Source: Chloroflexota bacterium
Lineage (GTDB): Bacteria > Chloroflexota > Anaerolineae > Epilineales > SHYO01
Reading direction: 5' to 3'
Assembly: GCA_009692745.1 (NCBI GenBank)
Contig: SHYO01000001.1
Location: forward strand, 1-63,745
Length of the DNA: 63,745 nucleotides
In this document: one piece after another, positions 1 through 63,745 of the stretch
How positions within the stretch are numbered: the stretch's first letter is position 1
Layout: each line of letters begins with the position of its first letter
Notes under the pieces: model-generated
Databases searched by the model: none
Told to the model about the DNA's origin: nothing
What the model saw: only the letters and a program-made list of their open reading frames with translations
Made by a program: the position numbers and the translations under genes

Positions 1-68
1 CGCGGCATCTCCGGCAAAGAAGTCGCTACCTGGTAGAAAATGTGTACGATAATGTCGTCTGTAGTCAT
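1..68 (-). CDS. 5' end of an unidentified gene running off the left edge (MTTDDIIVHIFYQVATSLPEMP...)
   Basis: ATG at 66-68 (minus) preceded by AAGGAG about 7 nt upstream; only 22 codons visible and no recognisable motif. Confidence 0.25.
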   Translation of the reverse strand, partial: MTTDDIIVHIFYQVATSLPEMP

Positions 69-124
69 GAGATTTCTCCTTTTTGGTTTCGCCACCATAA
101 GGGTATCTCATGACTACCTTTTTC

Positions 125-379
125 TCAACTAGCACCAATGGTTTTATAACTGGTTCCATCGTAGAAGGCGACAGAAACCGGCCCGCCTCCAACCACGTGA
201 TGGTTTGTGGCAATCAGACCACTGGCATGCCATACTACTCCGCTACCGGCGCCACCCCCGTCGCGACCCGATTGGGACCGGCGGATCACTACCACCCCGG
301 CCTGGCTGCGCTCCGCCAGGGCCGCTATTTCATCAGAAAACTGACTGGCAATATTTGCAGGTAATGACATCTTTTTCAT
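125..379 (-). pseudogene. Truncated HtrA/trypsin-like serine protease paralog (N-terminal 84 aa only)
   Basis: Contains the catalytic-His block GLIATNHHVV and an N-terminus collinear with the upstream 303-aa HtrA. It stops after 84 aa with no Asp or Ser catalytic blocks and no PDZ. The sequence downstream starts a different gene. Confidence 0.55.
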
Positions 380-393
380 CTACCTTCCTGGTT

Positions 394-1305
394 TTACTTG
401 GCTTCCCCAATGGCAATCGAAAGTTGTTGCATTTCCCCGCCGCGTACTATGCGCCCGGCTACGGTTGAGCCCACCTGGTTACTTCCCAGCACCGCCTGGA
501 GGTCTTCCAGATCGGTAATAGTCTGCCCACCCAAATTTACCAGAATATCTCCCAGAATGATGCCGCTCTGCTCAGCGGGCCCATCGGACTCGGTCGACAT
601 TACCAGCAGTCCTGATGGTTGGTTCAGGCCCAGGCGGCCGGCCAGAGCAGGAGGTAGCGGGACCGGCTGGACGCTAACGCCCAGGTATCCGCGCCGCACC
701 CGCCCACCGCTGAGCACCGCTTCAACCACCCGCCGCACCGTTTCCGTGGGAATGGCCAGGCTAATACCCCGCGCGAGTGCCGAGCTGTTGATCCCCAAAA
801 CTTGTCCCTGGCTATTGACCAGGGCGCCGCCGGAAAAGCCGGGATACATGGTGACGTCAGTCTGAATCAATCCCTGGCTAAAACCGGACGCCTTCTGCCG
901 CCGGCCGAAATCCGTCTTGGCGCTTACTATGCCGATGGTAGCCATAGGAGTAGCCCCGGGCCGCCCCAGTGCCAGCACCAGTTCTCCGATCCGCACATTG
1001 TCATATGCAGCCCACGTGGCGGGCATCAAATCGCCAAAATCTGTCTTCAGCACGGCCAGGTCCGTGTTAGGATCACGGCCTACCAACTGGGCCGGGCCCT
1101 CCCGGCCATCGGATAGGCCAATCACAATTTGGTCTTCGCGTTCCAATACATGATCGGTGGTTACAATCAGACCGTCGGTGCTCCAGACGATGCCGGTAGC
1201 AGCTTGTCGTGGCCGGCCTTCTACCCGTACCAGGGATGGACCGACCCGGTCAACAGTTCCCGCCAGGGCATCGGAAAGACCTTGTAAAATATTTTCGGAC
1301 ATCAT
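394..1305 (-). CDS. HtrA/DegP-family (S1C) serine protease with C-terminal PDZ domain
   Basis: Catalytic triad blocks TTDHV, DLAVLK and GFSGGALVN. PDZ-like tail with YLGV...GLLV...GDILV. Confidence 0.85.
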   Translation of the reverse strand: MMSENILQGLSDALAGTVDRVGPSLVRVEGRPRQAATGIVWSTDGLIVTTDHVLEREDQIVIGLSDGREGPAQLVGRDPNTDLAVLKTDFGDLMPATWAAYDNVRIGELVLALGRPGATPMATIGIVSAKTDFGRRQKASGFSQGLIQTDVTMYPGFSGGALVNSQGQVLGINSSALARGISLAIPTETVRRVVEAVLSGGRVRRGYLGVSVQPVPLPPALAGRLGLNQPSGLLVMSTESDGPAEQSGIILGDILVNLGGQTITDLEDLQAVLGSNQVGSTVAGRIVRGGEMQQLSIAIGEAK

Positions 1306-1512
1306 TTTCTCCTGTCTGTGCTAAACAATCCCTAAGATGAACTTCATCTGGTTGTTGAGAGTACTCGACTAAATGTCGAGAATATTGGAATTAGTATAAA
1401 CCCATGTGGGATAACAGACATCGCCAGGTTGGCTAGTAGGGTACCTGGAAAAAAGACTAGTAGACTCTGAACCTGGAGGATTAACCGAATCCGATATGGG
1501 GAACAGGTGTAT

Positions 1513-1560
1513 GTATGTGTGTGAGTGTGAAAGGTATACCTTTCACACTCACACACATAC
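1513..1560. repeat. Perfect 48-bp palindrome (24-bp arms, no spacer) rich in alternating GT/CA
   Basis: gtatgtgtgtgagtgtgaaaggta|tacctttcacactcacacacatac. It lies between the response regulator stop (1626) and the HtrA start (1305) and contains GTGTGAAA / TTTCACAC half-sites. Confidence 0.9.
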
Positions 1561-1568
1561 GTGTCCCA

Positions 1569-1600
1569 GTGTGAAATCCCTATGCACACATATTTCACAC
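1569..1600. promoter_or_regulatory. Second inverted repeat GTGTGAAAT-N14-ATTTCACAC sharing the half-site of the 48-bp palindrome
   Basis: Arms at 1569-1577 and 1592-1600 are exact reverse complements. The same 8-mer GTGTGAAA also occurs at 1525-1532, with its complement at 1541-1548. Confidence 0.6.
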
Positions 1601-1625
1601 ACACATAAAAGTTAAGACAGGGATG

Positions 1626-2288
1626 TTAGAGGAGGATCAATCCCTGGCGGGCTGCCAGTGCCACGGCTTCCGTCCGGCTACTGGCGCCCAACTCTTGCAT
1701 GATGCTGCTGACGTGGAATTTGACCGTGTGTTCACTGATATTCAGTCGTGCGGCCAATATCTTATTGCTCAGCCCTTCCGCCAGTAACTGTAACACTTCC
1801 AGCTCGCGTTGGGTGAGGGAGGGACGTGCGGATAGTTGATCGCGCTCTGTTTTTGCGGCTGTGCTGGTAGCAGCATTCAGTTTACGTAGCAGAGTTGCTG
1901 CGGCCATAGGATGCATCACTAATCCGCCTTGCGCTACTGTTCTAATCGCCTGGCCAATCTCCTGAGAGGTGGCCTGGCGCAATAAGTAACCACGGGCTCC
2001 GGCTTGTAAGGCATTTAAGGTCAAGGCATCGGTATCATCTGGGGTAAAGACAATTACGCCACTCTCGGGGGCAACTTTACGCAGTTCCCACAGGGCTTCC
2101 AGCGCAGCAGCTTCATACGAAGCGGGATCTAACAGAATTACATCAGGGTGTAAGTCTCGGGCAGCCAACACCATCTCATGGGGGTTGGCAACCTGTCGCA
2201 ACACCCGAGCTTCGGGATTGGCTTCTACCATCACCTGTAATCCCGCGCGCATCGCCGGATATGCTGCCACGATTAAAGTGTCAGGCAA
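1626..2288 (-). CDS. NarL/FixJ-family response regulator (REC + LuxR-type HTH) with an atypical receiver domain
   Basis: The C-terminal LTQRELEVLQLLAEGLSNKILAARLNISEHTVKFHVSSIM is a LuxR HTH. The receiver has AA where the acidic DD pair normally sits (LIVAAYP) and R in place of the conserved K (GYLLRQ). Confidence 0.85.
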   Translation of the reverse strand: MPDTLIVAAYPAMRAGLQVMVEANPEARVLRQVANPHEMVLAARDLHPDVILLDPASYEAAALEALWELRKVAPESGVIVFTPDDTDALTLNALQAGARGYLLRQATSQEIGQAIRTVAQGGLVMHPMAAATLLRKLNAATSTAAKTERDQLSARPSLTQRELEVLQLLAEGLSNKILAARLNISEHTVKFHVSSIMQELGASSRTEAVALAARQGLILL

Positions 2289-2465
2289 AGTTCCTATCCT
2301 TTCTAGGAATATCCCGGTGGAGTCTTGCCAGAAAGTGTAGCACGATCAATTGAGAGCGTCAATGGATTTTAACTGCACGAGCGCTAAATTTCTTACGCTT
2401 TTGGCCTGCTCGGCGTTTATGGCTATAATTGGTATATTGAAGCGGTTTAATAGCGAGACTACAGG

Positions 2466-2987
2466 GTGAATCCAGCAGTGATGCGTACCGAGACGATAGC
2501 GCTAGGTGTCGAGGAAGAAGCCACCTATGATCTGCAAGTCCAGGGAGAAATGGGATTCCGGCAATTCTTTTTGGTAGCCCAAGAAGGCAACCGTTGTCTG
2601 CGTCTGGGATTGCCAAAAGAATTGATTCTGCTCCTGGTAACACGATTACAGGAGATTTTGAGACGATTGGGTGTAACAACCTCCAATTTGGATCTTGTGC
2701 CGCCGCAATTCAACGGGGCGGAACTGGAGGCAGCCCAACAGCTTCTTATCCAATACGTTGGGTTGAGCCTTGATCAGGATCGCAGATTACTTCTTACAGT
2801 TTATGGTTTACCCGAGATAACGGATATTCCGGGGAAGATGGTTTATCCTCACGTGGTCCTAACCATCGGCCTTGCGGCGGCTCAGGCTCTGGTAAACCGT
2901 ATCTGGCTTGTGGTTTTGCAGGGCCGACCTACCTGTATTATCTGTGGGAAACCTCTTAATTCCGGCCATATTTGCAAGGAAGATTGA
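2466..2987 (+). CDS. DUF3090-family protein
   Basis: The C-terminal GRPTCIICGKPLNSGHIC matches the DUF3090 zinc-ribbon-like tail, and the N-terminal FFLVAQEGNRCLRLGLPKE block fits the family. Start is GTG 2466 or ATG 2481. Confidence 0.55.
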   Translation: MNPAVMRTETIALGVEEEATYDLQVQGEMGFRQFFLVAQEGNRCLRLGLPKELILLLVTRLQEILRRLGVTTSNLDLVPPQFNGAELEAAQQLLIQYVGLSLDQDRRLLLTVYGLPEITDIPGKMVYPHVVLTIGLAAAQALVNRIWLVVLQGRPTCIICGKPLNSGHICKED

Positions 2988-2997
2988 GTGTAAACGA

Positions 2998-4200
2998 ATG
3001 AGCAGCGAATCGAGTATACATCCCTGGACGCAAGCCGCACCGGCCCTCCCTTGGGATCAAGGCGATCATTTTGTAACCCTGGTGCGGGATGTCTTCGATG
3101 TTTATGATGTGACCGAGCTGCCTGAGATCACCCGGGCCGCCCGGGGCAAAGTCGATCCACGCCAGGTAATTGCCGGCTTCAACCTGGAGGGGCTGCCCTA
3201 CATGCCCCACACGGTCCGGCTGCGCGGCCGGTTGAAGATCCCTGCGGAACGAGCTTATCAGTTGGTGGCAGAGCGCTTTCGCCGGGAAGGATATACGCCA
3301 TTTTTCCGCGGTGATGGCCAGGACCAGGTGATCCTGGCGATTCCAGGGGCATTGCCGGAAGCCCGGCCCAACGTGGTTCTGGCAGTGATACTTTTCATAG
3401 CTACCCTTATCTCGGTCACGATTAGCGGCTTTGATATGTCCTATGCGCCGAACCAGGGCCTGTTGCAAAATATTCTGGGCGGGCTACAGTTTTCTCTACC
3501 TCTGCTGGCTATTCTTTTGTGCCACGAGTTTGGCCACTACTTGATGGCCCGTCTCTATAACACCCCCGTGAGTCTGCCATACTTTATCCCCCTCCCCGTG
3601 GTAGGGTTGTTTGGCACTATGGGAGCTTTTATTTCCATGAAGGCGCCGCCTTCCGACCGGAAGGCGCTTTTCGCTATTGCTGCTGCCGGGCCTTTAGGGG
3701 GGCTGATAGTGGCTGTGCCGGTTTTAATTGCCGGTCTATTACTTTCCCATGTCCAACCCCTGCCCACGGGACCGTACCTGGCAGAGGGGAACTCACTGCT
3801 CTACCTGCTTCTCAAATTGCTCCTCTTTGGCCAAATTCTGCCAAATGGTCACATGGATGTATCCCTTCACCCCATGGCCTTTGCTGGCTGGGCCGGCTTA
3901 CTGGTGACGGCGCTGAATTTGATTCCAGCCGGGCAGCTCGATGGTGGGCATATCGTCCATGCCCTGCTGGGCGAGCGCTCTAAGTATCTCACCTATCTGA
4001 TTATTGCTATTCTGTTAGCTTTGGGGTTGGTTTGGCCGGGCTGGTGGCTCTGGGCCGTGCTGATCTACTTTTTGGGGCGGCGCCAGGCTATCGTGCTGAA
4101 TGAGCTTACCAGTATTGATCTGCCCCGCCAGATTCTAGCCGTGGTGTTGGTAGTCATCTTCATCCTGATTTTTACGCCCATCCCCCTGGCTCAGGGATAG
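2998..4200 (+). CDS. Site-2 protease family (M50) membrane zinc metalloprotease
   Basis: HEFGHYLMA (HExxH) and NLIPAGQLDGGHI motifs plus several hydrophobic segments. ATG 2998 chosen because the longer ORF (2908) overlaps the DUF3090 gene. Confidence 0.8.
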   Translation: MSSESSIHPWTQAAPALPWDQGDHFVTLVRDVFDVYDVTELPEITRAARGKVDPRQVIAGFNLEGLPYMPHTVRLRGRLKIPAERAYQLVAERFRREGYTPFFRGDGQDQVILAIPGALPEARPNVVLAVILFIATLISVTISGFDMSYAPNQGLLQNILGGLQFSLPLLAILLCHEFGHYLMARLYNTPVSLPYFIPLPVVGLFGTMGAFISMKAPPSDRKALFAIAAAGPLGGLIVAVPVLIAGLLLSHVQPLPTGPYLAEGNSLLYLLLKLLLFGQILPNGHMDVSLHPMAFAGWAGLLVTALNLIPAGQLDGGHIVHALLGERSKYLTYLIIAILLALGLVWPGWWLWAVLIYFLGRRQAIVLNELTSIDLPRQILAVVLVVIFILIFTPIPLAQG

Positions 4201-4207
4201 GTATAAT

Positions 4208-4241
4208 AGACAAGCCCGCTAGTTTTGGCGGGCTTGTCTTT
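4208..4241. terminator. Bidirectional intrinsic terminator hairpin between convergent genes
   Basis: agacaagcccgc-tagttttg-gcgggcttgtct followed by tt. A 12-bp GC-rich stem. Confidence 0.65.
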
Positions 4242-4269
4242 ACCAGGTTATTGTTCGATCCCGCTTACC

Positions 4270-5061
4270 TCAGACGTTGTCCTCTCCGCCATCAACCTTG
4301 AGGATTGTCCCGGAAATCCAAGTCAAATCGGGATTACAGAGTGTCACCAATGCGGTCGCCACATCTTCAGGACGTGTCAGGCGCCCTCCGGGGTTACGTT
4401 GCAGAGCCTCAGATATCAGAATGTCGCTGTTAGGGATGCGGCGTAGCGCCGGTGTGATGGTCACGCCCGCCTGTAGGCAGTTTACCAAAATACCCTGGGG
4501 ACCCAATTCCAGCGCAAGCTGGCGCGTGTGGCTTTCCAGAGTTGCTTTGGCGGCAGAAACGGTGCCATATCCGACGAAAACCCGGTGCGATCCGGCGCTG
4601 GTCATAGAGAAGACGCGGCTGCCGCGGGTCAACATGCCGCGGCGTACCAGGTCCTGTACCCAGTAGACGAGGCTGTGGCCCATGACGTTCAGGGTCATAT
4701 CCATCTGCGTTGGGCTAATCGCATCTTCAGGTTTTTCTGCGATAAAAGGGAGCAAAGTGCCGAAGGCCAGCGAGTGGAGCATGACGTGGACATACGCCCG
4801 GGGATCGGTGCTTTTGAGTTCCTCGTCTAGTTTGTCCAGCGCTTTTTGACGGCGGCCCTCATCTGCCGCGTTCATATTAATGAATAAAGCTTTTACTCCG
4901 GCCGCTTCCACATCGGCGATCACCTCCTTGGCCATCGGCAGCGTCTGTTTCAGATCCAGGTGTATGCCGCAGATATTATAGCCGGCCCGCGCCAATGCCC
5001 GCGAACAGGCGCCGCCAAAACCGGATGATGCTCCCAAAATCAGTGCCCATTGATTTCCCAC
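4270..5061 (-). CDS. SDR-family oxidoreductase, enoyl-ACP reductase-like (FabL/FabI-type Y-x6-K)
   Basis: N-terminal GASSGFGGA dinucleotide-binding loop. Active-site spacing YGTVSAAK (Y-x6-K) is typical of enoyl reductases rather than classical SDRs. Confidence 0.6.
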   Translation of the reverse strand: MGNQWALILGASSGFGGACSRALARAGYNICGIHLDLKQTLPMAKEVIADVEAAGVKALFINMNAADEGRRQKALDKLDEELKSTDPRAYVHVMLHSLAFGTLLPFIAEKPEDAISPTQMDMTLNVMGHSLVYWVQDLVRRGMLTRGSRVFSMTSAGSHRVFVGYGTVSAAKATLESHTRQLALELGPQGILVNCLQAGVTITPALRRIPNSDILISEALQRNPGGRLTRPEDVATALVTLCNPDLTWISGTILKVDGGEDNV

Positions 5062-5077
5062 GATATAGCCTCCTACT

Positions 5078-6133
5078 TTAAAAACCGTTAGATTTAAATG
5101 TTTCGGAATGCAAGTAAAGCGTCATTTTAGCGTGGCGGTCGGCATCAGCCCACGTATGGCCCCCATTTTCTAAAGGTCCCAAAAGCGGCGTGGCTCCCTG
5201 CCAACGTAACATTTCCGAGAGGTGCTCACCCCGGTAATAGTTCGAGTGCTTTGGCTCGGCGCGCTTAGGCCCATATTGGATAAACCAGCGGATGCGTTGC
5301 ACCTCACGCGTCTCGGCGCGCAAAATCAGGTTGGGCGGATTGTTGGCCGCTATATATTCGGAATCCGGTGGATCGCCAAAAACTGGCCGGAATAAGGGCA
5401 TGCGCAGTACCGGATCATTGCTCCGAATTGATCGCCCATTTTCTGTGGCATAAAAATAGAGCCCGTCATAGGCGCCGCAGGTACTGAAGCTCTCCGGATA
5501 CTGTGCTGTAATCTTGGTGGCCATATATCCACCCAGGGAAAAACCATCTACCCCCCGTGCTTCCCGTTGCGGTACGGTGCGAAAGTGGCGGTCAACCAGG
5601 GGAATTACCTCTTGCAGCAGGTAATCTTCAAACCTGCCGGTCCCCACTCCCGCATGAGACCGGGCGGCAGCGGGATCTTTGAAATTAATCAACATCCCAT
5701 TAATGGAGTTGTCTGTGCTGGAGATACCGGGGAAAACCAGGATCATAGGAGTAATTAAGCCTGCTTGCGCCAATTCCAGGTAAACATCCAGGATATTCTG
5801 ACCCTGGCGCGAACTGTCTTCGTTGATATTCAGCCATTCTCTTTCATGGCCTCGGAAAAAATAAACCACCGGAAAGCGCCGCGCCTCGGTTTGATTTTGC
5901 CCGGCGAGACCTGTTCCTCTAGTAGTTGTCTGCTGGTATTCCGGAGGCAGGAAGACATATATAGTTTTCGATACCTGCATTACCCGGCTGTCATGGGTAA
6001 TGGTAATTGCCCTTGGATCATATGAAGAAGTGCCCTGAAATATGATTTTCAAAGGACTTCTGGAATTATCCGGTACAGTGGGTCGCGGCATGGTTTTAGT
6101 CTGGTTGAGACTTCCGGCAAGTGACATCGGCAA
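5078..6133 (-). CDS. Alpha/beta hydrolase, putative esterase family
   Basis: Nucleophile elbow GFSLGG. FPVVYFFRGHE and overall length fit the esterase D / enterochelin-esterase-like fold. Confidence 0.6.
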   Translation of the reverse strand: MPMSLAGSLNQTKTMPRPTVPDNSRSPLKIIFQGTSSYDPRAITITHDSRVMQVSKTIYVFLPPEYQQTTTRGTGLAGQNQTEARRFPVVYFFRGHEREWLNINEDSSRQGQNILDVYLELAQAGLITPMILVFPGISSTDNSINGMLINFKDPAAARSHAGVGTGRFEDYLLQEVIPLVDRHFRTVPQREARGVDGFSLGGYMATKITAQYPESFSTCGAYDGLYFYATENGRSIRSNDPVLRMPLFRPVFGDPPDSEYIAANNPPNLILRAETREVQRIRWFIQYGPKRAEPKHSNYYRGEHLSEMLRWQGATPLLGPLENGGHTWADADRHAKMTLYLHSETFKSNGF

Positions 6134-6204
6134 CGGATTTCGGGCAAGCCGGTATTATACCAGCGATGCCGGTCGATTACAAACAAAACGCGCGGTTCAA
6201 ATTG

Positions 6205-6233
6205 TTGACTTTTGTCTGATTCGCGCCTACAAT
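6205..6233 (+). promoter_or_regulatory. Sigma-70-like promoter TTGACT-N17-TACAAT
   Basis: -35 TTGACT (6205-6210), 17-nt spacer, -10 TACAAT (6228-6233), about 167 nt upstream of the STAND NTPase ATG. Confidence 0.45.
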
Positions 6234-6399
6234 CAACCGCAGTAGAGACATCAAATCAATTACTAACCAGCAACCGTAATACTATTTTAGAATTGCCCAT
6301 AGAAGATGTAAGCATACGAGTTTACTACGCTTGTGAATGGTTGCGTAGCTTGAAGTTAGATTCGGTTATAGAGATTCGTGGCTGTGGGATAAATCCAAA

Positions 6400-8472
6400 A
6401 TGACGACTCTTGTCTCTCGCCTTGAAGCCCTACGCCGTGCCATGTTTGTCGGTCGCCAGGTCTATAAAGATCAGTTCCAGGAAGCATTACTGGCGCCCCC
6501 AGGTATGTTACCCTGTACCTGTTTCCGTATTATCGGCTCGGGAGGAATTGGCAAAACTTCGTTGTTACAGGAATATCGCCATATGTGCCAGGAGGCTACC
6601 ATCCCGGCCTACATGTTGGATGCCCATCATTTTGATCCTACAACCCAGGCTTTCACCTATGCTTTGGGTCGTGTCATGCAGGTCTCCGATCCCTTAGCGG
6701 CGTTGCAGGCTCGGCAGAGTCGCCAGGTCTTATTGCTAGATACCTGCGAATTGCTGACACCGCTGGAAAGCTGGCTAAGGGAGGACTTCTTCCCGGCCCT
6801 GCCCGACGAAATACTCATCGTGATGGCCGGACGGGAGGATCTGCCGGAAAGTTGGCGCTCTGATCCGGCCTGGCAGGCCATCAGCCGGGAGATCTTCCTG
6901 GGGAATTTTAGTGAAAGCGAATCCCGCGCCTATTTGACCCGCCGGCATATCCCAGCGGAGCAACATAAGGCCGTCTTGGAGTTTACCCACGGCCATCCCC
7001 TGGCCCTTTCCCTGGTAGCCGAAACTATCATCCAACGCCAGGAGTTGGCTTTTGAGGGTGGAGCGCCTCCGCCTGACGTGGTCCGTGTGTTGTTACAGCG
7101 TCTGGTGGAAGTGGTGCCCAGCCCGGCTCACCGGGCGGCATTGGAAACCAGTGCCATTGTGCGAAATGTGACCGAGGGATTACTGCAGGCCATTATGCAA
7201 ATGCCGGATGTGCTGGAGCTTTTTCGCTGGCTGCAGGGACTTTCCTTTATTGAGGCTGGTCCACGGGGCCTTTTCCCTCATGACCTGGCTCGGGAGACGC
7301 TGCTGGCCGATTTGCGCTGGCGAAATCCGGAGTGGTATCAGGAGCTGCACGATCGAGCCCGCCGGTATTATGCTCAACGCTTGAATGAGACTACCGGCCG
7401 GGAGCAGCAGCGAGTTCTATTTGATTATATCTATCTGCACCGCGAAAACCCCATGGTCCAGCCGTTTTTCGAATGGACGGCTAGCGGTCTTTTGCCGGAT
7501 GTGGCATATCCTTCCGATGTACCGGCAGTGCTCCAAATAGTGAGGGAACGCGAGGGCCAGGCCAGCGCCGATTTGATCTCTGAATGGCTGGCCGAACAGC
7601 GCAACGGGCTTACGGTGCTGCGGAATGTTTCTGGCGAGGTGCAAGGTTTTCTTTTGACCATTGCCTTACATGCTGCTTCGCCCGAGTTGATCCAGGCAGA
7701 TCCGGCGGCAGCGGCCGCCTGGAAAGTGGTGCTGAAAAACGCCCGCTTACAAGAGAACGCCGCCGGTGTTTCTTTATTCCGCGCCTGGATGGACCGCGAT
7801 ATATATCAGGCAGTGAGTCCCACCCAAAGTGTGGTCTTTGTCCAGATGGTGCGGCATGTTCTCACCACGCCGGGTTTGGCCTGGTCGTTTTATGTTTTTG
7901 CAGACCCCGAATTCTGGACTCCTGTGATGCACTATGCGGAATTGCGCCGCTTGCCCGAAGCAGATTTTGAAGTAGGGGGACAAGCCTACGGGATGTTTGG
8001 CCATGATTGGCGCGCCATGTCCCCTATGGACTGGCTGGATATGCTGGCTTACCGCGAAGTAGCGGCACAGGTGACTGAATCTCCTCAGAGTTTGCCCGCG
8101 GTTATGTCTGATTACGAGCTGTTCTCCCAGGCCGTGCGACAGGGATTGCGTGACCTGACCCATCCTGCCGCTTTGGCGAACAATCCTTTAGCTGAATTGC
8201 CGGCTATGGCTCCCCAGGGTAAGATCGTGGCGACATCCCTGGAGCGAGCTCGGAATTTGCAGCGCATGATGATGGAAGGTATTGATACGCTGGAACACCG
8301 TCCGCGAGACCGTAAGCTCTATACGGCTCTGTACCATTCGTATGTCCTCCCGGCGCCAACCCAGGAGGCCGCCTCTGAGGCGGCCGATGTTCCTTTCAGC
8401 ACGTTTCGGCGCCATCTGAACCAGGGGACCAGGCGCGTCACTGAGCTACTCTGGGCTCGCTTGACCGGATAA
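6400..8472 (+). CDS. STAND/NB-ARC-like P-loop NTPase with C-terminal HTH-like segment
   Basis: Walker A GSGGIGKTS, Walker B VLLLDTCE and a GxP motif HGHPLAL, in NB-ARC order. About 350 aa of unassigned region follows, then a helix-turn-helix-like tail FSTFRRHLNQGTRRVTELL. Confidence 0.6.
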   Translation: MTTLVSRLEALRRAMFVGRQVYKDQFQEALLAPPGMLPCTCFRIIGSGGIGKTSLLQEYRHMCQEATIPAYMLDAHHFDPTTQAFTYALGRVMQVSDPLAALQARQSRQVLLLDTCELLTPLESWLREDFFPALPDEILIVMAGREDLPESWRSDPAWQAISREIFLGNFSESESRAYLTRRHIPAEQHKAVLEFTHGHPLALSLVAETIIQRQELAFEGGAPPPDVVRVLLQRLVEVVPSPAHRAALETSAIVRNVTEGLLQAIMQMPDVLELFRWLQGLSFIEAGPRGLFPHDLARETLLADLRWRNPEWYQELHDRARRYYAQRLNETTGREQQRVLFDYIYLHRENPMVQPFFEWTASGLLPDVAYPSDVPAVLQIVREREGQASADLISEWLAEQRNGLTVLRNVSGEVQGFLLTIALHAASPELIQADPAAAAAWKVVLKNARLQENAAGVSLFRAWMDRDIYQAVSPTQSVVFVQMVRHVLTTPGLAWSFYVFADPEFWTPVMHYAELRRLPEADFEVGGQAYGMFGHDWRAMSPMDWLDMLAYREVAAQVTESPQSLPAVMSDYELFSQAVRQGLRDLTHPAALANNPLAELPAMAPQGKIVATSLERARNLQRMMMEGIDTLEHRPRDRKLYTALYHSYVLPAPTQEAASEAADVPFSTFRRHLNQGTRRVTELLWARLTG

Positions 8473-8485
8473 GAGTTATGATCTA

Positions 8486-8863
8486 ATGATTTCTAATTTT
8501 GATGTCGTGTATATCCATTCCAGGAATGTAGAATCTATGCGCCGGTTCTACGGCGAAGTTCTGGGCCTGATAGAGATTATGCATCATAACCAGACATCGA
8601 TCTTCGCCGCCGGAGATCGCCCTTTCTTGATTATAGAGGAGAGCCGCGAGGTATACGAAACCAACCGGGAGCCGCAACGTCTGGTGCTGAATCTTTTCGC
8701 CGAGTCCCCCCGCGCCACGTTCAACGCCATTGTCCGGCGCGGCGCCAAAGTTGTCCAGCCGGTCCGTGTGTTAGAAGATGGCAACCGGCGCTGGGAGGGG
8801 GGCACAGTTGCCGATCCTGACGGCAATCTGGTACAAATAGTACACCATAATTTCTTCGCTTAA
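8486..8863 (+). CDS. VOC (glyoxalase/bleomycin-resistance/dioxygenase) family protein
   Basis: 125 aa with the typical N-terminal block VVYIHSRNVESMRRFYGEVLGL and C-terminal DPDGNLVQIV. Confidence 0.7.
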   Translation: MISNFDVVYIHSRNVESMRRFYGEVLGLIEIMHHNQTSIFAAGDRPFLIIEESREVYETNREPQRLVLNLFAESPRATFNAIVRRGAKVVQPVRVLEDGNRRWEGGTVADPDGNLVQIVHHNFFA

Positions 8864-8935
8864 ATAACGGCTGTCTGTTCCAGGGCTTCCATAAGTTCTT
8901 TGTGCCGTTGGGCCATACCCTTTGCTCCTTATATA

Positions 8936-10738
8936 TTACCTTCTGAGAAAGCGCCGCTCTAGTTCTGCCAGGCTGATGGTAAAGATAGCCGGCCGGCCAT
9001 GGGGGCAGGTAGCAGGAGACCAGATCCGCGCCAGATCGTTTAACAATAACTGCACCTGGCTCAAGTCCAGCGGATCACCGGCCTTGACGGCTGCCAGGCA
9101 GGCGCACCGCGCCGCCACGTGGCTGCGTAATATTTCCGGCGGTTCCTGGCGCCGCTGTTGTAATTCTGCCAGCAAACCCTCCAGGAAAGAGGGTAAACCG
9201 GCGACTGCCAGGGAAACTCCGCCAGGGGTTGCTGCTGCATCGCGCTGGGCCAGATCCATAGCAATACCGGCAATGGCTGCCGGGATACCCCGCACCATCA
9301 GGCTGGCCGGACCGAACGCTTCAATATCGAATCCCAGGTCGGCCAGCACTCCCAGGCTGTTGAGCACCGCTTCCACTTCCCGCTGGCTGAGCTCCCAGAT
9401 CCAGGCTTGTGACAAAGCATACGTCTGGCGATTGCGCAGTAAGTTTTCATACAGAATCTGTTCATGTGCCGCATGTTGGTCGGCCACCACCATACCGTGG
9501 GCATCCTGCGCCAGCAGATAGCTTTGGTGTAGTTGGCCGATAGCGCGCAGTGCATTGCCCCCGCTGTAAGCCGCTGCAGCCTCCTGGATCAGCGTGGGTT
9601 CCACCAGGTCCTGATTGAAGAGCTGCCAGATACGGCTATCTTCCCCCTGGTGAGGTTCTGTTCCTGGCGCGAGCGGAGTACCGCTTGGAAACTGCGCCAG
9701 GGCTTGCCCCACTGTCTGCTGTACCGCCCAGAACACGGCCCGTTCTTGCAGATAGCGGACTTCGGTTTTGCGCGGATGAATATTCACATCTACCAGGGTC
9801 GGGTCCATGTCCAGGTACAACAGGGCCAGCGGATTCCGGCCAGGGGGCAACCGCCCTGCGTAGGGGCGTTCCAGCGCCACAGCAAGCAAGCCCCCCCGCA
9901 CCGGCCGGCGATTGATAGCGAAAAATTGTCCGCCGCGCCCCGCCCGCGCCAGCGTGGGGCGGCTGATCAGCCCCTGGAAGCGTAAATCGAAGCCTTCATA
10001 GGAAATTTCCACCATCTCTCCCACGGTTTCTTGTCCCAACAGCATTCCGCAACGTTGTAACTGGGATGCTGGTGGTAGCTGCAACACTTCCCGCCGGTCG
10101 CATACCAGGCGAAACGCCACCTCAGGATAACATAAGGCATATCGTACCAGAGTCTCATGCACCAGCTCTTGTTCCCGCAGCGGCGATTTAAGAAACTTGC
10201 GCCGCACAGGGACCTGGGCAAATAGCGCGCTGACCGTAATGCTGGCGCCCCTGGGGGAGGCGGCCGGGTGTAGGGTCAGGGGAGGCCCTATGGTATGAAC
10301 CGCCGCTTGGGTTTCAAGTTGAGGCGCCACTTCATTAGATGACGCCGTCCAGGTGGATGGCAATGACCGGGCTATTGTGCCTTCCAGCTCGTCGTCGGTG
10401 CGGGTTAGCAGCTCTACTTGAGCCACGGCGCAAATGCTGGCCAGGGCTTCGCCGCGAAATCCCAGGGTGCGGATGCGTTGCAGATCTGCCAGATCTTGGA
10501 TTTTGCTGGTAGTGTGGCGTTGTAATGCCAGGGGTACCTCTTCCCGGCGCATGCCGCTGCCGTTATCGCTGACCCGTAGCCAACCCATGCCCCCGTCTTG
10601 CAGCTCTACCTGAATCATAGTGGCGCCTGCATCCAGGGCATTTTCGATCAGCTCTTTCACGATTGCGGCCGGCCGGTCGATAATCTCACCGGCGGCAATC
10701 TGGCGTACTACCTCCGGCGACAGGGGATGCAGTTTCAT
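8936..10738 (-). CDS. mutL: DNA mismatch repair protein MutL
   Basis: GHKL ATPase N-terminus QIAAGEIIDRPAAIVKELIENALDAGAT and C-terminal dimerisation region. ATG 10738 (MKLHPLSPEVV) preferred over the 10762 start of the longest ORF. Confidence 0.9.
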   Translation of the reverse strand: MKLHPLSPEVVRQIAAGEIIDRPAAIVKELIENALDAGATMIQVELQDGGMGWLRVSDNGSGMRREEVPLALQRHTTSKIQDLADLQRIRTLGFRGEALASICAVAQVELLTRTDDELEGTIARSLPSTWTASSNEVAPQLETQAAVHTIGPPLTLHPAASPRGASITVSALFAQVPVRRKFLKSPLREQELVHETLVRYALCYPEVAFRLVCDRREVLQLPPASQLQRCGMLLGQETVGEMVEISYEGFDLRFQGLISRPTLARAGRGGQFFAINRRPVRGGLLAVALERPYAGRLPPGRNPLALLYLDMDPTLVDVNIHPRKTEVRYLQERAVFWAVQQTVGQALAQFPSGTPLAPGTEPHQGEDSRIWQLFNQDLVEPTLIQEAAAAYSGGNALRAIGQLHQSYLLAQDAHGMVVADQHAAHEQILYENLLRNRQTYALSQAWIWELSQREVEAVLNSLGVLADLGFDIEAFGPASLMVRGIPAAIAGIAMDLAQRDAAATPGGVSLAVAGLPSFLEGLLAELQQRRQEPPEILRSHVAARCACLAAVKAGDPLDLSQVQLLLNDLARIWSPATCPHGRPAIFTISLAELERRFLRR

Positions 10739-10739
10739 A

Positions 10740-13700
10740 TCAGGATTCATCCCCTCTATCATCGACCGGATTAAAGGCCTGCTGGCGTAGCCGGTACTGT
10801 AAATCGTTGAGGGCCACTAAAGCCTGCACCGGCGTCAGATTGGCCACGTCCAGCCGGAGCAGATCCGCCAGGATAGGATATTCGCTAAACAGGGCCCGTC
10901 TGTCGGCTGGCTTTCTGGCAGGTGTGATCGTCGTGGGGGGGAGGATGGCTGCCTGCCCCTGCTGATTTTCCGTCTCTGGTGCATCATCCTGTTCCCGGCG
11001 GGAAGCGCCGGGGTGGGCTGGCGACCGGCTGTCCTGCTCAAAGCCGGCCAACAGGTGGCGCGCCCGGGCGATGACCGTGGCTGGCAATCCTGCCAGCCGG
11101 GCTACATGGATACCGTAGCTGCGATCCGTCCCACCAGGGATCACCCGGCGCAAGAAAGTTACTGTGCCCGACCCGGTTGGGCCGTCCTCTTCGCGCACTG
11201 CCATACTATAGTTGCGCGCGCCTTCCAGCGCTTCTTCCAGGCCGGTCAGTTCGTGGTAGTGGGTCGCGAAGAGCACCCGCGCCGCTACCTGGTCGTGGAG
11301 ATATTCTGCCACCGCCCAGGCCAGGCTCAGGCCGTCATAGGTGCTGGTGCCGCGCCCCACTTCGTCTAGAATTACCAGGCTACGGCTTGTGGCATGGCGT
11401 AGGATATGGCTGGTCTCGCTCATCTCCACCAGAAAGGTCGAATGTCCCTGAGAGATATCATCGGAGGCTCCGACGCGGGCGAAGATCCGGTCGGTCAAGC
11501 CGATGCGCGCCTGGCGCGCCGGTACGAAGCTGCCCACATGCGCCAACAAGACGATCAGCGCCACCTGGCGCACGTAGACGCTCTTGCCTGACATGTTGGG
11601 GCCGGTCAGGATGATCAGCCGTTGTGTTTCCCCGTCCATATAGGTATCATTGGGTATGAAGGGCTGGTGTGTTGCCCCCAGGGTATCTAGCCATCCCTCG
11701 GGTTGCCGCCGGCTGTCCAGCCCATCCTGGTCTATGTCGAAGGGTAAATTGCTGCCCAAGGACGCGGCCATCCCCGCCGATGGCTGTTTGCGCTCCACTA
11801 CCGGGTGGCGCCCCTCGAAAATCTCGATGATACCGGAGTCGTCTATTTGCGGGCAGGTATACCTTTGTTCGGCGGCCACTTCCGCCAGGCTCCCCAGGCA
11901 GTCCAATTCCGCCAGGATGCGGGTAGTCGCCTGAATCCGGCCAGACTGGGATGCCACATCGCCGCGGATTTGGCTGAACAAGGTATATTCCAGGTCATTG
12001 ATGCGCTCCTCGGCGGCCAGAATCTGCTCTTCCCGCGCCTTCAATGGGGGCACGGTGAAGCGTTCCGCGTGGCTGATAGTAGCGCGCCGTTCATATTCCG
12101 GCGGCAGCGCGTTTCCCTGGCTGCGCGCCACTTCGATAAAGAAGCCGAAGACCTCATTATAGCGCACCCGCAGGCTTTTAACCCCGGTGCGCTGCCGCTC
12201 CTGGCTCTCGAACTCTGCCAGCCATTGGCGTCCTGTTTTGATCACCTGCTGCAGCTCATCCAATTCGGCGCAGAAGCCCGGCCGGATTAGGCCGCCCTCC
12301 CGCACCAGGATAGGGGGGGTATCGACAATCGCGCGCCCGATCCCTTGCGAGACATCCTGCAATTCATCCAGCGCCAGGTGCAGCTCCACCAACCGGGGGG
12401 CCTGGGCCTGGGCCAACAATTTGCGGATGGCCGGCAAGCGCTCCAGCGATTGGTGCAGCGCCATCAAATCCCGCGCATTGGCATTTCCGAAACCGATGCG
12501 TCCCACCAGCCGCTCCATATCATACAAGCCATCCAAAGTGCGGCGCAGCTCGGCGCGGAAGAACGGGGCGCTGCTGCTGCCCTGTACCAATTCGGCCACG
12601 GCCTGTTGCCGCTTACGGATCTGCGCCAGGTCCAGCAGCGGTTGGGCCAGCCAGCGGCGCAACAGGCGGGCGCCCATGGCGGTGACCGTCTGGTTCAGCA
12701 CACTAAACAGGCTGCCCTGCGTATGCCCCTCCCGCAGCGTATGCGTCAGCTCCAGGTTGCGCCGCGTCACCTCATCCAGGTACATGTACTCGGAAAGGTC
12801 GTAGGTCCATAACTGCTTCAGGTGGGCCAGGTCGGAGATCTGGTTGGCCTTGAGGTAATAGAGCGCCATTCCGGCCGCTTTCTGGGCCAGGGGCAGGTGT
12901 TCGCAGCCGAAAGCTTCTAAACTCACAACCTGCAAATGGTCCAATAAAACCTGCCGCGCAAATTCGGCGTCCAGCGCAGCGTGTCTAGAGTTTTCGCGGA
13001 TTGCCGCCGCTGCGCCGGGAGGGGCGGGAACAGGGGAGAGGCGCGTGCTGACGCGCCCGTCAGCTTGGCGAATAGCTTGCAAGCGGGAGGTAAATTCCAC
13101 CTCTGCCAGCAGGTTCGCGGGCAGCACATATTCGCTGGGACGCAGCCGGTGCAGTTCCTCCCACAGGCGGTTGGCGGCCTCGGGCCCGCCGATCTGCGTG
13201 ACGCCAAATTCTCCGGTAGCCAGGTCGATCACAGCCAGGCCGTATTCTGCCGCGCCGGCCGTTGTGGCCGCGGAGACAATGGCTGCCAGGTAATTTTCAT
13301 TTTTGCCGCGCAGCAGGGCATCTTCCACCACCGTGCCGGGCGTGATCACCCGCACCACTTCCCGCCGCACCAGGCGCTTCACCTTCCTGGCGTCCTCGGT
13401 TTGCTCGACGAGCGCCACTTTATGGCCCCGGTCGATCAGTTTGCCGATATAGGAGGTGACATGCTGGTAGGGCACGCCGCACATCGGCAGCCGCACTTCG
13501 GCGTCGGAACGCTTGGCGAATTGGCGGCTGGTGAGGGTCAGACCCAATTCCCGCGAGACCATCTGGGCGTCCTGCTCGAACATTTCGTAGAAATCACCCA
13601 GGCGAAAGAGCAGGATAGCATCCGGGTACTGGCTCTTCAATTGGCGGTACTGCTGTAACATCGGGGTGGCTTTTTCCACCGCGCATCCTTCCTCATACAT
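10740..13700 (-). CDS. mutS: DNA mismatch repair protein MutS
   Basis: TPMLQQYRQLK...GDFYEMF mismatch-binding N-terminus and Walker A TGPNMSGKS. Start ATG 13700 (11 aa before TPM) or 13769. The stop abuts the mutL start. Confidence 0.9.
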   Translation of the reverse strand: MYEEGCAVEKATPMLQQYRQLKSQYPDAILLFRLGDFYEMFEQDAQMVSRELGLTLTSRQFAKRSDAEVRLPMCGVPYQHVTSYIGKLIDRGHKVALVEQTEDARKVKRLVRREVVRVITPGTVVEDALLRGKNENYLAAIVSAATTAGAAEYGLAVIDLATGEFGVTQIGGPEAANRLWEELHRLRPSEYVLPANLLAEVEFTSRLQAIRQADGRVSTRLSPVPAPPGAAAAIRENSRHAALDAEFARQVLLDHLQVVSLEAFGCEHLPLAQKAAGMALYYLKANQISDLAHLKQLWTYDLSEYMYLDEVTRRNLELTHTLREGHTQGSLFSVLNQTVTAMGARLLRRWLAQPLLDLAQIRKRQQAVAELVQGSSSAPFFRAELRRTLDGLYDMERLVGRIGFGNANARDLMALHQSLERLPAIRKLLAQAQAPRLVELHLALDELQDVSQGIGRAIVDTPPILVREGGLIRPGFCAELDELQQVIKTGRQWLAEFESQERQRTGVKSLRVRYNEVFGFFIEVARSQGNALPPEYERRATISHAERFTVPPLKAREEQILAAEERINDLEYTLFSQIRGDVASQSGRIQATTRILAELDCLGSLAEVAAEQRYTCPQIDDSGIIEIFEGRHPVVERKQPSAGMAASLGSNLPFDIDQDGLDSRRQPEGWLDTLGATHQPFIPNDTYMDGETQRLIILTGPNMSGKSVYVRQVALIVLLAHVGSFVPARQARIGLTDRIFARVGASDDISQGHSTFLVEMSETSHILRHATSRSLVILDEVGRGTSTYDGLSLAWAVAEYLHDQVAARVLFATHYHELTGLEEALEGARNYSMAVREEDGPTGSGTVTFLRRVIPGGTDRSYGIHVARLAGLPATVIARARHLLAGFEQDSRSPAHPGASRREQDDAPETENQQGQAAILPPTTITPARKPADRRALFSEYPILADLLRLDVANLTPVQALVALNDLQYRLRQQAFNPVDDRGDES

Positions 13701-14025
13701 AGTTGCAAGTTGGCCCCCATCCCAAGGATGGGCGGTTAGCAGGTTGAAGGTTAACTGCAGTGCCGGCATACTTTACAACCGGCCGGCGAACCAGTCAATC
13801 TGTAAATATAGAACAAATATTCCGTTAGATCAACTTGTGCCGGATGTGTGGTATAATCAGGGCAATCGCATCTAATTAGGCCGTCGCTCTACAGAACCGC
13901 CCTGGGAGCGCCCCGAACTCCGTTCGGCAAGCGTCTCGCTCGCATTGGGCGCACATGCGACCAGGAAATCCATTAAGTTGCGATTGGCCTGGTGGTATAA
14001 TGAAGGCAAACAGCAAGAGTGAGAC

Positions 14026-14862
14026 ATGGTGCGCAAACTGCAAGAAAGTAAAGTAGCTTATGCAGAGAGGCTGGGTCAGGTAGCAGCCCTGGCAGCTGAG
14101 TGCGCCGGCGACCTGGCGCTCTTTCTCTTTGGTTCCTACGCCACCGGGCAGACTACACCCCTGAGTGACCTCGATTTGGCGTATCTGCCTCTGAACAGCC
14201 TGTCTCAGCGGGAGATGCATGATCTGGATGTCAGCCTCTACCTGCGTTTAAGTCACATTCTGGCAAGCGACGATTTTAGCCTCATCAATCTACGCGAGGC
14301 GCCTGCCACTATAGCCTTCGCAGTGTTGACCCAGGGCAGATTGTTGGCGCCATCGGACCATCCGGCTTTGCAGGCATTTCGTGAGCGTATCTTCGCTCTC
14401 TACCCGGAAAGCCGCCGTCTGAAACAAGCTTGTCTACAGGTGGTTAACCATGAAAAAATTCTGGAGCAGCTTCACCGTCTAGATCTGGACTTGCACAAGC
14501 TGGAAAGTAAAATGCAGCTTACGGAAACCGCTTACCTGGCCGATAGCGATAGCCAGGATATCGTCGAGTGCCGTTTACAGACCGCCTGTGAAGCCTGCCT
14601 GAATATCGGCCACCATCTCATAGCCGCTCTGGGGCTGCAGCCGGCCGAGGAATATGCGACCATATTTCAGAGCCTGACGGCAGGCAGCATCCTGTCGCCG
14701 GCGGTAGCCGAGTCTATGGCCGATATGGCCCGCTTCCGCAACCTGCTGGTGCATCTATACTGGCGTATTGATGCGCGCCAGGTCTACCAATCCCTGCCGC
14801 AGCGCGTGGCCATATTGCGCGCTTTCACCGAAGAGATCATAACATACCTGGGATTGCTTTAA
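14026..14862 (+). CDS. Fused minimal nucleotidyltransferase (MNT) - HepT/DUF86 (HEPN) protein
   Basis: N-terminal GSYATGQTTPLSDLDLAYL (GS...DxD NTase motif). C-terminal FRNLLVHLYWRID carries the HEPN R-x4-H motif of DUF86. Confidence 0.75.
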   Translation: MVRKLQESKVAYAERLGQVAALAAECAGDLALFLFGSYATGQTTPLSDLDLAYLPLNSLSQREMHDLDVSLYLRLSHILASDDFSLINLREAPATIAFAVLTQGRLLAPSDHPALQAFRERIFALYPESRRLKQACLQVVNHEKILEQLHRLDLDLHKLESKMQLTETAYLADSDSQDIVECRLQTACEACLNIGHHLIAALGLQPAEEYATIFQSLTAGSILSPAVAESMADMARFRNLLVHLYWRIDARQVYQSLPQRVAILRAFTEEIITYLGLL

Positions 14863-14976
14863 AGCACAGTGAACCGATTCTGAGTGGCACGAGTATCTCC
14901 TTAATCCGTTCAATCTGTTCCAATAATCCGCTGTCAGCATTTTCCCTCCCCAATATGAGAATTTCGTGAGAACTGG

Positions 14977-15003
14977 CCGTATCTTTTCCCTACAACTTTC
15001 GTT
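14977..15003 (+). promoter_or_regulatory. CCGTATC-N16-CGTT motif copy C1 (ECF-type promoter candidate)
   Basis: ggCCGTATCtttt...ttCGTT with an exact 16-nt spacer, 199 nt upstream of the giant gene A ATG. Confidence 0.5.
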
Positions 15004-15102
15004 CTAGCACGTCGAAATACTATAACTATGTCCCTATATTCTTCTGTCCTGGCTATTGTGGATGCGAAGATGAGATTGGCATGAGAAATTCACCTCAGCA
15101 GA

Positions 15103-15129
15103 CCGTATCTAGTAGCGTTTTCTCGCGTT
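15103..15129 (+). promoter_or_regulatory. CCGTATC-N16-CGTT motif copy C2 (ECF-type promoter candidate)
   Basis: gaCCGTATCtagt...cgCGTT with an exact 16-nt spacer, 73 nt upstream of the giant gene A ATG. Confidence 0.5.
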
Positions 15130-15201
15130 CTGGCAGCACGAAGCACCTCCCGTCCTGGCGTGGTGCTGAGTCCCATTTGGCATTAAAGGAGGCCACCGTT
15201 C

Positions 15202-18200
15202 ATGATCCCCTCATCCGGTAAATCGAAGTTGTTTTCTCAAGTCGCTGATTCCGTATCTGCCACCCGGAAGATTTTGGGCCAGTGGAAGCCGCATCTACCA
15301 TCGCGTCGCACGATGTCAAAGATGCTATTTTTGGCTTCCCTGGCTCTGCTTGTTTTAGTGGGGCAGGCGCAGCCCGCTACCCAGGTTCATGCTCAAACAA
15401 ATTTATTCCAAATAATCTGGAGTGCTGACCCTCCGGTTTTTGCAACGGCCGGAAAACCGATCCTGGTCCGGGTGCAGGTCCAGGGTTTCCAAGCTAGCAA
15501 GCATTTTGATACTGCCAAGATTTTTACCGGCAGCGGTGGTCTCCCCTCTGCGTTGGGCACAGGGCCAGGCTTCTCTATTCCAGTCGGTAATTGTACGCCG
15601 GACCTGCCAAACAATGCAGAGACCTGTTCGAATTTCACCATTGAGACAAACGATCAATTTGGTTTCTATATTCTCTATAATATCCCTCCCGGTTGGGTGG
15701 GAGGCACGGATTTATCCCGAGATCTGAACACCTTTTTCCAGGCCCGCGGCGACTTAGCGATAGATTCGAACTATGCCGTGAACGTGGGCGCTTCGGCCGA
15801 CGTGGCCATCACCAAAATCGGCGCCCAACAGGCCCGCGCCGGGCAGCCCTTTACCTACAAGCTCGTGGTAGATAACTATGGCCCGTCGAATGCCCGTAAT
15901 GTGACCATCGAAGATGATATTCTCTCTTCACAGAATGTGACCTTGAATTCGGCGCCGGGTTGTACTGTGACCGGGGCTGGCGCGCAGCGCCATCTAAGCT
16001 GCGCACTAGGCACCATGACACCGAACGAGCGCATTACTATCGATGTGAGCGTGACCTCCAATGTTGATGCCATCATCAACAACACGGCTCAGGTTACGAC
16101 TACTGATCCCGATCCGGTGACCTTCAACAACAGCGCCCAGACGTTCACCGTCGTTTCCGCCGTGGCCGATTTGGCCGTGACCAAGACCAAGCAGAGCCCG
16201 GCCGGCAACCTCACCGCCGGCGGCAATGTCACCTATCGGCTTAGGGTCGACAACAATGGCCCTTCCTCCGCCGAAGGCGTGATCCTGGTAGATACGCTGC
16301 CGGCTTTTGCGCGGAACGTGACCTTCGGCGCCATCAGCGGCGGCGCCGGGTCTTGTATACCGGGCAACACGCCGATTACCCCGGCTACCTGTAACCTGGG
16401 TACCATCGCCAACGCTGGCTTCCGCCAGGTTGACGTCACCTTCCAGGTCGATCCCAGTATTCCCATCGACCCGGCCACCGGCGCTACCCTGTCCAACCAG
16501 GCGCAGGTCTTGAGTAATACTTTCGATCCCGATAACAGCAATAATTCTGACCAAGTCACGACCACCGTGGTGGGCTCTTCCGCCCTGTCGATGACCAAGA
16601 CCAGCGTGCCGGCAACGGTACACGCCGGTGACCTGTTCCACTACGATATCGTGATCAGAAACGCTGGGCCGTCCACGGCTTTTGACACCATCTTCCACGA
16701 TACCATACCCACGACGACCTTCCTGGTACTGAACGTCAGCCTGGCTTCGCCGCCTTTCTCGCCCTTCCCCAGTTGTACCATCGGGGTGGGCAACGGCCAG
16801 ATCGATTGTACCATCGGCGCCCTGGCGCCGGGCGCCACGGTCACCGGGACGATTAACCTGGTGGCCGCGGCCAGCGCCATCCCCGGTACGTACACCAACA
16901 ATGTCTTAGTCACCAGCCGCTCCGGTAGTGCGGTAGCTACTGCCCAAACCACGATCGACCGGCAAGCCGACCTGGAGATTACCAAGTTAGACGTACCCGA
17001 CCCGGCTACCGCCGGCTCGCGCATCGCCTATGCCATCACCGTCATCAACCGCGGTCCCTCCGATGCTCCGAGTGTCACCGTGGCGGATACGTTGCCGGCC
17101 GGCTTCACCTTTGCCGGCAGCACCGAGAACTGTACGGCCGGCGCCCCGGGCTTCAACTGTAACCTGGGCACCATCCCGGCCAACGGCTCGAGGAATTTCC
17201 TGGTCAACGTAGATATCGCCAGCAGTGTGGCGCCGGGTAATTTTACGAATTCCGTCACCACTGCCAGCAGTGCGCCCGAACCGAACCCTGATCCGCACTC
17301 CAACACCGCCACCCAGATCACCACAGTCCTGGGCAGCGCCGAACTGACCATGACCAAGTTGGCCAATCCGGTTGCGACCATCGTGGCGGGCACGAACTTC
17401 ACCTATACCTTGGTGGTCGATAACTTCGGTCCTTCCGACGCGCGCACCGTTACCGTAACTGATCTTCTGCCGCCGGAAGTGACTTTTGTCTCGGCCACAT
17501 CGACCTCCACGCCCGCCTTTATTTGTCCCCCCCCGGCTGGCAATAACCTGACCTGCACCCTCGCCACCCTGGCGGCTAACGGGCGGGCTACCATCGAGGT
17601 CGTGGTCAAGGCGAACCAGAACATTGCCTCGCCTTTCAACCCGATCCGCAACTGCGCCGAAGTGAACGCGGTGACCCCCGATCCCAACCGGGCAAATAAC
17701 CAGGCCTGCGCCTTCGTCACGCCGGCCAGCTTTGCCGACCTGGCGGTCTTCAAGAGCCATACGCCCGAGCCTGTGACGGCCGGCCAGAATATCACCTATA
17801 CCATCCGCGTCACCAATACCGGCCCCAGCGACGCCCACGGCGTGCTGGTGCAGGATATCCTGCCCGCCGGTGTGACCATCGATACCAAGCCGATTTTCTG
17901 CACCACCGAAGTAGTCTGTAACCTGGGCGATATTGCCGTGGGCCAGACGAAGGTCTTAACCATCTCGGTAGCGGCCAGCCAGTTCCTGCCCGCCGGCACC
18001 AAGCTACATAACGTGGCGCGGACCTTCAGCTCCAGCTTTGACCCGAACAACACCAACGATATCTATAACGATGTCGCCAACGTGATTACTACCGCTAACC
18101 TGTCGGCGCGGAAGATCGCCATCCAGCGTAATCAGTTTACTGAGACGATCTGCGGCACGCCCACGGGTTGTACAGTCAATGACATATTTGTCGCTGGCCA

Positions 18201-21200
18201 GACTGTCGAATACCAGATTCTGTTGCGCAACAACGGCCCCTCAGTGGCCCACAACGTCCTGATCAGCGATGTCTTACCGATCAGCACCACGATCGTCAGC
18301 GCCGCTGTGAAGAACCGTTCCGGCTTCTGCCAATTCCAGGCCGGTGGCAACCAGGTGCATTGTAACCTGGGCGATGTGGCGGCGAACCCGGCGCCGGACC
18401 AGGAGATTATCGTCAGCATCAATGTCTTGATCTCGCCTGCCGCGCCCCAGGGTTCCGTCTTGACCAACCGGGCCCGCATCAGCAGCGATACCGGCAATGG
18501 GCCCATCATCCTGCCCGCGCCGCCGAACTTCGATGGCAAATCTGGCGCCGACAGTGTCCTGGCGCCTGATAGCGTGACCTTCTCCTTCCTGGATTTGATC
18601 CTGTCGCTCTTTGTCCAGGCGCAGGCTGACCTGCTCATCATCAAGGCCGATACCGGCGTGCCTGCGACGGCCGGATCCTTCACTACCTACCAATTGTTGG
18701 TGATCAACGCCGGGCCGTCCGATGCCCAGAACGTGGTTATCAACGATACGCTGCCGGTCGGCTTTACCTATGTAGACAGCCCCAGCGACTGTACCGCTAC
18801 CGCGGGAGGCTTCACCTGTAACCTGGGCACCCTTGCCGCGGGCGGCAGCCAGGTTGTGGCTGTAACCGTGAAACTGGATCCCAACGTGGCTGCTGGCAAT
18901 CACACCAACACCGCCACAGTCACCAGCAGCACCAACGATCCCAATGCGGCCAATAATACCGCTACCCAGGTCACCGCGGTGCTAGAAGTGGCCGATCTCT
19001 TCGTGCGCAAGTTTGGCCGCCCGGACCAGATCGTGGTAGCCGGCACGCTGATGACCTACACCATCTATGTGGATAACGTGGGCCCGTCGGACGCCCGCAA
19101 TACCGTAGTCACCGATACGCTTGATCCCGATGTGACCTTCGTCAGCTCCACCCCTGCGCCGAGTACGGTCGGACCCACCGATCCGCTCAACGGGGAAATA
19201 AATTACATCTACAACCTGGGCACTGTGGCTTTCAATACGCGGGCGCAGATCCAGGTGGTCGTGCGGGTGAACCGCAGCGTGGGACCGCCTTTTGACCCGA
19301 TAACCAACCGGGTTGAAGTGCGCAGCACGGCGCAAGATCCCAACCTGGCCAACAACTTTACCGAACGCGTCAACGCCGTGACGGCCCAATCGGATCTATC
19401 GATCAGCAAGACGGCCGAGGGCCAGAACGTACAGAATTCTGGTACCGCACCTGCGCCCATCGCCTTGCAGGCCAACAGCGTAACCGCCGGTACCAACATC
19501 ACCTACACCATCCGCATCACCAACAGCGGTCCGACCGACGCTTACAACGTCTTCATCCAGGACTTTGTACCTCCTGGCGTAGACACGCGCGCGGTCTCCA
19601 TCACGCGCGGTGATGGCCTGCCGGGTACCTGCCAATTTGGCGGCCTGGTGGATGGCAGTGTGCGCTGCAATATCGATACGCTACCTTTCACCACAACCGC
19701 CGGCCTGAACACCGCTACGATGGTGATTAACGGCTTTGTTGCCAGCTCGGTACCCGAAGGCTTCCTGCTCAATAACAACGCCCAGGTATTCAGCGATAAC
19801 CTGGATCCCAACAATTCCAACAACCTTGCCCAGAATCAGACCGTGGTCAACGCCCGCGCTGACCTGGTGATTACCAAGACGGACGATCCTGACCCGGTAA
19901 TTGCCGGCAACATCCTGAAGTACACTATTACCGTGACCAACTCCGGCCCGTCCGATGCGCTCAACGTCGTCGTGACCGACACCCTGCCGGTGGACGGCAA
20001 CGGTGTGGCCCAGGTAGTCTTCGGCAATAGCTCCTTGAAGAATACCTTCGGTGGGGAGCTATGCTCCGCCGATTTCATCCATCCCGAGCGCGTTACCTGT
20101 AACGTCGGTACGCTGACGGCCGGCCAGGTGGTTACTTTCGACATCCTGGTGCTGGTCAAGCCGAATGTGGTGCTGGATGGCGAGACTTTCCACAACATTA
20201 CCAACACGGCTGCCGTCAAGAGTAGCACCATTGATCCGGTGTCCAGCAACAATACTACCACCCAGACCACGAGGGTCGAGGCCCGCGCCGAGCTGACCAT
20301 CCAGAAGGTGGATTCGCCAGATCCAAACGCGGCCGGGTTGCGCGAGACCTACTTGATTAACTTCTCCAACACCGGGCCGTCCACCGCGCGCACCGTAGTG
20401 GTGACCGATACTTTGCCGTTGGGTGTCTTCTACTCCTATTGTTCTCCTGTCGATCCGAACGATATCGTTTCCTGCTCGGTAATTAGCGGCAACGGTGTAA
20501 CGGTACCCCAGGTGGTTCAACTGAACTCCATCAAGCGGGCCAACGTAACGCTCTACCAGAAACCGCCCGCTGGAGAGGAAGACGACCTGGATCCGGGTGA
20601 GAGCTACTCCTTCTTCCTGATTGCCGATGTTTCCCCCGGCTACGTGCTCGACGGTCGTGGCATCACCGATCCCGGTAATTTGTGCCAGGCTGCCTCTGTG
20701 GCTGCCGGCGGCTATCCGCACATCGCCGATAACCGGGCTACTATCACTTCGGAGACGCCGGATCCGCAACCGCTGAATAACTACGATGACGAGTGTACCC
20801 AGATCATCGGTTCCGCCGACCTGTCCATTACCAAGACCGACAGCACCGGGGACTTCCCGCATGGTGACCCATTGGCCCCTGGTGGCACGATTACGTATAC
20901 CATTGTGGTCATCAATAACGGCCCTTCCGATGCTGCCGATGTGCGGGTGCAAGACCAACTGCCCCAGGGTCTGATCCTGAATCCTGCCCTGGTCGTCGTT
21001 ACCGTCAGCAGCCCGCTGATTGATGCACCCACTGCACCCATCATCACCAAGCGTGACGACGGATTGATCACGGTGCTCCTGGGTCGCGTCAACACGTCTT
21101 CGACGATTACCCGTACGAATCCGACTACCGGGGGTGGCGCCACCGGTCCGGGTGGTCCAATTACGATCACCATCGTTACCCGCGTAGCGCTAACCACGCC

Positions 21201-23523
21201 GGCCGGCATACTTACCAACGTGGCTTTGGTAGATACGGTAAAGGATCTGCGTTTCCCCAACCGTACCCGGCCGACGGCTGATCCGAATCTGAACAACAAC
21301 ATTGCCGTGGAAACCACTACCATCCAGATACCGTCCATCAAGGTGAATAAGACCGTGTCGTTCAACGGTGTCTGCCCCGGCACGGACAATCCCGCCGTGT
21401 CTACGCCGAACCAGCCGGTGACTTTCTGCTACGAGATCACCAACACCGGCACCACCTTCTTGGATAATATCTTGGTGATTGACTCCTACAAGACGCGGCA
21501 AGGGACCATCAACTTCTTTGTGGACCTGATCACCTTTGGCGCCGATCCGGGATTGCCGGTTGCTCCTGGTGAGGTCGTCCGCCGCCAGGTGACCCTGCCG
21601 TCACCGTACTTCAGCGACTGCGGCACCAATGTCAACACGGTGTTTGTGATAGCTGATCCGGTGAACTCTGGTCGCACTCGCCTGGTCGATCTGCCTCAAG
21701 TTTTCAATGCTGATGTAGCTACGATCAACGTGCCTTGCGAAGGGGTAGATTACCGGTTGCAGGTACCCATCCTGGACAACAGCACCTGCCAGAGCTGGGT
21801 CACCGTGCAGAACTATGGTAACAAACCCACCAAGGCCATGATGGTCATCTGGGGCCAGCCGGGCTATTGTACACCGCAGTCCACCGGTCCTTTGAAGGTG
21901 GAATGCACCGGCTTGCTGCTCCCCGGTAGTTCCTGGGTCTTTGCCCCCAGCCTGCTGCCGGCCGGGTCCCATAGTGCGGTGGTTTACTCGCTGAACGCTA
22001 CTGACCTGATTCCTTCGGTGAACGGCACCCTGCTGCCCTTCTCCGACGTAGCCTGCCGCGCGCTGTACCAGTATGTGGTCTTCAATGACGATCAATGGTT
22101 TGAGTTTGACTACTCGTACCGCCACCAGGGCATCTACCGTGGTCCTATCGGCAACGCCGGGCAGCAATTGCTGCTGGACTTCGGCGCGCACCAGGGGCAG
22201 CCGATTGCGGTTGAAGTTAACCGCACCTGCCCTGGCGATGTGACCCCGGGCTTCAAGGCCAGCGCCGCCTACACCGGCATCTCGTCGGATATGGAAGGCG
22301 CGCCCGACTTGACCTTCGGTGGTTTCGCCTACTACGTGCCCTTGATCTACACCCAGGGGCAGGGCGGCTACAATACCACCCTCTGGATCCAGAACTCCGG
22401 CGACCAATGCACCTCCGTCGAGATCTACTTCCAGAAGCAGGACAACTGTTTGCACCCGACGATCGGCGAGATCCTGAGCCTGTCGCCGGGGGAGACCATC
22501 GGCTTCGACCCGGCTACGGTGTTGCCGGCGAACCCGCCCTGGCAGGGCAGCGCCTGGATTCGGGCTTCCAAGCCCTTGGGTATCGTGGTAGATGTCCGTG
22601 GTAAGAATATGTTTGGCTCGTATGTGGGTGTGCCGGCCCAGTTGCAGTCGACCTTCAATTCCACGCCGGAGTTTAGCTTCGGTACCGCGGTGAACTACGC
22701 CCCCTTGATCTACCGCGAGTTCAACGGCTGGCAGACGGGCATCCAGGTACAGAACCTGAGCTCGATCACCAACGCCAAGGTCAAGGTCTACTTCGTCGAC
22801 CACACCGGTGGCATCATTACCACAGTCGTCGACTGGATCTGCCCACGCGGCTCGCAGACGTTCTTCTTGCCGGTGATCAACGGGTTGCCGGGGAACTATG
22901 TCGGTGCGGCGCGCATTGAGTCTCAGAACTGGTGGACTCCTGGCGATCCGAGTGTAAAAGCTCCTAATGTGTTGTCAATAGTGAACGTGATTAAGTATGC
23001 CGACCAGAACAGCACCACCACCCCGCTGGAGATGGCGATGTACAACGCCCTACCGGAGTGGAAGAGCTTCGACTGGCAGGTTGGTACTCCTCCCGGTCTG
23101 TTGGGGATGGGCTTGTTAGGTGTGCCGTTGGTGACGAAGGGCGGGCTGAACCAGGTCTACAGCGAGCTGGCGATCCAGAACCTGAACCCGAACCCTGGCT
23201 TCACCGACTTTGCGATCTTCTTCTACGACCAGAACGGGTTACTCGACACGGTCTGCGAGAAGCTGAACGAGAAGCAGGTGGAGTACATCGACCTGTCCTC
23301 GTGGGGCTTCGTGCCCAACGGCTTCAACGGTTCGGTGGTGATCTCGGCCACGCGCACCACGCAGCCTGGTGGCTTCGGCCTGGCGGGGGTGGCGGTCGAG
23401 CGGGTAGGGCGGAGTTTGACCCAACCGCAGCTCCAGGGGGATGAGACCAAGGCGTATGAGATGTTCCCGATCTTCTTCCCCTTCACCTTCCCGGTGACGC
23501 CGACGTGTCCGGGACAACCGTAA
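15202..23523 (+). CDS. Giant secreted DUF11-repeat surface protein A (2773 aa) with shared four-repeat C-terminal region
   Basis: AAAGGAGG 8 nt before the ATG. Hydrophobic signal segment MLFLASLALLVLVG after a 40-aa basic leader. About 13 DUF11/TIGR01451 repeats (ADLxxTK...NxGPSxA...DxLP) and a C-terminal 730 aa homologous to giant B. Confidence 0.9.
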   Translation: MIPSSGKSKLFSQVADSVSATRKILGQWKPHLPSRRTMSKMLFLASLALLVLVGQAQPATQVHAQTNLFQIIWSADPPVFATAGKPILVRVQVQGFQASKHFDTAKIFTGSGGLPSALGTGPGFSIPVGNCTPDLPNNAETCSNFTIETNDQFGFYILYNIPPGWVGGTDLSRDLNTFFQARGDLAIDSNYAVNVGASADVAITKIGAQQARAGQPFTYKLVVDNYGPSNARNVTIEDDILSSQNVTLNSAPGCTVTGAGAQRHLSCALGTMTPNERITIDVSVTSNVDAIINNTAQVTTTDPDPVTFNNSAQTFTVVSAVADLAVTKTKQSPAGNLTAGGNVTYRLRVDNNGPSSAEGVILVDTLPAFARNVTFGAISGGAGSCIPGNTPITPATCNLGTIANAGFRQVDVTFQVDPSIPIDPATGATLSNQAQVLSNTFDPDNSNNSDQVTTTVVGSSALSMTKTSVPATVHAGDLFHYDIVIRNAGPSTAFDTIFHDTIPTTTFLVLNVSLASPPFSPFPSCTIGVGNGQIDCTIGALAPGATVTGTINLVAAASAIPGTYTNNVLVTSRSGSAVATAQTTIDRQADLEITKLDVPDPATAGSRIAYAITVINRGPSDAPSVTVADTLPAGFTFAGSTENCTAGAPGFNCNLGTIPANGSRNFLVNVDIASSVAPGNFTNSVTTASSAPEPNPDPHSNTATQITTVLGSAELTMTKLANPVATIVAGTNFTYTLVVDNFGPSDARTVTVTDLLPPEVTFVSATSTSTPAFICPPPAGNNLTCTLATLAANGRATIEVVVKANQNIASPFNPIRNCAEVNAVTPDPNRANNQACAFVTPASFADLAVFKSHTPEPVTAGQNITYTIRVTNTGPSDAHGVLVQDILPAGVTIDTKPIFCTTEVVCNLGDIAVGQTKVLTISVAASQFLPAGTKLHNVARTFSSSFDPNNTNDIYNDVANVITTANLSARKIAIQRNQFTETICGTPTGCTVNDIFVAGQTVEYQILLRNNGPSVAHNVLISDVLPISTTIVSAAVKNRSGFCQFQAGGNQVHCNLGDVAANPAPDQEIIVSINVLISPAAPQGSVLTNRARISSDTGNGPIILPAPPNFDGKSGADSVLAPDSVTFSFLDLILSLFVQAQADLLIIKADTGVPATAGSFTTYQLLVINAGPSDAQNVVINDTLPVGFTYVDSPSDCTATAGGFTCNLGTLAAGGSQVVAVTVKLDPNVAAGNHTNTATVTSSTNDPNAANNTATQVTAVLEVADLFVRKFGRPDQIVVAGTLMTYTIYVDNVGPSDARNTVVTDTLDPDVTFVSSTPAPSTVGPTDPLNGEINYIYNLGTVAFNTRAQIQVVVRVNRSVGPPFDPITNRVEVRSTAQDPNLANNFTERVNAVTAQSDLSISKTAEGQNVQNSGTAPAPIALQANSVTAGTNITYTIRITNSGPTDAYNVFIQDFVPPGVDTRAVSITRGDGLPGTCQFGGLVDGSVRCNIDTLPFTTTAGLNTATMVINGFVASSVPEGFLLNNNAQVFSDNLDPNNSNNLAQNQTVVNARADLVITKTDDPDPVIAGNILKYTITVTNSGPSDALNVVVTDTLPVDGNGVAQVVFGNSSLKNTFGGELCSADFIHPERVTCNVGTLTAGQVVTFDILVLVKPNVVLDGETFHNITNTAAVKSSTIDPVSSNNTTTQTTRVEARAELTIQKVDSPDPNAAGLRETYLINFSNTGPSTARTVVVTDTLPLGVFYSYCSPVDPNDIVSCSVISGNGVTVPQVVQLNSIKRANVTLYQKPPAGEEDDLDPGESYSFFLIADVSPGYVLDGRGITDPGNLCQAASVAAGGYPHIADNRATITSETPDPQPLNNYDDECTQIIGSADLSITKTDSTGDFPHGDPLAPGGTITYTIVVINNGPSDAADVRVQDQLPQGLILNPALVVVTVSSPLIDAPTAPIITKRDDGLITVLLGRVNTSSTITRTNPTTGGGATGPGGPITITIVTRVALTTPAGILTNVALVDTVKDLRFPNRTRPTADPNLNNNIAVETTTIQIPSIKVNKTVSFNGVCPGTDNPAVSTPNQPVTFCYEITNTGTTFLDNILVIDSYKTRQGTINFFVDLITFGADPGLPVAPGEVVRRQVTLPSPYFSDCGTNVNTVFVIADPVNSGRTRLVDLPQVFNADVATINVPCEGVDYRLQVPILDNSTCQSWVTVQNYGNKPTKAMMVIWGQPGYCTPQSTGPLKVECTGLLLPGSSWVFAPSLLPAGSHSAVVYSLNATDLIPSVNGTLLPFSDVACRALYQYVVFNDDQWFEFDYSYRHQGIYRGPIGNAGQQLLLDFGAHQGQPIAVEVNRTCPGDVTPGFKASAAYTGISSDMEGAPDLTFGGFAYYVPLIYTQGQGGYNTTLWIQNSGDQCTSVEIYFQKQDNCLHPTIGEILSLSPGETIGFDPATVLPANPPWQGSAWIRASKPLGIVVDVRGKNMFGSYVGVPAQLQSTFNSTPEFSFGTAVNYAPLIYREFNGWQTGIQVQNLSSITNAKVKVYFVDHTGGIITTVVDWICPRGSQTFFLPVINGLPGNYVGAARIESQNWWTPGDPSVKAPNVLSIVNVIKYADQNSTTTPLEMAMYNALPEWKSFDWQVGTPPGLLGMGLLGVPLVTKGGLNQVYSELAIQNLNPNPGFTDFAIFFYDQNGLLDTVCEKLNEKQVEYIDLSSWGFVPNGFNGSVVISATRTTQPGGFGLAGVAVERVGRSLTQPQLQGDETKAYEMFPIFFPFTFPVTPTCPGQP
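22222..23523 (+). repeat. 1.3-kb dispersed direct repeat, copy 1 (3' end of giant gene A)
   Basis: Collinear without indels with 42810-44111. Sampled 60-nt blocks show roughly 90-98 percent identity, against about 70 percent immediately upstream. Confidence 0.85.
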
Positions 23524-23624
23524 GGGATTAGGACTGAGTTAAGATTTTACCGGTGACGGAGTTACGTAGGATTAATTCCGTCACCGGAAGGTGATTTAGA
23601 CCAGAATTTGCAGTAATAGTAAAT

Positions 23625-23670
23625 AAAAAGTCCCGGCACTGTAGTAGTTTCGCTACAGCCGGGACTTTTT
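23625..23670. terminator. Bidirectional intrinsic terminator
   Basis: aaaaa-gtcccggc..ctgtag-loop-ctacag-ccgggac-ttttt. A-run and T-run flank a 13-bp interrupted stem, 100 nt after the giant A stop. Confidence 0.75.
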
Positions 23671-23805
23671 ACACGCCCAGAACGTCTGGTTGGACACGGT
23701 TTGCCAGAAGCTAAACCAGAAGCAGAAGGATTCCATCAAATTGTCCAGTATAATCACACGAGATTCGCGCGCCCGGGTGTTTTCATAGGGGGTTACCAGA
23801 CGCAT

Positions 23806-24121
23806 GCGGCAACGGATGAAAAGCGGATAAGCGGATAAGCGGATAACTGCCACACGACCGCGCCTCCCCTCGCGGCAGTAGATAAATGGAGTATGCTCCA
23901 CGCCGCAGATCAGCGCATGACGGGCGCGCACCATCCGCTTATCTACTTTAATCGGCTGCCCCCTCCCCAGGCGGCAACGGATGAAAAGCGGATAAGCGGA
24001 TAATTGCCACACGACCGCGCCTCCCCTCGCGGCAGTAGATAAATGGAGTGTGCTCCACACCGCAGATCAGCGCATGACGGGCGCACACCATCTGCTTATC
24101 CACTTTAATCGGCTGCCCCCT
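23806..24121. repeat. Tandem duplication of a 151-159 bp non-coding unit (two copies plus a partial third start)
   Basis: Copy 1 at 23806-23964 and copy 2 at 23971-24121 differ by 6 transitions and one extra GCGGATAA 8-mer. Each unit contains a GCGGATAA tandem and a distal complementary ATCCGCTTATC arm. Confidence 0.85.
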
Positions 24122-24229
24122 TTGCTGCAACGGGTAATCAGTCCGGATTTTGATTGGGTCATCTATATAGGGGATGAATTGCCAACTCTATCTGCCTTTC
24201 ACCAGGCGATAAGAGCGCACAGCACAGCC

Positions 24230-25798
24230 TTACGGCGCTTTTCCCTGCCCGCTCAGCGTCCCGACGGCTTTCTCCAGCGCGGCGAGCCGCGCCTCCAGGC
24301 TCTGGTGCTCCTTTTGCAGCGCCTGGATTTGCTCTTGCTGGGCGGAGACCTGCACCTGCAGCGCCGAGATCTGCTGCTCTTTCTCTTGCACCAACGTGTA
24401 TAACGCCTGGCTGGCGGCCAGGGCCACCCCATCGCCATCTACCGTGCTGATATGGGTATTATCCTCGCCTACGCCGAAGGCCGCGTAGAAATCCTGGGCT
24501 ACGGGGCCGATGTGGCGGATATCCGCACTCTGGCTCTTGTAATTCCAGGTCGACATCGGCATTGCCGCCAGCCGCGCCAGGATCTCCCGCCCGTTCACGG
24601 GGGCGAAATTAGCTTTGAGCGCCTGATCCGAGGCGTTGGTCCAGGTGCCGCCCCGGCTCAGGTAGGCCCCGCTGGAGGTGGCTATCAATACGTTAGCCGG
24701 GATGGAGGGCGTGAAGGGGCCGGGACCGGTAGCCGCGCCTAGCCAGAGGCCGCCGTTGGCCCGCACGATAAACTGGTCGCTGCCGCCGGAATGGATCTCG
24801 GCATTGGTCGAGTCCGCCCAGATGAAGCTGCCCTGGTGGTCCGCTTTGGCCTGCCGGCCGGCGGCCAGGCTGTAATCTCCGGTCGCGGCATTTTCCCGTC
24901 CTCCGGGCACGGTGGCTCTCACACCGGCGGCGCTGTTGGAGATACCGCCGCCGATGGCGGCGTCTTCACCGTGCGCTACATTGGCAATGCCGCCGCCGAT
25001 GGCCGACAGCGTGCCGCTGGCCTGGTTATTCAACCCGCCGCTGATGGTAGATGATTCGCCGCTGGCCGCATTGCCTTGCCCTCCTCCCACAGTAGTATAA
25101 GTGCCGCTGGCGGTGTTGCTGGCGCCGCCGCTAATGGTGGCGTCCTGGCCCCCGGCGAAATTGCTCTCTCCGCCGCCGACGGTGGCGCGGGCGTTGCCGG
25201 CGCCATTGCCCGATCCGCCGCCCACGGTAGCCTGGGCGCCGTTGGCGCTGTTGCCCACCCCGCCGCCGATGGTAGCGCGCGAGCCGCCTGCCACGTTCAA
25301 CAATCCCCCGCCGATGGTGGCAAAATCTGCCGTCACCTGGTTGATGGCCCCCTGCTGCCCGCCCCCGCCGATGGAGGCGCCGATAGTGTTGGCCGCTACG
25401 CTGTTGCCGCTGAAGCCGCCGATCAGATTGGGCGCACTGGTGCTGTTGGTGGGCTCCAGCCGCAGGCCGCGCCGGCCGTTGACCCGCAGCTCCAGGGCCA
25501 GGTTGTCCGTCGTGCCCAGGAAATTCGTAATCGGATTGGTAGCGCCGTTCCCGCTCAGGCTCCAGCCGTCAATAGGACTTACGTAGGCGCCGGTTTGATG
25601 CCAGTGGCTGGTGACCAACTGCAGATCCTGCACGTCGATGCTGCCGTCCCGGTTCACATCGCAATTCTGATCGTAGGCGCCTGCGGGGACGCAACCGGCG
25701 CCGGCCGGGGCAGCCGGGGTCGCTGCGATAGCCGCCCCCCCTGAAGTTAACAAACACACCAGGCAAAGCGCAATTCCAATAATGATCGCCCTTTTCAT
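24230..25798 (-). CDS. Secreted tail-fibre-like trimeric fibre protein: dockerin-like loop, GGxxNxAxG beta-helix repeats, S74 intramolecular chaperone domain, coiled coil
   Basis: Signal peptide MKRAIIIGIALCLVCLL. DVNRDGSIDVQDLQLV. About 12 repeats of ATVGGGxxNxAxG. SDQALK (Ser-x4-Lys) followed by HIGPVAQDFYAAF, typical of Peptidase_S74. C-terminal heptad-rich QQISALQVQVSAQQEQIQALQKE. Confidence 0.8.
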   Translation of the reverse strand: MKRAIIIGIALCLVCLLTSGGAAIAATPAAPAGAGCVPAGAYDQNCDVNRDGSIDVQDLQLVTSHWHQTGAYVSPIDGWSLSGNGATNPITNFLGTTDNLALELRVNGRRGLRLEPTNSTSAPNLIGGFSGNSVAANTIGASIGGGGQQGAINQVTADFATIGGGLLNVAGGSRATIGGGVGNSANGAQATVGGGSGNGAGNARATVGGGESNFAGGQDATISGGASNTASGTYTTVGGGQGNAASGESSTISGGLNNQASGTLSAIGGGIANVAHGEDAAIGGGISNSAAGVRATVPGGRENAATGDYSLAAGRQAKADHQGSFIWADSTNAEIHSGGSDQFIVRANGGLWLGAATGPGPFTPSIPANVLIATSSGAYLSRGGTWTNASDQALKANFAPVNGREILARLAAMPMSTWNYKSQSADIRHIGPVAQDFYAAFGVGEDNTHISTVDGDGVALAASQALYTLVQEKEQQISALQVQVSAQQEQIQALQKEHQSLEARLAALEKAVGTLSGQGKAP

Positions 25799-25845
25799 TG
25801 GTTTTCCCTCTCTAGATATATCATACAAGGCAGATGGCCGGATAG

Positions 25846-25873
25846 GTAGGGGCGTACGGCCGTACGCCCCTAC
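25846..25873. promoter_or_regulatory. Perfect 28-bp palindrome upstream of the tail-fibre-like gene
   Basis: gtaggggcgtacgg|ccgtacgcccctac, 48-75 nt upstream of ATG 25798. Confidence 0.5.
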
Positions 25874-25982
25874 GGATGGTACATCGGTCATGACAGACTA
25901 CCATTGAGTGCTGGTGCAGGGGCCAGGTGTCCTCGCTTATCAATTTCTTAGCTGAGATTATCTCTCACTTATGCCTATCAGC

Positions 25983-26024
25983 AAAATACAAGGCCCGTGG
26001 TGTAGTGAGCACCATGGGCCTTGT
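25983..26024 (-). terminator. Intrinsic terminator of the paralog operon
   Basis: 15-bp stem (one mismatch) acaaggcccgtggtg / caccatgggccttgt, followed on the minus strand by TATTTTGCT, 100 nt after stop 26123. Confidence 0.55.
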
Positions 26025-26122
26025 GGAATCAAGCGTAATAGTTCAAGCAGACCGGAAAAGTGTGCGGTTGGTCCCCAGCCTTGCTGGGCCCGCACCTATT
26101 AAAACAGAATTTTCATGTTCGA

Positions 26123-27550
26123 TTACTGGGTGGGCCTGATTACCTCGCGGTACGCCTTGCGGAAACGGTCAAAGGCCAGCTTCCACTGCCCCTGGTTGTA
26201 GTGTTGTTGGGCGGCGGCGAATTCGGCTTCGGCGTTGTTCACCGGTTGGTTGGCCTGCAATTTCATCATATCGATGCTCGAGCGCACCGTGTCGCGCACC
26301 ACTTCCAGCAGGCCGCAACCTGGCGCCAGGGCGTCGCTGTTCGGGTTGCTATAGCCGGTGATGCAGACGGAACTGGGCAGCGCGAACAGCCCGACCGGGG
26401 AATCTGTCGGCGAGGCCAGGTTGGCTTCGATGTGGCCGCGCAGGTTCAGGTTGCGGAAGTTGAACAGGTTCGTATCGATATTGTTCGCCCGCACGGTGAG
26501 CAGGTCACCCAGGTCCATCAGGTCGGCGTGGATGATGCCGGTATTTTTGTAGGTAGCCTCCAGCTCGGCGTAGTTGATTTTCTTGTCACACCCCTGGTAA
26601 ATGCCTATGACTGCGTCTGCCGCCGCCGATACGGCTTTAGCGATGGTGTGGACCAAGCAGGCCGGCGCATTTGTGCCGCCGCCGACGATGGCGCAGGGCA
26701 CATACAGCAGAAGGCACAGGGAATCGGTCACATCGGTGGTGGTCTGGGCGATATTCTTCGCGATCAGCCCGGCCAATCCGACTCCGGCGGGGGTGCGCTC
26801 GTGGCCAAAGCGGCAGGTGACGCCCAGGCCGCTGTAATCCGGATTGGGGATCAGATCCACATCTTTGAGGTCCCCGGCGGCGTTGTTCTTCTCTTCCGCA
26901 TCCTTCAAGCTATCGTGGAGGATGGGCGCGGGGTTCGGTGTGGCGGTAGGTACCACATTGAAGTAATCCGGCTCTACCTTCGACTTGCCCGCTCGCGTAG
27001 CGAGACGCAACGCCTCTGCGGCCTGCAGCATATCTGGCCCGGGGGCCACCGTCTCCAGTTGGCCCGCTTTTTTAGCCTGCTCCTGGTAGGTCTTCAACAG
27101 GTGTACATTGTTTTTGAAGGTGGTGAAATTCGGGAAGGCGTGGTATAGGGCGTACACTTCCTCGGGGCTCAGGGAGAGGATGTTTTTTTGAGTTTGCAGA
27201 TACATATCATGGGAGAAACCGCCCCGCAGCAGGTTGCTGGTGGTCAAATCGTTGAGCAGTTCATCCAGGGTCTTGACCACAGCCAGAATCTCTTTGCGGT
27301 TGTTCTCCACGGCCTTGAGATCGGCTGCGGTGGGAGGCGCTATGCCCGGGGGATACACCATCCCGGGTGTGGGAGTGACCGCAGGGTCTTTAGCAGGGCC
27401 CACACCTGGCGTGGGGGTGCCGGTGACGGCAGCGGCGGCTAGAGCGCCCGGTGCGTTGCCGGTCGATGGGGCCCCCAGGCCCATAACTATAAAGGGCGCC
27501 ACCAGGAGCATCAAAGCTACCATAAAGACGGAGTTAAATTTGTTTAGCAT
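26123..27550 (-). CDS. Secreted Cys-rich protein of unknown family, paralog P1
   Basis: AGGAGG 8-9 nt before ATG 27550, signal peptide MLNKFNSVFMVALMLLVAPFIV and a Pro-rich linker. Shares the blocks PDYFxVVPT, ANNIDTNxFNFRNLxLR..IEANLAS, GCGLLEVVRDTV and GQWKLAxxRFRKAYRE with P2. Confidence 0.75.
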   Translation of the reverse strand: MLNKFNSVFMVALMLLVAPFIVMGLGAPSTGNAPGALAAAAVTGTPTPGVGPAKDPAVTPTPGMVYPPGIAPPTAADLKAVENNRKEILAVVKTLDELLNDLTTSNLLRGGFSHDMYLQTQKNILSLSPEEVYALYHAFPNFTTFKNNVHLLKTYQEQAKKAGQLETVAPGPDMLQAAEALRLATRAGKSKVEPDYFNVVPTATPNPAPILHDSLKDAEEKNNAAGDLKDVDLIPNPDYSGLGVTCRFGHERTPAGVGLAGLIAKNIAQTTTDVTDSLCLLLYVPCAIVGGGTNAPACLVHTIAKAVSAAADAVIGIYQGCDKKINYAELEATYKNTGIIHADLMDLGDLLTVRANNIDTNLFNFRNLNLRGHIEANLASPTDSPVGLFALPSSVCITGYSNPNSDALAPGCGLLEVVRDTVRSSIDMMKLQANQPVNNAEAEFAAAQQHYNQGQWKLAFDRFRKAYREVIRPTQ

Positions 27551-27631
27551 TCCGATTGTCCTCCTACGAATGCTCCATGTCGAGTGCTGGCGACGCTGAT
27601 CGTGAACCAAAACCCCTGGGTCCCCCGGTGG

Positions 27632-28966
27632 TTATTGAGCACGAACCGCCTCGCGGTAGGCTTTGCGGAACCGGGCGTAAGCCAGCTTCCACTGCCCTTT
27701 ATTGTACAGGTCCAACGCGGCCTGGTATTCGGTGCGCGCGTTGAATACATTCTGGTTGGCGCTTAGGCTCATCATATCAATGGTGCTTTGCACGGTGTCT
27801 CTGACCACCTCCAGCAGGCCGCAGCCGGCGGAAACGCCCTGATCGGTGGGGCTATAACCGGCGCCGTAGAGACAAATTGTGCCGGGCAAGCTGTAGAGCG
27901 CCATCGGATCGTCTTCATCGGAAGCCAGGTTCGCTTCGATACTAAGCCGCAGGTCCAGGTTGCGGAAGTTGAAAATGTTGGTGTCGATATTGTTGGCGCG
28001 GGAGATAAAGGCGCTGTTATAGTCGATCATGTCCGAATGGATAATCTTGGTATTGTCCAGGTTGGCCCTGATCCATGCTTCCGCGGTGAGATCCTGGCAA
28101 AGGATGAACCCGGCGGCCGTGGCCTTGAGTGCGTCGGCCGCGCCGTCCACAACGGCTTTGATGGGGCAAGTGATTATGCTGACATCGATGGTCCCGGGGA
28201 CCGGGCAGACAATGGCTTTGAGCTTGCATCCCAGTCCCAATCCGATAGAGACCAGAGAGAGGACGCCGGCCGCGATGCCAATGTCGTCGGGGATGCTCCA
28301 GTTATACAGGCGGGTGGGGCAGCCAATGCTGGTGGCATAGTCCGGCAGTTGTTCTTTGGACCCGCCGTTGATCTTGATGTCTCCGGCCTGGATGTTTTGC
28401 GCCTTGGCGTTCTGGTGGTCAATACCGGCGGTGGGCGGCACCGGCGTGGGCACGATGGTGAAATAGTCCGGCGATGGGCCGCCGCTGCGCGCCTGGGGCG
28501 AATCCTGCTGGGATTTTTCCGCCTGCGCCAGAATCTCCTGCAAGGCGGCGTTGCCATCGCGGAAAGCCTGGAACGCGGTGTGGTCCAGGTGGTGCACCAT
28601 GTTCGTCAGTTCCTCGGTGGTCATGTATTTAACGGTATACCGGTAATCCTCGGCGGCCGAAGGCTGGCCGCCCGCGGCGGTTATGGCCGCCGGCCCCAGC
28701 AGCTCTTGCACCGCAATGGCATTGTCGATCAGGTCCAGCATAAGGTGGCGCATTTCCTCCGGCGTTTGGGGATCGCCAGGAGCATTGGGCGCGAAGAGAG
28801 ATTGCGGATAGAGGCCGGGATTTATGGCCTGGGCTACTGATTGGCTGAATCCCAGAGTGGGGGCCAGCGTCCCGTTCCCATTGGGTGCGGCATAGTTTGC
28901 CGGCCCATTGGCGGCTATTGGTATTAGCAGCAATAGAGCCGAGAGGATGATTCCCAGCTTGCCCAT
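27632..28966 (-). CDS. Secreted Cys-rich protein of unknown family, paralog P2
   Basis: AGGAGG before ATG 28966, signal peptide MGKLGIILSALLLLIPIAA, 8 Cys, and the same conserved C-terminal blocks as P1. An 81-nt gap to P1 suggests an operon. Confidence 0.75.
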   Translation of the reverse strand: MGKLGIILSALLLLIPIAANGPANYAAPNGNGTLAPTLGFSQSVAQAINPGLYPQSLFAPNAPGDPQTPEEMRHLMLDLIDNAIAVQELLGPAAITAAGGQPSAAEDYRYTVKYMTTEELTNMVHHLDHTAFQAFRDGNAALQEILAQAEKSQQDSPQARSGGPSPDYFTIVPTPVPPTAGIDHQNAKAQNIQAGDIKINGGSKEQLPDYATSIGCPTRLYNWSIPDDIGIAAGVLSLVSIGLGLGCKLKAIVCPVPGTIDVSIITCPIKAVVDGAADALKATAAGFILCQDLTAEAWIRANLDNTKIIHSDMIDYNSAFISRANNIDTNIFNFRNLDLRLSIEANLASDEDDPMALYSLPGTICLYGAGYSPTDQGVSAGCGLLEVVRDTVQSTIDMMSLSANQNVFNARTEYQAALDLYNKGQWKLAYARFRKAYREAVRAQ

Positions 28967-29067
28967 ACTTTTTCCTCCTGAATGTAGTAAACCGGACTTA
29001 CCAGTGAGATATGCCCAACCCTCAGTTGGGCGTTAAGCCTGCAAGTGCCTGTGTCCGGGAACTCACC

Positions 29068-29083
29068 GCTGAGTACCCTCAGC
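29068..29083. promoter_or_regulatory. Single copy of the 16-bp palindrome GCTGAGTACCCTCAGC
   Basis: Exact match to the tandem-array unit core. It lies in the presumed leader of the P2-P1 operon. Confidence 0.6.
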
Positions 29084-29238
29084 ATGAGACTAACGTATTA
29101 GACCTTATCGGGATTAAGCAAGAGTGTGCCTGACGCATGTCGGCCCGGCCGCACAGTATTTCTATTTCCGATAATGTCTATTATACTCATATCTGAGAAG
29201 TAAATGAGAGATTTGATGAAATACCTTGGTTATGCATT

Positions 29239-29265
29239 AACGTGTAGATGCCCATAAAGATACGG
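29239..29265 (-). promoter_or_regulatory. CCGTATC-N16-CGTT motif copy D (ECF-type promoter candidate, minus strand)
   Basis: Minus strand reads ggCCGTATCtttatgggcatctacaCGTT, 273 nt upstream of P2 ATG 28966. Confidence 0.5.
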
Positions 29266-29313
29266 CCTGGCGCCGCATCAGGCAGAATTGATGCTTAATA
29301 ATCCGTTTTTTGC

Positions 29314-29340
29314 CCGTATCTTTAACCTGACCTTCACGTT
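29314..29340 (+). promoter_or_regulatory. CCGTATC-N16-CGTT motif copy A (ECF-type promoter candidate)
   Basis: gcCCGTATCtttaacctgaccttcaCGTT, 352 nt upstream of the Ig-repeat gene ATG. The flanking roughly 80 nt is also similar to the copy at 34141-34220. Confidence 0.5.
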
Positions 29341-29382
29341 CTAACCAAAAGGTTAAAATTCGATGAGAGTAGTTGGCGTGAT

Positions 29383-29423
29383 GCTGGCTGAGGGTACTCA
29401 GCTTGAGAGTACCCTCAGCCAGC
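29383..29423. repeat. 17-bp perfect inverted repeat with 7-nt spacer, built from the same palindrome motif
   Basis: gctggctgagggtactc-agcttga-gagtaccctcagccagc. Contains GCTGAGGGTACTCAGC, the reverse orientation of the unit. Confidence 0.85.
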
Positions 29424-29515
29424 ATACCATACCCGTGTGTGATGTCAAATCCATTCCCCTCAGCGTGATAGCTGGCCGGTCTACTACGCTGATATGTATT
29501 GCTGCGCCGTGCCCA

Positions 29516-29615
29516 CCAAGCTGAGTACCCTCAGCCCAAGCTGAGTACCCTCAGCCCAAGCTGAGTACCCTCAGCCCAAGCTGAGTACCCTCAGCCCAAG
29601 CTGAGTACCCTCAGC
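29516..29615. repeat. Perfect 5 x 20-bp tandem repeat, each unit carrying the palindrome GCTGAG-TACC-CTCAGC
   Basis: ccaagctgagtaccctcagc repeated five times without a mismatch. The array ends 76 nt upstream of ATG 29692. Confidence 0.95.
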
Positions 29616-29691
29616 CCGCAACGGCGGATCAGGAGTTGATGGACAAAGAGGCCAGGTTGGGCCAGGTAAGATTCTTCCCGAGGAGGTTCCT

Positions 29692-32600
29692 ATGATGTTC
29701 CTGCAGCGATCTGTAAAGCATGGTAAGCAACCCAGGCATAAGCTCACGGGTTTGGTTCCGGCTGGAGCCGCGGCCCTGGCCCGGCTCGCCGTCCTGGCCC
29801 TCTTGCTGACTCTCGGCCTGGCGCCGGTGAGCGCCGCGCCCGCTGGCCCCGATTTTCCTACCGGCCCGCTGGCAAATATTGCTACAACAACGACATTTTC
29901 TACACCATCGCCCGCCAGCCCTGCAACTAATTGTCAGCCTGTTTCTTTTCTCGTATCCGTTACCCGCAATGATACAACTGGAGCGGTGATTTCGGGGACC
30001 GTCTCCTTTACGGATAATTCCACCGCCATCAGCGGTTGTCAAAATTTGGCGCTAAACGGATCTGGCCAGGCGACCTGTAACGTTAGCGCATTGACAATCA
30101 GTGGATCACCGCATACGATTGCTGCCAATTATTCGGGCGCTCCTGCCGGCCCGGATACGTTGCAAGCATCCTCCAATAGCATAAATTATACAGTGAATAA
30201 GGCCACCACCACGATCACGGTGGTGGGCGCGCCCAACGCCTCGACCTACACGCAGAAGGTCACCTTCACCGCCACGGTCACCTCGGCCTGCGGCAATGTC
30301 ACGGGGGTGGTGTTCTTCAACGACAACGGCACGACTATCGGCACGGGGGCGGTCAATCCCGCCACCGGCATCGCCACGTTGGATACTACCGAGCTGGATG
30401 CGGGCACCCATAAGATCACGGTGGTTTACGGCGGGGATGAGGACCACTCGGCCAGTGACAACTACGCCTCGCCCTATTCTCAGGTGGTGAATAAGGCCAC
30501 CACGACGGTGGCCGTGACCAGCTCGGCCAACCCGTCGGTGTGGGGGCAGCCGGTAACCTTCCAGGCCACGGTCAGCACCGGGGCCAGCGCCGTGCCTTCG
30601 GGGGCGGTGATCTTCAAGGCTGACGGGATTTACATCGGCCAGGCCAACCTGAACGGTTCGGCCCAGGCCAGCTTCACCACGGCGGCCCTGGAGGTGGCGA
30701 ACCATCCGATCACCGCGGAATACGAGGGGGATCTGAACTTCTCCGGCAACACCGGCAATCTTTCCGGTGGCCAGACGGTGAATAAGGCCGACACCACCAC
30801 CACCGTCACGAGCGACAAGACGCCCACGGTGTATGGCGAGCAGATCACCTTCTTCATCACGATCTCGCCGGTACCGCCGGGGGCGGGAGCGCCGGGGGGA
30901 AATGTGTTGATCAAGGTGGACGGCAACGACCTGGTGACGGTGCCGGTGGGATTAGTTGGTACCGGCAAGGCGCAATTCCAGACCTCGCCCTTGGGGCCGA
31001 TCCCGGCCAGCGCCTCCGACCACAATATCACCGCATTCTACCAGGGGGATAGCCACTTCAACACCAGCGATAACAGCGCTACGCCTTACAAACAGCATGT
31101 GAACAAGGCGAACACGGCGACGCAGGTCATCAACGGCCTGACCACCTCGACGGTGGGGCAGCCGGTGAGCATCCTGGCGCAGGTGACCCCGGTAGCGCCG
31201 GGGTTTGGTACGCCCTCGGGTATGGTGGAGTTCCGCGACAACGGTAACCTGGTGGCCACAGTCCCCTTGGTCAATGGGCAGGTGAGCCAGGACATCACCT
31301 TCAGCACACCGGGGACGCATGTGGTCAACGCGAGCTACCTGGGGGACGCTAACTTCAATACCAGCAACGCCAACCAGGCGCCAGACCAGACGGTGACCAA
31401 GGCGGACACCACTGCGACGCTGACCAGCAGCGGGAACCCGTCGTTTGTAGGACAATTGATTACCTTCACGGTACAGGTGACTATCTCCGGCTCCTCGGCG
31501 GTGGCGTTTGTGCCGGGGGGGACGGTGGCATTCAACGATAATGGGATTCCGATAACGGGGTGCGGCAGCGTGCCATTGGTGGGAGGCACGGCGCAGTGCG
31601 CCACCTCGACGCTGACGGCCGGAGCGCACCCGGTGAAAGTAGTATACGGCGGGGATGCCAACTTCAACGGGACGACCTCAAACCAGGTAACACAGAACGT
31701 GAACAAGGGGAACACCACCACGACGGTGAGCAGTGTGCCGCCGGGCTCGGCAGTGCTGGGAGCGCCGGTGACCTTCACAGCAGTGGTGGCGCCCAGCAGC
31801 GGGACCGGTGTCCCCAGTGGGAACGTGAAATTCCTGGATGGGGGATCACCCATCGCCGGGTGTACCGCCCAGCCGTTGGCGGCCGGGCTGGCCACCTGTG
31901 TCATCTCGACGCTGGGGGCGGGGAACCACGCGATCACGGCGCAGTACCTGGGGGATACAAGCTACAATACCAGCGTCTCCAATCCGCCCTACCAGTTTAG
32001 CATCACGGCGGCGGGCAGCGCCACGGCGCTGGTAGGGAGCGCGAATCCGACCACCTATGGCCAGACAGTCTACTTCACGGCCACGGTAACGACGGGCAGC
32101 GGCACCCCCACCGGGCTGGTGACGTTCAAGGATGGGGCTGCCACTGTGGGCAGCGGTATCCTTGACGGTACCGGCAATGCCTATTTCTCCACCAACGCTC
32201 TGACGGTCGGCTTACATCCGATTTCGGCGGTCTACGGGGGAGACAACAACTTCGCCGGCAGCACCTCGAATACCATCAACCAACAGGTGAACCAGGCGAG
32301 CACCACCACTACGATCGCCAACTCGCCCAGCACGTCGGTCTTCGGCCAGGCGGTGCTCTTGACCGCGACGGTGACGATCAACCCGCCGGGGCTGGGTACG
32401 CCTACGGGACCGGTGACATTTACCGTAGGGGCGACTGTACTGGGGGTGGTAAACCTGAACGCTTTCGGCAAAGCTTTCCTGACGACGAGCACGATCCCGG
32501 TGGGCTTGAACCAGACGGTGACGGCTAGCTTCGGGGGGACTGCTAACCTGGCGGCGAGTAACGGCACGACCCTGCAGACGGTGAACGCGGCCAGCACCAC

Positions 32601-34008
32601 CACCACGGTGGTGGCAAATCCGAACCCTTCCCTGCCGGGGCTGGTGGTGACGTACACAGCCACGGTAGCGCCGGTGGCGCCGGGCGGGGGTACGCCGGTA
32701 GGGACGGTGAACTTCACGGAAGGCGGCAGTCTCTCCGGTTGCGGCGCCGTGCCGCTGGTGGCGGGTGTGGCGACGTGCAGCACCACATACGGAGCGGCCG
32801 GTTCGCACACGATCACGGCGACGTACACCCCTGGCAACGGCAACCACAATGGCAGCAACGGTCAGGTAATTGAGGACGTGAGCGACACCCCGGCGGACCT
32901 GTCGGTGAGCGTGACGGATGCGCCCGATCCGGTATTGGCGGGGCAGAATGTGACCTACACCATCCAGGTGGTGAATACGGGACCTGGGCAAAATGTGACC
33001 CTGGTGAATACGCTGCCGGCGGGGGGCACGTTTGTGTCGATCAGCGCGGGAGCATGGAGCTGTACCACCCCGGCAGTGGGCAGCGGCGGCGTGGTGCAGT
33101 GTACCCGGTCGCCTTTGGGCACGAACGCCAGCGAGAGCATCGTGGTGGTAGTGAATGTGCCCCTGTCGACGCCGGCCGGGTCGATCTTCACGGACCAGGT
33201 GCAGGTGAGCGGCAACCGGCCGGATACGGACCCGAGCAACAACACGGCCCTGGCCGAGACGACGGTGTACCGCTCGCCGCGCGGAGACTGTAACGCGGAC
33301 GGGGCGGTGAACCGCGGGGATATCTTCTCGATCGTGGCGAAGATCTTCGACACAAGCGTTCTGACGCCGGTGCCCAGCCCGTCGGCCTGCGATTCGAACC
33401 AGGACCGGCTGCTGGATGCGGGGGACCTGCCCTGCACGGCTTTGATCATGTTTAACGGGCCGGTAGCCTGCAGTGCAGCGAACCAGACGCGCGTACCCGA
33501 TGCGCTGTCGCTCTTCATGGGCACAGCCCTGGCGGGACCGGCTCTGAGTTTGCCGCAGCAGTTGACCCCGCATGGCAACGGGCAGGTGGCGGCGCCGGTG
33601 AGCTTCACCGGGAATGGGAAGCAGATCAGCGCGGTGGTGTTCGCGGTGGATTACGACGCGCAGCAGGTGAGCTTTGATGGCGCCGACCTGGACCACAACG
33701 GCATCCCGGATGCGATCAGCCTGAATGTGCCGGGAGATTTCATTGTCTCAGTGGAAACGGATCTGGCGCACCACCGGTTGAACATCTCGGTGGCGGACAT
33801 CTCCTCGCCATTGCGGGTATTGGCGGATGGGGCGCTGCTGACGATTGGGTTCCAGAGTCTCAACGCGAACCCCGCTGGAGCAGCCATCCCGGTGGCATTT
33901 AGCCAGCAGCCGCGGGCCTCCTTTGGGGACACGGCGGGTCACAGTGTGTTGGGCCAGGCGACCCCGGCCAGGATGCACCAGCTCTATCTACCTTTCGCCA
34001 GGCGATAA
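29692..34008 (+). CDS. Secreted Ig-like-repeat protein (1438 aa) with one DUF11 repeat, a dockerin-like module and a cohesin-like module
   Basis: GAGGAGG before the ATG and signal peptide LAVLALLLTLGLAPVSA. About ten repeats of roughly 100 aa of the type NKATTTxxV...VTFTATV...G.V.F.DNG...HxITAxYxGDxNF (bacterial Ig-like group 3). Then ADLSVSVTDAPDPVLAGQNVTYTIQVVNTGP. Confidence 0.85.
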   Translation: MMFLQRSVKHGKQPRHKLTGLVPAGAAALARLAVLALLLTLGLAPVSAAPAGPDFPTGPLANIATTTTFSTPSPASPATNCQPVSFLVSVTRNDTTGAVISGTVSFTDNSTAISGCQNLALNGSGQATCNVSALTISGSPHTIAANYSGAPAGPDTLQASSNSINYTVNKATTTITVVGAPNASTYTQKVTFTATVTSACGNVTGVVFFNDNGTTIGTGAVNPATGIATLDTTELDAGTHKITVVYGGDEDHSASDNYASPYSQVVNKATTTVAVTSSANPSVWGQPVTFQATVSTGASAVPSGAVIFKADGIYIGQANLNGSAQASFTTAALEVANHPITAEYEGDLNFSGNTGNLSGGQTVNKADTTTTVTSDKTPTVYGEQITFFITISPVPPGAGAPGGNVLIKVDGNDLVTVPVGLVGTGKAQFQTSPLGPIPASASDHNITAFYQGDSHFNTSDNSATPYKQHVNKANTATQVINGLTTSTVGQPVSILAQVTPVAPGFGTPSGMVEFRDNGNLVATVPLVNGQVSQDITFSTPGTHVVNASYLGDANFNTSNANQAPDQTVTKADTTATLTSSGNPSFVGQLITFTVQVTISGSSAVAFVPGGTVAFNDNGIPITGCGSVPLVGGTAQCATSTLTAGAHPVKVVYGGDANFNGTTSNQVTQNVNKGNTTTTVSSVPPGSAVLGAPVTFTAVVAPSSGTGVPSGNVKFLDGGSPIAGCTAQPLAAGLATCVISTLGAGNHAITAQYLGDTSYNTSVSNPPYQFSITAAGSATALVGSANPTTYGQTVYFTATVTTGSGTPTGLVTFKDGAATVGSGILDGTGNAYFSTNALTVGLHPISAVYGGDNNFAGSTSNTINQQVNQASTTTTIANSPSTSVFGQAVLLTATVTINPPGLGTPTGPVTFTVGATVLGVVNLNAFGKAFLTTSTIPVGLNQTVTASFGGTANLAASNGTTLQTVNAASTTTTVVANPNPSLPGLVVTYTATVAPVAPGGGTPVGTVNFTEGGSLSGCGAVPLVAGVATCSTTYGAAGSHTITATYTPGNGNHNGSNGQVIEDVSDTPADLSVSVTDAPDPVLAGQNVTYTIQVVNTGPGQNVTLVNTLPAGGTFVSISAGAWSCTTPAVGSGGVVQCTRSPLGTNASESIVVVVNVPLSTPAGSIFTDQVQVSGNRPDTDPSNNTALAETTVYRSPRGDCNADGAVNRGDIFSIVAKIFDTSVLTPVPSPSACDSNQDRLLDAGDLPCTALIMFNGPVACSAANQTRVPDALSLFMGTALAGPALSLPQQLTPHGNGQVAAPVSFTGNGKQISAVVFAVDYDAQQVSFDGADLDHNGIPDAISLNVPGDFIVSVETDLAHHRLNISVADISSPLRVLADGALLTIGFQSLNANPAGAAIPVAFSQQPRASFGDTAGHSVLGQATPARMHQLYLPFARR
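33283..33440 (+). other. Dockerin-like double Ca-binding loop module inside the Ig-repeat protein
   Basis: GDCNADGAVNRGDIFSIV ... CDSNQDRLLDAGDLPC. Two D-x-N/D-x-D-G/x...D loops about 35 aa apart. Confidence 0.5.
33541..33915 (+). other. Cohesin-like beta-sandwich module at the C-terminus of the Ig-repeat protein
   Basis: VAAPVSFTGNGKQISAVVFAVDYDAQQVSFDG...LLTIGFQSL resembles the cohesin pattern (v.v.v......i.g..f.l.YD...l). Confidence 0.45.
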
Positions 34009-34019
34009 GGTTGACATCG

Positions 34020-34050
34020 AGGCCCCGGCCTCTCCATAGAGGCGGGGCCT
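34020..34050 (+). terminator. Terminator-like hairpin after the Ig-repeat gene
   Basis: aggccccggcctct-ccat-agaggcggggcct, a 13-bp stem with one bulge and no clear U-tract. Confidence 0.4.
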
Positions 34051-34150
34051 TGGTCAAGATCTGTACCATACATTGAATATATCGGAAAACTTTGAGATGT
34101 AGTTTGCGCTATTATCAGGCCATTTTGAGGATGTAGATCTCGATTTTTAG

Positions 34151-34177
34151 CCGTATCTTTAACCAGACCTTCACGTT
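34151..34177 (+). promoter_or_regulatory. CCGTATC-N16-CGTT motif copy B (ECF-type promoter candidate)
   Basis: agCCGTATCtttaaccagaccttcaCGTT, 320 nt upstream of giant gene B ATG 34497. Confidence 0.5.
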
Positions 34178-34496
34178 TTTACAGGGAGATTAAAACTAGA
34201 TAAGAGCGGTTGGTATGTACTGCATCACAACCGATCCTCACAATGTGTTTTTGGACACATTTCTGACGGTTCTTACCTCGGTGATAATCCGCCCATCCTT
34301 AAGATGATAAATAATCACTACTGCGCTGCCAGCCCATCAGGCAGCCATCCGGTAAAAATGATTGTGACATATTCTTTGCTCTCTCCTGGATTTCAGAAAT
34401 ATGCCAAACGGTTCTGACCGCAAGATCGTAGCCGTTAGAGAGCCGAGAGAGTGCCAAACCAAGTATTAAAGAAGTTGCCAGGGAGGATATTCGAAG

Positions 34497-37400
34497 ATGC
34501 CCACCAGATACCCATCTCAAAAGCCCTTGGGACAAACATCCGATGCCGGAAAATCCCTCTTCGCCCGATCCTTTGGAAGCGCAGGGACCTGGGTCCGCAA
34601 GCAGTCTGCCGGGCGCGGTTTCGCCATGCTGTCTCGCCTGGCTGCCGGCCTGGTATTGATAATTCTGGCATTGGCGGCGCCCGCCGGACGTGCGGTGAAC
34701 GCTGCAGGTCCTTCACAGCCGGCAGAAGTCGTTATTCATTCCATCGGCGGGATGCTATATCCTTCGTTGGATCTTTCGCAGCCGGAGCAATTGGTAGAGC
34801 CGTTGCCTGCTGCCCGGCCGCCTGCCTCTCCTGCCCCCAGCGGCGTAGCGGCTCTGACCCAGGCCGGCATCCCCAACGGCGGCTTTGAGGCCGGTTCCCT
34901 GGCGCCCTGGACCAGCAGCGGCAGCGCGAACCACGTAGAGATCCTGACGGCTGCCAACTTCACCCCCCCCGTCGGCAATCCCACCGAGGGCACCCATTTT
35001 GTGTTGCTCTGTACCGGTCCTGCCACCGTCACTGGCGCGGGCCAGGGGAATATTGATGGGGACCTGTCCAACACGCCGGAATTTGACACCTCTATCCTGA
35101 CCCAGGTTTTGAACCTGACGGTCAGTGACGTGCCGGCCATTCTGAGTTTCGACTGGATCTTTCTGACGGCTGAACGCGCTAGTGCGCTAGATCCTTTTGA
35201 TGATATTTTTCGCGTTCAGCTCAACAACAGCAACATCCTTGTGGGCAGCAGACCCGGTGGCATCTCTCCCTTCCCAGATATCAACGCCAATGCCCCAGGC
35301 GCCATAGTTTCCAGCCCCCCTGGCGGCAACAGCACCAACGGCTGTAATTTTCCCATCCGCACCAATTTCTCCAAGTTTAGCACCATTATTACCGATCCCG
35401 GCACCTACACCCTGCAATTCCTGGTAGCTGATCAGGGCGATGCCAACGTGGACTCCGGTCTGCTGATTGATAATGTCAAGCTTTCGCCGGAATTGGATGT
35501 CTCGGTTACCAAGAGCGCCACCCCCGATCCCGCCGTAGCCGGCCAACCCCTGGTCTACGACCTGACGGTGAAAGTGGATGGCATCGGTACAGCCACAGGT
35601 GTCGTCGTTACCGATACCTTGCCGGCGGAAGTGGATTACCTGACCGATACCAGCAACGGCGCCTGTATCTTTAATCCCGGCCCCCGGGAATTGGTTTGTA
35701 ACCTGGGCGATATCCTGGGCAACACCAGCCGCAGCTTCAAAATCGACACCCGCGTAAAGGAAGGCGCGCGCGCCGGCGGCGCTTTGAAGGTCACCAATTC
35801 TCTGGTCGTGACCTCCATCTCTCCCGACCGCGACTTGTCCAACAATACCTTCAACTTGCAGACGATTTTACGCGACCAGGCAGATCTGAAGATCAGCAAA
35901 GTCAGCAAGCCGGACACGAATGTGCGCGCTGGCGACTTGTTCACCTATACTATCTTTGTAGATAACTATGGTCCTTCAGCGGCGCGCAATGTGGTGGTGA
36001 CGGATACCATCCTCTCCAGCGGCGCCTGGCAATTCGTGTCTTGTACCCCCTTAGAGACTCCCCAAGGCGCCATTCCGGGGAGCCTTTCCTGCGGCCCCAA
36101 CAATACGTTAAACCTGTTGATTGCCACTATCAATCCGTTGCCGCCCCTGTCACCGCAGAATCCCGGCCGGTACACGCTGCAGGTGGTGCTACGCGCCAAT
36201 CAGGCTCAGGATGTCAATAACGCTGTGCGGGTGACCAGCGACACGCCGGACACCGACACTTCCAATAATCAGGCCACCGACTTCATCCACGTCGATGCCG
36301 TCGCCGACCTGAAGATGACCAAGATTGGTACGGACATCGGTACTAACCCGGATGGCAACCCCTTCTCCGTCCTGGCGGGGCAGAGTGTGCAGTGGACTAT
36401 TGTGATCAGCAATGCCGGCCCGAGCACATCCCAAAATGTGGTCGTGGTCGACCGCCTACCTGCCGGCCTGGTCAAAGGCTCCATCTTCGCCCTGGCGACT
36501 ACGCCCCAACCGGGCGGCGGCCAGTGTAATTTGGGCACACCTAGCGATTTCCAACAGCCTCTGCGCTGCCAGTTGGGCAATTTGTTGCCCGGTCAGATAG
36601 CTACCGTTATCATCCAGGCCGATATTGATCCCAGCTATGTGGCCAACCAGGTTAACACCCAGTTTGCCAACTACCTGCCCAATGATGCTTTCCTGACGAC
36701 CGACACGCTGGATCCCGATACGCGCAACAACATCGTCTACGATGCCCTGGTCCGGGTGGATGCCCTGGCCAACTTGATTGCCACCAAAGTAGACCAGCCG
36801 GACCCGGTGCGCGCCGGCAAGCCCCTGGCCTATATTATCACGATCTCCAACACCGGCCCGTCGACGGCCGAGAATGTGGTCCTGTCTGATACTTTGCCGG
36901 CCAACGTCACCTTCCAATCGGCCTCCATCGTCAACGGAAATAGTCTACAAAGCTGTACCTTCAGCGCCGGCGCCCAATCCGTCTATTGTTCTTTGGGGAA
37001 TCTGCCGCCCGCTCCGCCGACCGTCACCGTGTTGATCAATACGCTGGTGAATATCGACGCGCCCGCCGGTCCCATTACCAACATTGCCAACGTGACCTCC
37101 GACACCAACGATGGTAACCCGGCCAACAACACCAATATCAGCGCCGTCACCCAGGTGCTCACCGAGGCCGACCTGGATATTATCAACTCGGTCACCGATA
37201 CGCCTGACCCGGTGGTCGCCGGTACCATCCTCAAGTACCACATTCACGTCATCAACCACGGCCCATCCCAGGCGCCTACGCCTACGATCACCAACACCTT
37301 TACCTTTGCCGGCAATCCGGCCGGCGCCGGCTTTGTCACCTTCGCCGGAGCCACCGAGTTGTGCTCCCCGGTAGGCGTGGACCAGATCGTCTGCAATTTG

Positions 37401-40400
37401 CAGACAACCTTGCCCCCAGCCGGGGCCCACAGCTTTGACCTCTTCGTCAAGGTCTCCCCGAGCTTCATCGGCGTGATTACCGATACAGCCACCACCAGCA
37501 GCCCGGTCTTTGACCCCATCCTGGCTAACAATACCTTCGTCCAGGATACGCGCGTCACCGATCAGGCCGACCTGAGTATTACCAAGATCGGCGATCCCGA
37601 TGTTACCGTGGTGGCGGGCGAGCTGCTAACCTATACCATTACCGTGGACAACTACGGTCCCTCCGATGCCCGCAACCTGGTGCTCACCGACACGCTGGAT
37701 CCTAAGGTCACTTTCGTTTCCGCTGCGACCTCAGCGCCCTCCACCCGCACCGGTCCCAATCCCTTGGTGTGGAGTTTCACCAATCGTCTAGCAGCCGGTG
37801 GTCGTATCTCCGTCACGGTGGTGGTGCGGGCTAACAGCGATATCGGCCGGCCTTTCGATGCCTTCAGCAACCGGGTGGAGGTGCGCAGCTCGGCCTTTGA
37901 CCCCGACCTGACCAACAATGCTGCCACACTCTTCACCGCGCCAGTGAGCTTCGCCGATTTGGCGGTGACTAAGGCGGAGATCGGCCAGGTAGCCAATGTG
38001 CCTGGCCCCGGCATCAGCCTGCTGCCCAACCGGGTGACCGCCGGCCTGACCCTGACCTACACCCTGAAGATCACGAACAACGGTCCCTCGTCGGCCGAGA
38101 ACGTGGTCTTAATTGACCGCCTGCCGCCGGGGCTCACAGTCCTACCTGGTGGGATTACCACTTCGCCGGGCGGCAGTTGCACGGCGGGAACACCTGGCCA
38201 GGCGGCGGATAAGCTGACTTGCGGCTTCGGCACCCTGGCAGCGGGCGCCAGCGCGGCCATTACCATCACTGCGACGGTCGATCCGGCCGTGGTCGATGGC
38301 ACCATCCTGGCGAATGATGCCCAGGTTTACAGCGATGCCTTCGATCCCAACAATACTAACAACTATGTCACCAACCTGACCCGCGTCGATGCCGTGGCCG
38401 ATGTCTCCGTGACCAAGACCGACTTCCCTGACCCGGTGATTGCCGGCCAGCAGTTGGAGTACGAGATCATAGTGGAGAATGCCGGTCCCTCGGTGTCGCG
38501 GGATGTGGTGATTGAGGATTTCTTGCCGTTTGGATTGGGCGTGCTCAGGGTTAACATGACCAACAATCCCGCCGGCTTCTGCAGTATTCGCACTACCCCG
38601 AACGAGGTGATAGACTGCACCTTGGGAGACCTCCCGCCGGGCAAGCGCCTGGTGATCGTTGTAACCGGCCTGGTCGACCCGCGTGTCCCTGAAGGGGCGG
38701 TACTGACCAATGACGTGCAGGTCTTCAATCCCAATAGTAATGGGACCGCCGATCCTGATTTGACCAACAACGAGGCTATCGAGGATACCGACGTCCTGGC
38801 TGTGGCCGACCTGGTTATCCAGAAATCCGACAAACCGGAAGTGGTCTACGCCGGGACCCAGAAGAAATACACGGTGACGGTTACCAACAAGGGTCCCTCG
38901 GACGCGCTAAACGTGGTCGTCACCGACACGTTGCCGGGCGGCGCCGGCTACCAGGTGGACACCGCCTCCTGTGATGTGGATGCGGCGCACCCGGCCTATG
39001 AAGCCATTATGAAGGGGCCCAACGAGTCACCTCCCGTTACCAACACTATCGCCAGCGGCCTGGCTTCCTTTATCCTGGATAAGAATACGCGGCAGCTTTC
39101 CTACTTCGTCGCGGTAACCGATATTACCCGCACCATTACCGCCGGTCACATCCATACAGGCACGGCGGGCGTGGCGGGTGGGGTCCTGATCCCCATCCCC
39201 AACGCCACTTCTCTGAGCCCCGGCAATCCCATCTTCGGCACGCTGGATCTGAGCGGGGGGGACAAGGACGCGCTGGTAAACAACTTGCTGGCTGGCGGGG
39301 GCGGCTTCTATATTAATTTCCATACCGCCGCGCACCCCGGCGGCGAAATCCGCGGCCAGATATATCCCGCGCCGGCGCGCTCCCTGGGGTGCCCATTGGG
39401 CACTATCCCGGCCGGTGAGACGCGCACCTTCGACATTTTCGCCCTGGTGCTGCCTGAGGCCGTGCCTGGTACGATTATCACCAATACCGCCACCGTCATC
39501 AGCACCGTCTTCGATCCCAACCTGGCCAACAATACCAGCGATACCTACAGCGGCATCGCTATTGCCAAGAACCTGGTGTTGGGGCAGGCTGACTTGCGGG
39601 TTACCAAATTTGGCAAGCCCGACGGCGACGTCCGCGCTGGGACCAACCTGACCTACACCATCATCGTGGATAACCTGGGCACCGGTTTCGCTCACAACGT
39701 GGTTTTGACGGAGCTATTGCAATCCAGCAATGTCTTCACCATGACCTCCATCACCTCCGACCGTCCTGCTATCTGTAGTCCGACAGCGCCGCCGGACCTG
39801 CGCGCCCAGGAACGGCTGCAGTTCCAGTGCCAGCTCCAGGAGCCGCTGGAAGTCCTGACGCCCAATGCCTCCGGCCGCTGGATTATCACCGTGGTGGTAC
39901 ACGGCGACCAGACCCAGGACATCAACAACTTTGCCATCGTCACCAGCGAGGACTTCGATCCCGACACTACCAACAACAAAGCCTTCGTGGAGCACAACAT
40001 CACCGACGTCTCCGATCTACGGATTACCAAGGCCGAGATCGGCGAGGTCCAGGTGAACGGCCAACCCGGCGGCGTAGTGACCCTGGTGCCCAACCAGGTG
40101 ACAGCCGGCCGTGACCTCACCTATACCCTCTCCATCCATAACTTCGGGCCGTCGATTGCCGAGAACGTGATCGTCTACGACCGGCTGCCGCCGGGCATTG
40201 TGCTGACCGGTTATGAGAGCAGCGCCGGGTTCTGTACTACCGGCACCCCCGGCAATCCGCAGGACCAGATGAAGTGCGGCGTGGGCACGCTCTACGTCAA
40301 CTATGACGCCACGATCACCATTACGGCGCACGTGCTGCCGTCGCTGGACCCCGGCACAATTCTGGAGAACGACGCCTTCGTCATCTCCGATATCTTCGAC

Positions 40401-43400
40401 CCGACCAATGCCAATAACTACGCCACCAACTTGACCACCGTCAGCACCTGGGCCGACCTGAGCATAAGCAAGAGCGCCCGTGGCGACAATATCACCGGCT
40501 ACGATACCGCCACGGGTCAGTTTACCAAGACCCAGTTGGACAACCAGGTGACGGCCGGGGAATTGCTGCAATATACCCTGGTGATCACCAACGGCGGGCC
40601 GTCGGATGCCCGCGGGGTGATCCTGACCGACACCTTGCCGGCCCCGGCCGGGCCGCTGGCCATAGTCAACTTCGTCAGCGCCGATGGCGCCCTGTGCCGC
40701 CAGGATCCGGTGGACCGCAACGTGGTAGTCTGTACCCTGGACACCATCCCGGTGGGGGGGAAACGCACGGTACATATCGTGGTGCGGGTGGACCCGACGG
40801 TGCCCAACGGCACAGTGATCACGAATAACGTGGTGGTATCCGCTGCCACCCGGGACCCGTTCCTGGCTAACAACAGCGCTACCAACGCTACCACCGTGAA
40901 TGCGGTGGCCGATGTATGGATTACCAAGGTAGATGTACCGGCCGAGGCGCGGCTGGATAAGCCCTTTGAGCCGGATCAGGCAGTGGCGGGGAAAGAGCAT
41001 CGCTACCAGATCACGTTCGGCAACAACGGCATCTCGGCAGCTCAGAATGTGGTGATTACCGATGTGCTGGATGTGAAGCAAGCCGCTATCCTGGGGGAGA
41101 CCCTGGTGCGCTGCGAGCCGATCGACCCGGATGACCAGGTGACCTGCAGCCAGGCGGCCGGCATCGTGACGGTCACCGGTTTCAAGCACCGCAACGAGAC
41201 GGTGCTGCCGGGAGCGTTGGCGCCGGCTAGTAACTTCAGATTCTATCTGGTGACGAAGGTGGACTCCGGCTACGTGCTGGATGCGGCGGCGGGCAAGTTC
41301 CTGGCGGAGCTGCCCGGCTGGGGACCGATCGCCAGCGATACGGCCTTTATTTCCAGCACTACCACGGATGTGCGCCCCCAGAACAACCGGGACACGGAAC
41401 AGACGGAGATCATCGCCGAGGCCGACCTGGTGATCGCCAAGACCGACAGCACCGGCGCTTTCCTGGCCGGCGACCCGGTGGTCCGCGGTGGGGAGATCCT
41501 CTATACCATTACGGTGACGAATACCGGCCCGTCGGACGCGGCCCAGGTCTACGTGGTAGACTGGCTGCCGGCCGGGCTGATCCTGGACCCGAACCTGGTG
41601 ACGGTGACGGTGCCGGCGGGCAGCGTGGTGGTGGAGAAGCGGGATGACGGGCGGATTACCGTGATCTTGGGGAACGACCTCAGCAACGCCGGGACCCCTC
41701 AGTCCGGGCGCATCAACACCGGGCATACCTACAGCTTCACCATCCGGGTGCGGGTGGCGAACACAGCCCCTTGTGGCGCGGTCTTGCAGAACCGGGCGAC
41801 GGTGGAGACGAGGCGCAACGATACCATCTGGCCGCCGGTGAACGGCTTCGCGCGCACGCCCACGCTGGATCCCAACCCGGCGAACAACACCGTGGTGGAA
41901 GGGACGCTGATCGTCTGCCCGTCGATCCAGGTGAATAAGACAGTCAGCTTCGACGGCACCTGCCCGGGCACGGATAACATCGCCGTAGCCAAGCCGGGTG
42001 TGCCGATCACCTTCTGCTACCAGATCAAGAACACGGGAGATACCTTCCTGGACACGATCCGCATCACTGACACCTTCACGACGCGCCAGGGGACGCAGAT
42101 CATCTTCACCGACCTGATCACCTTTGGCCTGGACGTCGGCTTGCCGATTGCCCCCGGGGAGACGGTGACGCGCTCGGTGCGTATTCCCTCGCTGTACTTC
42201 GCCGCCTGCGGCACGAACATCAACCAAGTGATCGTGACGGCTATCCCGACGAACTCGGGGCGCACGGTGCTGCTGAGCGTGCCGGGGGTGTCGGCTAAGG
42301 ACGAGGCGCGGGTGGATGTACCCTGTGAGGGGGTGGACTTCCGGCTGCAGTTGCCGATATTGGACAACAGCACCTGCCAGAGTTACATCACGATCCAGAA
42401 CTACGGCGACGCGCCCACCAAGGCGATGGTGGTGATCTGGGGCCAGCCGGGCTACTGCCCACCTCAAGCCACCGGGCCGATCAAGATCGAGTGTACCGGG
42501 CTGCTGCTGCCGGGGAGCTCGTGGGTGGTGGCGCCTTCCCACATGCCGGCCGGCGCCCACAGTGCTGTGGTTTATTCCATGAACGCAGTGGACAAGGTAC
42601 GGGACAGCCGGGGCAACCTGGTGCCCTTCTCCGACATCGCTTGCTATTCGCTCTACCAGAATATTGTCTTCAATGACGCCGAGTGGTACCTCTTCGACCA
42701 GGCCTATCGCAACCAGGGTATATACTATGGTCCCGTTGGTGTTAATGGCAGCCAATTGCAACTGGATTTCGGCGCCCACCAGGGGGAACCTCTGGCTGTG
42801 GAAGTTGATCGCACTTGCCCCGGCGATGTGACCCCCGGCTTCAAGGCCAGCGCCGCCTACACCGGCATCTCGTCGGATATGGAGGGCGCGCCTGACCCGA
42901 CCTTCGGCGGGTATGCCTACTACGTGCCCTTGATCTACACCCAGGGGCAGGGCGGCTACAATACCACCCTCTGGATCCAGAACTCCGGCGACCAGTGCAC
43001 CTCCGTCGAGATCTACTTCCAGAAGCAGGACAACTGTCTGCACCCGACGATCGGCGAGATCCTGACCCTGGCTCCCGGCGAGACCATCGGCTTCGACCCG
43101 GCCAGCGTTTTGCCGGCGAACCCGCCCTGGCAGGGCAGCGCCTGGGTGCGGGCTTCCAAGCCGTTGGGTGTGGTGGTGGATGTGCGCGGTAAGAACATGT
43201 TCGGCTCCTACGTAGGGGTGCCGGCCCAGTTGCAGACTACCTTTAACGGTACGCCGGAGTTCAGCTTTGGCACCGCGGTGAACTACGCGCCCTTGATCTA
43301 CCGCGAGTATAACGGCTGGCAGACGGGCATCCAGGTACAGAACCTGAGCTCGGTCACTAACGCCAAGGTCAAGGTCTACTTCGTCGATCACACCGGCGGC

Positions 43401-44111
43401 ATCATCGCCACGGTGGTCGACTGGATCTGCCCGCGCGGCTCGCAGACCTTCTTCTTGCCGGTGATCAATGGGTTGCCGGGGAACTATGTGGGGGCGGCGC
43501 GCATCGAGTCTCAGAACTGGTGGACTCCTGGCGATCCGAGTGTACAAGCTCCTAATGTGTTGTCGGTGGTGAACCTGGTGAAGTACGCCGACCAGAGCAG
43601 CACGACCACCCCGTTGGAGATGGCGATGTACAACGCCCTGCCGGAGTGGAAGAGCTTCGACTGGCAGATCGGCAAGCCGCCGGGCCTGCTGGGGATGGGC
43701 TTGTTGGGTGTGCCGCTGGTGTCAAAGGGCGCGCTGAATCAGATCTACAGCGAGCTTGCGATCCAGAACCTGAACCCGAACCCTGGCTTCACCGACTTTG
43801 CGATCTTCTTCTACGACCAGAACGGGTTACTCGACACGGTCTGCGAGAAGCTGAACGAGAAGCAGGTGGAGTACATTGATCTGGCCTCGTGGGGCTTCGT
43901 GCCGAACGGCTTCAACGGGTCGGTGGTGATCTCAGCTACGCGCACGACGCAGCCTGGTGGCTTCGGCCTGGCGGGGGTGGTGGTGGAGCGGATAGGGCGG
44001 AGTTTGACCCAACCGCAGCTCCAGGGGGACGAGACGAAGGCGTATGAGATGTTCCCCATGTTCTTCCCCTTCACCTTCCCGGTGACGCCGACGTGTCCGG
44101 GACAACCTTAG
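34497..44111 (+). CDS. Giant secreted DUF11-repeat surface protein B (3204 aa) with N-terminal jelly-roll-like domain, embedded CHRD domain and shared four-repeat C-terminal region
   Basis: GGGAGGA 9 nt before the ATG. Hydrophobic segment MLSRLAAGLVLIILALAAPA after a 43-aa basic leader. NGGFEAGSLAPWT...LIDNVKL domain at 34864-35490, about 15 DUF11 repeats, and a C-terminus nearly identical to giant A. Confidence 0.9.
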   Translation: MPTRYPSQKPLGQTSDAGKSLFARSFGSAGTWVRKQSAGRGFAMLSRLAAGLVLIILALAAPAGRAVNAAGPSQPAEVVIHSIGGMLYPSLDLSQPEQLVEPLPAARPPASPAPSGVAALTQAGIPNGGFEAGSLAPWTSSGSANHVEILTAANFTPPVGNPTEGTHFVLLCTGPATVTGAGQGNIDGDLSNTPEFDTSILTQVLNLTVSDVPAILSFDWIFLTAERASALDPFDDIFRVQLNNSNILVGSRPGGISPFPDINANAPGAIVSSPPGGNSTNGCNFPIRTNFSKFSTIITDPGTYTLQFLVADQGDANVDSGLLIDNVKLSPELDVSVTKSATPDPAVAGQPLVYDLTVKVDGIGTATGVVVTDTLPAEVDYLTDTSNGACIFNPGPRELVCNLGDILGNTSRSFKIDTRVKEGARAGGALKVTNSLVVTSISPDRDLSNNTFNLQTILRDQADLKISKVSKPDTNVRAGDLFTYTIFVDNYGPSAARNVVVTDTILSSGAWQFVSCTPLETPQGAIPGSLSCGPNNTLNLLIATINPLPPLSPQNPGRYTLQVVLRANQAQDVNNAVRVTSDTPDTDTSNNQATDFIHVDAVADLKMTKIGTDIGTNPDGNPFSVLAGQSVQWTIVISNAGPSTSQNVVVVDRLPAGLVKGSIFALATTPQPGGGQCNLGTPSDFQQPLRCQLGNLLPGQIATVIIQADIDPSYVANQVNTQFANYLPNDAFLTTDTLDPDTRNNIVYDALVRVDALANLIATKVDQPDPVRAGKPLAYIITISNTGPSTAENVVLSDTLPANVTFQSASIVNGNSLQSCTFSAGAQSVYCSLGNLPPAPPTVTVLINTLVNIDAPAGPITNIANVTSDTNDGNPANNTNISAVTQVLTEADLDIINSVTDTPDPVVAGTILKYHIHVINHGPSQAPTPTITNTFTFAGNPAGAGFVTFAGATELCSPVGVDQIVCNLQTTLPPAGAHSFDLFVKVSPSFIGVITDTATTSSPVFDPILANNTFVQDTRVTDQADLSITKIGDPDVTVVAGELLTYTITVDNYGPSDARNLVLTDTLDPKVTFVSAATSAPSTRTGPNPLVWSFTNRLAAGGRISVTVVVRANSDIGRPFDAFSNRVEVRSSAFDPDLTNNAATLFTAPVSFADLAVTKAEIGQVANVPGPGISLLPNRVTAGLTLTYTLKITNNGPSSAENVVLIDRLPPGLTVLPGGITTSPGGSCTAGTPGQAADKLTCGFGTLAAGASAAITITATVDPAVVDGTILANDAQVYSDAFDPNNTNNYVTNLTRVDAVADVSVTKTDFPDPVIAGQQLEYEIIVENAGPSVSRDVVIEDFLPFGLGVLRVNMTNNPAGFCSIRTTPNEVIDCTLGDLPPGKRLVIVVTGLVDPRVPEGAVLTNDVQVFNPNSNGTADPDLTNNEAIEDTDVLAVADLVIQKSDKPEVVYAGTQKKYTVTVTNKGPSDALNVVVTDTLPGGAGYQVDTASCDVDAAHPAYEAIMKGPNESPPVTNTIASGLASFILDKNTRQLSYFVAVTDITRTITAGHIHTGTAGVAGGVLIPIPNATSLSPGNPIFGTLDLSGGDKDALVNNLLAGGGGFYINFHTAAHPGGEIRGQIYPAPARSLGCPLGTIPAGETRTFDIFALVLPEAVPGTIITNTATVISTVFDPNLANNTSDTYSGIAIAKNLVLGQADLRVTKFGKPDGDVRAGTNLTYTIIVDNLGTGFAHNVVLTELLQSSNVFTMTSITSDRPAICSPTAPPDLRAQERLQFQCQLQEPLEVLTPNASGRWIITVVVHGDQTQDINNFAIVTSEDFDPDTTNNKAFVEHNITDVSDLRITKAEIGEVQVNGQPGGVVTLVPNQVTAGRDLTYTLSIHNFGPSIAENVIVYDRLPPGIVLTGYESSAGFCTTGTPGNPQDQMKCGVGTLYVNYDATITITAHVLPSLDPGTILENDAFVISDIFDPTNANNYATNLTTVSTWADLSISKSARGDNITGYDTATGQFTKTQLDNQVTAGELLQYTLVITNGGPSDARGVILTDTLPAPAGPLAIVNFVSADGALCRQDPVDRNVVVCTLDTIPVGGKRTVHIVVRVDPTVPNGTVITNNVVVSAATRDPFLANNSATNATTVNAVADVWITKVDVPAEARLDKPFEPDQAVAGKEHRYQITFGNNGISAAQNVVITDVLDVKQAAILGETLVRCEPIDPDDQVTCSQAAGIVTVTGFKHRNETVLPGALAPASNFRFYLVTKVDSGYVLDAAAGKFLAELPGWGPIASDTAFISSTTTDVRPQNNRDTEQTEIIAEADLVIAKTDSTGAFLAGDPVVRGGEILYTITVTNTGPSDAAQVYVVDWLPAGLILDPNLVTVTVPAGSVVVEKRDDGRITVILGNDLSNAGTPQSGRINTGHTYSFTIRVRVANTAPCGAVLQNRATVETRRNDTIWPPVNGFARTPTLDPNPANNTVVEGTLIVCPSIQVNKTVSFDGTCPGTDNIAVAKPGVPITFCYQIKNTGDTFLDTIRITDTFTTRQGTQIIFTDLITFGLDVGLPIAPGETVTRSVRIPSLYFAACGTNINQVIVTAIPTNSGRTVLLSVPGVSAKDEARVDVPCEGVDFRLQLPILDNSTCQSYITIQNYGDAPTKAMVVIWGQPGYCPPQATGPIKIECTGLLLPGSSWVVAPSHMPAGAHSAVVYSMNAVDKVRDSRGNLVPFSDIACYSLYQNIVFNDAEWYLFDQAYRNQGIYYGPVGVNGSQLQLDFGAHQGEPLAVEVDRTCPGDVTPGFKASAAYTGISSDMEGAPDPTFGGYAYYVPLIYTQGQGGYNTTLWIQNSGDQCTSVEIYFQKQDNCLHPTIGEILTLAPGETIGFDPASVLPANPPWQGSAWVRASKPLGVVVDVRGKNMFGSYVGVPAQLQTTFNGTPEFSFGTAVNYAPLIYREYNGWQTGIQVQNLSSVTNAKVKVYFVDHTGGIIATVVDWICPRGSQTFFLPVINGLPGNYVGAARIESQNWWTPGDPSVQAPNVLSVVNLVKYADQSSTTTPLEMAMYNALPEWKSFDWQIGKPPGLLGMGLLGVPLVSKGALNQIYSELAIQNLNPNPGFTDFAIFFYDQNGLLDTVCEKLNEKQVEYIDLASWGFVPNGFNGSVVISATRTTQPGGFGLAGVVVERIGRSLTQPQLQGDETKAYEMFPMFFPFTFPVTPTCPGQP
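38997..39363 (+). other. CHRD domain inserted in the DUF11 array of giant B
   Basis: ITAGHIHTGTAGVAGGVLIPI ... FYINFHTAAHPGGEIRGQI matches the CHRD signature (aHIH.G..G..G.v ... YvN.HT...p.GeIRGQ). Confidence 0.7.
42810..44111 (+). repeat. 1.3-kb dispersed direct repeat, copy 2 (3' end of giant gene B)
   Basis: Partner of 22222-23523, with the same length and no indels. Confidence 0.85.
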
Positions 44112-44217
44112 GGGATGACGCCCGGCAAAGCCGGGAGGGTGGCAGGGTGAGGGGGTGGCAAGTAATGTGCCGAACCCCTAGTTGGGACGGTGACCCTCAC
44201 CAAAAGTGAAATGACAA

Positions 44218-44250
44218 GGGCCGGTGGCTGGAAGTTACAGCTACCGGCCT
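44218..44250 (+). terminator. Terminator-like hairpin after giant gene B
   Basis: gggccggtggctg-gaagtta-cagctaccggcct, a 13-bp stem with G.U positions and a weak T-tract. Confidence 0.35.
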
Positions 44251-44925
44251 TATGCTATGAACATAACCTCATACGACGCTCAACAGGGCAGGGCCGGACA
44301 CGGAGGCACGGAAAATCGACTCCCCCTGCAGGTTCTCTATGGGGCAGTAAAATGAGAGGCAGTGGCCCTGATCGGGCGGCTGCTGACTCGGTTGGCAAGA
44401 GGTATGTCTTTCAGGCTGGGCGTTGTTAAACGTACCAGCCCCCTATATATTATCTAATATAATCTAGAGAAATTTAAGATTCTTAACCCTGCAAACTCTG
44501 TGCATTTCGCACTATTTCATTTCGCTTTTTGCCCTGGTTTCACCTGAATGTTAAAAGGTTTCCCCACAACCCCCCGTAAATCGGCCCACAACCCTACGTA
44601 AATCGCGCCGCCAAATAGGCAGCATGCTGCTAGCATCGTGAGTGAATTTCGCATTGCAGGTTAGCTGTATGGGGCTAATGTCTCAATCGGCAGCCAGTGT
44701 CGTGGCACCATTGGAATGTCGACCTGGGGTCAAAAGTCGAGTTGTCACACCTGCGACTATCCCTGCGCACCGCTATGGTATAATATAACTAAACTTATAG
44801 GACACATCGGTGCCCGGACACCCCAGTGTCCAAAGGAAGATTGTTGTGCTACAAAGTTTCATTACCCCCGCTTCCAGCAGGCGGGCCAATTGTCCATAAG
44901 CATTACTTGCATGGAGGTGTAGGCT

Positions 44926-45317
44926 ATGGCGTCGCGCAATCTTGTGGTATTACAGGGAGATCAAACCGGGCAGGAACTTCTGGAAGAGGCCCTGCGGGTG
45001 TTGGCCGAGGGCGTGATTCGTATCCCTCTGAATTTGCAAACCTTCGATCTGAGTTTGGAAAACCGGCGCAAAACCCAAAACCAGGTAGTCCATGATGCGG
45101 CAGCGGCGTTGAAAGCTGCCGGTTTGGGTCTGAAGGCTGCCACCATCACGCCTGAAACTGCGGGAGATGTCGGTAGCCCGAATGCTATCCTGCGCGAGGA
45201 GATCGATGGCACCGTTATTCTACAGATCTGGGCGGCCATGCCTCGACCACCGAATTTACCGGCGAGGTAATTCGCCGCGTGCGTGCCAAGCTCGAGGTCT
45301 GGCTTATCCTGGCTTGA
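44926..45317 (+). pseudogene. Isocitrate/isopropylmalate dehydrogenase-family gene remnant with a large internal deletion
   Basis: N-terminal 100 aa (LKAATITPE...GSPNAILREEIDGTVI) resemble IDH-family proteins. From about 45231 a different frame reads GGHASTTEFTGEVIRRVRAKLEV, a typical family C-terminus. The middle roughly 250-300 aa is missing. Confidence 0.55.
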
Positions 45318-46212
45318 GGTTACGGCTTTCTACAATCAGGTTCATTACCTTATACGTAAACCGGGCGGCAAAGAAATCCGAGGCGTGTTGACCGGGGATA
45401 GGCGCCAGCTCCACTATATCAAAGCCCACTATTTCGGCGGCATGCCGCACCACCGTGCGTACCAACGCCAGCCCCTGCTGCCAGGTCATGCCGTTGGGTT
45501 CGGGTGTGCCCGTCGCCGCTATATAGGCCGGGTCAAAACCGTCCAGGTCAATCGTCAGGAAAACCCGCTTCCCGGCGATAAAATCTGCCAATTGCTCCAG
45601 GTAACCGGCGCCCCCATGTATATCTTCGGCAAAATGCACCTGTAACCGGTGGGGATTTTCCGCTATAAAATCTACTTCTTCCAGCGAGATGGCTCGGATG
45701 CCAGCCTGAAATACCGGCCCAATTTCCAAAAAATGGCGCGCCACGCAGGCATGGCTATATGGGCTGCCTTCGTAGCTCTCTCGCAAATCGCTATGTGCAT
45801 CCCACTGCACCGTTACCAGGGGCGTGCCGTAGACTTGCGCCAGACCCCGCGCCACTCCCACTGACACCGTGTGTTCTCCACCCAAGCCCACCAGCAACCG
45901 GCCCGGGCGGGCCAGCTCTGCCACCGCCGCTGTGATTCTGTCTACCGTTGCTTCTGGCGAAGCATGGTCCGGCGCCAGGTAGGGCAGGGTATGGACGCCA
46001 TACTCCAGGGCCAGCTCCCGGCCAAACTCCCGGTCGTACAGCTCTACCTGGCGTGAAGCCTGGATAATTGCCTGCGGCCCTTCCCGCGTTCCGCCGCCAT
46101 AACTGACTGTGCCCTCGTACGGCAAGGGCAGTACAATTACTTGGCTGGATGCCTCATCGCTGGCCTCTGGCGGCAATCCTAAAAAGTTCTCCGCTGGCAA
46201 TGTCTCGTACAT
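45304..46212 (-). CDS. speB: Agmatinase / ureohydrolase family protein
   Basis: Mn-binding motifs GGEHTVS, DAHSDLR and LTIDLDGFDP. ATG 46212 preceded by AAGGGGA, while the longest ORF starts at 46245. Confidence 0.75.
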   Translation of the reverse strand: MYETLPAENFLGLPPEASDEASSQVIVLPLPYEGTVSYGGGTREGPQAIIQASRQVELYDREFGRELALEYGVHTLPYLAPDHASPEATVDRITAAVAELARPGRLLVGLGGEHTVSVGVARGLAQVYGTPLVTVQWDAHSDLRESYEGSPYSHACVARHFLEIGPVFQAGIRAISLEEVDFIAENPHRLQVHFAEDIHGGAGYLEQLADFIAGKRVFLTIDLDGFDPAYIAATGTPEPNGMTWQQGLALVRTVVRHAAEIVGFDIVELAPIPGQHASDFFAARFTYKVMNLIVESRNLKPG

Positions 46213-46500
46213 CTTTTCCCCTTGCATTTGCAGTCTCCCGGCCATTATAGGGGGTGCTTATGCGCTTGTCAATCCAGGTTTCTTTTTATCCTGGTCCTAT
46301 CCTTCTATCCTGTTTTCTCTTTCTCCCGGAAATTGGAAGCTGCCCTGGATTAGGATATAATGTCAGGTGAGGATTAACGGCGGGAGGAAGCTGGACCTAC
46401 GAGCCGACAACGTTAGCTGCGCGGTTGGAAACGGAAACTTCAGCCCAGTCTGCGGCGTCTTCTATATAGCCATTATGTTAGCTGTAATGCGTCTCGATGC

Positions 46501-48045
46501 TTGGAGCCGATTTTGTCACGTTCTACCTGGATATTGTTATTGGTCGTTCCCTTGGTCTTCTGTATCTTTGTGGCCTGCAGCCAGAGCTCCCCAACTGTGG
46601 CGCTTCCCCCTACCTCGCAGCCAGCATTTTCCGGCGGTGGTATAGCTGCGACGCCTCACCTAACCTCTCCGGTTGCGCTGGGTCCGCAAAATTACGCTAC
46701 CCCTGCCACAGTTGCTTCTCTCCCTGTACAGCCTCGCCTCTTGCCGCCAGCGCAGACGCCGCTGCTCGGCGCAGGGCGACTAGGGTATATTCTCGGTAAG
46801 CAAGTCTGGTTGGCAAACCTGGAAAACGGCCAGATGCAACAAATAACCCAATCCGGTATCTATAGCTACCCTCGATTTTCGCCCGATGGGCGTTATCTAA
46901 CGTATTACCGTCAAGATGGCGCTGGCGGGTTGCCTGAGCTTTGGCTGGCTGTTGTGGCGCCTGACATTGCTATCACCTCTACTCTTCTCGATACCTCTTT
47001 ACCTATCCTGGATGCTGGTTATGCTCCTGGGCCGCAGTGGAACCCTGCACCTTCTACGGCAAATACCGCTCTCCAGGCCCTCGTCTATCCTGGACCGGAT
47101 GGCTCTCTTGTCCGGCGGGAAATCGGGGGGGGAAACCTGCCAGGGAGGGATACCTCTCGCATGCTCTTGTTACCTGCTGGCAGCGGCGTGCGCTCGGTGG
47201 CCTGGAGTCCTGATGGCCAACAACTGGCGATTGAACGTTGGGTGGTGGCTCTGGGTCGCAGCGACGGCCTGATCCAGGAGCAGGGTATCTACCTGATGCC
47301 CGCCACCGGGGGTGATTTGCGTTTGTTATACACCTCGCTTACCTCCTTGGATCAACGGGCCGCCTATCTCCATAGCTGGTCTCCCAATAGTCGTTATCTG
47401 GCTTTATGGAGTGGTCCTATTTCGCCTTCCCTTATGTCCGATGGCCTATCCGTAGTGGTTGTACCGGTGGATAGAAGCAGGCCGCCACGTACTCTGGGTA
47501 CCGCCCTGGTGCAACGCAGCTTTCTGGCATGGTCTCCCGATGGCAAAGATTTAGCAGTCACCGAGGGTCCGGGTAGAGAAATTTTGAAAGACAAACATGT
47601 TATAGTCTACCCTGTAAGTGTGCCGGGAGACCCACTCAACCTTTCTCGCGATAGTTCCGAAGCGGATACCTGGCCAGTTTGGTCACCTGATGGCCAGTCT
47701 ATCGCTTATGTTTCCGGTCCCTCTCTGCCTTTTAGCAACGATCCAGCCACAAAAGCCGCCGCCTTGCTGCGGCGCACTATTTGGAGGGTGGGTGTGATTT
47801 CTACGGCTAAGAAGAAAATGACCGGTGTTGCAGATCAGGGGGAAAGCGGCTATACCGATGACGCCCCTGTTTGGACCAGGAATGGACAGCACTTGATCTA
47901 TGTCCGTTTTCTAGGGGAACGCGGCGAAGTCTGGTGGATGCGGGCCGATGGTAGCCAGCCTGGGCGTCTCGTACGCCAATTGGATGTGCCACCGGAATAT
48001 TACGGCTGGCATGATTGGTTCTCAGTATTAGACATTTTCCGGTGA
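46501..48045 (+). CDS. PD40 (TolB-like) beta-propeller lipoprotein
   Basis: TTG start and a lipobox-like FVAC after a hydrophobic segment. Repeated FSPDGRYL, WSPDGQQL, WSPNSRYL, WSPDGKDL and WSPDGQSI blades. Confidence 0.7.
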   Translation: MEPILSRSTWILLLVVPLVFCIFVACSQSSPTVALPPTSQPAFSGGGIAATPHLTSPVALGPQNYATPATVASLPVQPRLLPPAQTPLLGAGRLGYILGKQVWLANLENGQMQQITQSGIYSYPRFSPDGRYLTYYRQDGAGGLPELWLAVVAPDIAITSTLLDTSLPILDAGYAPGPQWNPAPSTANTALQALVYPGPDGSLVRREIGGGNLPGRDTSRMLLLPAGSGVRSVAWSPDGQQLAIERWVVALGRSDGLIQEQGIYLMPATGGDLRLLYTSLTSLDQRAAYLHSWSPNSRYLALWSGPISPSLMSDGLSVVVVPVDRSRPPRTLGTALVQRSFLAWSPDGKDLAVTEGPGREILKDKHVIVYPVSVPGDPLNLSRDSSEADTWPVWSPDGQSIAYVSGPSLPFSNDPATKAAALLRRTIWRVGVISTAKKKMTGVADQGESGYTDDAPVWTRNGQHLIYVRFLGERGEVWWMRADGSQPGRLVRQLDVPPEYYGWHDWFSVLDIFR

Positions 48046-48245
48046 GCGCCGTGCTTACCCCTTAGATTAATACCGGCCGCTGCCCGCTGCCGTTCTATAG
48101 TTGAAAGAAGTTTTAGATCATGTGGCATGAATCTGGAATACACAGAGGAACCCCAAATCCTAAGCGGCCCGCCAGGCAAATTCCTGCTTTCCCTCGAGGG
48201 AAGGCAGGGATACTCGTTCTGCTAAAATTTCTGAGGAAGGGGGGT

Positions 48246-50921
48246 ATGGTCCCCCGACTTTTATGGTCTACGGTGCGCTACGGCTCTCTTTATCGTCGCT
48301 TGCTGCTTTTTTGTGTTGTAGTGGTTGTCCTGGGCGCCTTCACTTTTACGGCTATTTGGTTTAGCCTGCCGGATCCCCGGGAGTTGCAGCAGCGCCGCCC
48401 AGCCCGCTCCACCCAAATTTATGATCGCAACGGTAAGCTGCTTTACGCCGTACTAGAACCGGACCGGGGTAAATATACCCCGATTCCCCTGGAACGCATC
48501 CCCCTGCTTTTGCGCCAGGCAACCATTGCCACTGAAGATAATACCTTCTATAGCCATCCCGGCGTCGAGCCGCGCGCTATTTTGCGCGCTCTGCTCAGTG
48601 ATCTGCGCGATGGCGCCATTGTATCCGGCGGCAGTACCCTTACCCAACAATTGGCGCGCAACCAATACTTCACACCCGAAGACCGCATTTCCCAGACCCT
48701 ATGGCGTAAGATTCGCGAAGCCGTGCTGGCCTTGCGCCTGGAGCATACTTATAGTAAAGACCAATTGCTCCAACTTTACCTTAACGAGACTTTTTATGGC
48801 AGTTTAGCCCACGGCATTGAGGCCGCGTCTCAAGCCTTTTTCGGTAAACATGTTTGGGAGTTGGACCTGGCGGAGTCGGCCCTGCTGGCTGGTCTGCCCC
48901 AATCTCCCGGCAGTCTGAACCCCTTTTTCCACCTGGAAGCCGCCAAGACCCGGCAGCGCACGGTTCTTGATCTGATGGAGCGGCAGGGGTATATCACCTC
49001 GGCGGAAGCGCAGTCTTCCTGGCAAGAGAAATTGCAGCTTGCGCCTTCACCTTTCCCCATCGCTGCGCCTCACTTTGTGGCTTATGTGCTGGATCAGTTG
49101 GAACAGCATTTTGGTACGGCAGCGGTAGCTCGCGATGGGTTGCAGGTTACCACTACCCTGGACCTGGATCTGCAAAATTTGGCCGAAAGCACTATCCGCT
49201 ACCGCCTGGCTGACCTGGCCAATGTTGAAAAATATGGGATGGACCATAATATCCATTCCGCTGCCTTGCTGGCCCTGGCGCCTGGCACAGGGGAGATCCT
49301 GGCTATGGTCGGCAGTCCCGACTACTTTGATAAATATGCTGATGGCGCTTTTAACGGGGCCATCGCTTTGCGCCAGCCCGGCTCGGCTTTCAAGCCCATC
49401 GTGTATGCTACCGCATTTAGCGACCAACGACTTTCGCATCATTGCCCGTCGGCCGCCCTGCCCTGTGCTCTAACCGCGGCTACAGTTTTCAATGATGTCC
49501 GCTCTGCCTTTATTACCGGTGAAGGGGACGCTTACGTACCCAATAACTATGATGCTGAGTTTCACGGTCCTATGTCCCTGCGCGATGCCCTGGCTACCTC
49601 GAACAATGTCATTGCGGTGAAGGTGCTCGATGCCATTGGTATTCCGGCGACGCTGCTGACTGCCCACGGGATGGGCATCTCCAGCCTGGGGAACGTAGAC
49701 CGCTTGGGCCTCTCGCTTACCCTGGGTGGGGCGGAGGTGAGCTTGTTAGAGCTGAGCGGTGCATACGCTACCCTGGCCGATGGTGGCCTCTACCACCATC
49801 CCCATGCCATTACGCGGGTGGTTGACGCCCAGGGCCATCTGCTCCTTGAAGAGCGTGGTGATCCCGGCGGGCAGGTTATCACGCCTCAGGTAGCTTATTT
49901 GCTCACCCATATCTTGTCTGATAATGTGGGGCGCATTCCCGCTTTTGGGGAGAGCAGTGTGCTGCAGCTCAGCCGGCCAGCCGCTGCTAAGACAGGCACC
50001 ACCAGTGAATTTCGTGATAACTGGACTCTAGGTTACACACCTGATCTCCTGGCGGGCGTCTGGGTTGGAAATTCCGATGGCACATCGATGCGCAATGTTT
50101 CCGGCATCAGCGGCGCCGGTCCCATCTGGCACGACTTCATGGAGCAGGCCCTGCGTGGTCGCCCACCTCTTGATTTTGCCGTCCCCTCCGGCATGGAATG
50201 GCGTGAGATATGCGTCGCTTCGGGTTTGCTGCCGCGCGAGAACTGCCTGCAGCGCCGGCAGGAACTCTTTATTGCCGGTACCGAACCGATAGATGTCGAT
50301 CAAAGCTATCTGACTGTGCGGTTGGATGCCAATACCGGTCTGCTGGCTCCGCAGAATTGCCCTGGTTTACCGGTTGTCGAGCGCGTCTTCCGCCTTATGC
50401 CACCGGAGATCCAATCCTGGGCGCGCCAGCACCAAATTCCTGAACCGCCTGTGGCATACGCGCCTTGTCCCAGTGCTTCCGGACAGCAGGCTCAAGCTCC
50501 TTCTACCGCCGGTAGTTCTGCTCCTGCTGCAGGAACTCCTGTAATAGGCCAGAATAGTGCTGCGTCCCTCAATTTTGCCAGCCCGGATACCAATGCCACG
50601 TTCTTACTCAGCGCAGCCATTCCTCGTTCCCTGCAACAGGTGGAGGTGGCGCTGCAGGCATACAACTTGCCGCAAGATGTCCGGGTGTCTCTGTATATAG
50701 ATAATCAGCTATTGGGAGATTTCACCAACACGTCGCCAGGCGGAGTGCCCAACCAGGTGAGGCAGGTGACCTTCCGCGCCTGGTGGCAGTTGCAGCCCGG
50801 CAGCCACCAAGGACGCGCAGAGGCGGTGGATGGCGCCGGCAATGTGATTGCCCGTACGCTGGTTCCCTTTAGCGTCGAAGACAAAGCTGCCGTCATAGGC
50901 GGTGGGAACCCGGTGAATTAA
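48246..50921 (+). CDS. pbpC: Penicillin-binding protein 1C (bifunctional transglycosylase/transpeptidase)
   Basis: GT51 motifs EDNTFYSHPGV and GGSTLTQQLARN. Transpeptidase motifs SAFKP, SNN and KTGT. C-terminal extra domain, and the gene sits immediately upstream of an alpha-2-macroglobulin gene. Confidence 0.8.
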   Translation: MVPRLLWSTVRYGSLYRRLLLFCVVVVVLGAFTFTAIWFSLPDPRELQQRRPARSTQIYDRNGKLLYAVLEPDRGKYTPIPLERIPLLLRQATIATEDNTFYSHPGVEPRAILRALLSDLRDGAIVSGGSTLTQQLARNQYFTPEDRISQTLWRKIREAVLALRLEHTYSKDQLLQLYLNETFYGSLAHGIEAASQAFFGKHVWELDLAESALLAGLPQSPGSLNPFFHLEAAKTRQRTVLDLMERQGYITSAEAQSSWQEKLQLAPSPFPIAAPHFVAYVLDQLEQHFGTAAVARDGLQVTTTLDLDLQNLAESTIRYRLADLANVEKYGMDHNIHSAALLALAPGTGEILAMVGSPDYFDKYADGAFNGAIALRQPGSAFKPIVYATAFSDQRLSHHCPSAALPCALTAATVFNDVRSAFITGEGDAYVPNNYDAEFHGPMSLRDALATSNNVIAVKVLDAIGIPATLLTAHGMGISSLGNVDRLGLSLTLGGAEVSLLELSGAYATLADGGLYHHPHAITRVVDAQGHLLLEERGDPGGQVITPQVAYLLTHILSDNVGRIPAFGESSVLQLSRPAAAKTGTTSEFRDNWTLGYTPDLLAGVWVGNSDGTSMRNVSGISGAGPIWHDFMEQALRGRPPLDFAVPSGMEWREICVASGLLPRENCLQRRQELFIAGTEPIDVDQSYLTVRLDANTGLLAPQNCPGLPVVERVFRLMPPEIQSWARQHQIPEPPVAYAPCPSASGQQAQAPSTAGSSAPAAGTPVIGQNSAASLNFASPDTNATFLLSAAIPRSLQQVEVALQAYNLPQDVRVSLYIDNQLLGDFTNTSPGGVPNQVRQVTFRAWWQLQPGSHQGRAEAVDGAGNVIARTLVPFSVEDKAAVIGGGNPVN

Positions 50922-50942
50922 TTTGTTTCAGGAGGCATTATC

Positions 50943-53900
50943 ATGACAACCTTCATCAGACGGCGGGCAGGGCTTTTGATTATCTCGGGCGTTACGCTGG
51001 TGATAGTCCTGGCCGGTATCATCATCTACCGGAATTTCCCGGAATTCTTCACTAATCCCCAAGTCGTGGCTATTCAGCCGGAAGGTGGCGCCCGCCAACC
51101 TTTATCTGCCCCCATCACTCTTGCCTTCAACCAGCATATGGATCATAGCAGCGTTGAATCGGCTGTGAAGCTGGAACCGCCGGCGCCTGTCAGCTATCGC
51201 TGGCAGGATAAGGGTACCGGGGAGACCCTAACGCTTATCCCTACCCAGAACCTGGAATTTGATAAGAGTTATCAGGTCGTGCTCGATACTTCTGCCCGCA
51301 ACCTGCGGGGCCGTTCCTTGTCCCAGCAGGTCTCATCAACTTTCCAGACCAACGCCCAAACCGAGGTCACCCAGGTCCAACCGGCCCAGGATAGCAGCCA
51401 GGTCGGGCTTTCTCAACCGGTGTCGATTTTTTTCGACCACAAGTTAGTTACCGTCACCGATCTTGATCAGCAAGTGGGGTTGCCCCAGCCGGTCAAAATT
51501 GAGCCGGCTCTCCAGGGGACCGGGCGCTGGCTCAGCGAATCCCGCTTCGCCTTTTATCCTGAAACCGGCTGGCAACCTGGCACCACCTATACTGTCGTTA
51601 TCTCTCGCGAGGTTTCCCCGGGTGCCGAGTTGGCTAAGGACTATTCCTGGCAGTTTACAACCGAAAAAGCCAACGTGGCCGCCAGCATTCCCTTTAACGG
51701 TCAGATTGAAGTTGCCCGGAATACGCCGGTTACTATTATCTTTAATCATGTTCTCGCACAAAAAACCGTCGAGTCTGACTTTGTGCTCCACAAGGCCAAT
51801 AGCGATACACCTATTCCCGGTGATTTTTCCTGGGGGCAGGATCGCGTCACATTTAAGCCCAGCCAACCTTTAGACCGCGCTACTGCCTATGTCGTGGAGG
51901 TGAAAGGCGCCACTGCTGCCTATAAGGCCGATTTCCGGACGGTTGAGGCCCTGAAGGTCGCCATGATTATTCCGGCGGATGGCGCCAAGGATATCGCTGC
52001 CGTAGTCACCGATACGCTCATCACAGTCCAATTTAACCATCCTGTTGTGCCCCTCGTTTCCGTGGATGACAAGAGTAAGCCGCTGACTATACTCAGCACG
52101 CAGCCCTTAACCATCGCTCCCTCCGTCATAGGTGAGGGCAAGTGGCTCAATACTTCCACCTACACCTTCCGACCTGGCGAGACGCTTTTGCCTGCTACGA
52201 CCTATAAAGTAACTGTCAACAAGGGTTTGGCGGATGTCACGGGGAGTTCCCTGGAAGAGGATTATAGCTGGAGCTTTACTACGGTTGGCCCCCGCCTGGT
52301 GCGCGCCACCCCCCAGGATAAAGCAACTCTGGCCGGTCCCACCCAACCTGTCACCATGACCTTCAACATCCCCATGGATCATCCTAGCGCCCAGGCTGCC
52401 TTTCATCTGCGCCGGGTCAGCGACGGGGCGGAGGTGCCGGGAGATGTTCGGTGGGATACCCTGCGCATGGGCTTTTTCCCTTCGGCCAATTTGACCCGTG
52501 GCGCTGTCTATGAGGCGTCTTTGGTTGCTGGCGCCAAAGGCGTCGGTGGCCGGGGCAGTTTGGCTCCGTCTAGCTGGCGTTTTACCGTCGCGCCCGCTCC
52601 CCGTATTACCACCACCCAACCGGCCAATGGGGGTGTGGTTCCTGTGGGGAATTCCGTCTTTCTTAATTTTGCCGCTCCTATGGATCCGGGAACTATTGGC
52701 CAATATGTCTCTATTGATCCCAAACCCACCAATGTCTTTAGTTACCTTGTCGAAAGCGATACGCGCCTGATTCTAAGTTGGCAGATGCAGCCTTCCACGA
52801 AATATACACTGCGTTTCAGTGGCCAGGCGCACGATCGCTACGGTACTCCTACCGGCCAAGACTTTGTCCTCATCTTTACTACCCTGCCGCGAGATCCTTC
52901 GGTCTATGTCACGCCAGCGGGACGGGTGAGTGTTGTTAACGCTGGGGAAGCAGTGCCGTCCCTATTCCTGGGGGCGGTAAACATCACCCAGGCCAATCTA
53001 GCTCTCTATAAAATGAACCGTGCTAATTTTATCAATCTGACCGGCTCCAATTCTTTTAAAGCCTGGGATGAATTCAACCCGAATCAAGCGGATCTACTGC
53101 GCACCTGGTCCGTACCCGTGGCCGGAGCGTTCAACGAGAATCTCTTCATCACGACGACCCTCACCGTGGACAATGCCCCCTTGCCGGAAGGTCTCTACCT
53201 CTTGCAAGCTAATGGCGCGCCGCGGACCGGAGTCACGGGCAAAATCACACCGGATCGCCGCCTGCTGGTGGTGACCAGGATTAATCTCACTTTGAAGAAG
53301 AGCGCCTCCCAGGTCCTGGTATGGGCTACGGATTTCACCCAGGGCCGGCCGCTTACCGGCGCCAACCTGACCTTGACCGATGAAAATGGCCAGACGTTAG
53401 CCCAGGGGACTACCGACAGCCAGGGTGTCTGGCTCCAAAAATATCCGCAGCAGCCAGAGATCTGGCGTCCTATCTACCTCTTCAGTGAGAATCCCTTCGG
53501 CGTCAGTGTGAGCCAGTGGAATCAGGGTATTAACCCCTATGAATTCAGCCTGCGGGGTGGCGAGGTGCCGCAGAGATATTATGGCAACATCTATACAGAA
53601 CGGCCCATCTACCGGCCCGGGCAGATTGTTTACTTCAAGGGTATTTTCCGCCAGGATGGTGAGACCACCTTAGCCCTGCCCGATTTTTCCGCCGTCACCC
53701 TGACAGCGCGCGATCCGCAGGGCAAGCAGATCCTGACTGGCACGCTCAAGCTCGATGAGTTCGGGGCATTCAATGGCTCTTTGCCCCTGGACCAGCAGGC
53801 GCCTTTAGGCAATTATTACATTGAGCTGCGCCTGGTGGGTTCTTCAGCTCAAACGTCGGGGAAAGGCGACCCATATCAACAATTCTTTGGTCAGAGTTTC

Positions 53901-56900
53901 CAGGTAGCGGCTTATCGTAAGCCCGAATTCCAGGTTAATGTGTCGACCGATAAACAAGAGTACGTCCAGGGTGACAAGATCAATGTGGAGGTGCAGGCCG
54001 ATTATTTCTTCGGTGGCGCCGTCAGTGGGGCTAGTGTGCAATGGCGCGTGCTGCGGAACGATTATACCTTCCAATGGAATGCGCCTGGTGTACCCGGAAA
54101 CTGGAGCTTCATCGATGATGATGCTCTGCGCAGCCAGTCAGATGCCTCGGGGGCTGCCCCGCGCCGCACTCAATTTGCCTCTGAAGGTAAAGGTACTACA
54201 GATGGACAGGGCTATTTCCAGGTGCAGATCCCGGCAGACGTCAGCGATGTATCCCTCAGTAAAAACTTCGTCATCGATGTGGAGCTCACCGATCCTAATA
54301 GCCAGGTGGTGGCCGGCCGCAATACCGTCGTAGTCCATAAGGCTGACCTCTACCTGGGTCTGCAGCCGGTCCTCTACGTGGCCACTGTTGGTAAAGCTGC
54401 TGCAGTGCGCCTGGTGTCTGTTAACAGCCAGGGTATTACCGCGCCGAACCAGACCGTCGATGTCCAGGTTCTCCAGCGCCAATGGTTTAGTGTGCAGGAA
54501 CGCAATTCAGACGGTATCTTCCGCTGGACCAGCAAATTCACCGATACCCTGGAAACCAGCTTGCAGGTCAAGACCGATGTTTCCGGCTTCGCCACCCTAA
54601 CCTTTACCCCCAAGAATGGTGGGCTTTATCGGGTGGTAGCTACCGGCCAGGATGGGCGCGGCAATACTGCCCGCAGCGCTACCAGCGTCTGGGTCAGTAG
54701 TTCCAAGTATGTCTCTTGGGAGCGACAAAATAACGATCGCATCACCCTGGTACCGGATAAGAAACTTTACTTGCCGGGGGAAACCGCCCGGATCCTGGTT
54801 CCCGCGCCCTATAGCGATATAGATGCGTTGTTGGTCATTGAGCAGGGCCAGGTGCGTCGCTACCAACTTATCCACCTCAAGGCCAATAGCGACCTGCTGG
54901 AAATCCCCATTGCCAGTGATGATGTGCCCAACGTGTATGTGTCACTGGTGATGGTCAAAGGTCAGGTTGTTGAGGGTACTCAGCGGGGAGAAGATCCGCC
55001 CGACTTTAAGTTGGGGTATACGGAGTTGAAGGTTTCCACCCGCGAAAAGGAGATCAAGCTATCCTTGTCCCCGGACCGGACCAGCGCCAAATATGGCCCG
55101 CGTGACCCCGTGACCTATACCATTACTGCAGCCGACTTCCAGGGGCATCCTGTTCAGGCCCAGATTTCGTTTGCTGTGGTAGATAAGGCTGTGCTCAGCC
55201 TGTCAAGCCAGCGCGGCCAATCCCTGCTGGAAACCTTCTACGGTGAGCGCCCGTTGGGTGTTTCCACCTCTGCTACCATGCTGCAGTTATCGGATAGGAA
55301 CAAGCTGGCTTTGGCTGCTCCCGGTGGCAAAGGTGGCGGCGGGGCTGAAGGCGGCGATCTACTGGTCCGCTCGGTTTTTAAGGACGTAGCTTTCTGGCAG
55401 GCCGATATCACTACAGACGCCAACGGCCGGGCCACGGTCAGCTTTGAGTTGCCAGATAACCTGACAACTTGGGTTATCATCGCCAAAGCCATTACCAAGA
55501 GTAGTTTAGTGGGCGAAGCTATTGATGAGATTGTAACCACTAAGGATCTCCTGATCCGCCCCGCCTTTCCGCGCTTTCTGGTGGTAGGCGACCATGTCCA
55601 ATTGCAGGCGGCCATCAACAATAATACCGCCTCCGACGTGACCGTAAATGTCAAGCTGGAGGCTGCGGGCTTAACGCTCCAACCCGCTCCTCAGGGGGCC
55701 GCTGTCCAGGCCAGCCAGAGTGTCAAGGTGCCCGCACGGGGCCAGGTCAAGCTCTTGTGGCCTGCGCTTGTCAATAGCGTGCTGCCCGCTAACAGCAACC
55801 AATCGGCTCTGCCAAATGAGCAAACTGTCTTGAAAGTGACTGCCATCGGTGAGTCTGCCGGCCAATCCCTATCCGATGTCATCCAACTCACCGTGCCTAT
55901 CTTCCACTACAGCGCACCCCAGGTAGTGGCTACCTCCGGCATAGCAGGCCAATCGACCACGGAGGAGATTCGCCTGCCGGACAAACTGGATCGTGAGCAG
56001 GGCAACCTGACGGTCCACCTGAATCCATCCCTGGCTGCCACCACTCTGGATGCTCTCAAGGCGTTGCAGGCTTTCCCCTACGACTCTACCGAGCAGGTGG
56101 TGAGTAAATTCCTGCCCAATGTCGTCACCCTGCGGGCTATGCGCAATCTAAAATTAAACCGGCCGGACCTGGAAACGCGATTGGACCAGGACATCACGCT
56201 GCATATCCAGCGGCTCAATGCTATGCAACACGCCGACGGCGGTTGGGGCTGGTGGCTCACCGACCAGACCAGTCCCTGGATTACGGCTTATGCCACCTTT
56301 GCCCTGAATGAAGCCCGCCGCGCCGGCTTTGCCGTGGACGATACCGTCTACAGCCGCGCTCTCTCCTATTTAAAATCTTACCTGTCTCGCAATTCGACGG
56401 CACTTCAGCCTGAGCAACTGGATTTGCGCGCTTATATCCTCTACGTTCTCGCCGAGACCGGCCAGGGTGATACCGGTTTAACCGTTGCTCTGTATGAACG
56501 CCGCGAAGCCCTCAGCACCTTTAGCCGTGCCTACCTGGCCATGGCTCTGCAGAAAGCTGCGCCCGAGGGTCAGGAGCGCTTATCAGCTATCACTAGTGAT
56601 CTGGCCGGGCGCGCCGTGCTGAGCGCTACGGGGACCCATTGGCAAGATGATCCTGCCCGCCCCTGGCAAAAAATCTACATGAGTACCGATACACGCACAA
56701 CAGCCCTAACCTTGCAAGCTCTAGTGCGCATCGATTCCCAAAATCTGCTGATTCCCGGGGCGGTGCGCTGGTTGATGTCCCAGCGCCGCTACGGCGAATG
56801 GTCCACGACCCAGGAGAGCGCTACATCTATCCTGGCGTTCACCGACTTTATGCTTTCCACCGGCGAGTTGCAAGGAAACTACAACTATAGCGTCTCTCTG

Positions 56901-57560
56901 AATGGTAAGGAGGTCCTGACCGGCAAAGTGGATGTTGGTAATATCACCCAATCTCGCCAGTTAGCGGTGCCAGTGAAGGACCTGGTCGTAGACCAGGCCA
57001 ATAAGCTGGTCCTGCAGCGGGCGGGTCAGGGGCGCCTCTACTACGCTGCTTACCTCAAGTATTTCCTGCCGGCGGATGAGGTCAAGGCCCAGAATGAGGG
57101 CATTGTGGTTAGCCGCGAATACCGCAAAGTCAATCAGACGACCCTTGCATCCACCGGTGAAGTTATTACCGCCATTCCAGTCGGAGAAGTCGTTGAAGTT
57201 CACCTGACCGTGGTGGCCCCGAATGATTTACACTACGTTATTGTGGAAGATCCTCTACCCGCGGGCATGGAGGCTCTGGATACCAGTCTCAAGACCACCA
57301 GCAGTGCTGTGCAGGGACCTACAGTGCAGCGCACCGACCGGCCCCAGCCCTACTGGTATTATTGGGTTAACGCCCAGCTACGGGATGAAAAGGTGGTTTT
57401 GTTCTCAACCTTCCTGCCCCGGGGCAGCTACGAATATACCTATCAAACCCGGGCCAGCGTGGCAGGGGAATTTAACGTTATTCCTCTCCGTGCCTCAGAA
57501 ATGTATTTCCCGGAGGTCTTTGGCAGTAGCGCCGGCACAAAGTTCACCATCCAGCCGTAA
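50943..57560 (+). CDS. Bacterial alpha-2-macroglobulin family protein (2205 aa), membrane-anchored, lacking the thioester cysteine
   Basis: N-terminal TM segment, about six SbsA-like Ig domains (VVAIQPEGGA...), MG domains, and the thioester-region motif PYDSTEQVV where CxEQ is expected (Ser codon at 56085-56087). No Cys seen in the protein. Confidence 0.8.
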   Translation: MTTFIRRRAGLLIISGVTLVIVLAGIIIYRNFPEFFTNPQVVAIQPEGGARQPLSAPITLAFNQHMDHSSVESAVKLEPPAPVSYRWQDKGTGETLTLIPTQNLEFDKSYQVVLDTSARNLRGRSLSQQVSSTFQTNAQTEVTQVQPAQDSSQVGLSQPVSIFFDHKLVTVTDLDQQVGLPQPVKIEPALQGTGRWLSESRFAFYPETGWQPGTTYTVVISREVSPGAELAKDYSWQFTTEKANVAASIPFNGQIEVARNTPVTIIFNHVLAQKTVESDFVLHKANSDTPIPGDFSWGQDRVTFKPSQPLDRATAYVVEVKGATAAYKADFRTVEALKVAMIIPADGAKDIAAVVTDTLITVQFNHPVVPLVSVDDKSKPLTILSTQPLTIAPSVIGEGKWLNTSTYTFRPGETLLPATTYKVTVNKGLADVTGSSLEEDYSWSFTTVGPRLVRATPQDKATLAGPTQPVTMTFNIPMDHPSAQAAFHLRRVSDGAEVPGDVRWDTLRMGFFPSANLTRGAVYEASLVAGAKGVGGRGSLAPSSWRFTVAPAPRITTTQPANGGVVPVGNSVFLNFAAPMDPGTIGQYVSIDPKPTNVFSYLVESDTRLILSWQMQPSTKYTLRFSGQAHDRYGTPTGQDFVLIFTTLPRDPSVYVTPAGRVSVVNAGEAVPSLFLGAVNITQANLALYKMNRANFINLTGSNSFKAWDEFNPNQADLLRTWSVPVAGAFNENLFITTTLTVDNAPLPEGLYLLQANGAPRTGVTGKITPDRRLLVVTRINLTLKKSASQVLVWATDFTQGRPLTGANLTLTDENGQTLAQGTTDSQGVWLQKYPQQPEIWRPIYLFSENPFGVSVSQWNQGINPYEFSLRGGEVPQRYYGNIYTERPIYRPGQIVYFKGIFRQDGETTLALPDFSAVTLTARDPQGKQILTGTLKLDEFGAFNGSLPLDQQAPLGNYYIELRLVGSSAQTSGKGDPYQQFFGQSFQVAAYRKPEFQVNVSTDKQEYVQGDKINVEVQADYFFGGAVSGASVQWRVLRNDYTFQWNAPGVPGNWSFIDDDALRSQSDASGAAPRRTQFASEGKGTTDGQGYFQVQIPADVSDVSLSKNFVIDVELTDPNSQVVAGRNTVVVHKADLYLGLQPVLYVATVGKAAAVRLVSVNSQGITAPNQTVDVQVLQRQWFSVQERNSDGIFRWTSKFTDTLETSLQVKTDVSGFATLTFTPKNGGLYRVVATGQDGRGNTARSATSVWVSSSKYVSWERQNNDRITLVPDKKLYLPGETARILVPAPYSDIDALLVIEQGQVRRYQLIHLKANSDLLEIPIASDDVPNVYVSLVMVKGQVVEGTQRGEDPPDFKLGYTELKVSTREKEIKLSLSPDRTSAKYGPRDPVTYTITAADFQGHPVQAQISFAVVDKAVLSLSSQRGQSLLETFYGERPLGVSTSATMLQLSDRNKLALAAPGGKGGGGAEGGDLLVRSVFKDVAFWQADITTDANGRATVSFELPDNLTTWVIIAKAITKSSLVGEAIDEIVTTKDLLIRPAFPRFLVVGDHVQLQAAINNNTASDVTVNVKLEAAGLTLQPAPQGAAVQASQSVKVPARGQVKLLWPALVNSVLPANSNQSALPNEQTVLKVTAIGESAGQSLSDVIQLTVPIFHYSAPQVVATSGIAGQSTTEEIRLPDKLDREQGNLTVHLNPSLAATTLDALKALQAFPYDSTEQVVSKFLPNVVTLRAMRNLKLNRPDLETRLDQDITLHIQRLNAMQHADGGWGWWLTDQTSPWITAYATFALNEARRAGFAVDDTVYSRALSYLKSYLSRNSTALQPEQLDLRAYILYVLAETGQGDTGLTVALYERREALSTFSRAYLAMALQKAAPEGQERLSAITSDLAGRAVLSATGTHWQDDPARPWQKIYMSTDTRTTALTLQALVRIDSQNLLIPGAVRWLMSQRRYGEWSTTQESATSILAFTDFMLSTGELQGNYNYSVSLNGKEVLTGKVDVGNITQSRQLAVPVKDLVVDQANKLVLQRAGQGRLYYAAYLKYFLPADEVKAQNEGIVVSREYRKVNQTTLASTGEVITAIPVGEVVEVHLTVVAPNDLHYVIVEDPLPAGMEALDTSLKTTSSAVQGPTVQRTDRPQPYWYYWVNAQLRDEKVVLFSTFLPRGSYEYTYQTRASVAGEFNVIPLRASEMYFPEVFGSSAGTKFTIQP

Positions 57561-57699
57561 TTGTGGCGCAAATTGCTGATATGATAAAATTAATCTGTTA
57601 TCCCCGATTAACCTTCGTGACAAAGTTTCTGTGTGGCTCGTTTAAGACTGTGGGTAGTATTGCAGATTTGGTATATAATGCTTACGTATTGAGGGGTTC

Positions 57700-59187
57700 A
57701 TGAAAAGATTTCTGCTCATCAGTGTGTTGCTCTTGGGTCTGGTATGTACCGCTTGTAGTGATAAACAGGCCATAAAGGTCACACCTGGTATAGATGCACC
57801 GCCGGTGATTGTTACCCCTGCCACCCTGGGGGTATCGTTGAAAATTAATGATTTCAACCTGGATGAGGATTCTCGTTTGACCGTCTCCGGCTATTCCACC
57901 CTGCCCGAGGGGACTATTTTAGACGTCTGGTTGGAGCGCGGTGCGCTGAACGAGCCGGGTGCCCAGCGGCTATCCGGTTGGCTAGGATCGGGAAAAGTAA
58001 CCGGTGGCCATTTCCAGGCATTTCTAAATCGCGAAGGCGGGGAGGCTTTTAACGCTGGTGTGAGTTACACAGCCGTGGTGCGGGCCATGCTGAAAGGGGA
58101 TCTTTACCAGGATGCCATGAGAATTCCCGCGGCTCTAGTCCAATTCCAGGTCGCAGGATCCACTCAGATTTCTGGTGCGGTCGCCACGGTTCAGCCTCAA
58201 AATCCACAAGCCCGGGCCCTGGTAGAGCAGTTGCCGCCCATCCTGGTTGCTGCCTCTGGTAGTCTACCGGATTCCCTGGCGAAAAGTTTGATAGAATTAG
58301 CCGGGCGCGAGGCTACCGGCTTACTTTATCTGTCCGCGCCTCGAGATGCCTATCTGTGGCAGATACAACAACCGATCAATGCCTGGCTGGTGCGTGTTGC
58401 TGGAAAAGGAGAAACCTATCTATTGTGGCGCAAGGATAGTGGAGTGCGCTATCAACAGTTAGAGGGCATGGCTCCCGCTGCCAAAGACATAATTGCCAAT
58501 GGCACTAATGCGCTGGGGGCCTTACCTGCGCCGCCGCGTCATCTGCTAGCTGCCAGCAGCAGCCAGGGGCCGGAAATCTTTATCGCCGCGGATAGTGCCG
58601 CCAACCGTCCCTCGGCTGAAGTCTGGTTGCTCCGTATCAGTCCTGACGGTGCCTCTTTGAAACTGGTATGGCACAGCAGCCAGATGCCGCGAAGTTGGGA
58701 AGGATCGGATGGATGGATAGATTTGGTGGCCGATAATTTCGACCGGTTTAAGCTGGTAGGTGGTTTACCCGCCGATCTGACCGATGCCGGCCGGGTATTC
58801 TTCGAGCAAGGATCCTTTTCCAAGCAGCGTGTCGCGAGTGTATGGGAGCTGGTCGGAGATACCTATGTACGTTTAACGGCTCGTGTGCTCCCGACGCCGC
58901 TAACCACGTTGACCGCATTTATAGTGACTTTGCGGCAAAAAGATATCGCACAGGCTGCCGAGCTGGTCTCTTCTCCTTCACTGGTAAGCCTGGCTCTCAA
59001 GGAGGGGTGGGATCACGCCATCCCGGTAGATCGTTTGATGGCTCGCGGTGGCTACAGCGACCATATAGACCAGCCGATTGAGTTCTGGCAGGGAGACAAT
59101 CCTGATAAGGCCACTTTTAAGTACCAGGTGACCTTTTTGCAACGGGGTGGGCAATGGTTAATCGCCGCTATTGAGAAGACGAAATAG
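57700..59187 (+). CDS. Hypothetical lipoprotein
   Basis: Signal peptide MKRFLLISVLLLGLVCTAC with a lipobox-like TAC. No recognisable catalytic motif. Confidence 0.55.
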   Translation: MKRFLLISVLLLGLVCTACSDKQAIKVTPGIDAPPVIVTPATLGVSLKINDFNLDEDSRLTVSGYSTLPEGTILDVWLERGALNEPGAQRLSGWLGSGKVTGGHFQAFLNREGGEAFNAGVSYTAVVRAMLKGDLYQDAMRIPAALVQFQVAGSTQISGAVATVQPQNPQARALVEQLPPILVAASGSLPDSLAKSLIELAGREATGLLYLSAPRDAYLWQIQQPINAWLVRVAGKGETYLLWRKDSGVRYQQLEGMAPAAKDIIANGTNALGALPAPPRHLLAASSSQGPEIFIAADSAANRPSAEVWLLRISPDGASLKLVWHSSQMPRSWEGSDGWIDLVADNFDRFKLVGGLPADLTDAGRVFFEQGSFSKQRVASVWELVGDTYVRLTARVLPTPLTTLTAFIVTLRQKDIAQAAELVSSPSLVSLALKEGWDHAIPVDRLMARGGYSDHIDQPIEFWQGDNPDKATFKYQVTFLQRGGQWLIAAIEKTK

Positions 59188-59266
59188 GTCATTTGCTAGC
59201 ACAATCCCAGCACTATTATCTTAAAAGCCTATTATTTACAAGCACAAAAATTCAGAAGGATGTGGA

Positions 59267-61093
59267 ATGAGGATACAAATGAAAGCGATCTTATACCTGT
59301 TCATAGTGAGCTTTTTCATCACCACCTTAGGTTGTAACTTGGGTGGCACCGAGACACCTCAAGCGCAGACCACCCCCCAGGCGCCTGCGCCCGCAGTAAA
59401 AGGAACTTCTGTCCCGCCTGCTACCTCGCCAGGCGCGGCTGCTACTAAGGCCCCTGCTGCTGCAAATCCCACCCAGGTGAGTGGGCAAAAACCACCGTTG
59501 AATCCGGCGACTGTATTGCTCGATTATAAGCGAGACGGTGGTATTGCTGGATTCTGCGATCACCTGGTTATTATGGGCGATGGCAAGTACACCTATGAGG
59601 CTGCCTGCCGCAAACAATCCGCTCAAGGCAGTTTTTCCGGTAGCCCCACCCTGGATACCCTGGTTAAGCTTGCTTCCGGTGTGCAAGATACCCGTTATAC
59701 CAACCAGGATAATCCTGGCAAAGCTGACAATCTGAAGACCGAGCTTGCTCTGAAGGGTTCCGGTCCTGGCACCGCTACCCAGGCGCAGATCAATCAGGTG
59801 AACCAATTGGCTGGAGAGTTGACGGTCCAGGCTGCTTCCCTTGCGCAGCAAGGCGGCGCCGCCACGCCGACTAAGCCACCAGCTCCCGCGGCCTCGCCCG
59901 TCATTACTGCGGCTGTGACAGGGGCTGCCTCTATTCCTGGGCAGTTAAGCTATATTCAGGATGGTGATCTCTACCTGGCCCAATTTGGCCAAACCCAAGG
60001 TGCTCCGCAAAATCGCCGCTTAACGCAGGGAGGCAAAGCCACCTCGCCGCGTTTGTCCCCCGATGGCAAGAAGGTCCTCTTCCAGCAAGATGCTATTCCC
60101 CCCCAAGGGCAGACTGTCCCCACCAGTTGGAGTATATGGGTGATGCCGTTTGACGGCGGCCAGGCCAAAAAACTTATCGACCAATCCCAGTTACCCAGTA
60201 GCGATGGTAAAGATGAAAAGGGCAATGCAGTCAAATATCCGAACCTGCCCTATAACCTTATCTGGCTACCCGATAACAAGAATATACTGATGACGACGTA
60301 TATGGCTGGAGCGACCAGCCTGGTCATCAATGACGACTTATGGGTGTTGGATACTGATAGTGGCACTCTGAGTCAGGTTTCGAAAGCCGGTCAGGGTGGA
60401 GTTCAAAGCCTTTCGCCCGATGGCAAGCGAATTTTGTTGGTGACCCCTACTACCATCTTTGTAGCCGACGTAGATAGCGGCAATCGCCACAAGCTATTGG
60501 ATTTCCCCAACGTTCCTACCTACAGTGAGTTTGCCTGGTATCCTAATCCCATTTGGTCGCCAGATAGCCAGGCGGTTTTTGTCGCTATCGGCGACTCCAA
60601 CTGGAAACCACCGGCCTCTGCCTATACCCTGTATAAAATAGCCGTCGCCGGGAACGGCGCCCCTCAAAAATTGGGTACTGTCACGACCTGGTTTAATAGC
60701 ATTACCTGGTCCCCCGATGGCTCCCGTATCGTTTTCAGTAAGGCGCTTCCCGAGAAGGATAATGCCCAACAATTGGTAACGGCTACTGGGCCGGCATGGA
60801 AACCCGAGATCATTGCCGATGGCGAAGCCTGGGCGGTAAGTTTTGCTCCTGACAGTAAGCATTTCACGTTCTTCTCTCCCAACGGCCTATTCCTCAGTGA
60901 TGGCTCCAAAGATCCCAAGCGTATTGGAGATGCCGGTCTGGAGGTAGAGTGGCTCAACAAGGATAGTTTTGTCTATCTGGAGGCTGGAGAAAAAACAGCC
61001 CTTCACCAATATACATCAGATGGTAAACTGGTCAATATCTGGACTTCTACAGCTCCCGTCCAGGAATACGACCTTCAGCTAAAGAGTAAATAA
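59267..61093 (+). CDS. PD40 (TolB-like) beta-propeller lipoprotein with Pro/Ala-rich linker
   Basis: Lipobox TLGC and blades LSPDGKKVLF, LSPDGKRILL, WSPDSQAVF, WSPDGSRIVF and FAPDSKHFTF. Confidence 0.7.
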   Translation: MRIQMKAILYLFIVSFFITTLGCNLGGTETPQAQTTPQAPAPAVKGTSVPPATSPGAAATKAPAAANPTQVSGQKPPLNPATVLLDYKRDGGIAGFCDHLVIMGDGKYTYEAACRKQSAQGSFSGSPTLDTLVKLASGVQDTRYTNQDNPGKADNLKTELALKGSGPGTATQAQINQVNQLAGELTVQAASLAQQGGAATPTKPPAPAASPVITAAVTGAASIPGQLSYIQDGDLYLAQFGQTQGAPQNRRLTQGGKATSPRLSPDGKKVLFQQDAIPPQGQTVPTSWSIWVMPFDGGQAKKLIDQSQLPSSDGKDEKGNAVKYPNLPYNLIWLPDNKNILMTTYMAGATSLVINDDLWVLDTDSGTLSQVSKAGQGGVQSLSPDGKRILLVTPTTIFVADVDSGNRHKLLDFPNVPTYSEFAWYPNPIWSPDSQAVFVAIGDSNWKPPASAYTLYKIAVAGNGAPQKLGTVTTWFNSITWSPDGSRIVFSKALPEKDNAQQLVTATGPAWKPEIIADGEAWAVSFAPDSKHFTFFSPNGLFLSDGSKDPKRIGDAGLEVEWLNKDSFVYLEAGEKTALHQYTSDGKLVNIWTSTAPVQEYDLQLKSK

Positions 61094-61187
61094 CTTCTCT
61101 TCGCCAGTTGCCGGGCCATGGCCTGGCAACTGGCGAGTCCCCGCTTCTGGCAAAGAGCGGACTCCTAAAATAAGGACAACTACCGCT

Positions 61188-62420
61188 ATGGGCAACCCTA
61201 TCTTTCTGAAAAAAATTACTAACCGGCTCTCTGTGTATCTACCCATAGCCTCTTTTATCCAACGGTTACTGGTCAACTTTGGCCGGGCCCCCTGCCTTTT
61301 AGTTCCGTTTCGTCTGCTTTCATCTCGTTTACGGCGAAATCAGTTGGTGGTAGGGGGTTCTCTATTGTTTTTATGTAGCGCTCTTATCTTACTTCTACCC
61401 CACCTGGCCGGAATCACCACGGTGTCTGCCACGGTATCCGCCAGGGAAAATTCTGATCTGCCTTCCCGCGGAATTTCAGATGCCACTCCGGCAGCTACTG
61501 TCGCCATGACAGCCACCATGAAGGCCATAGGGCCTATCACGGGCGCGGTTCCTATCACTTTAACCCTGATATCTACGGCATCGCCCACGCCTACAAAGTT
61601 CCCATCTGCTCCCCTGGGTTCCACCGTACCGGTGACCACGAACTATAAGATCCCTGTTTTTATGTACCACCATATAGATAGGTTGCCTGTTGGCGCCTCA
61701 GCCAGTCTGCGCCTATACACCGTTTCACCAGAACAATTCGCAGATCAGATGAATTATCTATACCAACAAGGGTACCAGACCATCAGTTTGGCGCAGTTGG
61801 CAGATGCTATGACGAAGAAGCTACCATTGCCCCAGCGGTTGGCCGTGATCACCTTTGACGATGGCTGGACCTCCCAATATACCGAAGCTTTCCCCGTTTT
61901 ACAGCGGTTTGGCTTCAGCGCCACCTTCTTCCTGGTTAATAATTATCTAACCGGCACGATCTATATGAGCAAGGCCCAGGCTCAATCCCTGGCTGACGCC
62001 GGTATGGAAATTGGAGCCCATACGCTTAACCACAGTCGCTTGACTGATGTCACCCTGGCCGAGCTACAGCGGCAACTCATCAGCTCCAAATCCGGCCTTG
62101 AAAAGTTGACCGGATTGCCTATAACTATCTTTGCTTATCCTTACGGCTCTTATAACAACACCGTGGTTTCCCAAGTAGCCCGGGCAGGGTTCGTGGCCGC
62201 TGCTGGCACTAGCGCCGGGTATATGCAAAAAACATCCCAGCTTTATACCCTGCCACGTTTCTCACTTAGCTATAGCGATAACCTGGCCGTTTTTGCCTCC
62301 CATCTCCCCTGGGGTGCTTATACCCCACAAAAACCCTCCGCCTCGCGCGGTCTGGAGTTCAACCCCAGCATGCTAAAGCCCGAAGAAAAGCTGGATTTGT
62401 ATCTTTTCCAGACGCCGTAG
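61188..62420 (+). CDS. Polysaccharide deacetylase (NodB homology, CE4) with N-terminal membrane anchor
   Basis: ITFDDGW, GAHTLNHSRL and FAYPYGSYN motifs. Confidence 0.8.
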   Translation: MGNPIFLKKITNRLSVYLPIASFIQRLLVNFGRAPCLLVPFRLLSSRLRRNQLVVGGSLLFLCSALILLLPHLAGITTVSATVSARENSDLPSRGISDATPAATVAMTATMKAIGPITGAVPITLTLISTASPTPTKFPSAPLGSTVPVTTNYKIPVFMYHHIDRLPVGASASLRLYTVSPEQFADQMNYLYQQGYQTISLAQLADAMTKKLPLPQRLAVITFDDGWTSQYTEAFPVLQRFGFSATFFLVNNYLTGTIYMSKAQAQSLADAGMEIGAHTLNHSRLTDVTLAELQRQLISSKSGLEKLTGLPITIFAYPYGSYNNTVVSQVARAGFVAAAGTSAGYMQKTSQLYTLPRFSLSYSDNLAVFASHLPWGAYTPQKPSASRGLEFNPSMLKPEEKLDLYLFQTP

Positions 62421-62552
62421 AGGTGGGGTTGGGGATTGCTATACAAGCAATCTTGCTTTATACTAACGGCAATGGCTTTGGATGCATATTTGCAAATTGC
62501 TATGCCACTGTAATATTCTTATGGCTCTGAAATCAAAGGAGAAAGCGGAACC

Positions 62553-63575
62553 ATGAACCTTCAAGAACTCCAATCCACGGCTAAAGCTCTGGTTGCACCT
62601 GGCAAAGGCATCCTGGCGGCCGACGAAAGTACCAGTACCATTAAAAGACGCTTCGACACAATTAAGCTTGAATCTACCGAAGAGAACCGGCGGGCCTACC
62701 GGGAATTGTTGTTTACCACCATTGGCATACAGGATTATATCAGCGGTGTGATCCTTTACGACGAAACGCTGCGCCAATCTGCCAAAGATGGTACACCCTT
62801 TCCAACGCTGCTCGCCCGCCAGGGCGTGATCTCTGGCATTAAAGTTGACAAAGGGACGATCGATATGCCGGGTTTCCCCGGCGAAAAAATTACCGAAGGG
62901 CTGGATGGCCTGCGTGGTCGCCTGGTGGAGTATCGTAATTTGGGAACCCGTTTTGCCAAATGGCGGGCAGTCATCACTATCGGCAACGGTATCCCTACTT
63001 CAACTTGTCTGGAGGCTAACGCCGAAGCCCTCGCTCGCTATGCTGTCCTATGTCAGGAGTTAGATATTGTCCCCATCGTCGAACCTGAAGTCTTGATGGA
63101 CGGCAACCATACGCTTGAACGTTGCGCCGCAGTCACTGAGGATACTTTACACATAGTTTTCAGTTACCTCAAGAAGCACAAGGTGATCCTGGAGGGCATG
63201 TTATTGAAACCCAATATGGTCGTCTCCGGTAAGGACTGTCTGCAGCAGGCCAGCGTTGCAGAAGTGGCGGCAGCCACCGTGCGCACGCTGCGGCGGGTGG
63301 TTCCGGCGGCGGTTCCTGGTATTGTCTTCTTGTCAGGCGGGCAGGGTCCCGAAGAGGCTACGGAACACCTAAATGCTATGAATGCCTTGGGATACCATCC
63401 CTGGGAGTTGAGCTTCTCTTATGGCCGGGCGTTGCAAGAGCCGGTGCTTGAGGCGTGGCGGGGCCAGGCGGACAAAGTCCAGGCAGCCCAGCAAAGCTTC
63501 TTCCACCGTGCCAAACTTAACGGCGCAGCCCGCGACGGCAACTATTCTACCCAGATGGAGAAGAAGCCTGTCTAG
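62553..63575 (+). CDS. Class I fructose-bisphosphate aldolase
   Basis: AAGGAG RBS, ILAADESTSTIKRRF, and the Schiff-base lysine context LEGMLLKPNMV. Confidence 0.9.
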   Translation: MNLQELQSTAKALVAPGKGILAADESTSTIKRRFDTIKLESTEENRRAYRELLFTTIGIQDYISGVILYDETLRQSAKDGTPFPTLLARQGVISGIKVDKGTIDMPGFPGEKITEGLDGLRGRLVEYRNLGTRFAKWRAVITIGNGIPTSTCLEANAEALARYAVLCQELDIVPIVEPEVLMDGNHTLERCAAVTEDTLHIVFSYLKKHKVILEGMLLKPNMVVSGKDCLQQASVAEVAAATVRTLRRVVPAAVPGIVFLSGGQGPEEATEHLNAMNALGYHPWELSFSYGRALQEPVLEAWRGQADKVQAAQQSFFHRAKLNGAARDGNYSTQMEKKPV

Positions 63576-63745
63576 ATATTGAGCTTTTCTCTTCGGACCG
63601 TATTGCCTCACATAAGAATCTTACCCTGAGGGATTCGTTGCCTCATTAGAATATCTTACTATGACTGTCTGGCAGATGCGGTGTTGCAAAGATTCAATCT
63701 CCCTCAGCAAAGTTACTGGGTTAAGATCAGGATACAGGGCACGCA

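Follow-up and report, generated by a model that had tools for sequence, protein, structure and literature searches.

The six-gene block described here is probably a conserved fibre/adhesin module of Anaerolineae and part of an ECF sigma regulon, the sigma gene lying elsewhere in the genome. It is contained in a window of 63,745 nt (the whole stretch of DNA analysed) from an uncultured, filamentous-type bacterium of this class. Gene set and order are conserved across divergent genomes, and the promoters of the module share a -35/-10-like motif by which ECF sigma/anti-sigma operons are autoregulated in related organisms; taken together, conservation and promoters argue for a real surface-appendage module and not for a chance pile of adhesins.

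Gene content of the locus

The block spans positions 15202-44111. All six ORFs of an earlier sequence-only reading were found at their positions, and the flanks, given there as mutS/MNT-HepT and a decayed IDH gene, consist of MutL/MutS, an MNT-HepT ORF and an IDH fragment. The genes are as follows.

15202-23523, + strand: G1, 2773 aa; N-terminal hydrophobic segment, ~13 CLIPPER/DUF11 domains, C-terminal module
24230-25891, - strand: S74 fibre gene; probable start 25801
26123-27610, - strand: P2, secreted all-helical protein of the P1/P2 family; probable start 27550
27632-28966, - strand: P1, secreted all-helical protein of the P1/P2 family
29692-34008, + strand: Ig-repeat protein, 1438 aa; 10 Big_3_5 repeats, one CLIPPER/DUF11, dockerin, cohesin-like domain
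34497-44111, + strand: G2, 3204 aa; hydrophobic segment, lectin-like N-domain, ~15 CLIPPER/DUF11 domains, CHRD, C-terminal module

As had been noted for the six genes, neither the module of the window nor its orthologs encode an enzyme. Signal peptides had been assigned to all the products: a hydrophobic N-terminal segment, judged by eye, is present in six out of six, but in G1, G2 and the Ig protein it is preceded by a long charged leader, and could be an uncleaved signal anchor.

Conservation of the gene block

It had been proposed that the six genes make up a single functional unit and are no random collection, and conservation of the gene neighbourhood had been suggested as a check. Homologs do co-occur: the same genes, in the same order, are found in about ten other Anaerolineae MAG loci, from at least 5 divergent lineages, with protein identities to the window of 30-60%, and the proposal is thereby supported. 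The conserved order is G2-like giant, Ig gene, divergent P1, P2, S74 and then a protein with the giants' C-terminal module. It is present in metagenome loci L001/L007, L003, L004, L006, L010, L011, L012 and L013, which belong to at least 3 clades and are 43-61% identical to the window. The more distant loci L016, L020, L107 and L109 retain a CLIPPER+CHRD giant with a P1-family tandem reading away from it. Wherever a locus is of sufficient length for the comparison, the core of the module is a P1/P2-family tandem divergent from a G2-type CLIPPER(DUF11)+CHRD giant. Chromosomal context and flanks of the block differ among MAGs.

P1 and P2 are paralogs, 35% identical, with a nearly invariant C-terminal stretch of ~130 aa; they probably form one operon, since the gap between them is 21 nt. 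Neither has a match in Pfam or NCBIfam. Homologs of P1 number 65 close ones and 433 by profile search, and no Pfam domain was found among the checked members of the latter. The AF2 model of P1 is helical, with moderate confidence (pLDDT 61), and no match was obtained in PDB by sequence or by fold. The description of the pair as Cys-rich paralogs of unknown family is correct as to paralogy and family, whereas "Cys-rich" is overstated for 7 Cys each (about 1.5%), 6 of which are invariant across the family. Throughout the loci of sufficient length, members occur next to G2-type giants and nowhere else, and track these rather than the C-terminal module generally (433 versus many more, in differing contexts).

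A shared ECF-type promoter motif

The bipartite motif CCGTATCT-N15-CGTT is present in 5 exact copies in the window, versus 0 in 100 shuffles. Each of them precedes a module gene and is oriented in the sense direction.

14977-15003, + strand: ECF-type promoter motif of G1, distal copy
15103-15129, + strand: ECF-type promoter motif of G1, proximal copy, absent from the sequence-only reading
29239-29265, - strand: ECF-type promoter motif of the P1-P2 operon
29314-29340, + strand: ECF-type promoter motif of the Ig gene; orthologous position conserved
34151-34177, + strand: ECF-type promoter motif of G2

Tandem copies also precede the Ig ortholog in L001. The P1-P2 and Ig promoters are arranged back-to-back, 48 nt apart, with the same layout in L003, L004 and L010, and the motif is kept in orthologous intergenic regions with fixed spacing. 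In the majority of the other loci, G2 begins 45-70 nt after the Ig gene and lacks a separate promoter. No exact copy in the window precedes the S74 gene, and a terminator-like hairpin is found 3' of P2, ahead of S74, so that co-expression of S74 with the module is a candidate only.

In metagenome loci the same motif is found directly upstream of ECF sigma/anti-sigma operons, in which a sigma gene with Sigma70_r2/r4_2/Sigma70_ECF domains is followed by genes for FecR or DUF5667 proteins. It also precedes SARP-like regulators, many unrelated secreted proteins and, in L026, L076 and L095, a 1989-aa S8 subtilase/beta-helix/DUF11/dockerin protein (Dockerin_1 E 1.1e-7). This range of targets indicates a larger regulon and not a dedicated switch, and the motif alone does not tie the six genes together. 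The bipartite motif reported earlier before five of the six genes is real, conserved and ECF-type, but it is not private to the locus. The cognate ECF sigma gene of this genome is not within the 63,745-nt window.

The giants and their C-terminal module

The following parts were delimited in G1 and G2.

21652-23520, + strand: C-terminal module of G1, ~620-aa compact array of beta-sandwiches
34848-35495, + strand: lectin-like N-domain of G2, weak choice-of-anchor L match
39000-39362, + strand: CHRD domain of G2, Pfam match
42237-44108, + strand: C-terminal beta-sandwich module of G2, closing the protein

The DUF11 repeats of G1, G2 and the Ig protein are bona fide PF01345 domains. Pfam DUF11 matches G1 in 13 stretches (E 3.8e-205), with a Lys/Asp/Asn triad pattern detected by regex in 11 repeats, and G2 in 15 stretches. 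The N-terminal 600 aa of G2 are 40-51% identical across all related loci; within them, choice-of-anchor L (NF038133) is a weak match to the N-domain in 5 of 6 orthologs, with a best E of 8e-6, under the family cut-off. The positional counterparts of G1 in other loci also end in the C-terminal module, and their N-terminal parts vary, DUF11 versus LTD/Big_1/Invasin_D3.

The last ~623 aa of G1 and G2 are 86% identical and have no match in a Pfam search. This region, previously noted as shared and unnamed, is indeed common to the two giants, but it is not specific to the locus, being a widespread, Chloroflexota-only beta-sandwich module without a Pfam model. At least 355 homologs were found, with identities of 44-69% and strong conservation across classes; they are joined to many different passengers, S8 peptidase, P-domain and LTD proteins among others, or form stand-alone secreted proteins of ~600 aa, and at least 5 copies are present in the MAG of the window. 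The AF2 model is a compact multi-sandwich body (pLDDT 85, pTM 0.88), for which fold matches are limited to single sandwiches, TM1070 and MG domains.

Such a variety of secreted passengers would be expected for an attachment or sorting module, and we take the C-terminal module to be the putative cell-envelope attachment or integration end of the giants. The polarity could also be the opposite, with the hydrophobic N-terminus anchoring the giants in the membrane and the module distal; the N-terminal hydrophobic segment of the filament protein GhlA has been suggested to be an uncleaved membrane anchor (PMC13319060). For the stand-alone proteins, a structural subunit fits as well as an anchor.

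If the module were such a subunit, forming a lattice or layer in the outer protein layer of filamentous Chloroflexota, the giants G1 and G2 would be layer subunits displaying long stalks, with P1/P2 and the Ig protein as structural proteins associated with the layer instead of parts of discrete fibres. The abundance and conservation of the module, its occurrence alone or behind diverse passengers and its compact fold agree with this, and Litorilinea has a lattice-like protein layer of unassigned composition (PMC13319060). An envelope-layer or sheath module is nevertheless unlikely, as the fold matches are generic beta-sandwiches and P1/P2 follow the G2-type giant; the "sheath" of the sequence-only reading received no support from the analyses run.

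The Ig-repeat protein and the S74 fibre

The C-terminal part of the Ig protein and the S74 protein contain the following domains.

from 32869, + strand: CLIPPER/DUF11 of the Ig protein, Pfam
33283-33453, + strand: dockerin of the Ig protein, Dockerin_1, two DxNxDxxxD loops
33529-34005, + strand: cohesin-like domain of the Ig protein, weak cohesin matches
24233-24631, - strand: intramolecular chaperone of S74 with coiled coil, Peptidase_S74
about 24857-25384, - strand: UspA1/YadA-head-like trimeric beta-roll of S74, UspA1 head profile match
25592-25696, - strand: dockerin-type calcium loop of S74, after the signal peptide, conserved CDVNRDxxIDVxD

Orthologs of the Ig protein (Big_3_5 E 4e-148) are found in L001, L003, L004, L005, L010, L011, L012 and L013. 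Dockerin_1 is matched in 9 of 9 orthologs (best E 7.8e-5). At the C-terminal end, Pfam Cohesin is the sole recurrent family (7 of 9, best E 0.002), and a trimmed profile retrieved just three PDB matches, all cohesins, with E 0.008-0.018 over ~120 residues. Of the dockerin and cohesin endings attributed to this protein, the former is supported by both loops and the Pfam matches, while the latter is a weak but specific call, under the Pfam family threshold.

The S74 protein matches Peptidase_S74 (E 2e-10), and its shaft profile matches the UspA1 head 3pr7_A (E 1.2e-20). In characterised S74 proteins the chaperone is cleaved off once folded. S74 orthologs occupy the same position and are 45-52% identical. 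The S74 domain, the UspA1-like shaft and the calcium loop agree with the dockerin-bearing trimeric fibre proposed earlier, except that the single conserved N-terminal loop corresponds to half a dockerin. In 8 loci the S74 gene occurs together with the dockerin/cohesin tail of the Ig protein, and 4 lineages have neither, which supports the suggested cohesin/dockerin complementarity; one gain event could also be the source of this co-variation.

The dockerin and cohesin-like domain ending the Ig protein, together with the motif-preceded S8 subtilase/dockerin protein, would also suit a cellulosome-like degradative scaffold, the Ig protein being a mini-scaffoldin that recruits dockerin enzymes of the same ECF regulon while the giants tether to substrates. 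We regard this as quite improbable, given that the module and its orthologs lack enzyme genes, the cohesin-like domain is single (n=1), and the cohesin tail co-varies with the S74 fibre, not with an enzyme. Decidedly improbable is also a loose island of independent adhesins, clustered as surface genes under a general "secretome" promoter with no physical complex: the unrelated secreted proteins driven by the ECF motif, the varying flanks and the variable N-terminal part at the G1 position would agree with it, but lineages sharing only 30-50% protein identity have the genes in the same order and orientation, the P1/P2 family is confined to the neighbourhood of G2-type giants, and S74 co-varies with the dockerin+cohesin tail. 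A prophage or phage-tail remnant, in which the S74 gene and its neighbours, derived from a phage or tailocin, encode receptor-binding proteins, is hardly credible: the S74 protein has a phage-type chaperone and matches the phrog_1980 tail fiber (E 8e-13), but the other five proteins have no PHROG match, capsid, tail, integrase and terminase genes are absent from the window, no tRNA was found, the same block lies in differing chromosomal contexts in many MAGs, and the shaft resembles a bacterial trimeric adhesin head.

Proposed working of the module

For a fibre/adhesin module, the following assembly is suggested by the domain families. G1 and G2 would be long stalks in which isopeptide-type CLIPPER domains are strung together, some 50-60 nm in length if each domain takes ~3.7 nm as in GhlA, with a putative lectin-like head at the N-terminus of G2; both would end in the generic beta-sandwich module of the phylum, as the end attached to or integrated in the envelope. 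The S74 protein would form a trimeric UspA1-like beta-roll fibre, helped by its C-terminal chaperone, and its N-terminal calcium loop may plug into the cohesin-like domain of the Ig protein, which would then be a one-cohesin scaffold; the dockerin of the latter may bind another Ig copy or a further partner. More speculatively, P1 and P2 may be a secreted helical heteromer which assembles, caps or anchors the G2-type giant. The trigger would be an envelope or extracellular signal, received through a FecR/DUF5667-type anti-sigma factor.

Comparison with known systems

The closest known system is GhlA of Litorilinea aerophila (Caldilineae, Chloroflexota), a protein of 6596 aa with 49 DUF11 domains, which forms three-stranded polar grappling-hook-like filaments, with unassigned protein densities protruding from the stem (PMC13319060). 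GhlA and G1/G2 are from the same phylum, and are giant secreted proteins in which a hydrophobic segment at the N-terminus is followed by tandem DUF11/CLIPPER domains; the protruding densities would fit accessory proteins. Accessory genes and regulation are not described for GhlA (PMC13319060). Compared with GhlA, which forms an extracellular filament, G1 and G2 have half the size and ~13-15 domains versus 49.

To our knowledge, Chloroflexota have neither T9SS nor a classical outer membrane. Both features belong to the GhpA grappling hook of Aureispira (Bacteroidota): it is heptameric, has a C-terminal domain of T9SS type and is anchored in the outer membrane through PorP/PorE, and its gene cluster includes the dedicated anchoring proteins GhpB/C (bioRxiv 10.1101/2024.01.29.577165). 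This system has no sequence relation to P1/P2 or the C-terminal module of the window.

CLIPPER (DUF11, PF01345) isopeptide bonds stabilise adhesin stalks, and the published CLIPPER adhesins are single-gene, with OmpA-like, sortase or archaeosortase signals as known anchors (PMC12617251). A Lys...Asp...Asn pattern that would allow the isopeptide triad is retained in many repeats of G1, G2 and the Ig protein; here, however, the candidate anchor, 600 aa long, is a new module, and the genes belong to a conserved multi-gene block.

As in non-cellulosomal cohesin-dockerin pairs (type I fold; 1g1k, 2vn5, 5nrm), the Ig dockerin has two calcium-loop repeats, and the ~160-aa domain after it aligns end to end with cohesins. 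Unlike in those modules, cohesin and dockerin are on one polypeptide, scores are sub-threshold, enzymes are lacking and one candidate partner is single-loop. The S74 shaft is homologous to the head beta-roll of trimeric autotransporters (UspA1/YadA), and the C-terminal intramolecular chaperone is that of phage S74 (endosialidase-type) tail fibres and spikes. The protein differs from both in having neither an autotransporter membrane anchor nor a phage context, a dockerin-type loop replacing the virion- or membrane-attachment domain at its N-terminus. The promoters resemble FecR/DUF5667-type ECF regulons in their bipartite structure, fixed 15-nt gap, CGT-containing -10 and autoregulated sigma operon, but their -35, CCGTATC, lacks the "AAC" core of common ECF consensus promoters.

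DUF11 giants as filaments, in Chloroflexota too (PMC13319060), CLIPPER adhesin stalks (PMC12617251) and non-cellulosomal cohesin-dockerin pairs are already known, and to this extent the locus is not "undescribed", as it had been called. What is new is the conserved multi-gene surface-fibre block, with the P1/P2 family, for which Pfam and PDB gave no match, and the C-terminal module.

Gene content of the locus

On balance, the locus appears to be a conserved Anaerolineae module for extracellular fibre or adhesin proteins, placed within the regulon of an ECF (stress-type) sigma factor. An ORF scan of the window, which is an entire 63,745-bp MAG contig (locus-tag prefix EXR62_), confirmed the locus described by the sequence-only reading: six long ORFs lie between mutL/mutS and an MNT-HepT ORF on one side and a 114-aa isocitrate-dehydrogenase fragment on the other.

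Genes of the six-gene block
15202-23523, plus strand: G1, 2773 aa, about 13 DUF11 domains, C-terminal module
24230-25891, minus strand: S74, 553 aa, trimeric fibre with S74 chaperone
26123-27610, minus strand: P2, 495 aa, family without a known name
27632-28966, minus strand: P1, 444 aa, family without a known name
29692-34008, plus strand: Ig, 1438 aa, ten Big_3_5 domains, DUF11, putative dockerin, cohesin-like domain
34497-44111, plus strand: G2, 3204 aa, about 15 DUF11 domains, CHRD, C-terminal module

The domain calls of that reading were reproduced (13 and 15 DUF11 stretches in G1 and G2, CHRD in G2, ten Big_3_5 and one DUF11 domain in the Ig protein, and Peptidase_S74 by both Pfam and NCBIfam), and the two databases gave no enzyme, transporter or regulator domain in the six proteins, none of which had been recognised by eye either. 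All six carry a hydrophobic N-terminal segment; in G1, G2 and the Ig protein it is preceded by a charged leader of 30-45 aa, so that a membrane anchor is possible. The isocitrate dehydrogenase gene called decayed is indeed a fragment, for in the 114-aa ORF at 44926-45270 (plus strand) the match to the isocitrate/isopropylmalate dehydrogenase profile (E 2.5e-7) extends over just ~90 positions at the start of the profile.

Several features were noted around the block. At 14026-14862 (plus strand), a single 278-aa ORF joins an MNT-type nucleotidyltransferase (Polbeta, residues 31-111) and a HepT RNase domain (residues 156-271), normally encoded by two separate toxin-antitoxin genes. A class A penicillin-binding protein with transglycosylase and transpeptidase domains (48120-50921, plus strand) is directly followed by a bacterial alpha-2-macroglobulin of 2205 aa that contains six Big_5 repeats (50943-57560, plus strand), a known pairing, found here in a Chloroflexota genome. 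An HtrA-like protease (Trypsin_2 and PDZ), a LuxR-type response regulator and an M50 site-2 protease are encoded at 394-4200, 11-14 kb upstream of the block. Site-2 proteases often process anti-sigma factors; these three genes were dropped as partners of the module, as they are not kept beside it in other loci. The convergent spacer between G1 and S74 holds two direct copies of a 139-nt repeat (23826-23964 and 23983-24121, 95% identity), each containing GCGGATAA three times and lacking any Rfam match. Neither an Rfam family nor a tRNA gene was detected when the window was scanned.

The giants and their C-terminal module

Tandem PF01345 domains scored above the Pfam gathering threshold in both giants (G1, E 3.8e-205, 13 stretches; G2, E 1.4e-209, 15 stretches). 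This family, DUF11, has been renamed CLIPPER, a CnaA-like domain in which an intramolecular isopeptide bond stabilises fibrillar-adhesin stalks (PMC12617251). A crude pattern search for a Lys/Asp/Asn arrangement compatible with that bond (K...NxGPS...D...N) gave matches in 11 G1 repeats and 5 G2 repeats. Residues 118-333 of G2 bear a weak likeness to the 'choice-of-anchor L' family NF038133, seen in 5 of 6 orthologs and below cut-off (best E 8e-6). No known anchor motif was found in G1 or G2, and a new C-terminal module of about 600 aa stands in its place.

The last ~623 residues of the two giants are 86% identical. Their coding DNA is as much as 91% identical over 300 nt (22165-22464 versus 42753-43052), within a wider repeated stretch (21730-23520 versus 42318-44108). 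Since orthologs of the module in other genomes are just 30-51% identical, these values suggest a recent gene conversion or duplication inside this genome. An AlphaFold2 model built from a 40-sequence alignment shows a compact all-beta body (pLDDT 85, pTM 0.88). Foldseek related one sandwich of it to TM1070 (TM 0.67) and to macroglobulin MG domains, and no match to the PDB or the viral library spanned the whole module. Searches of Pfam, PDB sequences, PDB folds and viral folds gave only the likeness of a single beta-sandwich or jelly-roll (whole-domain TM at most 0.18).

At least 355 homologs were collected (44-69% identity), whose names indicate Anaerolineae, Caldilineae and Ardenticatenales, and three further copies lie in the same MAG. 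The 'shared unnamed C-terminal region' of the sequence-only reading thus holds in being common to both giants and without a Pfam match, but it is phylum-wide and not specific to the module. The homologs are either stand-alone proteins of ~600 aa or C-terminal to varied passengers (S8 peptidase, proprotein-convertase P-domain, CarboxypepD_reg, SdrD_B, LTD, PPC, CLIPPER). An attachment or integration device would show such a distribution, and from it we infer this function. A rather unlikely alternative is that the C-terminal module is itself a layer or sheath subunit, so that the whole block would be an envelope-layer module.

The P1/P2 family

P1 and P2 are 35% identical and have 65 close family members; the family profile retrieved 433 matches among 1.84 billion representative proteins. 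No meaningful match was found in Pfam, NCBIfam, PHROGs or PDB sequences, nor was any Pfam match informative for ten distant P1-family members; no Pfam domain was seen in any family member examined. In the common layout, a predicted signal peptide is followed by two helical domains, each preceded by a Pro/Thr-rich linker. The second of these domains contains six invariant cysteines, and the ~130 residues at the C-terminus are nearly invariant and terminate in WKLAYARFRKAYREAVRP. The AlphaFold2 model of P1 is all-helical, at a moderate pLDDT of 61, and its comparison with the PDB gave only generic helical bundles (TM below 0.3), with no significant neighbour. A role of these proteins as anti-sigma factors was rejected, because the hydrophobic segment lies at the very N-terminus and a cytoplasmic domain is absent.

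A shared promoter motif and its predicted regulon

The motif CCGTATCT-N15-CGTT occurs in five exact copies in the window, compared with none in 100 shuffles. Every copy is oriented as its downstream gene, and those of P1 and the Ig gene stand back to back, 48 nt apart.

Copies of the motif in the window
14977 and 15103, both plus strand: before G1
29265, minus strand: before P1
29314, plus strand: before the Ig gene
34151, plus strand: before G2

With identical spacing and again back to back, the motif was found in the orthologous intergenic regions of five loci on other contigs (L001, L003, L004, L006, L010) and nowhere else there; variants are present in L012, L016, L107 and L109. G2 begins 45-70 nt downstream of the Ig gene in most relatives and there lacks a promoter of its own. 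A scan for sigma-70 and terminator consensus sequences gave nothing decisive on operon structure. Since just CCGTATCT and CGTT are conserved, and no TATAAT follows CGTT in the window copies, the motif was not read as a -35-like box with a TATAAT -10 element.

Public metagenome contigs were scanned with the extended form GGCCGTATCT-N15-CGTTATA, and 85 stretches were obtained. By BLAST, the first downstream gene encodes an ECF sigma factor in six of them, at a distance of 0-31 nt (L025, L031, L077, L085, L089) or 71 nt (L090). Pfam confirmed Sigma70_r2, Sigma70_r4_2 and Sigma70_ECF in three of the six ORFs, and proteins with FecR or DUF5667 domains come next. These three sigma ORFs (L025 452-1027, L077 348-902, L085 6274-6840) start 0-11 nt after the end of the motif, and their transcripts would be leaderless or almost leaderless. 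Nine more copies directly precede FecR/DUF5667 anti-sigma-like genes. Other genes preceded by the motif encode BTAD-AAA-TPR regulators, Flg_new_2 proteins with signal peptides, a CARDB protein, DUF11 giants, C-terminal-module proteins and Ig-protein orthologs.

Given its place before ECF sigma and anti-sigma genes and before other genes for secreted proteins, the motif is predicted to be the promoter that an autoregulated ECF sigma factor recognises, and the module to be part of a larger regulon rich in secreted proteins. The shared promoter motif proposed earlier is therefore present and conserved, but regulon-wide rather than private to the module. The cognate sigma factor gene was not found on the window contig. 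Among the other contigs of the same MAG with C-terminal-module genes, one of 3.9 kb was recovered, with no motif upstream of the gene.

The motif also precedes the gene of a secreted protein of 1989 aa in which S8 subtilase, beta-helix and DUF11 domains are joined to a C-terminal dockerin (Dockerin_1, E 1.1e-7; L026 4800-10766, L076, L095); dockerin-bearing enzymes thus exist in the regulon. The block could accordingly be imagined as a cellulosome-like scaffold for such enzymes, its own six proteins holding no enzyme domain, and we regard this as unlikely.

Further elements were seen in the leaders. Between the ECF promoter and the ATG of the Ig gene, the window contains five perfect tandem copies of a 20-nt unit (29516-29617), each with the hairpin GCTGAG-TACC-CTCAGC. 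The 16-mer has 8 matches, versus 0.02 expected, with further sites at 29068-29083, 29380-29420 and 54969-54984; one copy lies in the P1 leader and an inverted pair between. It could represent an operator array, RNA hairpins or a slippage-prone repeat, and is absent from the orthologous leaders of other MAGs. In four relatives (L001 9457-10000, L003 7770-8461, L010 7699-8211, L013 5248-5700), the ECF motif of the P1-like leader is followed downstream by a strong TTGACA-N17-TATAAT promoter, and a conserved hairpin, CGTGCGAGAGGCACG, stands immediately ahead of the ribosome-binding site. Both elements are absent in the window.

Conservation of the gene arrangement

Loci were collected from P1 homologs on long contigs and from a scan of one genome per species, and almost all are labelled Anaerolineae. 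Their genes were assigned by BLAST of the ORFs against segments of the six window proteins. As far as the contigs reach, one arrangement is shared by L001/L007, L003, L004, L005, L006, L010, L011, L012 and L013. A G2-like giant, whose N-terminal 600 aa are 45-51% identical to the window, lies beside an Ig protein (C-terminal 378 aa, 42-49% identical). Divergent from the latter are one to four P1/P2-family genes, followed by the S74 fibre gene (45-52% identical) and by a convergent gene, whose product ends in the C-terminal module (~30% identical) and varies in its N-terminal parts. At least three clades are represented among these loci, to all of which the window is 43-61% identical. Gene set and order thus recur in Anaerolineae, which is the outcome of the gene-neighbourhood check that had been proposed.

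More distant P1-family loci (profile E 1e-14 to 1e-49) are L016/L017, L020/L021, L107/L108 and L109. In each, two or three P1-family genes are divergent from a giant with CLIPPER and CHRD domains and a G2-type N-domain. The number of P1/P2-family copies per locus ranges from 1 to 4; four stand in tandem on one Anaerolineae contig (L008 231-6556), and three in L109.

As flanking genes differ among loci, the block behaves as a discrete unit. The earlier idea of one functional unit gains support from the conserved synteny and the conserved ECF promoter; a loose adhesin island, made of surface proteins that form no complex, is in our view quite improbable.

The Ig protein tail and the S74 fibre

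In an alignment of nine orthologs, the C-terminus of the Ig protein consists of its single DUF11 domain (PF01345, E 2.1e-14), two DxNxDxxxD calcium loops (residues 1199 and 1234) and a conserved domain of ~160 aa. Dockerin_1 (PF00404) matches all nine (best E 7.8e-5), the window copy scoring 14.4 bits versus a cut-off of 22.9. Cohesin (PF00963) is the only recurrent Pfam family in the last domain, with 7 of 9 orthologs (best E 0.002; 16.7 bits versus a cut-off of 24.1). When a trimmed profile of this domain was compared with the PDB at E up to 10, three chains were returned, all of them cohesins (5nrm_A, 1g1k_A, 2vn5_A; E 0.008-0.018, 120-130 aligned residues). The domain is probably a divergent cohesin, although every score is below the family cut-off.

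In the S74 protein, PF13884 covers residues 421-472 (E 2e-10, 41.2 bits versus a cut-off of 22), preceded by a UspA1-like beta-roll and followed by a coiled coil. The shaft is homologous to the head of the UspA1 trimeric adhesin (3pr7_A, E 1.2e-20). The N-terminus carries a single conserved dockerin-type loop, CDVNRDxxIDVxD, compared with two in a full dockerin. That the block is a phage remnant is very improbable, because a PHROG match (phrog_1980, tail fiber) was obtained for this protein alone among the six, the flanks are housekeeping genes and no tRNA is present.

The S74 gene and the dockerin-cohesin tail of the Ig protein are both present in eight loci and both absent in the four distant lineages, where the Ig protein, if present, stops right after the DUF11 domain. 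Such co-occurrence is the pattern expected if the fibre docks on the tail; a single evolutionary gain could also yield it.

Discussion

The conserved fibre/adhesin module can be given a mechanism, whose individual contacts we hold with far less confidence than the general statement. An extracytoplasmic signal would free the ECF sigma factor, leading to transcription of G1, P1-P2, the Ig gene and G2. The giants would act as CLIPPER stalks, held to the envelope by the C-terminal module and presenting a lectin-like N-domain. The S74 protein would trimerise with the aid of its own chaperone domain, and its N-terminal calcium loop would dock it onto the cohesin-like domain that closes the Ig-repeat protein; a helical heteromer of P1 and P2 may assemble, cap or anchor the G2-type giant.

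Taken jointly, these elements might form a composite multi-protein surface appendage specific to Anaerolineae, a tentative and doubtful reading as a whole. Stems made of CLIPPER giants would carry trimeric UspA1-like fibres at their sides or tip through a cohesin-dockerin joint. P1 and P2 would represent a previously unknown class of secreted helical factors assembling or anchoring the stems, while the ~600-aa module would be a general device for fixing proteins into the non-membrane outer layer of filamentous Chloroflexota, and the ECF sigma factor would deploy the appendage on demand. Should the mechanism be wrong, the locus is a conserved adhesin island, useful for annotation and not surprising.

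Filamentous Chloroflexota are abundant in sediments, soils and wastewater sludge and have a multilayered envelope without a classical outer membrane; few of the proteins of which it is built, or with which it is decorated, are known (PMC13319060). The locus offers a defined gene set, in which a scaffold and a trimeric fibre accompany the two giants and the two members of a new family, and through which fibre assembly and protein attachment in this phylum would become directly testable. The ECF promoter motif, with the sigma/anti-sigma candidates of relatives, provides a handle for inducing the genes, and two uncharacterised families, the 600-aa C-terminal module with its confident model and P1/P2, become available for study. 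The locus probably also adds a case of cohesin-dockerin use outside cellulose degradation.

The term 'undescribed', applied to the module at first, has to be qualified, as DUF11 giants of Chloroflexota already have a filament precedent. [quoted passage not shown] The grappling hook GhpA of Bacteroidota has a stem of Ig repeats between a hook at the N-terminus and a T9SS domain at the C-terminus, and its anchoring proteins are encoded alongside (bioRxiv 10.1101/2024.01.29.577165). The locus is not categorically new; it defines a testable multi-gene appendage module, two uncharacterised families and a regulatory signal. It fits the same kind of appendage as GhlA and GhpA. What sets it apart is that its giants are shorter and end in a new C-terminal module, that a scaffold/fibre pair bearing cohesin-dockerin-type modules is conserved, and that it has the P1/P2 family and predicted ECF control.

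Follow-up and report, generated by a model that had tools for sequence, protein, structure and literature searches.

Five CCGTATC-N16-CGTT sites before giant surface-protein genes of a Chloroflexota bacterium: very probable promoters for an ECF sigma family related to BldN and ShbA

We analysed a stretch of 63,745 nt (hereafter the window) from a metagenome-assembled genome (MAG) of a Chloroflexota bacterium, contig SHYO01000001.1, in which several genes for very large or secreted proteins lie close together. Two of them are paralogs encoding giant proteins: giant A (15202-23523, plus strand), a fibrillar-adhesin type protein of 2773 aa in which Pfam finds 13 DUF11/CLIPPER repeats, and giant B (34497-44111, plus strand), with 3204 aa, 14 DUF11/CLIPPER repeats and a CHRD domain. 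The CLIPPER domain, which carries isopeptide bonds, belongs to the stalks of fibrillar adhesins (PMC12617251). Between the giants lie a gene for an Ig-repeat protein of 1438 aa with ten Big_3_5 domains plus DUF11 by Pfam (29692-34008, plus strand) and, on the minus strand, a putative operon (24230-28966) encoding P1 (27632-28966), P2 (26123-27610) and a Peptidase_S74-domain protein (24230-25891). Both P1 and P2 are secreted; they are paralogous to each other, and Pfam finds no domain in either. Exact matches to proteins of the window were found only on short contigs (1.8-5 kb) of SRR8561390 and ERZ1305449.

All these genes are preceded by sequences of the form CCGTATC-N16-CGTT. The first-pass annotation had listed five such copies and no complete one elsewhere, and our pattern search of the whole window returned exactly these five: c1 (14977-15003, plus strand) and c2 (15103-15129, plus strand), the distal and proximal members of a tandem pair before giant A; c3 (29239-29265, minus strand), before the P1-P2-Peptidase_S74 genes and back-to-back with c4 (29314-29340, plus strand), which precedes the Big_3_5 gene; and c5 (34151-34177, plus strand), before giant B. 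A further CCGTATC, at 2897, lacks a -10 element and was rejected as a site. In each of the five copies the spacer measures exactly 16 nt, as had been noted, the CGTT element is invariant in the window, and the gaps between CGTT and the start codon are 198, 72, 272, 351 and 319 nt for c1 to c5. Dinucleotide-preserving shuffles (n=100) gave a mean of 0.02 matches, and none of the 100 reached five copies; roughly 0.03 chance matches had been estimated earlier. The description of the copies as upstream of genes and sense-oriented also held, as every copy lies between genes and points in the direction of the gene that follows; since the intergenic fraction of the window is 0.105, the probability of this arrangement is about 4e-7.

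Only the perfect copies stand out, as a relaxed search of the window allowing up to two mismatches revealed no surplus of degenerate ones (11 matches versus 14 expected). ECF sigma factors require near-consensus promoters (PMC7776599), a need that this all-or-none pattern fits. When the window was scanned with an extended PWM trained on sites from outside it only, no further site was added, and four copies scored above the shuffle maximum of 15.8 bits: c5, the best of the window, at 29.2, c4 at 24.4, c3 at 22.9 and c1 at 22.1 bits. The weakest copy, c2, reached only 7.7 bits, with a perfect core and poor flanks, which counts against the promoter reading. The -35 flank had been described as G[C/G]CCGTATCTTTA in four copies, a slight overstatement: that pattern is strictly present in two (c3 and c4), CCGTATCTTTA itself occurs in three (c3, c4 and c5) and CCGTATCTTT in four.

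The divergent pair c3/c4 is also flanked by a different element, the palindrome GCTGAGTACCCTCAGC, present in seven exact copies between 29068 and 29615 (0.02 expected), which are confined to both leaders of this pair and include five tandem 20-nt units at 29520-29615. The c4 leader has a folding z of -6.7, and an Rfam search of the long leaders gave no matches. The palindromes may act as an array of operators or form hairpins in the leader RNA.

The motif is found at the same positions in syntenic clusters of Anaerolineae MAGs and metagenomes, the proteins of which are about 35% identical. In all related loci the P1-P2-Peptidase_S74 order is kept on one strand, and orthologs of the Big_3_5 protein (1440-1550 aa) are present in all syntenic loci. 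The divergent intergenic region carries the exact motif in L002, L004, L005, L007, L010, L012 and L016, and a CATT variant at this site in L018; the site orthologous to c4 carries it in L002, L004, L007, L010, L016, L047 and L132, and a divergent pair of the c3/c4 type, with 46-48 nt between the -35 ends, is kept in L004, L007, L010 and L016. Tandem copies also occur before the Big_3_5 gene in L002, and homologs of giant B lie downstream of the motif in three loci (L084, L103 and L074). The 16-nt spacer is exact in all related sites, and in relatives a conserved TAGAG follows the -10 element by 8-12 nt. On the P1 side of L002 and in L019, TTGACA-N17-TATAAT/TACAAT replaces the motif. We also considered the motif as a housekeeping promoter and rejected this, since the hexamer at -35 distance from TATA-like bases matches TTGACA at only 2 of its 6 positions, and since clear TTGACA-N17-TATAAT promoters occur elsewhere in related organisms.

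A metagenome scan used an extended, strict variant of the motif, so that its 120 loci were ascertained on that variant; beyond the specified bases, the consensus shared by more than 40% of the scanned sites comprises CA-GGCCGTATCT, a T-tract in the spacer, CGTTATA and TAGAG. An ECF sigma gene adjoins the motif on the same strand in 18 of the 120 loci. The motif stands directly upstream of the sigma gene in seven loci and between the sigma gene and that of its partner in nine. These sigmas form one family (38-89% identity) of 177-215 aa with the domains expected of ECF sigmas, Sigma70_r2 and Sigma70_r4_2 (plus Sigma70_ECF), and score above the cut-off of the sigma70-ECF model TIGR02937. In all loci the sigma gene is accompanied downstream by a gene for a membrane protein with a FecR or DUF5667/DUF5666 domain, which shows a weak N-terminal anti-sigma match (E = 4e-4).

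This linkage was also seen when the motif played no part in the choice of loci. Around seven family members picked by protein profile similarity alone, the motif lay just downstream of the sigma gene in every case, exact in six and as a CCGTACC variant in one; over 102 kb, all 11 bases matched exactly at 8 places, where chance would give 0.05. By profile search the family comprises at least 6001 proteins, and genomes may hold several paralogs. The window itself contains no sigma or anti-sigma gene by Pfam or phmmer, as the first-pass annotation had stated, and this counts against the promoter assignment. None was found in 20 P1-based loci either (Pfam, and phmmer with RpoE, SigW, SigE and RpoD), and among the best 120 of the at least 6001 sigma-profile matches none came from EXR62, the locus-tag prefix of the window's MAG.

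The first-pass annotation had read an ECF-type promoter, with a regulator acting in trans, from the geometry of the sites. This reading is now supported by four lines of evidence that were new to it: the footprint of the motif in orthologous clusters, its linkage to one ECF sigma family, its presence at all seven motif-blind members of that family, and the kinship of the family with BldN and ShbA. On these sequence comparisons we consider it very probable that all five sites serve as promoters for a group 4 (ECF) sigma, one from the large Chloroflexota family to which BldN and ShbA are the closest curated relatives. CCGTATC(T) would be the -35 element and CGTT(nTA) the -10 element, held apart by the fixed 16-nt spacer, and transcription would start some 6-10 nt past CGTT. 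The membrane partner with its FecR or DUF5667/DUF5666 domain would serve as anti-sigma or sensor, and the promoter found in related genomes before the sigma gene, the partner gene or both would provide positive feedback, inhibitor feedback or both. On this contig the sigma, presumably a family member encoded in the same MAG, would act in trans and co-activate four transcription units over about 29 kb, namely giant A (from tandem promoters), P1-P2-Peptidase_S74, the Big_3_5 protein and giant B.

The sites could also be promoters for an alternative sigma other than the BldN-like, FecR-linked family, that is, for a different ECF or other paralog. The window's own sigma is predicted rather than observed, the promoters of the window depart from the Anaerolineae consensus both in their spacer and in how the -10 element is extended (CGTTCTA versus CGTTATA), and overlapping specificity is common among paralogs of ECF families (PMC7776599). 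However, the same 11 core bases stand beside the sigma genes of very divergent family members, and the target cluster is orthologous to Anaerolineae clusters with the same motif, so we regard a different sigma as unlikely. A local origin of the copies, as relics of a duplication of paralogous genes with their upstream regions and with no shared regulation, would be in line with the paralogy of giants A and B and of P1 and P2, and with the likeness of c4 and c5, which extends beyond the motif itself from about -45 to +45 (about 90 nt). Yet c1, c2 and c3 have only the motif in common with c4 and c5, and the motif also precedes unrelated genes (sigma, FecR, BTAD regulators, an S8 protease and beta-propellers). 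It is moreover kept in distant genomes while its flanks diverge, and this cross-genome conservation effectively refutes a mere duplication, which is extremely improbable.

Regulators of another kind also lie near the motif. BTAD-AAA_16-TPR genes often neighbour it (9 loci), often on its downstream side, and a loose direct repeat can be seen in CGTAT and CGTTAT, some 23 bp from each other, as might be expected if the motif were the operator of a DNA-binding transcription factor, such as a SARP-like BTAD-AAA-TPR protein, with transcription starting from an unrecognised promoter nearby. SARP sites are typically heptamer repeats with an 11-nt period, and such repeats were not seen at the motif. 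The ECF sigma/FecR pair, and not a BTAD gene, is the constant neighbour of the motif; a BTAD gene stood beside it in 0 of the 7 motif-blind loci. In addition, a complete sigma-70-type promoter sits in the place of the motif in some clusters, and in geometry the motif matches the ECF promoters known for the closest relatives of the sigma (PMC2375139, PMC12019637), making an operator very unlikely. A 690-aa AAA_16 protein of the window (6400-8472) was considered as a homolog of the BTAD-AAA-TPR targets and rejected, as it has no significant similarity to them.

Under the ECF promoter reading, the promoters shared by its genes imply that the cluster is likely to be turned on as one unit by an envelope-sensed signal. 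The result is a regulon prediction within the ordinary ECF mechanism and not a new mechanism. Anaerolineae are filamentous bacteria that are abundant and for the most part uncultured, and next to nothing is known of how they regulate their genes. For them the prediction offers a concrete, testable regulon: one ECF sigma family, the envelope sensor that probably goes with it, a promoter code of 11 bases, and targets that are mostly giant surface proteins and secreted proteins. The uncharacterised but conserved cluster of CLIPPER giants, Big_3_5 protein, P1/P2 and S74 protein thereby gains a first label, that of a co-regulated set whose inducer is probably a signal at the envelope, and the motif can be used for direct annotation of the regulon in metagenomes. 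A sigma/promoter pair with a non-AAC -35 element, one base off the BldN/ShbA site, would also be a candidate for use as an orthogonal part, and a natural case on which to test the ECF specificity code.

A broader reading, which we put forward only tentatively, is that a BldN-related ECF sigma and a FecR-type envelope sensor act throughout the Chloroflexota as the master switch of the giant isopeptide-adhesin cluster (CLIPPER giants, Big_3_5, P1/P2 and Peptidase_S74) of filamentous Anaerolineae. If this were true, BTAD-AAA-TPR regulators under the same sigma would form a second tier, the control of the cluster would be a deep parallel to, or share ancestry with, the way in which sigma-BldN governs the chaplin/rodlin sheath of filamentous actinomycetes, and the GTATC -35 element, one base off GTAAC, would mark out a sigma/promoter pair that is orthogonal by nature.

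Among known systems, those of the FecI/FecR type share the FecR-domain partner. The linked sigma is nevertheless not FecI-like, as no FecI-named model appears among its top 25 NCBIfam matches; no TonB-dependent receptor gene was found in any of the seven motif-blind sigma neighbourhoods, and FecI-type sigmas are typically not autoregulated (PMC8103513). The EcfG-type general stress promoters of Alphaproteobacteria (GGAAC-N16-CGTT) are identical to the motif in the CGTT -10 element and the 16-nt spacer and belong to a system that is likewise autoregulated (PMC8103513), but they differ in the -35 element (AAC versus ATC here), in their NepR/PhyR partner switching, and in an unrelated sigma clade and regulon. 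Of the general features of ECF promoters, CGT in the -10 element (PMC8103513) is present both in the window, as CGTT, and in relatives, as CGTTATA(C). AAC in the -35 element, a classical hallmark later dropped as defining (PMC8103513), is replaced by ATC, since every copy reads CCGTATC, which counts against the assignment. The ECF group of the linked sigma may already be present in curated ECF resources; neither the term 'Chloroflexi' nor the sequence GTATC occurs in the main text of PMC7826278, of its bioRxiv version or of PMC7776599.

The closest resemblance is to actinobacterial systems. The best NCBIfam match of the linked sigma is the BldN model TIGR02952, at 166-175 bits against a cut-off of 206.45, and this score below the equivalog cut-off marks the family as a relative of BldN and not a member; ShbA is second (101-115 bits), and SigX and SigW are also among the top matches. 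ShbA belongs to ECF40, reported as exclusively actinobacterial, and has no anti-sigma; its promoter is CGTAAC-N16-CGATGA, and that of the mycobacterial and corynebacterial SigD of the same group is GTAAC-N17-18-CGAT (PMC12019637). The -35 hexamer and spacing of ECF40 are closely similar to those of the motif, whereas its -10 element is CGAT rather than CGTT.

The likeness to the Streptomyces sigma-BldN promoter, CGTAAC-N16-CGTTGA (PMC2375139), extends to the CGTAxC hexamer, the 16-nt spacer and CGTT, so that 9 of the 10 first specified bases match, with differences in the -35 element (GTAAC versus GTATC here) and in the -10 extension (GA versus ATA or CTA here). The partner of BldN is the class III anti-sigma RsbN (PMC7406223). 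Pfam/NCBIfam typing gives here a partner with a FecR or DUF5667/DUF5666 domain and a weak generic anti-sigma match, which speaks against one of the RsbN type. The phylum differs too, Actinobacteria versus Chloroflexota, as do the targets, which are small amyloid-forming chaplins for BldN and giant CLIPPER/Ig adhesins here. Work by Bibb et al. in 2012 reportedly placed the chaplin and rodlin sheath proteins under the control of BldN. BldN and the linked sigma would be alike in controlling structural proteins that filamentous bacteria secrete or display on their surface.

Exactly five matches to CCGTATC-N16-CGTT were found in the 63,745 bp, at 14977-15003(+), 15103-15129(+), 29239-29265(-), 29314-29340(+) and 34151-34177(+) (copies c1 to c5), just where the first-pass annotation had placed them. 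Dinucleotide-preserving shuffles gave an expectation of 0.02, with five copies in 0 of 100 shuffles, while degenerate copies with up to two mismatches were no commoner in the window than chance predicts (11 vs 14 expected), so the signal is all-or-none. The sense, upstream placement claimed for the copies also held: all five are intergenic, in a window with an intergenic share of 10.5%, and each is aimed at the next gene (P ~4e-7), with good ribosome-binding sites at the start codons of these downstream genes. The resulting leaders measure 198 nt (c1) and 72 nt (c2, in tandem) for giant A, 272 nt from c3 to P1, 351 nt from c4 to the Big_3_5 gene and 319 nt from c5 to giant B. The extension of the -35 side to G[C/G]CCGTATCTTTA, proposed for four copies, had to be narrowed, since strictly it applies to two, and it is CCGTATCTTT that is common to four. 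When scored with a position weight matrix built from non-window sites only, c5, c4, c3 and c1 reached 22-29 bits, where shuffles peaked at 15.8, and c2 only 7.7 bits.

Together, the genes that carry the motif make up an island of ~29 kb. As annotated with Pfam, giant A carries 13 DUF11 repeats, giant B 14 DUF11 repeats plus a CHRD domain, and the Big_3_5 protein 10 Big_3_5 repeats; the secreted proteins P1 and P2 are paralogous to each other and lack Pfam domains, and a third protein beside them has a Peptidase_S74 domain. P1 bears the locus tag EXR62_00085 in a MAG that NCBI labels 'Chloroflexi bacterium', one complete contig of which makes up the window. DUF11, now named CLIPPER, is an isopeptide-bonded stalk domain in fibrillar adhesins (PMC12617251). 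The island is flanked by housekeeping genes, including mutS, mutL, PBP1 and alpha-2-macroglobulin. The last two, at 48120-57560, encode a class A PBP (transglycosylase and transpeptidase, 933 aa) and, immediately after it, an alpha-2-macroglobulin of the bacterial type, 2205 aa long and with Big_5 repeats; they represent the known PBP1c-A2M pairing and are not under motif control. Directly upstream of c1, one 278-aa ORF at 14026-14862(+) combines a nucleotidyltransferase (Polbeta/NTP_transf_2) with a HepT-like RNase domain, an MNT-HepT toxin-antitoxin pair as a single polypeptide. The left end (394-4200) groups the genes of a LuxR-type response regulator and two proteases, one HtrA-like (Trypsin_2-PDZ) and one of the M50 (site-2-type) class, none of them preceded by the motif. 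In other systems, proteases of these two classes process anti-sigma factors, and bldM, the classical BldN target, encodes a LuxR-type regulator.

Apart from P1 itself, the search gave 64 homologs, at identities of up to ~40%. Their loci keep the synteny giant CLIPPER <- Big_3_5 <- / -> P1 -> P2 -> Peptidase_S74, and nearly all MAGs in which the reference-genome scan found the cluster belong to Anaerolineae and Anaerolineales. The conserved cluster (24230-44111; Big_3_5 protein ~1450 aa) was matched in L002, L004, L005, L007, L010, L016, L017 and L019, loci found through P1, its hosts being almost only uncultured Anaerolineae; a few homologs labelled Methylomirabilales or Deltaproteobacteria may reflect mis-binning. 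The P1/P2 family has no model in Pfam or NCBIfam; its members share invariant cysteines and, at the C-terminus, a WKLAYARFRKAYREAV motif. The divergent intergenic region contained the exact 11-base motif in L002, L004, L005, L007, L010, L012 and L016 and a CATT variant in L018, and in the window, L004, L007, L010 and L016 the motifs form a back-to-back pair with -35 ends 46-48 nt apart. A canonical TTGACA-N17-TATAAT/TACAAT promoter stands in the motif's place in L019 and on the P1 side of L002, a swap expected if the motif is the promoter itself and not an accessory operator.

The leaders carry further signals. A 16-nt palindrome, GCTGAGTACCCTCAGC, occurs in seven exact copies (0.02 expected) at 29068-29083, 29387-29402 and 29520-29615, the last stretch comprising five 20-nt units in tandem, just ahead of the Big_3_5 gene; a near-copy lies at 54969-54984. 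Exact copies are confined to the leaders that follow c3 and c4, the divergent pair, and absent from those of giant A and giant B. There is also a perfect 19-bp hairpin at ~29381-29426, the folding z of the c4 leader is -6.7, and the array could represent operators or regulatory RNA hairpins. The c4 and c5 leaders are alike for ~45 nt past CGTT (29341-29390 vs 34178-34227; TTAAAAnTnGATnAGAGnnGTTGG), and Anaerolineae relatives keep another string, TAGAG, 8-12 nt after the -10, suggesting a conserved initial transcribed sequence downstream of the motif. Upstream of c3 and inside the c4 leader, a sigma-70-like TTGACA-N16-TATGCT (10/12) at 29421-29448(-) may be an additional promoter of housekeeping type that reads towards P1, or may match by chance, sites of this quality numbering 7 vs 4.5 expected in that region.

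A metagenome scan with GGCCGTATCT-N15-CGTTNTA matched at least 120 stretches. Among the matches listed, 44 of 123 sites lay outside any ORF of >=100 aa, and 49 de-duplicated probable sites were alike at bases that the pattern leaves unspecified (CA ahead of GG, a T-tract preceding the -10, CGTTATA, and TAGAG 8-12 nt downstream). The genes downstream include Big_3_5, giant CLIPPER and P1 homologs, as well as Flg_new_2 proteins, an S8 subtilase with CLIPPER and dockerin, a CARDB protein and NHL/LDL-receptor propellers. Large SARP/AfsR-like BTAD-AAA_16-TPR regulator genes, among the commonest after the motif in the matches listed, followed it in nine loci (L033, L039, L054, L057, L071, L101, L119, L122 and L124), as would fit a cascade from sigma to regulator. 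The window has a 690-aa AAA_16-like ORF (6400-8472), but this has no significant similarity to these regulators.

The claimed absence of sigma and anti-sigma genes held across the window genes. Among the metagenome matches listed, an ECF sigma ORF adjoined the motif on the same strand in 18 loci. The motif stood directly upstream of the sigma gene (L029, L041, L042, L045, L077, L094, L126) or right after its stop and before the next gene (L040, L044, L055, L056, L070, L081, L099, L117, L118), with both placements in several loci, or 1.5-2.2 kb downstream (L087, L049). These 18 sigmas, with Sigma70_r2 and r4_2 domains, are 38-89% identical; the gene after them is conserved and encodes a FecR or DUF5667/DUF5666 domain, one such partner having a weak N-terminal anti-sigma match.

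Since these loci had been picked through the motif, a sigma-family profile was run against the protein database, where no fewer than 6001 proteins matched at E <= 1e-30; in the best 120, all named proteins were from Chloroflexota, Anaerolineae or Thermoflexia. Seven members were then taken solely for long contigs or named sources. A FecR-domain gene followed the sigma gene in 7/7 (directly in five, after one short ORF in L144 and L147), and all seven had the motif downstream of sigma on the same strand, exact in L142, L143, L144, L145, L146 and L147 and as a CCGTACC-N16-CGTT variant in L141. Extra copies preceded a TadE/CLIPPER_2 surface-protein gene (L144) and DUF5666 genes (L143, L146), and exact 11-base matches numbered eight in 101,981 bp (0.05 expected).

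We infer that an envelope signal would lift inhibition by the FecR-type partner, a presumed anti-sigma factor, and that the sigma would then bring RNA polymerase to CCGTATC-N16-CGTT promoters, with feedback expected on either the sigma or the partner gene, or on the two together. In the window, four units would be induced jointly by the presumed sigma, their products being giant adhesin-like proteins and the secreted proteins accessory to them. In loci with the sigma-motif-FecR layout, a conserved, extended -10-like TGTGnTATAGT precedes the sigma gene (L055, L117, L141, L142), suggesting basal housekeeping transcription of sigma and sigma-dependent induction of the presumed inhibitor.

The footprint, the promoter swap, the sigma linkage and the BldN/ShbA-like sites support the ECF-promoter reading of the first-pass annotation, which at sequence level extends to a BldN-related Chloroflexota sigma family. 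Classical ECF promoters have AAC in the -35 and CGT in the -10, with AAC/CGTT for EcfG (PMC8103513), whereas the motif here lacks the AAC hallmark. The top NCBIfam match of the motif-linked sigma is TIGR02952 ('ECF sigma factor, BldN family'; 166-175 bits), followed by ShbA, although the family falls below the BldN equivalog cut-off (206 bits). A FecI-type system was ruled out, as these top matches are not FecI-like and no TonB-dependent receptor gene lies nearby in the seven sigma loci. Literature searches turned up nothing on BldN-like ECFs, or on a regulon like this one, in Chloroflexi/Anaerolineae. ECF40 is reported as purely actinobacterial (PMC12019637), in contrast to the chloroflexotal family described here. 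The partners also differ, being a FecR-type protein here and RsbN, a class III anti-sigma, for BldN (PMC7406223). The reported sites are CGTAAC-N16-CGTTGA for sigma-BldN (PMC2375139), and CGTAAC-N16-CGATGA for sigma-ShbA and GTAAC-N17-18-CGAT for SigD (PMC12019637). CGTATC-N16-CGTT shares its geometry with the sigma-BldN and sigma-ShbA sites, with a -35 one base apart; related sigmas would therefore pair with related promoters, lending independent support to the sigma assignment.

Follow-up and report, generated by a model that had tools for sequence, protein, structure and literature searches.

A four-repeat module with an ASRAH-like fold as a candidate envelope-attachment unit of giant DUF11 proteins in uncultured Chloroflexota

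How giant secreted proteins are retained at the cell surface is the question raised by two genes in a 63,745-nucleotide stretch of Chloroflexota DNA (the window). The encoded proteins, giants A and B (Table 1), carry predicted signal peptides, as do their relatives described below, and their N-termini resemble cleavable Sec signal peptides. The true start of giant A is probably an internal Met at ~15313 (MSKMLFLASLALLVLVGQAQPATQVHAQ), judging from the hydrophobic N-terminal stretch of the translated sequence. No classical anchor or sorting signal (LPXTG, SLH, PEP-CTERM or C-terminal TM helix) was found in A or B: a motif scan of both proteins detected no LPXTG, Pfam gave no SLH match, and a C-terminal hydrophobic segment is absent, with no hydrophobic window beyond residue 1129 in A or residue 52 in B. 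The first-pass annotation of this DNA had reported the lack of LPXTG, SLH, PEP-CTERM and TM anchors, and had pointed to an unnamed, four-fold repeated beta-rich region at the end of both giants as the best candidate for attachment or polymerisation. The scans confirm the former, and apart from this region the two giants, devoid of any classical anchor, offer no plausible attachment candidate; a role in polymerisation is not directly supported.

Table 1. Positions in the window of giants A and B, their C-terminal modules, repeats and selected residues.
Feature	Coordinates	Strand	Length	Description	Evidence
Giant A	15202-23523	+	2773 aa (longest ORF)	Signal peptide, unique N-terminal region, 13 DUF11-type Ig units (Pfam scan), four-repeat module	ORF list, translation, Pfam
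Last Ig-like unit of giant A	21322-21756	+	~145 aa	Inside the region first reported, outside the repeat module	Weak DUF7507 match
Module A	21757-23520	+	588 aa		
R1 of module A	21757-22320	+		Module aa 1-188; beta-sandwich with helical insert	AlphaFold2, hhalign register with R2, Cys co-loss
R2 of module A	22321-22686	+		Module aa 189-310; eight strands	Nearest repeat to TM1070 by sequence
R3 of module A	22687-23106	+		Module aa 311-450; eight strands	AlphaFold2, alignment
R4 of module A	23107-23520	+		Module aa 451-588; includes the tail	
C500 of R4 (module A)	23254-23256				
Tail of module A	23476-23520			FPFTFPVTPTCPGQP	
Tail Cys, C584 (module A)	23506-23508				
Giant B	34497-44111	+	3204 aa	Signal peptide, different N-terminal region, 15 DUF11-type units plus an inserted CHRD domain, four-repeat module as in A	ORF list, translation, Pfam
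Module B	42345-44108	+	588 aa		
R1 of module B	42345-42908	+			
R2 of module B	42909-43274	+			
R3 of module B	43275-43694	+			
R4 of module B	43695-44108	+			

The region is shorter than the ~730 aa initially proposed. Its Pfam-free part is the C-terminal 588 aa in both giants; the first ~145 aa are a further Ig-like unit, 62% identical between A and B, whose match to DUF7507 falls short of the Pfam cut-off (E 9.6e-4 for the unit of A, and E 1e-3 to 1e-4 over the A/B region). The start originally given, 21320, misses the reading frame by one base; an in-frame start is 21319 or 21322. A and B have different N-terminal heads but C-terminal modules that share 88% identity (87.8% at the protein level over 588 aa with zero gaps), with 86% identity in DNA and a dN/dS of 0.16. 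Module B scores 897 bits with an HMM of the family.

The four repeats are real, though very diverged. A BLASTP self-comparison of the module gave no repeat-repeat match at E≤100. Comparison of repeat HMMs, an approach suggested with the first-pass annotation, was carried out on sub-alignments of the family and linked R2 to R3 with 89% probability (E 2e-6), the remaining pairs reaching 23-35%; the R2 HMM also matches R3 at E 0.001. The four informative pairs (R1-R2, R2-R3, R2-R4 and R3-R4) align in register in hhalign, while the matches of R1 to R3 and to R4 were merely short and out of register. The repeats start with Y/x-x-P-L-(I/V)-(Y/x), and strand 2 reads (S/T)-x-h-x-(I/V)-Q-N. Columns P7, N25 and G76 are invariant in the aligned R2, R3 and R4 of 10 proteins; N25 is kept in 30 of 30 copies, and QN is found in R1 as well. 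R3 is the best conserved repeat in the family alignment (AKVKVYFxD...DWICPRGSQTFFLP). All four repeat openings quoted by the first-pass annotation were located in both giants; the lengths of R1 to R4 are 188, 122, 140 and 138 aa, rather than a uniform 130-150 aa.

An AlphaFold2 model of the module, built on a 28-sequence alignment, is compact, at pLDDT 85 and pTM 0.88, and each repeat forms a run of eight strands, the same series being common to R2, R3, R4 and R1 once the insert of ~65 aa in R1 (helices at module aa 95-122) is set aside. Neither Pfam nor NCBIfam holds a model matching the module, and Pfam searches of the window proteins and 28 family members gave no module match (E≤10 or E≤1). 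The description as an unnamed four-fold beta-rich module is thus upheld by profiles and structure prediction. Such repeats could in principle be four more DUF11/CARDB-type Ig stalk units, strongly diverged and with no role of their own: they come directly after the DUF11 array, and read by eye they share a pattern with it, in which a hydrophobic strand terminates in N and a V-x-V-x-F-x-D strand comes next. The Ig-unit reading is hardly credible given that hhalign probabilities of R1-R4 against 12 DUF11 units of A and B are 0.1-4%, that no Pfam Ig family matches any of the 28 members even at E≤1, that the predicted body is compact, and that the module is always the same four-repeat unit, found also on DUF11-free proteins and alone.

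The fold was recognised by structure. Foldseek returned TM1070 (PDB 1nc7) as the top PDB match of the full model (probability 1.0, target TM-score 0.66, 19-20% identity), the remaining matches having TM-scores <0.25. Modelling of a single repeat, likewise suggested at the outset, was run for R3 and gave TM1070 as the sole convincing match (TM 0.58/0.68), the next-best folds staying below 0.45. Pairwise BLASTP aligned R2 with TM1070 at 24% identity over 107 aa (E 0.003), and a Smith-Waterman comparison gave z=8 against 300 shuffles. Other sequence comparisons were borderline or negative: repeat profiles against 121 ASRT-family sequences aligned in register with non-significant hhalign P values of 0.007-0.01, an ASRT HMM comparison scored 8.1 bits, barely above the 5.7 bits of shuffled controls, phmmer/hmmsearch against PDB sequences gave zero matches, and the Pfam PF07100 model matched neither the window proteins nor the 28 members. 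Taken as a whole, the module is well supported as four tandem eight-stranded beta-sandwiches of the TM1070/ASRT (ASRAH-like) fold, packed as one compact body. The proposal that the repeats match no defined domain of known function holds for sequence models and not for the fold, which is that of TM1070/ASRT and the predicted sugar-binding ASRAH domains.

TM1070 and the Anabaena sensory rhodopsin transducer (PF07100, DUF1362; PDB 1nc7, 2ii7) have this fold in common with the module (Foldseek probability 1.0, TM 0.66-0.68), together with a YxP(17-18 aa)N spacing and an AK(I/V)x(I/V)xF strand after the Asn turn. The signature of the ASRAH fold is a nearly invariant Asn ending strand 2, with a tight turn to strand 3 (PMC2739507); this Asn is invariant in all repeats of the module and aligns with the N of CIMN in TM1070. 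The Trp conserved at the start of ASRAH strand 1 is missing from the repeats in the family alignment, where YxP aligns instead with GYIP of TM1070, and the SHEshChhN ligand motif is absent from the repeats. Unlike the module, TM1070/ASRT proteins are cytoplasmic, single-domain (~125 aa) and without disulfides. TM1070 is a homotetramer (PMC2739507), a fourfold assembly that the module presents as four fused domains, and the number of repeats is always four across the family. Secreted ASRAH domains form dyads or tetrads, are predicted to bind sugar or cell-surface glycan, and are known as tetrads from Chloroflexi (PMC2739507, 2009).

The Chloroflexi tetrads, fused to a MurNAc-L-Ala amidase in Roseiflexus, Chloroflexus and Herpetosiphon (De Souza, Iyer and Aravind 2009, PMC2739507), resemble the module, as far as their published description goes, in being secreted Chloroflexota proteins with four tandem TM1070-like eight-stranded sandwiches, an Asn ending strand 2, borderline ASRT sequence similarity and predicted cell-surface glycan binding. 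They are always amidase-fused as described, whereas no amidase partner was seen for the module: no amidase domain occurs in the precomputed Pfam domains of the ~240 homologues listed or in the proteins scanned. The module further differs in belonging to another class (Anaerolineae-type metagenome-assembled genomes), in its large paralogous expansion and many partner domains, and in having the R1 helical insert and ten conserved cysteines.

Five of these cysteines lie in R1 (Cys 11, 38, 50, 100 and 158). Co-loss among family members pairs C11 with C158 and C50 with C100 within R1, and C38 with C218 (R1 to R2) and C231 with C362 (R2 to R3) between repeats. The tail Cys and C500 of R4 are both present in 220 copies, both absent in 7 and discordant in 3 (Fisher p=5e-11). 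We infer that five disulfides hold the module together, two of them across neighbouring repeats and one pinning the tail to R4. The tail itself is identical in both giants, as first noted, and its Cys is nearly universal in the family, most members of which end ~10-40 residues further on. These features would suit a C-terminal sorting or processing signal, acting by cleavage, lipidation or covalent wall linkage, that the repeats merely present. We regard such a signal as very improbable: the Cys persists where tandem modules place a copy internally and where 150-700 further residues lie downstream, no hydrophobic segment follows it, the residues beyond it vary in length and composition, and the tail aligns with the linkers after R2 and after R3. 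On the grounds of this linker alignment, the co-variation with C500 and the retention in internal copies, the tail Cys is most likely a structural disulfide partner of C500 rather than a site of processing or linkage, and the tail should no longer be viewed as a separate terminal element.

The search beyond the source genome, also proposed initially, found the module in many secreted Chloroflexota proteins, forming 1466 clusters at 50% identity with at least 6-11 module genes per genome. Fragmentary entries aside, each of the best 120 homologues spans most of the 588 aa, the majority at full length, with 44-77% identity. It is combined exclusively with extracellular domains (S8 peptidase, P-domain, SdrD_B, CarboxypepD_reg, LTD, PPC, DUF11 and dockerin). 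The module is not strictly C-terminal: about one third of representatives extend past it with P-domain, CarboxypepD_reg, dockerin or low-complexity sequence, and some members carry two or three copies, some of them internal. Among the matches listed, the homologues all come from metagenome-assembled genomes, several of them from activated sludge, and no cultured species, Litorilinea included, has the module. It behaves as one fixed unit and a shared surface module, probably specific to uncultured Anaerolineae-type Chloroflexota.

Envelope binding is the most likely role of this unit: the module would bind a sugar polymer of the envelope and anchor proteins at the cell surface. In full, we put at about even odds (roughly 0.5) the reading that it is a lineage-specific, ASRAH-like tetrad serving as a lectin-like glycan-binding unit that holds proteins on the cell's own envelope. 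It would recognise a conserved glycan of that envelope or outer layer, so that varied passenger domains, in the window DUF11 stalks with variable N-terminal heads, would be retained non-covalently at the surface. SLH and CWB2 work on this principle too: in each, a set number of tandem repeats folds as one pseudo-symmetric unit that binds a wall polymer non-covalently, and the unit is common to many surface proteins per genome and occurs at either protein end. The attachment mode may be as with the three SLH or three CWB2 repeats of Firmicutes; the likeness is one of working mode, and presupposes the ligand binding proposed for the module. SLH is helical and CWB2 alpha/beta, folds unrelated to the module, and neither sequence relation nor Pfam match connects them to it.

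The same lectin could instead face outwards, as a distal adhesive head at the tip of a DUF11 stalk that binds foreign glycans of substrate, prey or floc neighbours, with the N-terminus or a partner holding the protein. The relation to predicted sugar-binding domains (PMC2739507) would serve this role too, Litorilinea has polar 'grappling hook' filaments of DUF11 giants (PMC13319060), and adhesion matters in activated sludge, the source of several genomes. It is a doubtful proposal, since the apparently cleavable signal peptides would leave no N-terminal anchor; variation between A and B lies in the N-terminal regions and conservation, across paralogues and lineages, in the module, the opposite of diversifying adhesin heads, and the module also occurs on proteases and alone.

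The stand-alone form consists of a signal peptide and the module, nothing more, and makes up a conserved orthologue group, whose members, from separate assemblies with different lineage annotations, share 62-69% identity. A Wzy_C+TPR gene lies 3' on the same strand in seven of eight loci, drawn from seven different assemblies or samples; for the passenger-bearing paralogues, giants A and B included, no conserved glycan-related neighbour was found. If the module is a glycan-binding anchor, the stand-alone protein may work together with the neighbouring Wzy_C/TPR membrane protein, which would make or ligate the glycan. The Wzy_C link fits equally with the module as a glycosylation substrate or lattice subunit. 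The S-layer proteins of Geobacillus and Paenibacillus receive their glycans from Wzy_C-family oligosaccharyltransferases, and the stand-alone protein, if abundant, might build a self-assembling S-layer or sheath-type lattice, O-glycosylated by the adjacent enzyme, on which the passenger paralogues would be displayed by co-assembly via the module they share. Besides the bare composition of the stand-alone group and the conserved gene pairing, the oligomerisation of TM1070-type domains (PMC2739507) and a lattice-like protein layer of unknown identity on filaments of Litorilinea, a member of the Caldilineae (PMC13319060), speak for such a lattice. We nevertheless find it unlikely. Conservation at 62-69% across lineages is far above that usual for S-layer proteins, Litorilinea and other cultured species are not among the module-bearing matches, and internal or tripled copies in one protein are a poor fit.

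To our knowledge, no general mechanism of surface-protein attachment has been described for Anaerolineae-type lineages, a dominant group in activated sludge and in many sediments. Chloroflexota envelopes are unusual and multilayered, and the composition of their outer layer is unknown (PMC13319060). With the glycan-binding anchor as the working model, the module family, absent from Pfam and NCBIfam, is a concrete, testable attachment candidate and a possible handle for finding the bound envelope polymer, and a domain model made from it could annotate hundreds of 'hypothetical' surface proteins. More speculatively, and with a small chance of being right, it may be the envelope-attachment system so far missing from filamentous Anaerolineae/Caldilineae-type Chloroflexota, in which the stand-alone protein and Wzy_C/TPR would build or decorate an outer or lattice-like protein layer into which all paralogues with the module (proteases, DUF11 fibres and adhesins) plug. 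If so, surface display in monoderm-like bacteria would have a fourth general solution, next to sortase/LPXTG, SLH and CWB2. With the module, the ASRAH fold ranges from a small-molecule sensor to a large extracellular tetrad stapled by predicted disulfides. Actinobacterial ASRAH dyad lipoproteins are linked to a glycosyltransferase (PMC2739507); they differ from the module in being dyads rather than tetrads, with a lipobox anchor and another partner enzyme, and resemble it as extracellular multi-ASRAH proteins genetically linked to an envelope glycan enzyme, here the Wzy_C/TPR protein encoded beside the stand-alone form.

Giants A and B, the two large secreted proteins of the window, each have a signal-peptide-like hydrophobic N-terminus, a distinct N-terminal region of their own and 13 to 15 DUF11-type Ig units (Pfam), and both end in a module of 588 aa. 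The first-pass annotation had taken the shared C-terminal region to be ~730 aa long; the start it gave is one base off the reading frame, and the first ~145 aa form a further Ig-like unit, weakly matched by DUF7507, leaving 588 aa as the Pfam-free part. The sequence strings it quoted are all found in the giants, and it was right about the lack of an anchor, as neither protein has an LPXTG motif, an SLH domain or a C-terminal hydrophobic helix. The two modules align without gaps at 87.8% protein and 86% DNA identity, and a dN/dS of 0.16 indicates that the region is under purifying selection. Between the copies, dS drops steadily towards the 3' end (1.1, 0.42, 0.35 and 0.20 in R1 to R4, the tandem repeats making up the module), and the Ig unit upstream of the module is merely 62% identical between A and B; the 3' ends of both giants could have been homogenised by gene conversion.

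Positions of the giants, their C-terminal modules and other genes in the window
Feature	Position	Strand	Description
Nucleotidyltransferase/HepT ORF	14026-14862	+	278 aa, nucleotidyltransferase (Polbeta/MNT-like) and HepT-like RNase domains
Giant A	15202-23523	+	secreted, 2773 aa
Antisense ORF	21601-22803	-	400 aa, over module-coding region
Module A	21757-23520	+	last 588 aa, no Pfam or NCBIfam match
Peptidase_S74 protein	24230-25891	-	553 aa, intramolecular-chaperone domain
ORF	26123-27610	-	495 aa, no Pfam match
ORF	27632-28966	-	444 aa, no Pfam match
Big_3_5 protein	29692-34008	+	1438 aa, ten Big_3_5 domains and one DUF11 unit
Giant B	34497-44111	+	secreted, 3204 aa
CHRD domain	39000-39362		aa 1502-1622, within DUF11 array of B (Pfam E 2e-24); giant A has none
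Antisense ORF	40017-43547	-	1176 aa, over module-coding region
Module B	42345-44108	+	last 588 aa, no Pfam or NCBIfam match
Class A penicillin-binding protein	48120-50921	+	transglycosylase and transpeptidase
Bacterial alpha-2-macroglobulin	50943-57560	+	2205 aa; MG, bait-region, TED and bMG10 domains

Four repeats of roughly 130-150 aa had been proposed for this region. The repeats are real on profile, HMM, alignment and AlphaFold2 evidence, but their lengths are 188, 122, 140 and 138 aa, R1 being longer through a two-helix insert (module aa 95-122). They escape a BLASTP self-comparison of the module (E<=100). When the 28-sequence family alignment A1 was split at the originally proposed boundaries and the resulting profiles were compared by hhalign, R2 matched R3 with a probability of 89% (E 2e-6) and R1-R2, R2-R4 and R3-R4 gave 23-35%, all in register, while R1-R3 and R1-R4 gave short, valueless matches only. 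R3 was also matched by the R2 HMM at E 0.001, and an alignment of R2, R3 and R4 from ten proteins had an inter-repeat identity of 19-23%; in three columns the residue never varies (P in 'xPL', N in 'QN' and a G ahead of 'SA'). AlphaFold2 predicts a series of eight strands four times over across the module. The tail aligns with the linkers after R2 and R3 (PEF-SF, FDW-QVG and FTF-PV) and therefore belongs to R4 as its final element rather than forming a unit of its own. The possibility that the repeats are diverged DUF11 units was rejected, as hhalign against DUF11 units was negative and none of the 28 members of A1 had a Pfam match at E<=1. A variable-copy-number array was also rejected, the module being one fixed unit.

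Modelling of the whole module by AlphaFold2 on A1 gave a mean pLDDT of 85 and a pTM of 0.88, and the model points to a confidently packed four-domain body, not beads on a string. Foldseek against the PDB returned one convincing match, 1nc7 (Thermotoga maritima TM1070; probability 1.0, E 5e-5, target TM 0.66, 19-20% identity over 113 columns), all other matches having a TM-score <0.25. R3 modelled singly (pLDDT 70) returned only TM1070 (TM 0.58/0.68), the next folds being GOLD and CBM-type sandwiches at TM <0.45. [quoted passage not shown] According to the same work, sugars or surface glycans are the predicted ligands of ASRAH domains, their strand 2 terminates in a near-invariant Asn, and the secreted forms occur as dyads in actinobacteria and as tetrads in Chloroflexi, the latter always as amidase fusions (PMC2739507). 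The signature Asn is invariant in all repeats of the module. The YxP-(17-18 aa)-N spacing and the strand after it (AKVKVYF versus AKIRITF in TM1070) correspond to those of TM1070. Neither the Trp of strand 1 nor the SHEshChhN ligand motif of ASRAH/ASRT proteins is present. R2 and TM1070 share 24% identity over 107 aa (pairwise E 0.003; Smith-Waterman z=8, 300 shuffles). Comparison of the repeat profiles with 121 ASRT-family proteins (hhalign, HMM) gave matches in register but below significance (hhalign P 0.007-0.01), and phmmer/hmmsearch of PDB sequences gave no significant match, whether the query was R2, R4, the pooled profile of the repeats or the entire module. We call the repeats ASRAH-like on the modelled structure and the architecture, with borderline sequence support; the Roseiflexus amidase tetrads are likened to the module by their published description.

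The module has ten conserved Cys, and their pairing was read from co-loss over 235 module copies, as raw counts that ignore shared ancestry. C11 and C158, within R1, were lost together in 19 copies (C11 alone in 11, C158 alone in one), C38 and C218, joining R1 to R2, in 28 (eight and one) and C231 and C362, joining R2 to R3, in four (none singly), with a weak signal for C50 and C100 within R1 (three together, four and two singly). C500 and the tail Cys were both present in 220 copies, both absent in seven and discordant in three (Fisher p=5e-11, shared ancestry ignored). The simplest reading of this co-variation is five structural disulfides, of which two would staple neighbouring repeats and one would pin the tail to R4. 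Such a reading argues against the Cys tail as a terminal sorting, processing or linkage signal; the tail Cys is also kept where it lies inside the protein, as in the non-terminal copies of tripled modules or ahead of further domains, and a C-terminal sorting signal was rejected on both grounds.

A search with the 588-aa query matched 423 proteins, and nearly all of the best 120 span most or the whole of the module at 44-77% identity, the exceptions being fragmentary entries. When 1.84 billion representatives were searched exhaustively with a profile, 1466 clusters passed a cut-off of E<=1e-3 and 435 one of E<=1e-30. Partner domains are extracellular throughout (S8 peptidase, proprotein-convertase P-domain, SdrD_B, CarboxypepD_reg, LTD, PPC, DUF11/DUF7507, dockerin), and many members are a stand-alone form of ~600-650 aa, with a signal peptide and the module only. 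The module is C-terminal in about two thirds of representatives and is followed by 150-200 residues in about one third; in some members it is N-terminal or present in two or three full copies. Such multiple copies, carried by some of the more divergent relatives (P0121-P0129, P0125, P0190), are spaced by Pro-rich linkers and dockerin-like Ca-binding repeats (DxDGDGxVD). With one genome per species, 77 of the 206 loci found were kept, and 76 of these are from Anaerolineae-type Chloroflexota MAGs (Anaerolineales, Caldilineae, Ardenticatenales, Ca. Epilinea brevis), with at least 6-11 module genes per genome, frequently as tandem pairs. The sole other locus, L074 (contig CAVZRD010000004.1), belongs to a MAG that carries the label 'uncultured Gammaproteobacteria' and may reflect a binning or labelling error, or horizontal transfer. 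Protein searches and a cluster look-up returned MAGs only and no cultured host, with neither Litorilinea nor Caldilinea among the matches.

A search of the 77 loci for conserved neighbours of the passenger-bearing paralogues turned up nothing beyond antisense artefacts and further large surface proteins, and A and B likewise have no conserved neighbours except surface proteins. The stand-alone orthologue group has a same-strand downstream gene for a ~1000-aa membrane protein with TPR repeats and a Wzy_C domain, which is of the O-antigen ligase/polymerase type. This gene is present in seven of the eight stand-alone loci with enough flank (L037, L039, L058, L078, L079, L080 and a JGI contig, the exception being L081), and the pairing links the module with a pathway for envelope glycans, in parallel to the glycosyltransferase link of actinobacterial ASRAH dyads (PMC2739507). 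The two genes are directly adjacent in five of the seven; in the other two (L078, 12064-13395, and the JGI 3300075153 contig) an inositol-1-phosphate synthase gene lies between them, possibly a sign that an envelope glycan or lipid contains inositol.

The module is a fixed, compact, four-domain, extracellular unit of TM1070-like sandwiches, which has been kept under purifying selection, expanded within a lineage and combined with many passenger domains. We propose that its ligand is a glycan conserved in the cell's own envelope, through which it would anchor its passengers non-covalently, analogous to the SLH x3 and CWB2 x3 modules. An anchor role is supported by the variable N-terminal heads, the repetitive stalk, the conserved shared C-terminal module and the lack of any other anchor, and the conservation pattern speaks against a distal lectin head. 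An alternative, attractive in view of the lattice-like protein layer on Litorilinea filaments (PMC13319060), is that the module is the subunit of a lattice or S-layer-like coat and a glycosylation substrate of the Wzy_C enzyme; stand-alone orthologues are, however, 62-69% identical across separate assemblies annotated as different lineages, which is unusually high for S-layer proteins. The significance of the module would be greater if these filamentous bacteria used it for envelope attachment or as their lattice.

Both this class of fold and the notion that secreted Chloroflexi proteins have ASRAH tetrads date from a 2009 publication (PMC2739507). The module family appears to be undescribed, as do its size, its sharing among many surface proteins, its conserved Cys set and its Wzy_C link; neither Pfam nor NCBIfam has a model for it, and literature searches on ASRAH and on C-terminal domains of Anaerolineae surface proteins gave no earlier account apart from the 2009 paper.

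Among the other genes of the window, the Peptidase_S74 protein encoded between the giants has a chaperone domain like those of tail fibres or endosialidases, and the two ORFs without a Pfam match lie beside it. The Big_3_5 protein, a third large surface protein, is encoded directly upstream of B and does not have the four-repeat module. The antisense ORFs are probably codon/GC bias artefacts, similar ones being found in related loci. The single nucleotidyltransferase/HepT ORF just upstream of A has the appearance of a toxin and antitoxin fused into one protein, and the penicillin-binding protein gene, with the alpha-2-macroglobulin gene 3' of it, is the known PBP1C-A2M gene pair.

Follow-up and report, generated by a model that had tools for sequence, protein, structure and literature searches.

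Among described repeats, the closest counterparts of the element reported here are the REPs and REPINs of Proteobacteria (E. coli, Pseudomonas, Stenotrophomonas) and their associated RAYTs. These are short extragenic hairpins found as singletons, as inverted dimers folding as one long hairpin and as clusters; their sequence types vary between close genomes while the hairpin is kept, they often lie near gene ends, and they are present or absent at orthologous sites (PMC3733652, PMC2817692). Two superfamilies are distinguished by their tags: the RAYT-associated GTAG superfamily carries an unpaired GT(A/G)G at one foot of the hairpin (PMC3733652, PMC2817692), and the CGTC superfamily has a CGTC tag at one end and a stem of 8–9 bp. 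BIMEs are composite clusters of palindromic units within one spacer, in which REP orientation alternates and the linkers are defined (PMC2817692). The only REP family from Chloroflexi in Di Nocera et al. 2013 is GTAG-23 of Thermomicrobium roseum, which is largely clustered. The 16-mer described below was absent from the papers that we searched, and we found no paper linking RAYTs or REPs to Anaerolineae.

The locus lies on a chromosomal MAG contig of a Chloroflexota bacterium, whose whole length of 63,745 nucleotides (63.7 kb) is hereafter the window. Besides mutS, mutL, a class A PBP gene and an alpha-2-macroglobulin gene, it carries three giant DUF11/Ig-repeat surface-protein genes. Its source lineage is deep, with MutL and P1 sequences that are at most 50% and 40% identical, respectively, to those in other records. 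The features relevant to this work are the following.

28967–29691, no strand: divergent spacer of 725 bp, as delimited by the ORF list (27632–28966, minus, and 29692–34008, plus), containing all the intergenic hairpin copies of the window.
27632–28966, minus strand: left flanking gene EXR62_00085, encoding a secreted protein of 444 aa.
29692–34008, plus strand: right flanking gene, encoding an Ig-repeat surface protein of 1438 aa with ten Big_3_5 Ig-like domains and one DUF11.
29068–29083, plus strand: singleton, an exact match to GCTGAG-TACC-CTCAGC, 101 nt upstream of the ATG of the minus-strand gene.
29381–29425, no strand: head-to-head dimer, formed by a 20-nt reverse unit (29386–29405) and a truncated forward unit (29407–29425).
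29516–29617, plus strand: head-to-tail array, CCAAGCTGAGTACCCTCAGC (TRF period 20, 5.1 copies, score 204).
29597–29620, plus strand: final array unit and its 3' flank, CAAGCTGAGTACCCTCAGCCCGCA, in inverted repeat with 29382–29405.
54969–54984, minus strand: copy with one mismatch, GCTGAGTACCCTCAAC, in frame (VEGTQ) inside the alpha-2-macroglobulin gene.

The Ig-repeat gene is preceded by a GAGGAGG ribosome-binding site; its product begins with a signal-peptide-like N-terminus and retrieved no record from independent contigs with either of two alternative start codons. On the other side, neither Pfam nor NCBIfam has a family that matches the 444-aa protein, which shares 34% identity with the product of the adjoining gene (26123–27610, 495 aa). 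Both secreted proteins (26123–28966, minus strand) are paralogues in an uncharacterised family for which there is no Pfam or NCBIfam model; its homologues in two other MAGs (Methylomirabilales and Anaerolineae) have consecutive locus tags, suggesting that they are also tandem paralogues.

The first-pass annotation of this DNA described the spacer as packed with a palindrome, and this holds: we found seven exact copies of GCTGAGTACCCTCAGC, at 29068 (plus), 29387 (minus) and 29520, 29540, 29560, 29580 and 29600 (plus), together with one truncated copy. Allowing for up to two mismatches, the contig contains eight matches against 0.02 expected, a number reached in none of 100 shuffles. The tandem array of five 20-bp units, reported as free of mismatches, showed 100% matches and no indels with TRF. 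Likewise, the inverted repeat placed at 29383–29423 is present, although its arms measure 19 nt instead of 17 (29381–29399 and 29407–29425); they are 100% complementary and separated by a 7-nt loop. The truncated unit of this dimer is GAGTACCCTCAGCCAGCAT, with the truncated 16-mer copy at 29407–29419. The true repeat unit in the source genome spans 20 nt, CAAGCTGAGTACCCTCAGCC, and it has a reverse match at 29386–29405. Moreover, positions 29597–29620 and 29382–29405 are 96% complementary over 24 nt, which implies that the ancestral unit was longer than the 16-mer. Within the array, the GCTGAG and CTCAGC half-sites alternate at 10-bp steps. All five units have the same orientation, so that the alternation typical of BIMEs does not occur, and they abut with constant linkers, here and elsewhere of 1 or 4 nt, leaving no unique spacers such as those of a CRISPR array.

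Pattern and hairpin scans of the remaining spacers of the 63.7-kb contig revealed neither the palindrome nor any other recurring hairpin with a 6-bp stem, and there is no copy upstream of the two other giant DUF11 surface-protein genes. The intragenic copy at 54969–54984, for which we estimate a chance expectation of ca. 0.0015 at up to one mismatch, is either a unit of the repeat family lodged in a gene or a coincidence. The spacer between the convergent genes 15202–23523 (plus) and 24230–25891 (minus), of 707 bp, contains another type of repeat (23829–24121), consisting of 1.9 copies of a 157-bp unit with 95% identity, each opening with two to three AAGCGGAT(A) motifs and having no match in Rfam. 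Separately, a single ORF of 278 aa (14026–14862, plus strand) joins an N-terminal MNT-type nucleotidyltransferase and a C-terminal HepT RNase domain, which usually form a two-gene toxin-antitoxin pair.

The window comes from a metagenome assembly, and perfect tandem repeats are prone to errors in assembly; the number of units in the array, as distinct from its presence, might therefore reflect a short tandem repeat that collapsed or expanded when the MAG was assembled from short reads. An independent Logan contig, identical across the copy at 29068, indeed breaks within the spacer, at 29126. We consider such an artefact highly unlikely, because the array, of 102 bp, is below the typical read length, the 725-bp spacing recurs in an ENA contig from another assembly, and similar arrays occur in independent assemblies from other genomes (L101, L026 and L150, below).

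As RNA, a single unit folds with -8.5 kcal/mol, and the array forms either five hairpins or one nested rod, with -47.7 kcal/mol for the plus strand and -72 for the minus strand, bearing out the earlier proposal of five consecutive 6-bp hairpins, with out-of-register pairing as a further possibility. The inverted dimer (29381–29425) reaches -39.1 kcal/mol as RNA and -23.7 as DNA (z about -9). The singleton, which on the minus strand reads GCUGAG-GGUA-CUCAGC, persists as a hairpin in the fold of the minus-strand leader. These energies are far below those of shuffled controls (z from -6.9 to -11), as would be the case for a small structured RNA or a known cis-regulatory RNA. Nevertheless, the fold signal derives wholly from the repeats, and neither the window nor any of eight carrier loci had an Rfam match at or above the gathering threshold, the top sub-threshold hits being microRNA models on the repeat. 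The scan of 28800–29800 did not yield any terminator-like site with a T-run, even though the source genome uses canonical terminators (for example, at 23625–23670), and the units occur elsewhere in both orientations relative to transcription (L089, L101 and L026 versus L112 and position 5591 of L150). A structured RNA is thus the least probable of the readings considered here.

All copies had also been placed downstream of two divergent promoter-like motifs. Our scan did not sustain this: it detected two promoter-like sites, where 0.9 ± 1.0 would be expected, and these two overlap the inverted repeat. The position of these sites bears on whether the array, whatever its origin, has been put to use. 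A repeat of REP-like origin could have been co-opted in the 5' leader of the Ig-repeat gene, where it would tune expression through mRNA stability, a roadblock or RNase processing, with the number of units acting as a slippage rheostat, i.e. a contingency locus. There is a parallel in Haemophilus influenzae, where the promoters of the adhesin genes hmw1A and hmw2A depend on the number of 7-bp repeats located upstream; in both cases, tandem repeats lie between the promoter region and the start codon of a large adhesin gene, although the unit here is a 20-nt hairpin that occurs also at unrelated loci. The promoter-like site at 29403–29430 would indeed put the array in the leader, where 74 nt separate its end from the ATG of the Ig-repeat gene and, in the predicted fold, it does not pair with the GAGGAGG ribosome-binding site. 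Co-option would also agree with the very stable structures formed from either strand, with the perfect identity of the units, which implies recent change, and with the variation of related arrays between close genomes. Conversely, the promoter matches are at chance level, no variation in copy number was observed, the sole other assembly has a spacer of equal length, the two other giant DUF11 genes of the window have no copy upstream, and equivalent arrays follow housekeeping genes in other genomes. We regard co-option as unlikely overall, although the clustering beside a giant surface-protein gene could reflect it.

We then scanned one genome per species for the exact 16-mer, obtaining at least 103 loci. 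Among the matches listed, most were single, from unrelated phyla and typically inside long ORFs, and we took them as due to chance; the source contig was not among them, and several Chloroflexota MAGs stood out. For instance, Anaerolineae Zod_Metabat.1288 (L089) has five copies in 8 kb, distributed over three sites: after a MOSC gene, after a gene for a KaiC-like ATPase and across the stop codon of secA. Anaerolineae MO53 (L101) contains three tandem units between a 641-aa gene and a HIT gene, and Chloroflexota AS06rmzACSIP_429 (L026) contains four, partly degenerate, after a CBS/ACT gene and with a POR-like gene next. A scan of metagenomes with a 17-mer added five loci (L136, L127, L112, L105 and L119), among them L112, with one copy immediately after rplI, for ribosomal protein L9. 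Further neighbours of the copies encode an ABC-2 permease, a HEAT-repeat protein and a membrane transporter. Most copies are no more than a few bases from a stop codon, between co-directional genes. In contrast, the 16-mer produced six single matches in viral contigs, which is the chance level, and the tandem pair GCTGAGTACCCTCAGC-N{0,8}-GCTGAGTACCCTCAGC produced none in metagenome contigs or viral contigs.

We also considered that the units might have a fixed orientation relative to transcription, since the GGUA loop is in the mRNA of L089, L101 and L026; L112 and the unit at 5591 of L150 have the opposite orientation, and the idea was dropped. As to GC skew, the TACC form is on the C-rich strand in approximately six of seven loci, which, from short and coding-biased windows, is a hint at most.

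The palindrome is one sequence type of a broader set of hairpins, which we delimited with a generic scan for perfect 6-bp stems enclosing an NGTA or TACN loop. L150, to which L089 is most closely related, has another stem, G-GCGTTG-(A/G)GTA-CAACGC, in five tandem 17-nt units, plus an inverted CGGTTG-TACT-CAACCG located 22 nt upstream of the array and one single unit elsewhere. In L030 (Caldilineales) and L119, the stems CCCAAG, CCTGAG and GCTGAG are found with the loops AGTA, TGTA and CGTA. L119 includes an exact copy (919–934) in the part of a Big_7-domain gene that encodes the signal peptide (..LSGLSTLSRS..), as well as four related hairpins in the non-coding DNA downstream. Carriers hold five to seven hairpins in 4–17 kb, versus 0.8 per 100 kb for unrelated loci totalling 1.14 Mb. 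In 39 copies from 11 loci, the loop GTA and the G-C pair that closes the stem are invariant, and a G directly precedes the hairpin in 37. Covariation (double changes in five of six pairs, with 100% pairing) was discarded as evidence in favour of the enrichment figures, because the sequences had been selected as perfect hairpins, which makes the argument circular.

In L150, we also noticed a composite repeat of ca. 125 nt (567–690 and 5590–5713, 79% identity between copies), composed of an NGTA unit followed by TTTAGGCA...GCAGAGGT and by a hairpin with a 15-bp stem, whose apical part differs between the copies. This module, into which both hairpin sites of L150 run on, might carry the hairpin unit in the manner of a MITE. 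Comparison of its sequence with the flanks of the units in the window uncovered only a weak common GGCAC.

These distributions bear on the proposal that the spacer is a control region for the Ig-repeat and P2-P1 genes. A dedicated operator array, in which a dimeric repressor would bind the 16-bp palindromes cooperatively on one helical face and control the divergent P1/P2 and Ig-repeat genes, would account for the 6-4-6 near-palindrome, of a size typical for a helix-turn-helix dimer, for a period of 20 bp, close to two helical turns, and for the confinement of every intergenic copy of the window to one spacer. However, operators of this type serve one class of genes and have conserved arms around a free centre, and we see the reverse: the asymmetric centre (TACC/GGTA) is conserved, the stems change between genomes, and the neighbouring genes are unrelated. 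In related genomes, the palindrome is scattered over unrelated spacers and shows no tie to Ig-repeat or P1/P2 genes, a result that the first-pass annotation itself had named as contrary to its reading; copies abut or overlap the stops of unrelated genes and are missing at orthologous sites of close relatives (see below). Neither is the phasing conserved, since the period of 20 nt seen in the window gives way to 28 nt in L127 and to 17 nt, formed by the 16-mer and an added C, in L089, L101 and L026. Additionally, domain annotation of the window neighbours did not identify any regulator gene adjoining the spacer, and the two other giant DUF11 genes lack the site. We thus find an operator array very unlikely.

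Genome comparisons among relatives of L089 showed that the units are recent insertions. The SecA proteins of these relatives are 93% (L150, L151), 84% (L152), 83% (L153, L154), 71% (L155) and 69% (L156–L160) identical to that of L089, and they share the gene order secA, a 124-aa gene, KaiC-like ATPase, two small genes, adenosine deaminase, MOSC, a 625-aa gene and HIT. The 16-mer was not found in the 176 kb of these relatives (L150–L160), even at two mismatches. In the alignments, the palindrome blocks of L089 and L101 are insertions of 17–70 nt, and the same sites are empty in the relatives, indicating that the blocks were inserted recently. Altogether, five sites that are occupied in one genome are vacant in its relatives, i.e. 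the insertion polymorphism between close genomes that is seen with REPs: secA, the ATPase, MOSC, 641-aa/HIT and a divergent spacer in L150. In the latter, which has a setting like that of the window, the array and its inverted copy are inside an insertion of ca. 285 nt that is missing from L152 and L153. Insertions also affect gene ends: secA of L089 stops four codons short of its L150 counterpart, at a TGA contributed by the first unit, and the stop codon of the ATPase gene falls within a variant unit. L136 is orthologous to the secA site of L089 and its units differ (GCTGAAGCCTCAGC, GCTGAGTACCCTCAGC, GCTGAGGCTTCAGC), which shows a fast turnover of the blocks. The recent expansion previously suggested from the perfect identity of the units in the window is in keeping with these related arrays, given the different make-up in L089 and L136 and the absence of the L150 array from relatives. 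For the window itself, there is no comparable spacer among relatives, since the nearest homologues are at most 40% identical for P1 and at most 50% for MutL.

Dispersal over unrelated spacers, as in REPs, was seen in L089 (three sites in 8 kb) and in L150, L030 and L119 (several each), and for the source genome, whose 63.7 kb contain one spacer with the element and one intragenic near-copy, it is presumed from these. The tags of known REPs are nevertheless missing. None of the 39 copies has GTAG within 8 nt, the few GTGG are at the chance level, and a single conserved G is found instead; likewise, no CGTC lies beside any copy, and the stem is of 6 bp. Whereas REPs carry a tag at the foot, the Chloroflexota element keeps its loop GTA, its closing pair and a single 5' G constant. 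The unit is also shorter, with 16–17 nt against 20–40 nt, and head-to-tail arrays dominate, whereas head-to-tail dimers are rare according to Di Nocera et al. 2013. It resembles BIMEs in forming composite clusters of palindromic units in one spacer, and differs in that the array is strictly head-to-tail, with 1- or 4-nt linkers. With GTAG-23 it has in common the phylum and the clustering, and it is set apart, by description, by lacking the GTAG tag that defines that family. From its sequence, therefore, we read the element as working like a REP yet lying outside the GTAG and CGTC superfamilies, because of the missing tags and also of its shorter unit and head-to-tail preference.

We conclude, with a probability of roughly 0.7, that the spacer is a local pile-up of a REP-like selfish hairpin repeat and not a switch purpose-built for its neighbours. 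The palindrome would be one sequence type of a 17-nt hairpin family of Chloroflexota (Anaerolineae and Caldilineae-type MAGs), with a unit formed by an unpaired G, a variable 6-bp stem closed by G-C, an NGTA loop and the complementary stem. Such units would insert into spacers, very often at or near a stop codon, and multiply locally to give inverted dimers and head-to-tail arrays; the spacer of the window, with its singleton, head-to-head dimer and five-unit array, would be one such cluster. For the perfect array of five 20-nt units, the most likely origin is slippage during replication, or unequal exchange, starting from a single 20-nt unit. The constant loop, closing pair and 5' G, combined with free stems, suggest that a folded single strand is recognised by a lineage-specific protein. 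By analogy with REP/RAYT, the recognising or mobilising protein, postulated from this pattern of conservation, is possibly a HUH/Y1-type enzyme, and no RAYT/Y1 transposase was identified in the window or in the annotated carrier loci. Any effects on neighbouring genes would be a by-product of stable leader hairpins or cruciform-prone DNA. More speculatively, the G-N6-NGTA-N6' hairpins might be the cis-sites of a hitherto undescribed, hairpin-specific mobilisation system of Chloroflexota, distinct from GTAG/RAYT and CGTC, which inserts at stops, sometimes supplying the TGA, and amplifies head-to-tail, with the array of the window co-opted as a copy-number-variable switch of the Ig-repeat adhesin gene; we give this full scheme low odds.

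Reading the spacer as a pile-up of selfish repeats removes from the annotation of this contig a tempting but unsupported operator array. It also outlines, in a poorly studied phylum, a compact family of hairpin repeats whose conserved parts differ from the tags of the known REP superfamilies, which builds the head-to-tail arrays that are rare for REPs and whose insertions can rewrite gene ends, as with the repeat-derived TGA of secA in L089. A cognate enzyme, should there be one, would be a new protein that recognises hairpins in DNA or RNA. The arrays would also serve as strain markers for uncultured Anaerolineae.

The scan for the 16-mer also retrieved two recurrent contexts in other bacteria. 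In the Spirochaetales MAG CSMAG_3007, it is central in a repeat of ca. 200 nt present on four contigs (L008 1655, L017 3874, L055 789 and L086 4750), which has no Rfam match and is seemingly unrelated to the Chloroflexota family. In Halieaceae-type genomes of several genera (L029, L041, L090, L093, L096, L126 and L139), it appears in the conserved context GGCTAAYGCTGAGTACCCTCAGCCCCTGGCCYACT, which suggests a conserved gene or RNA.
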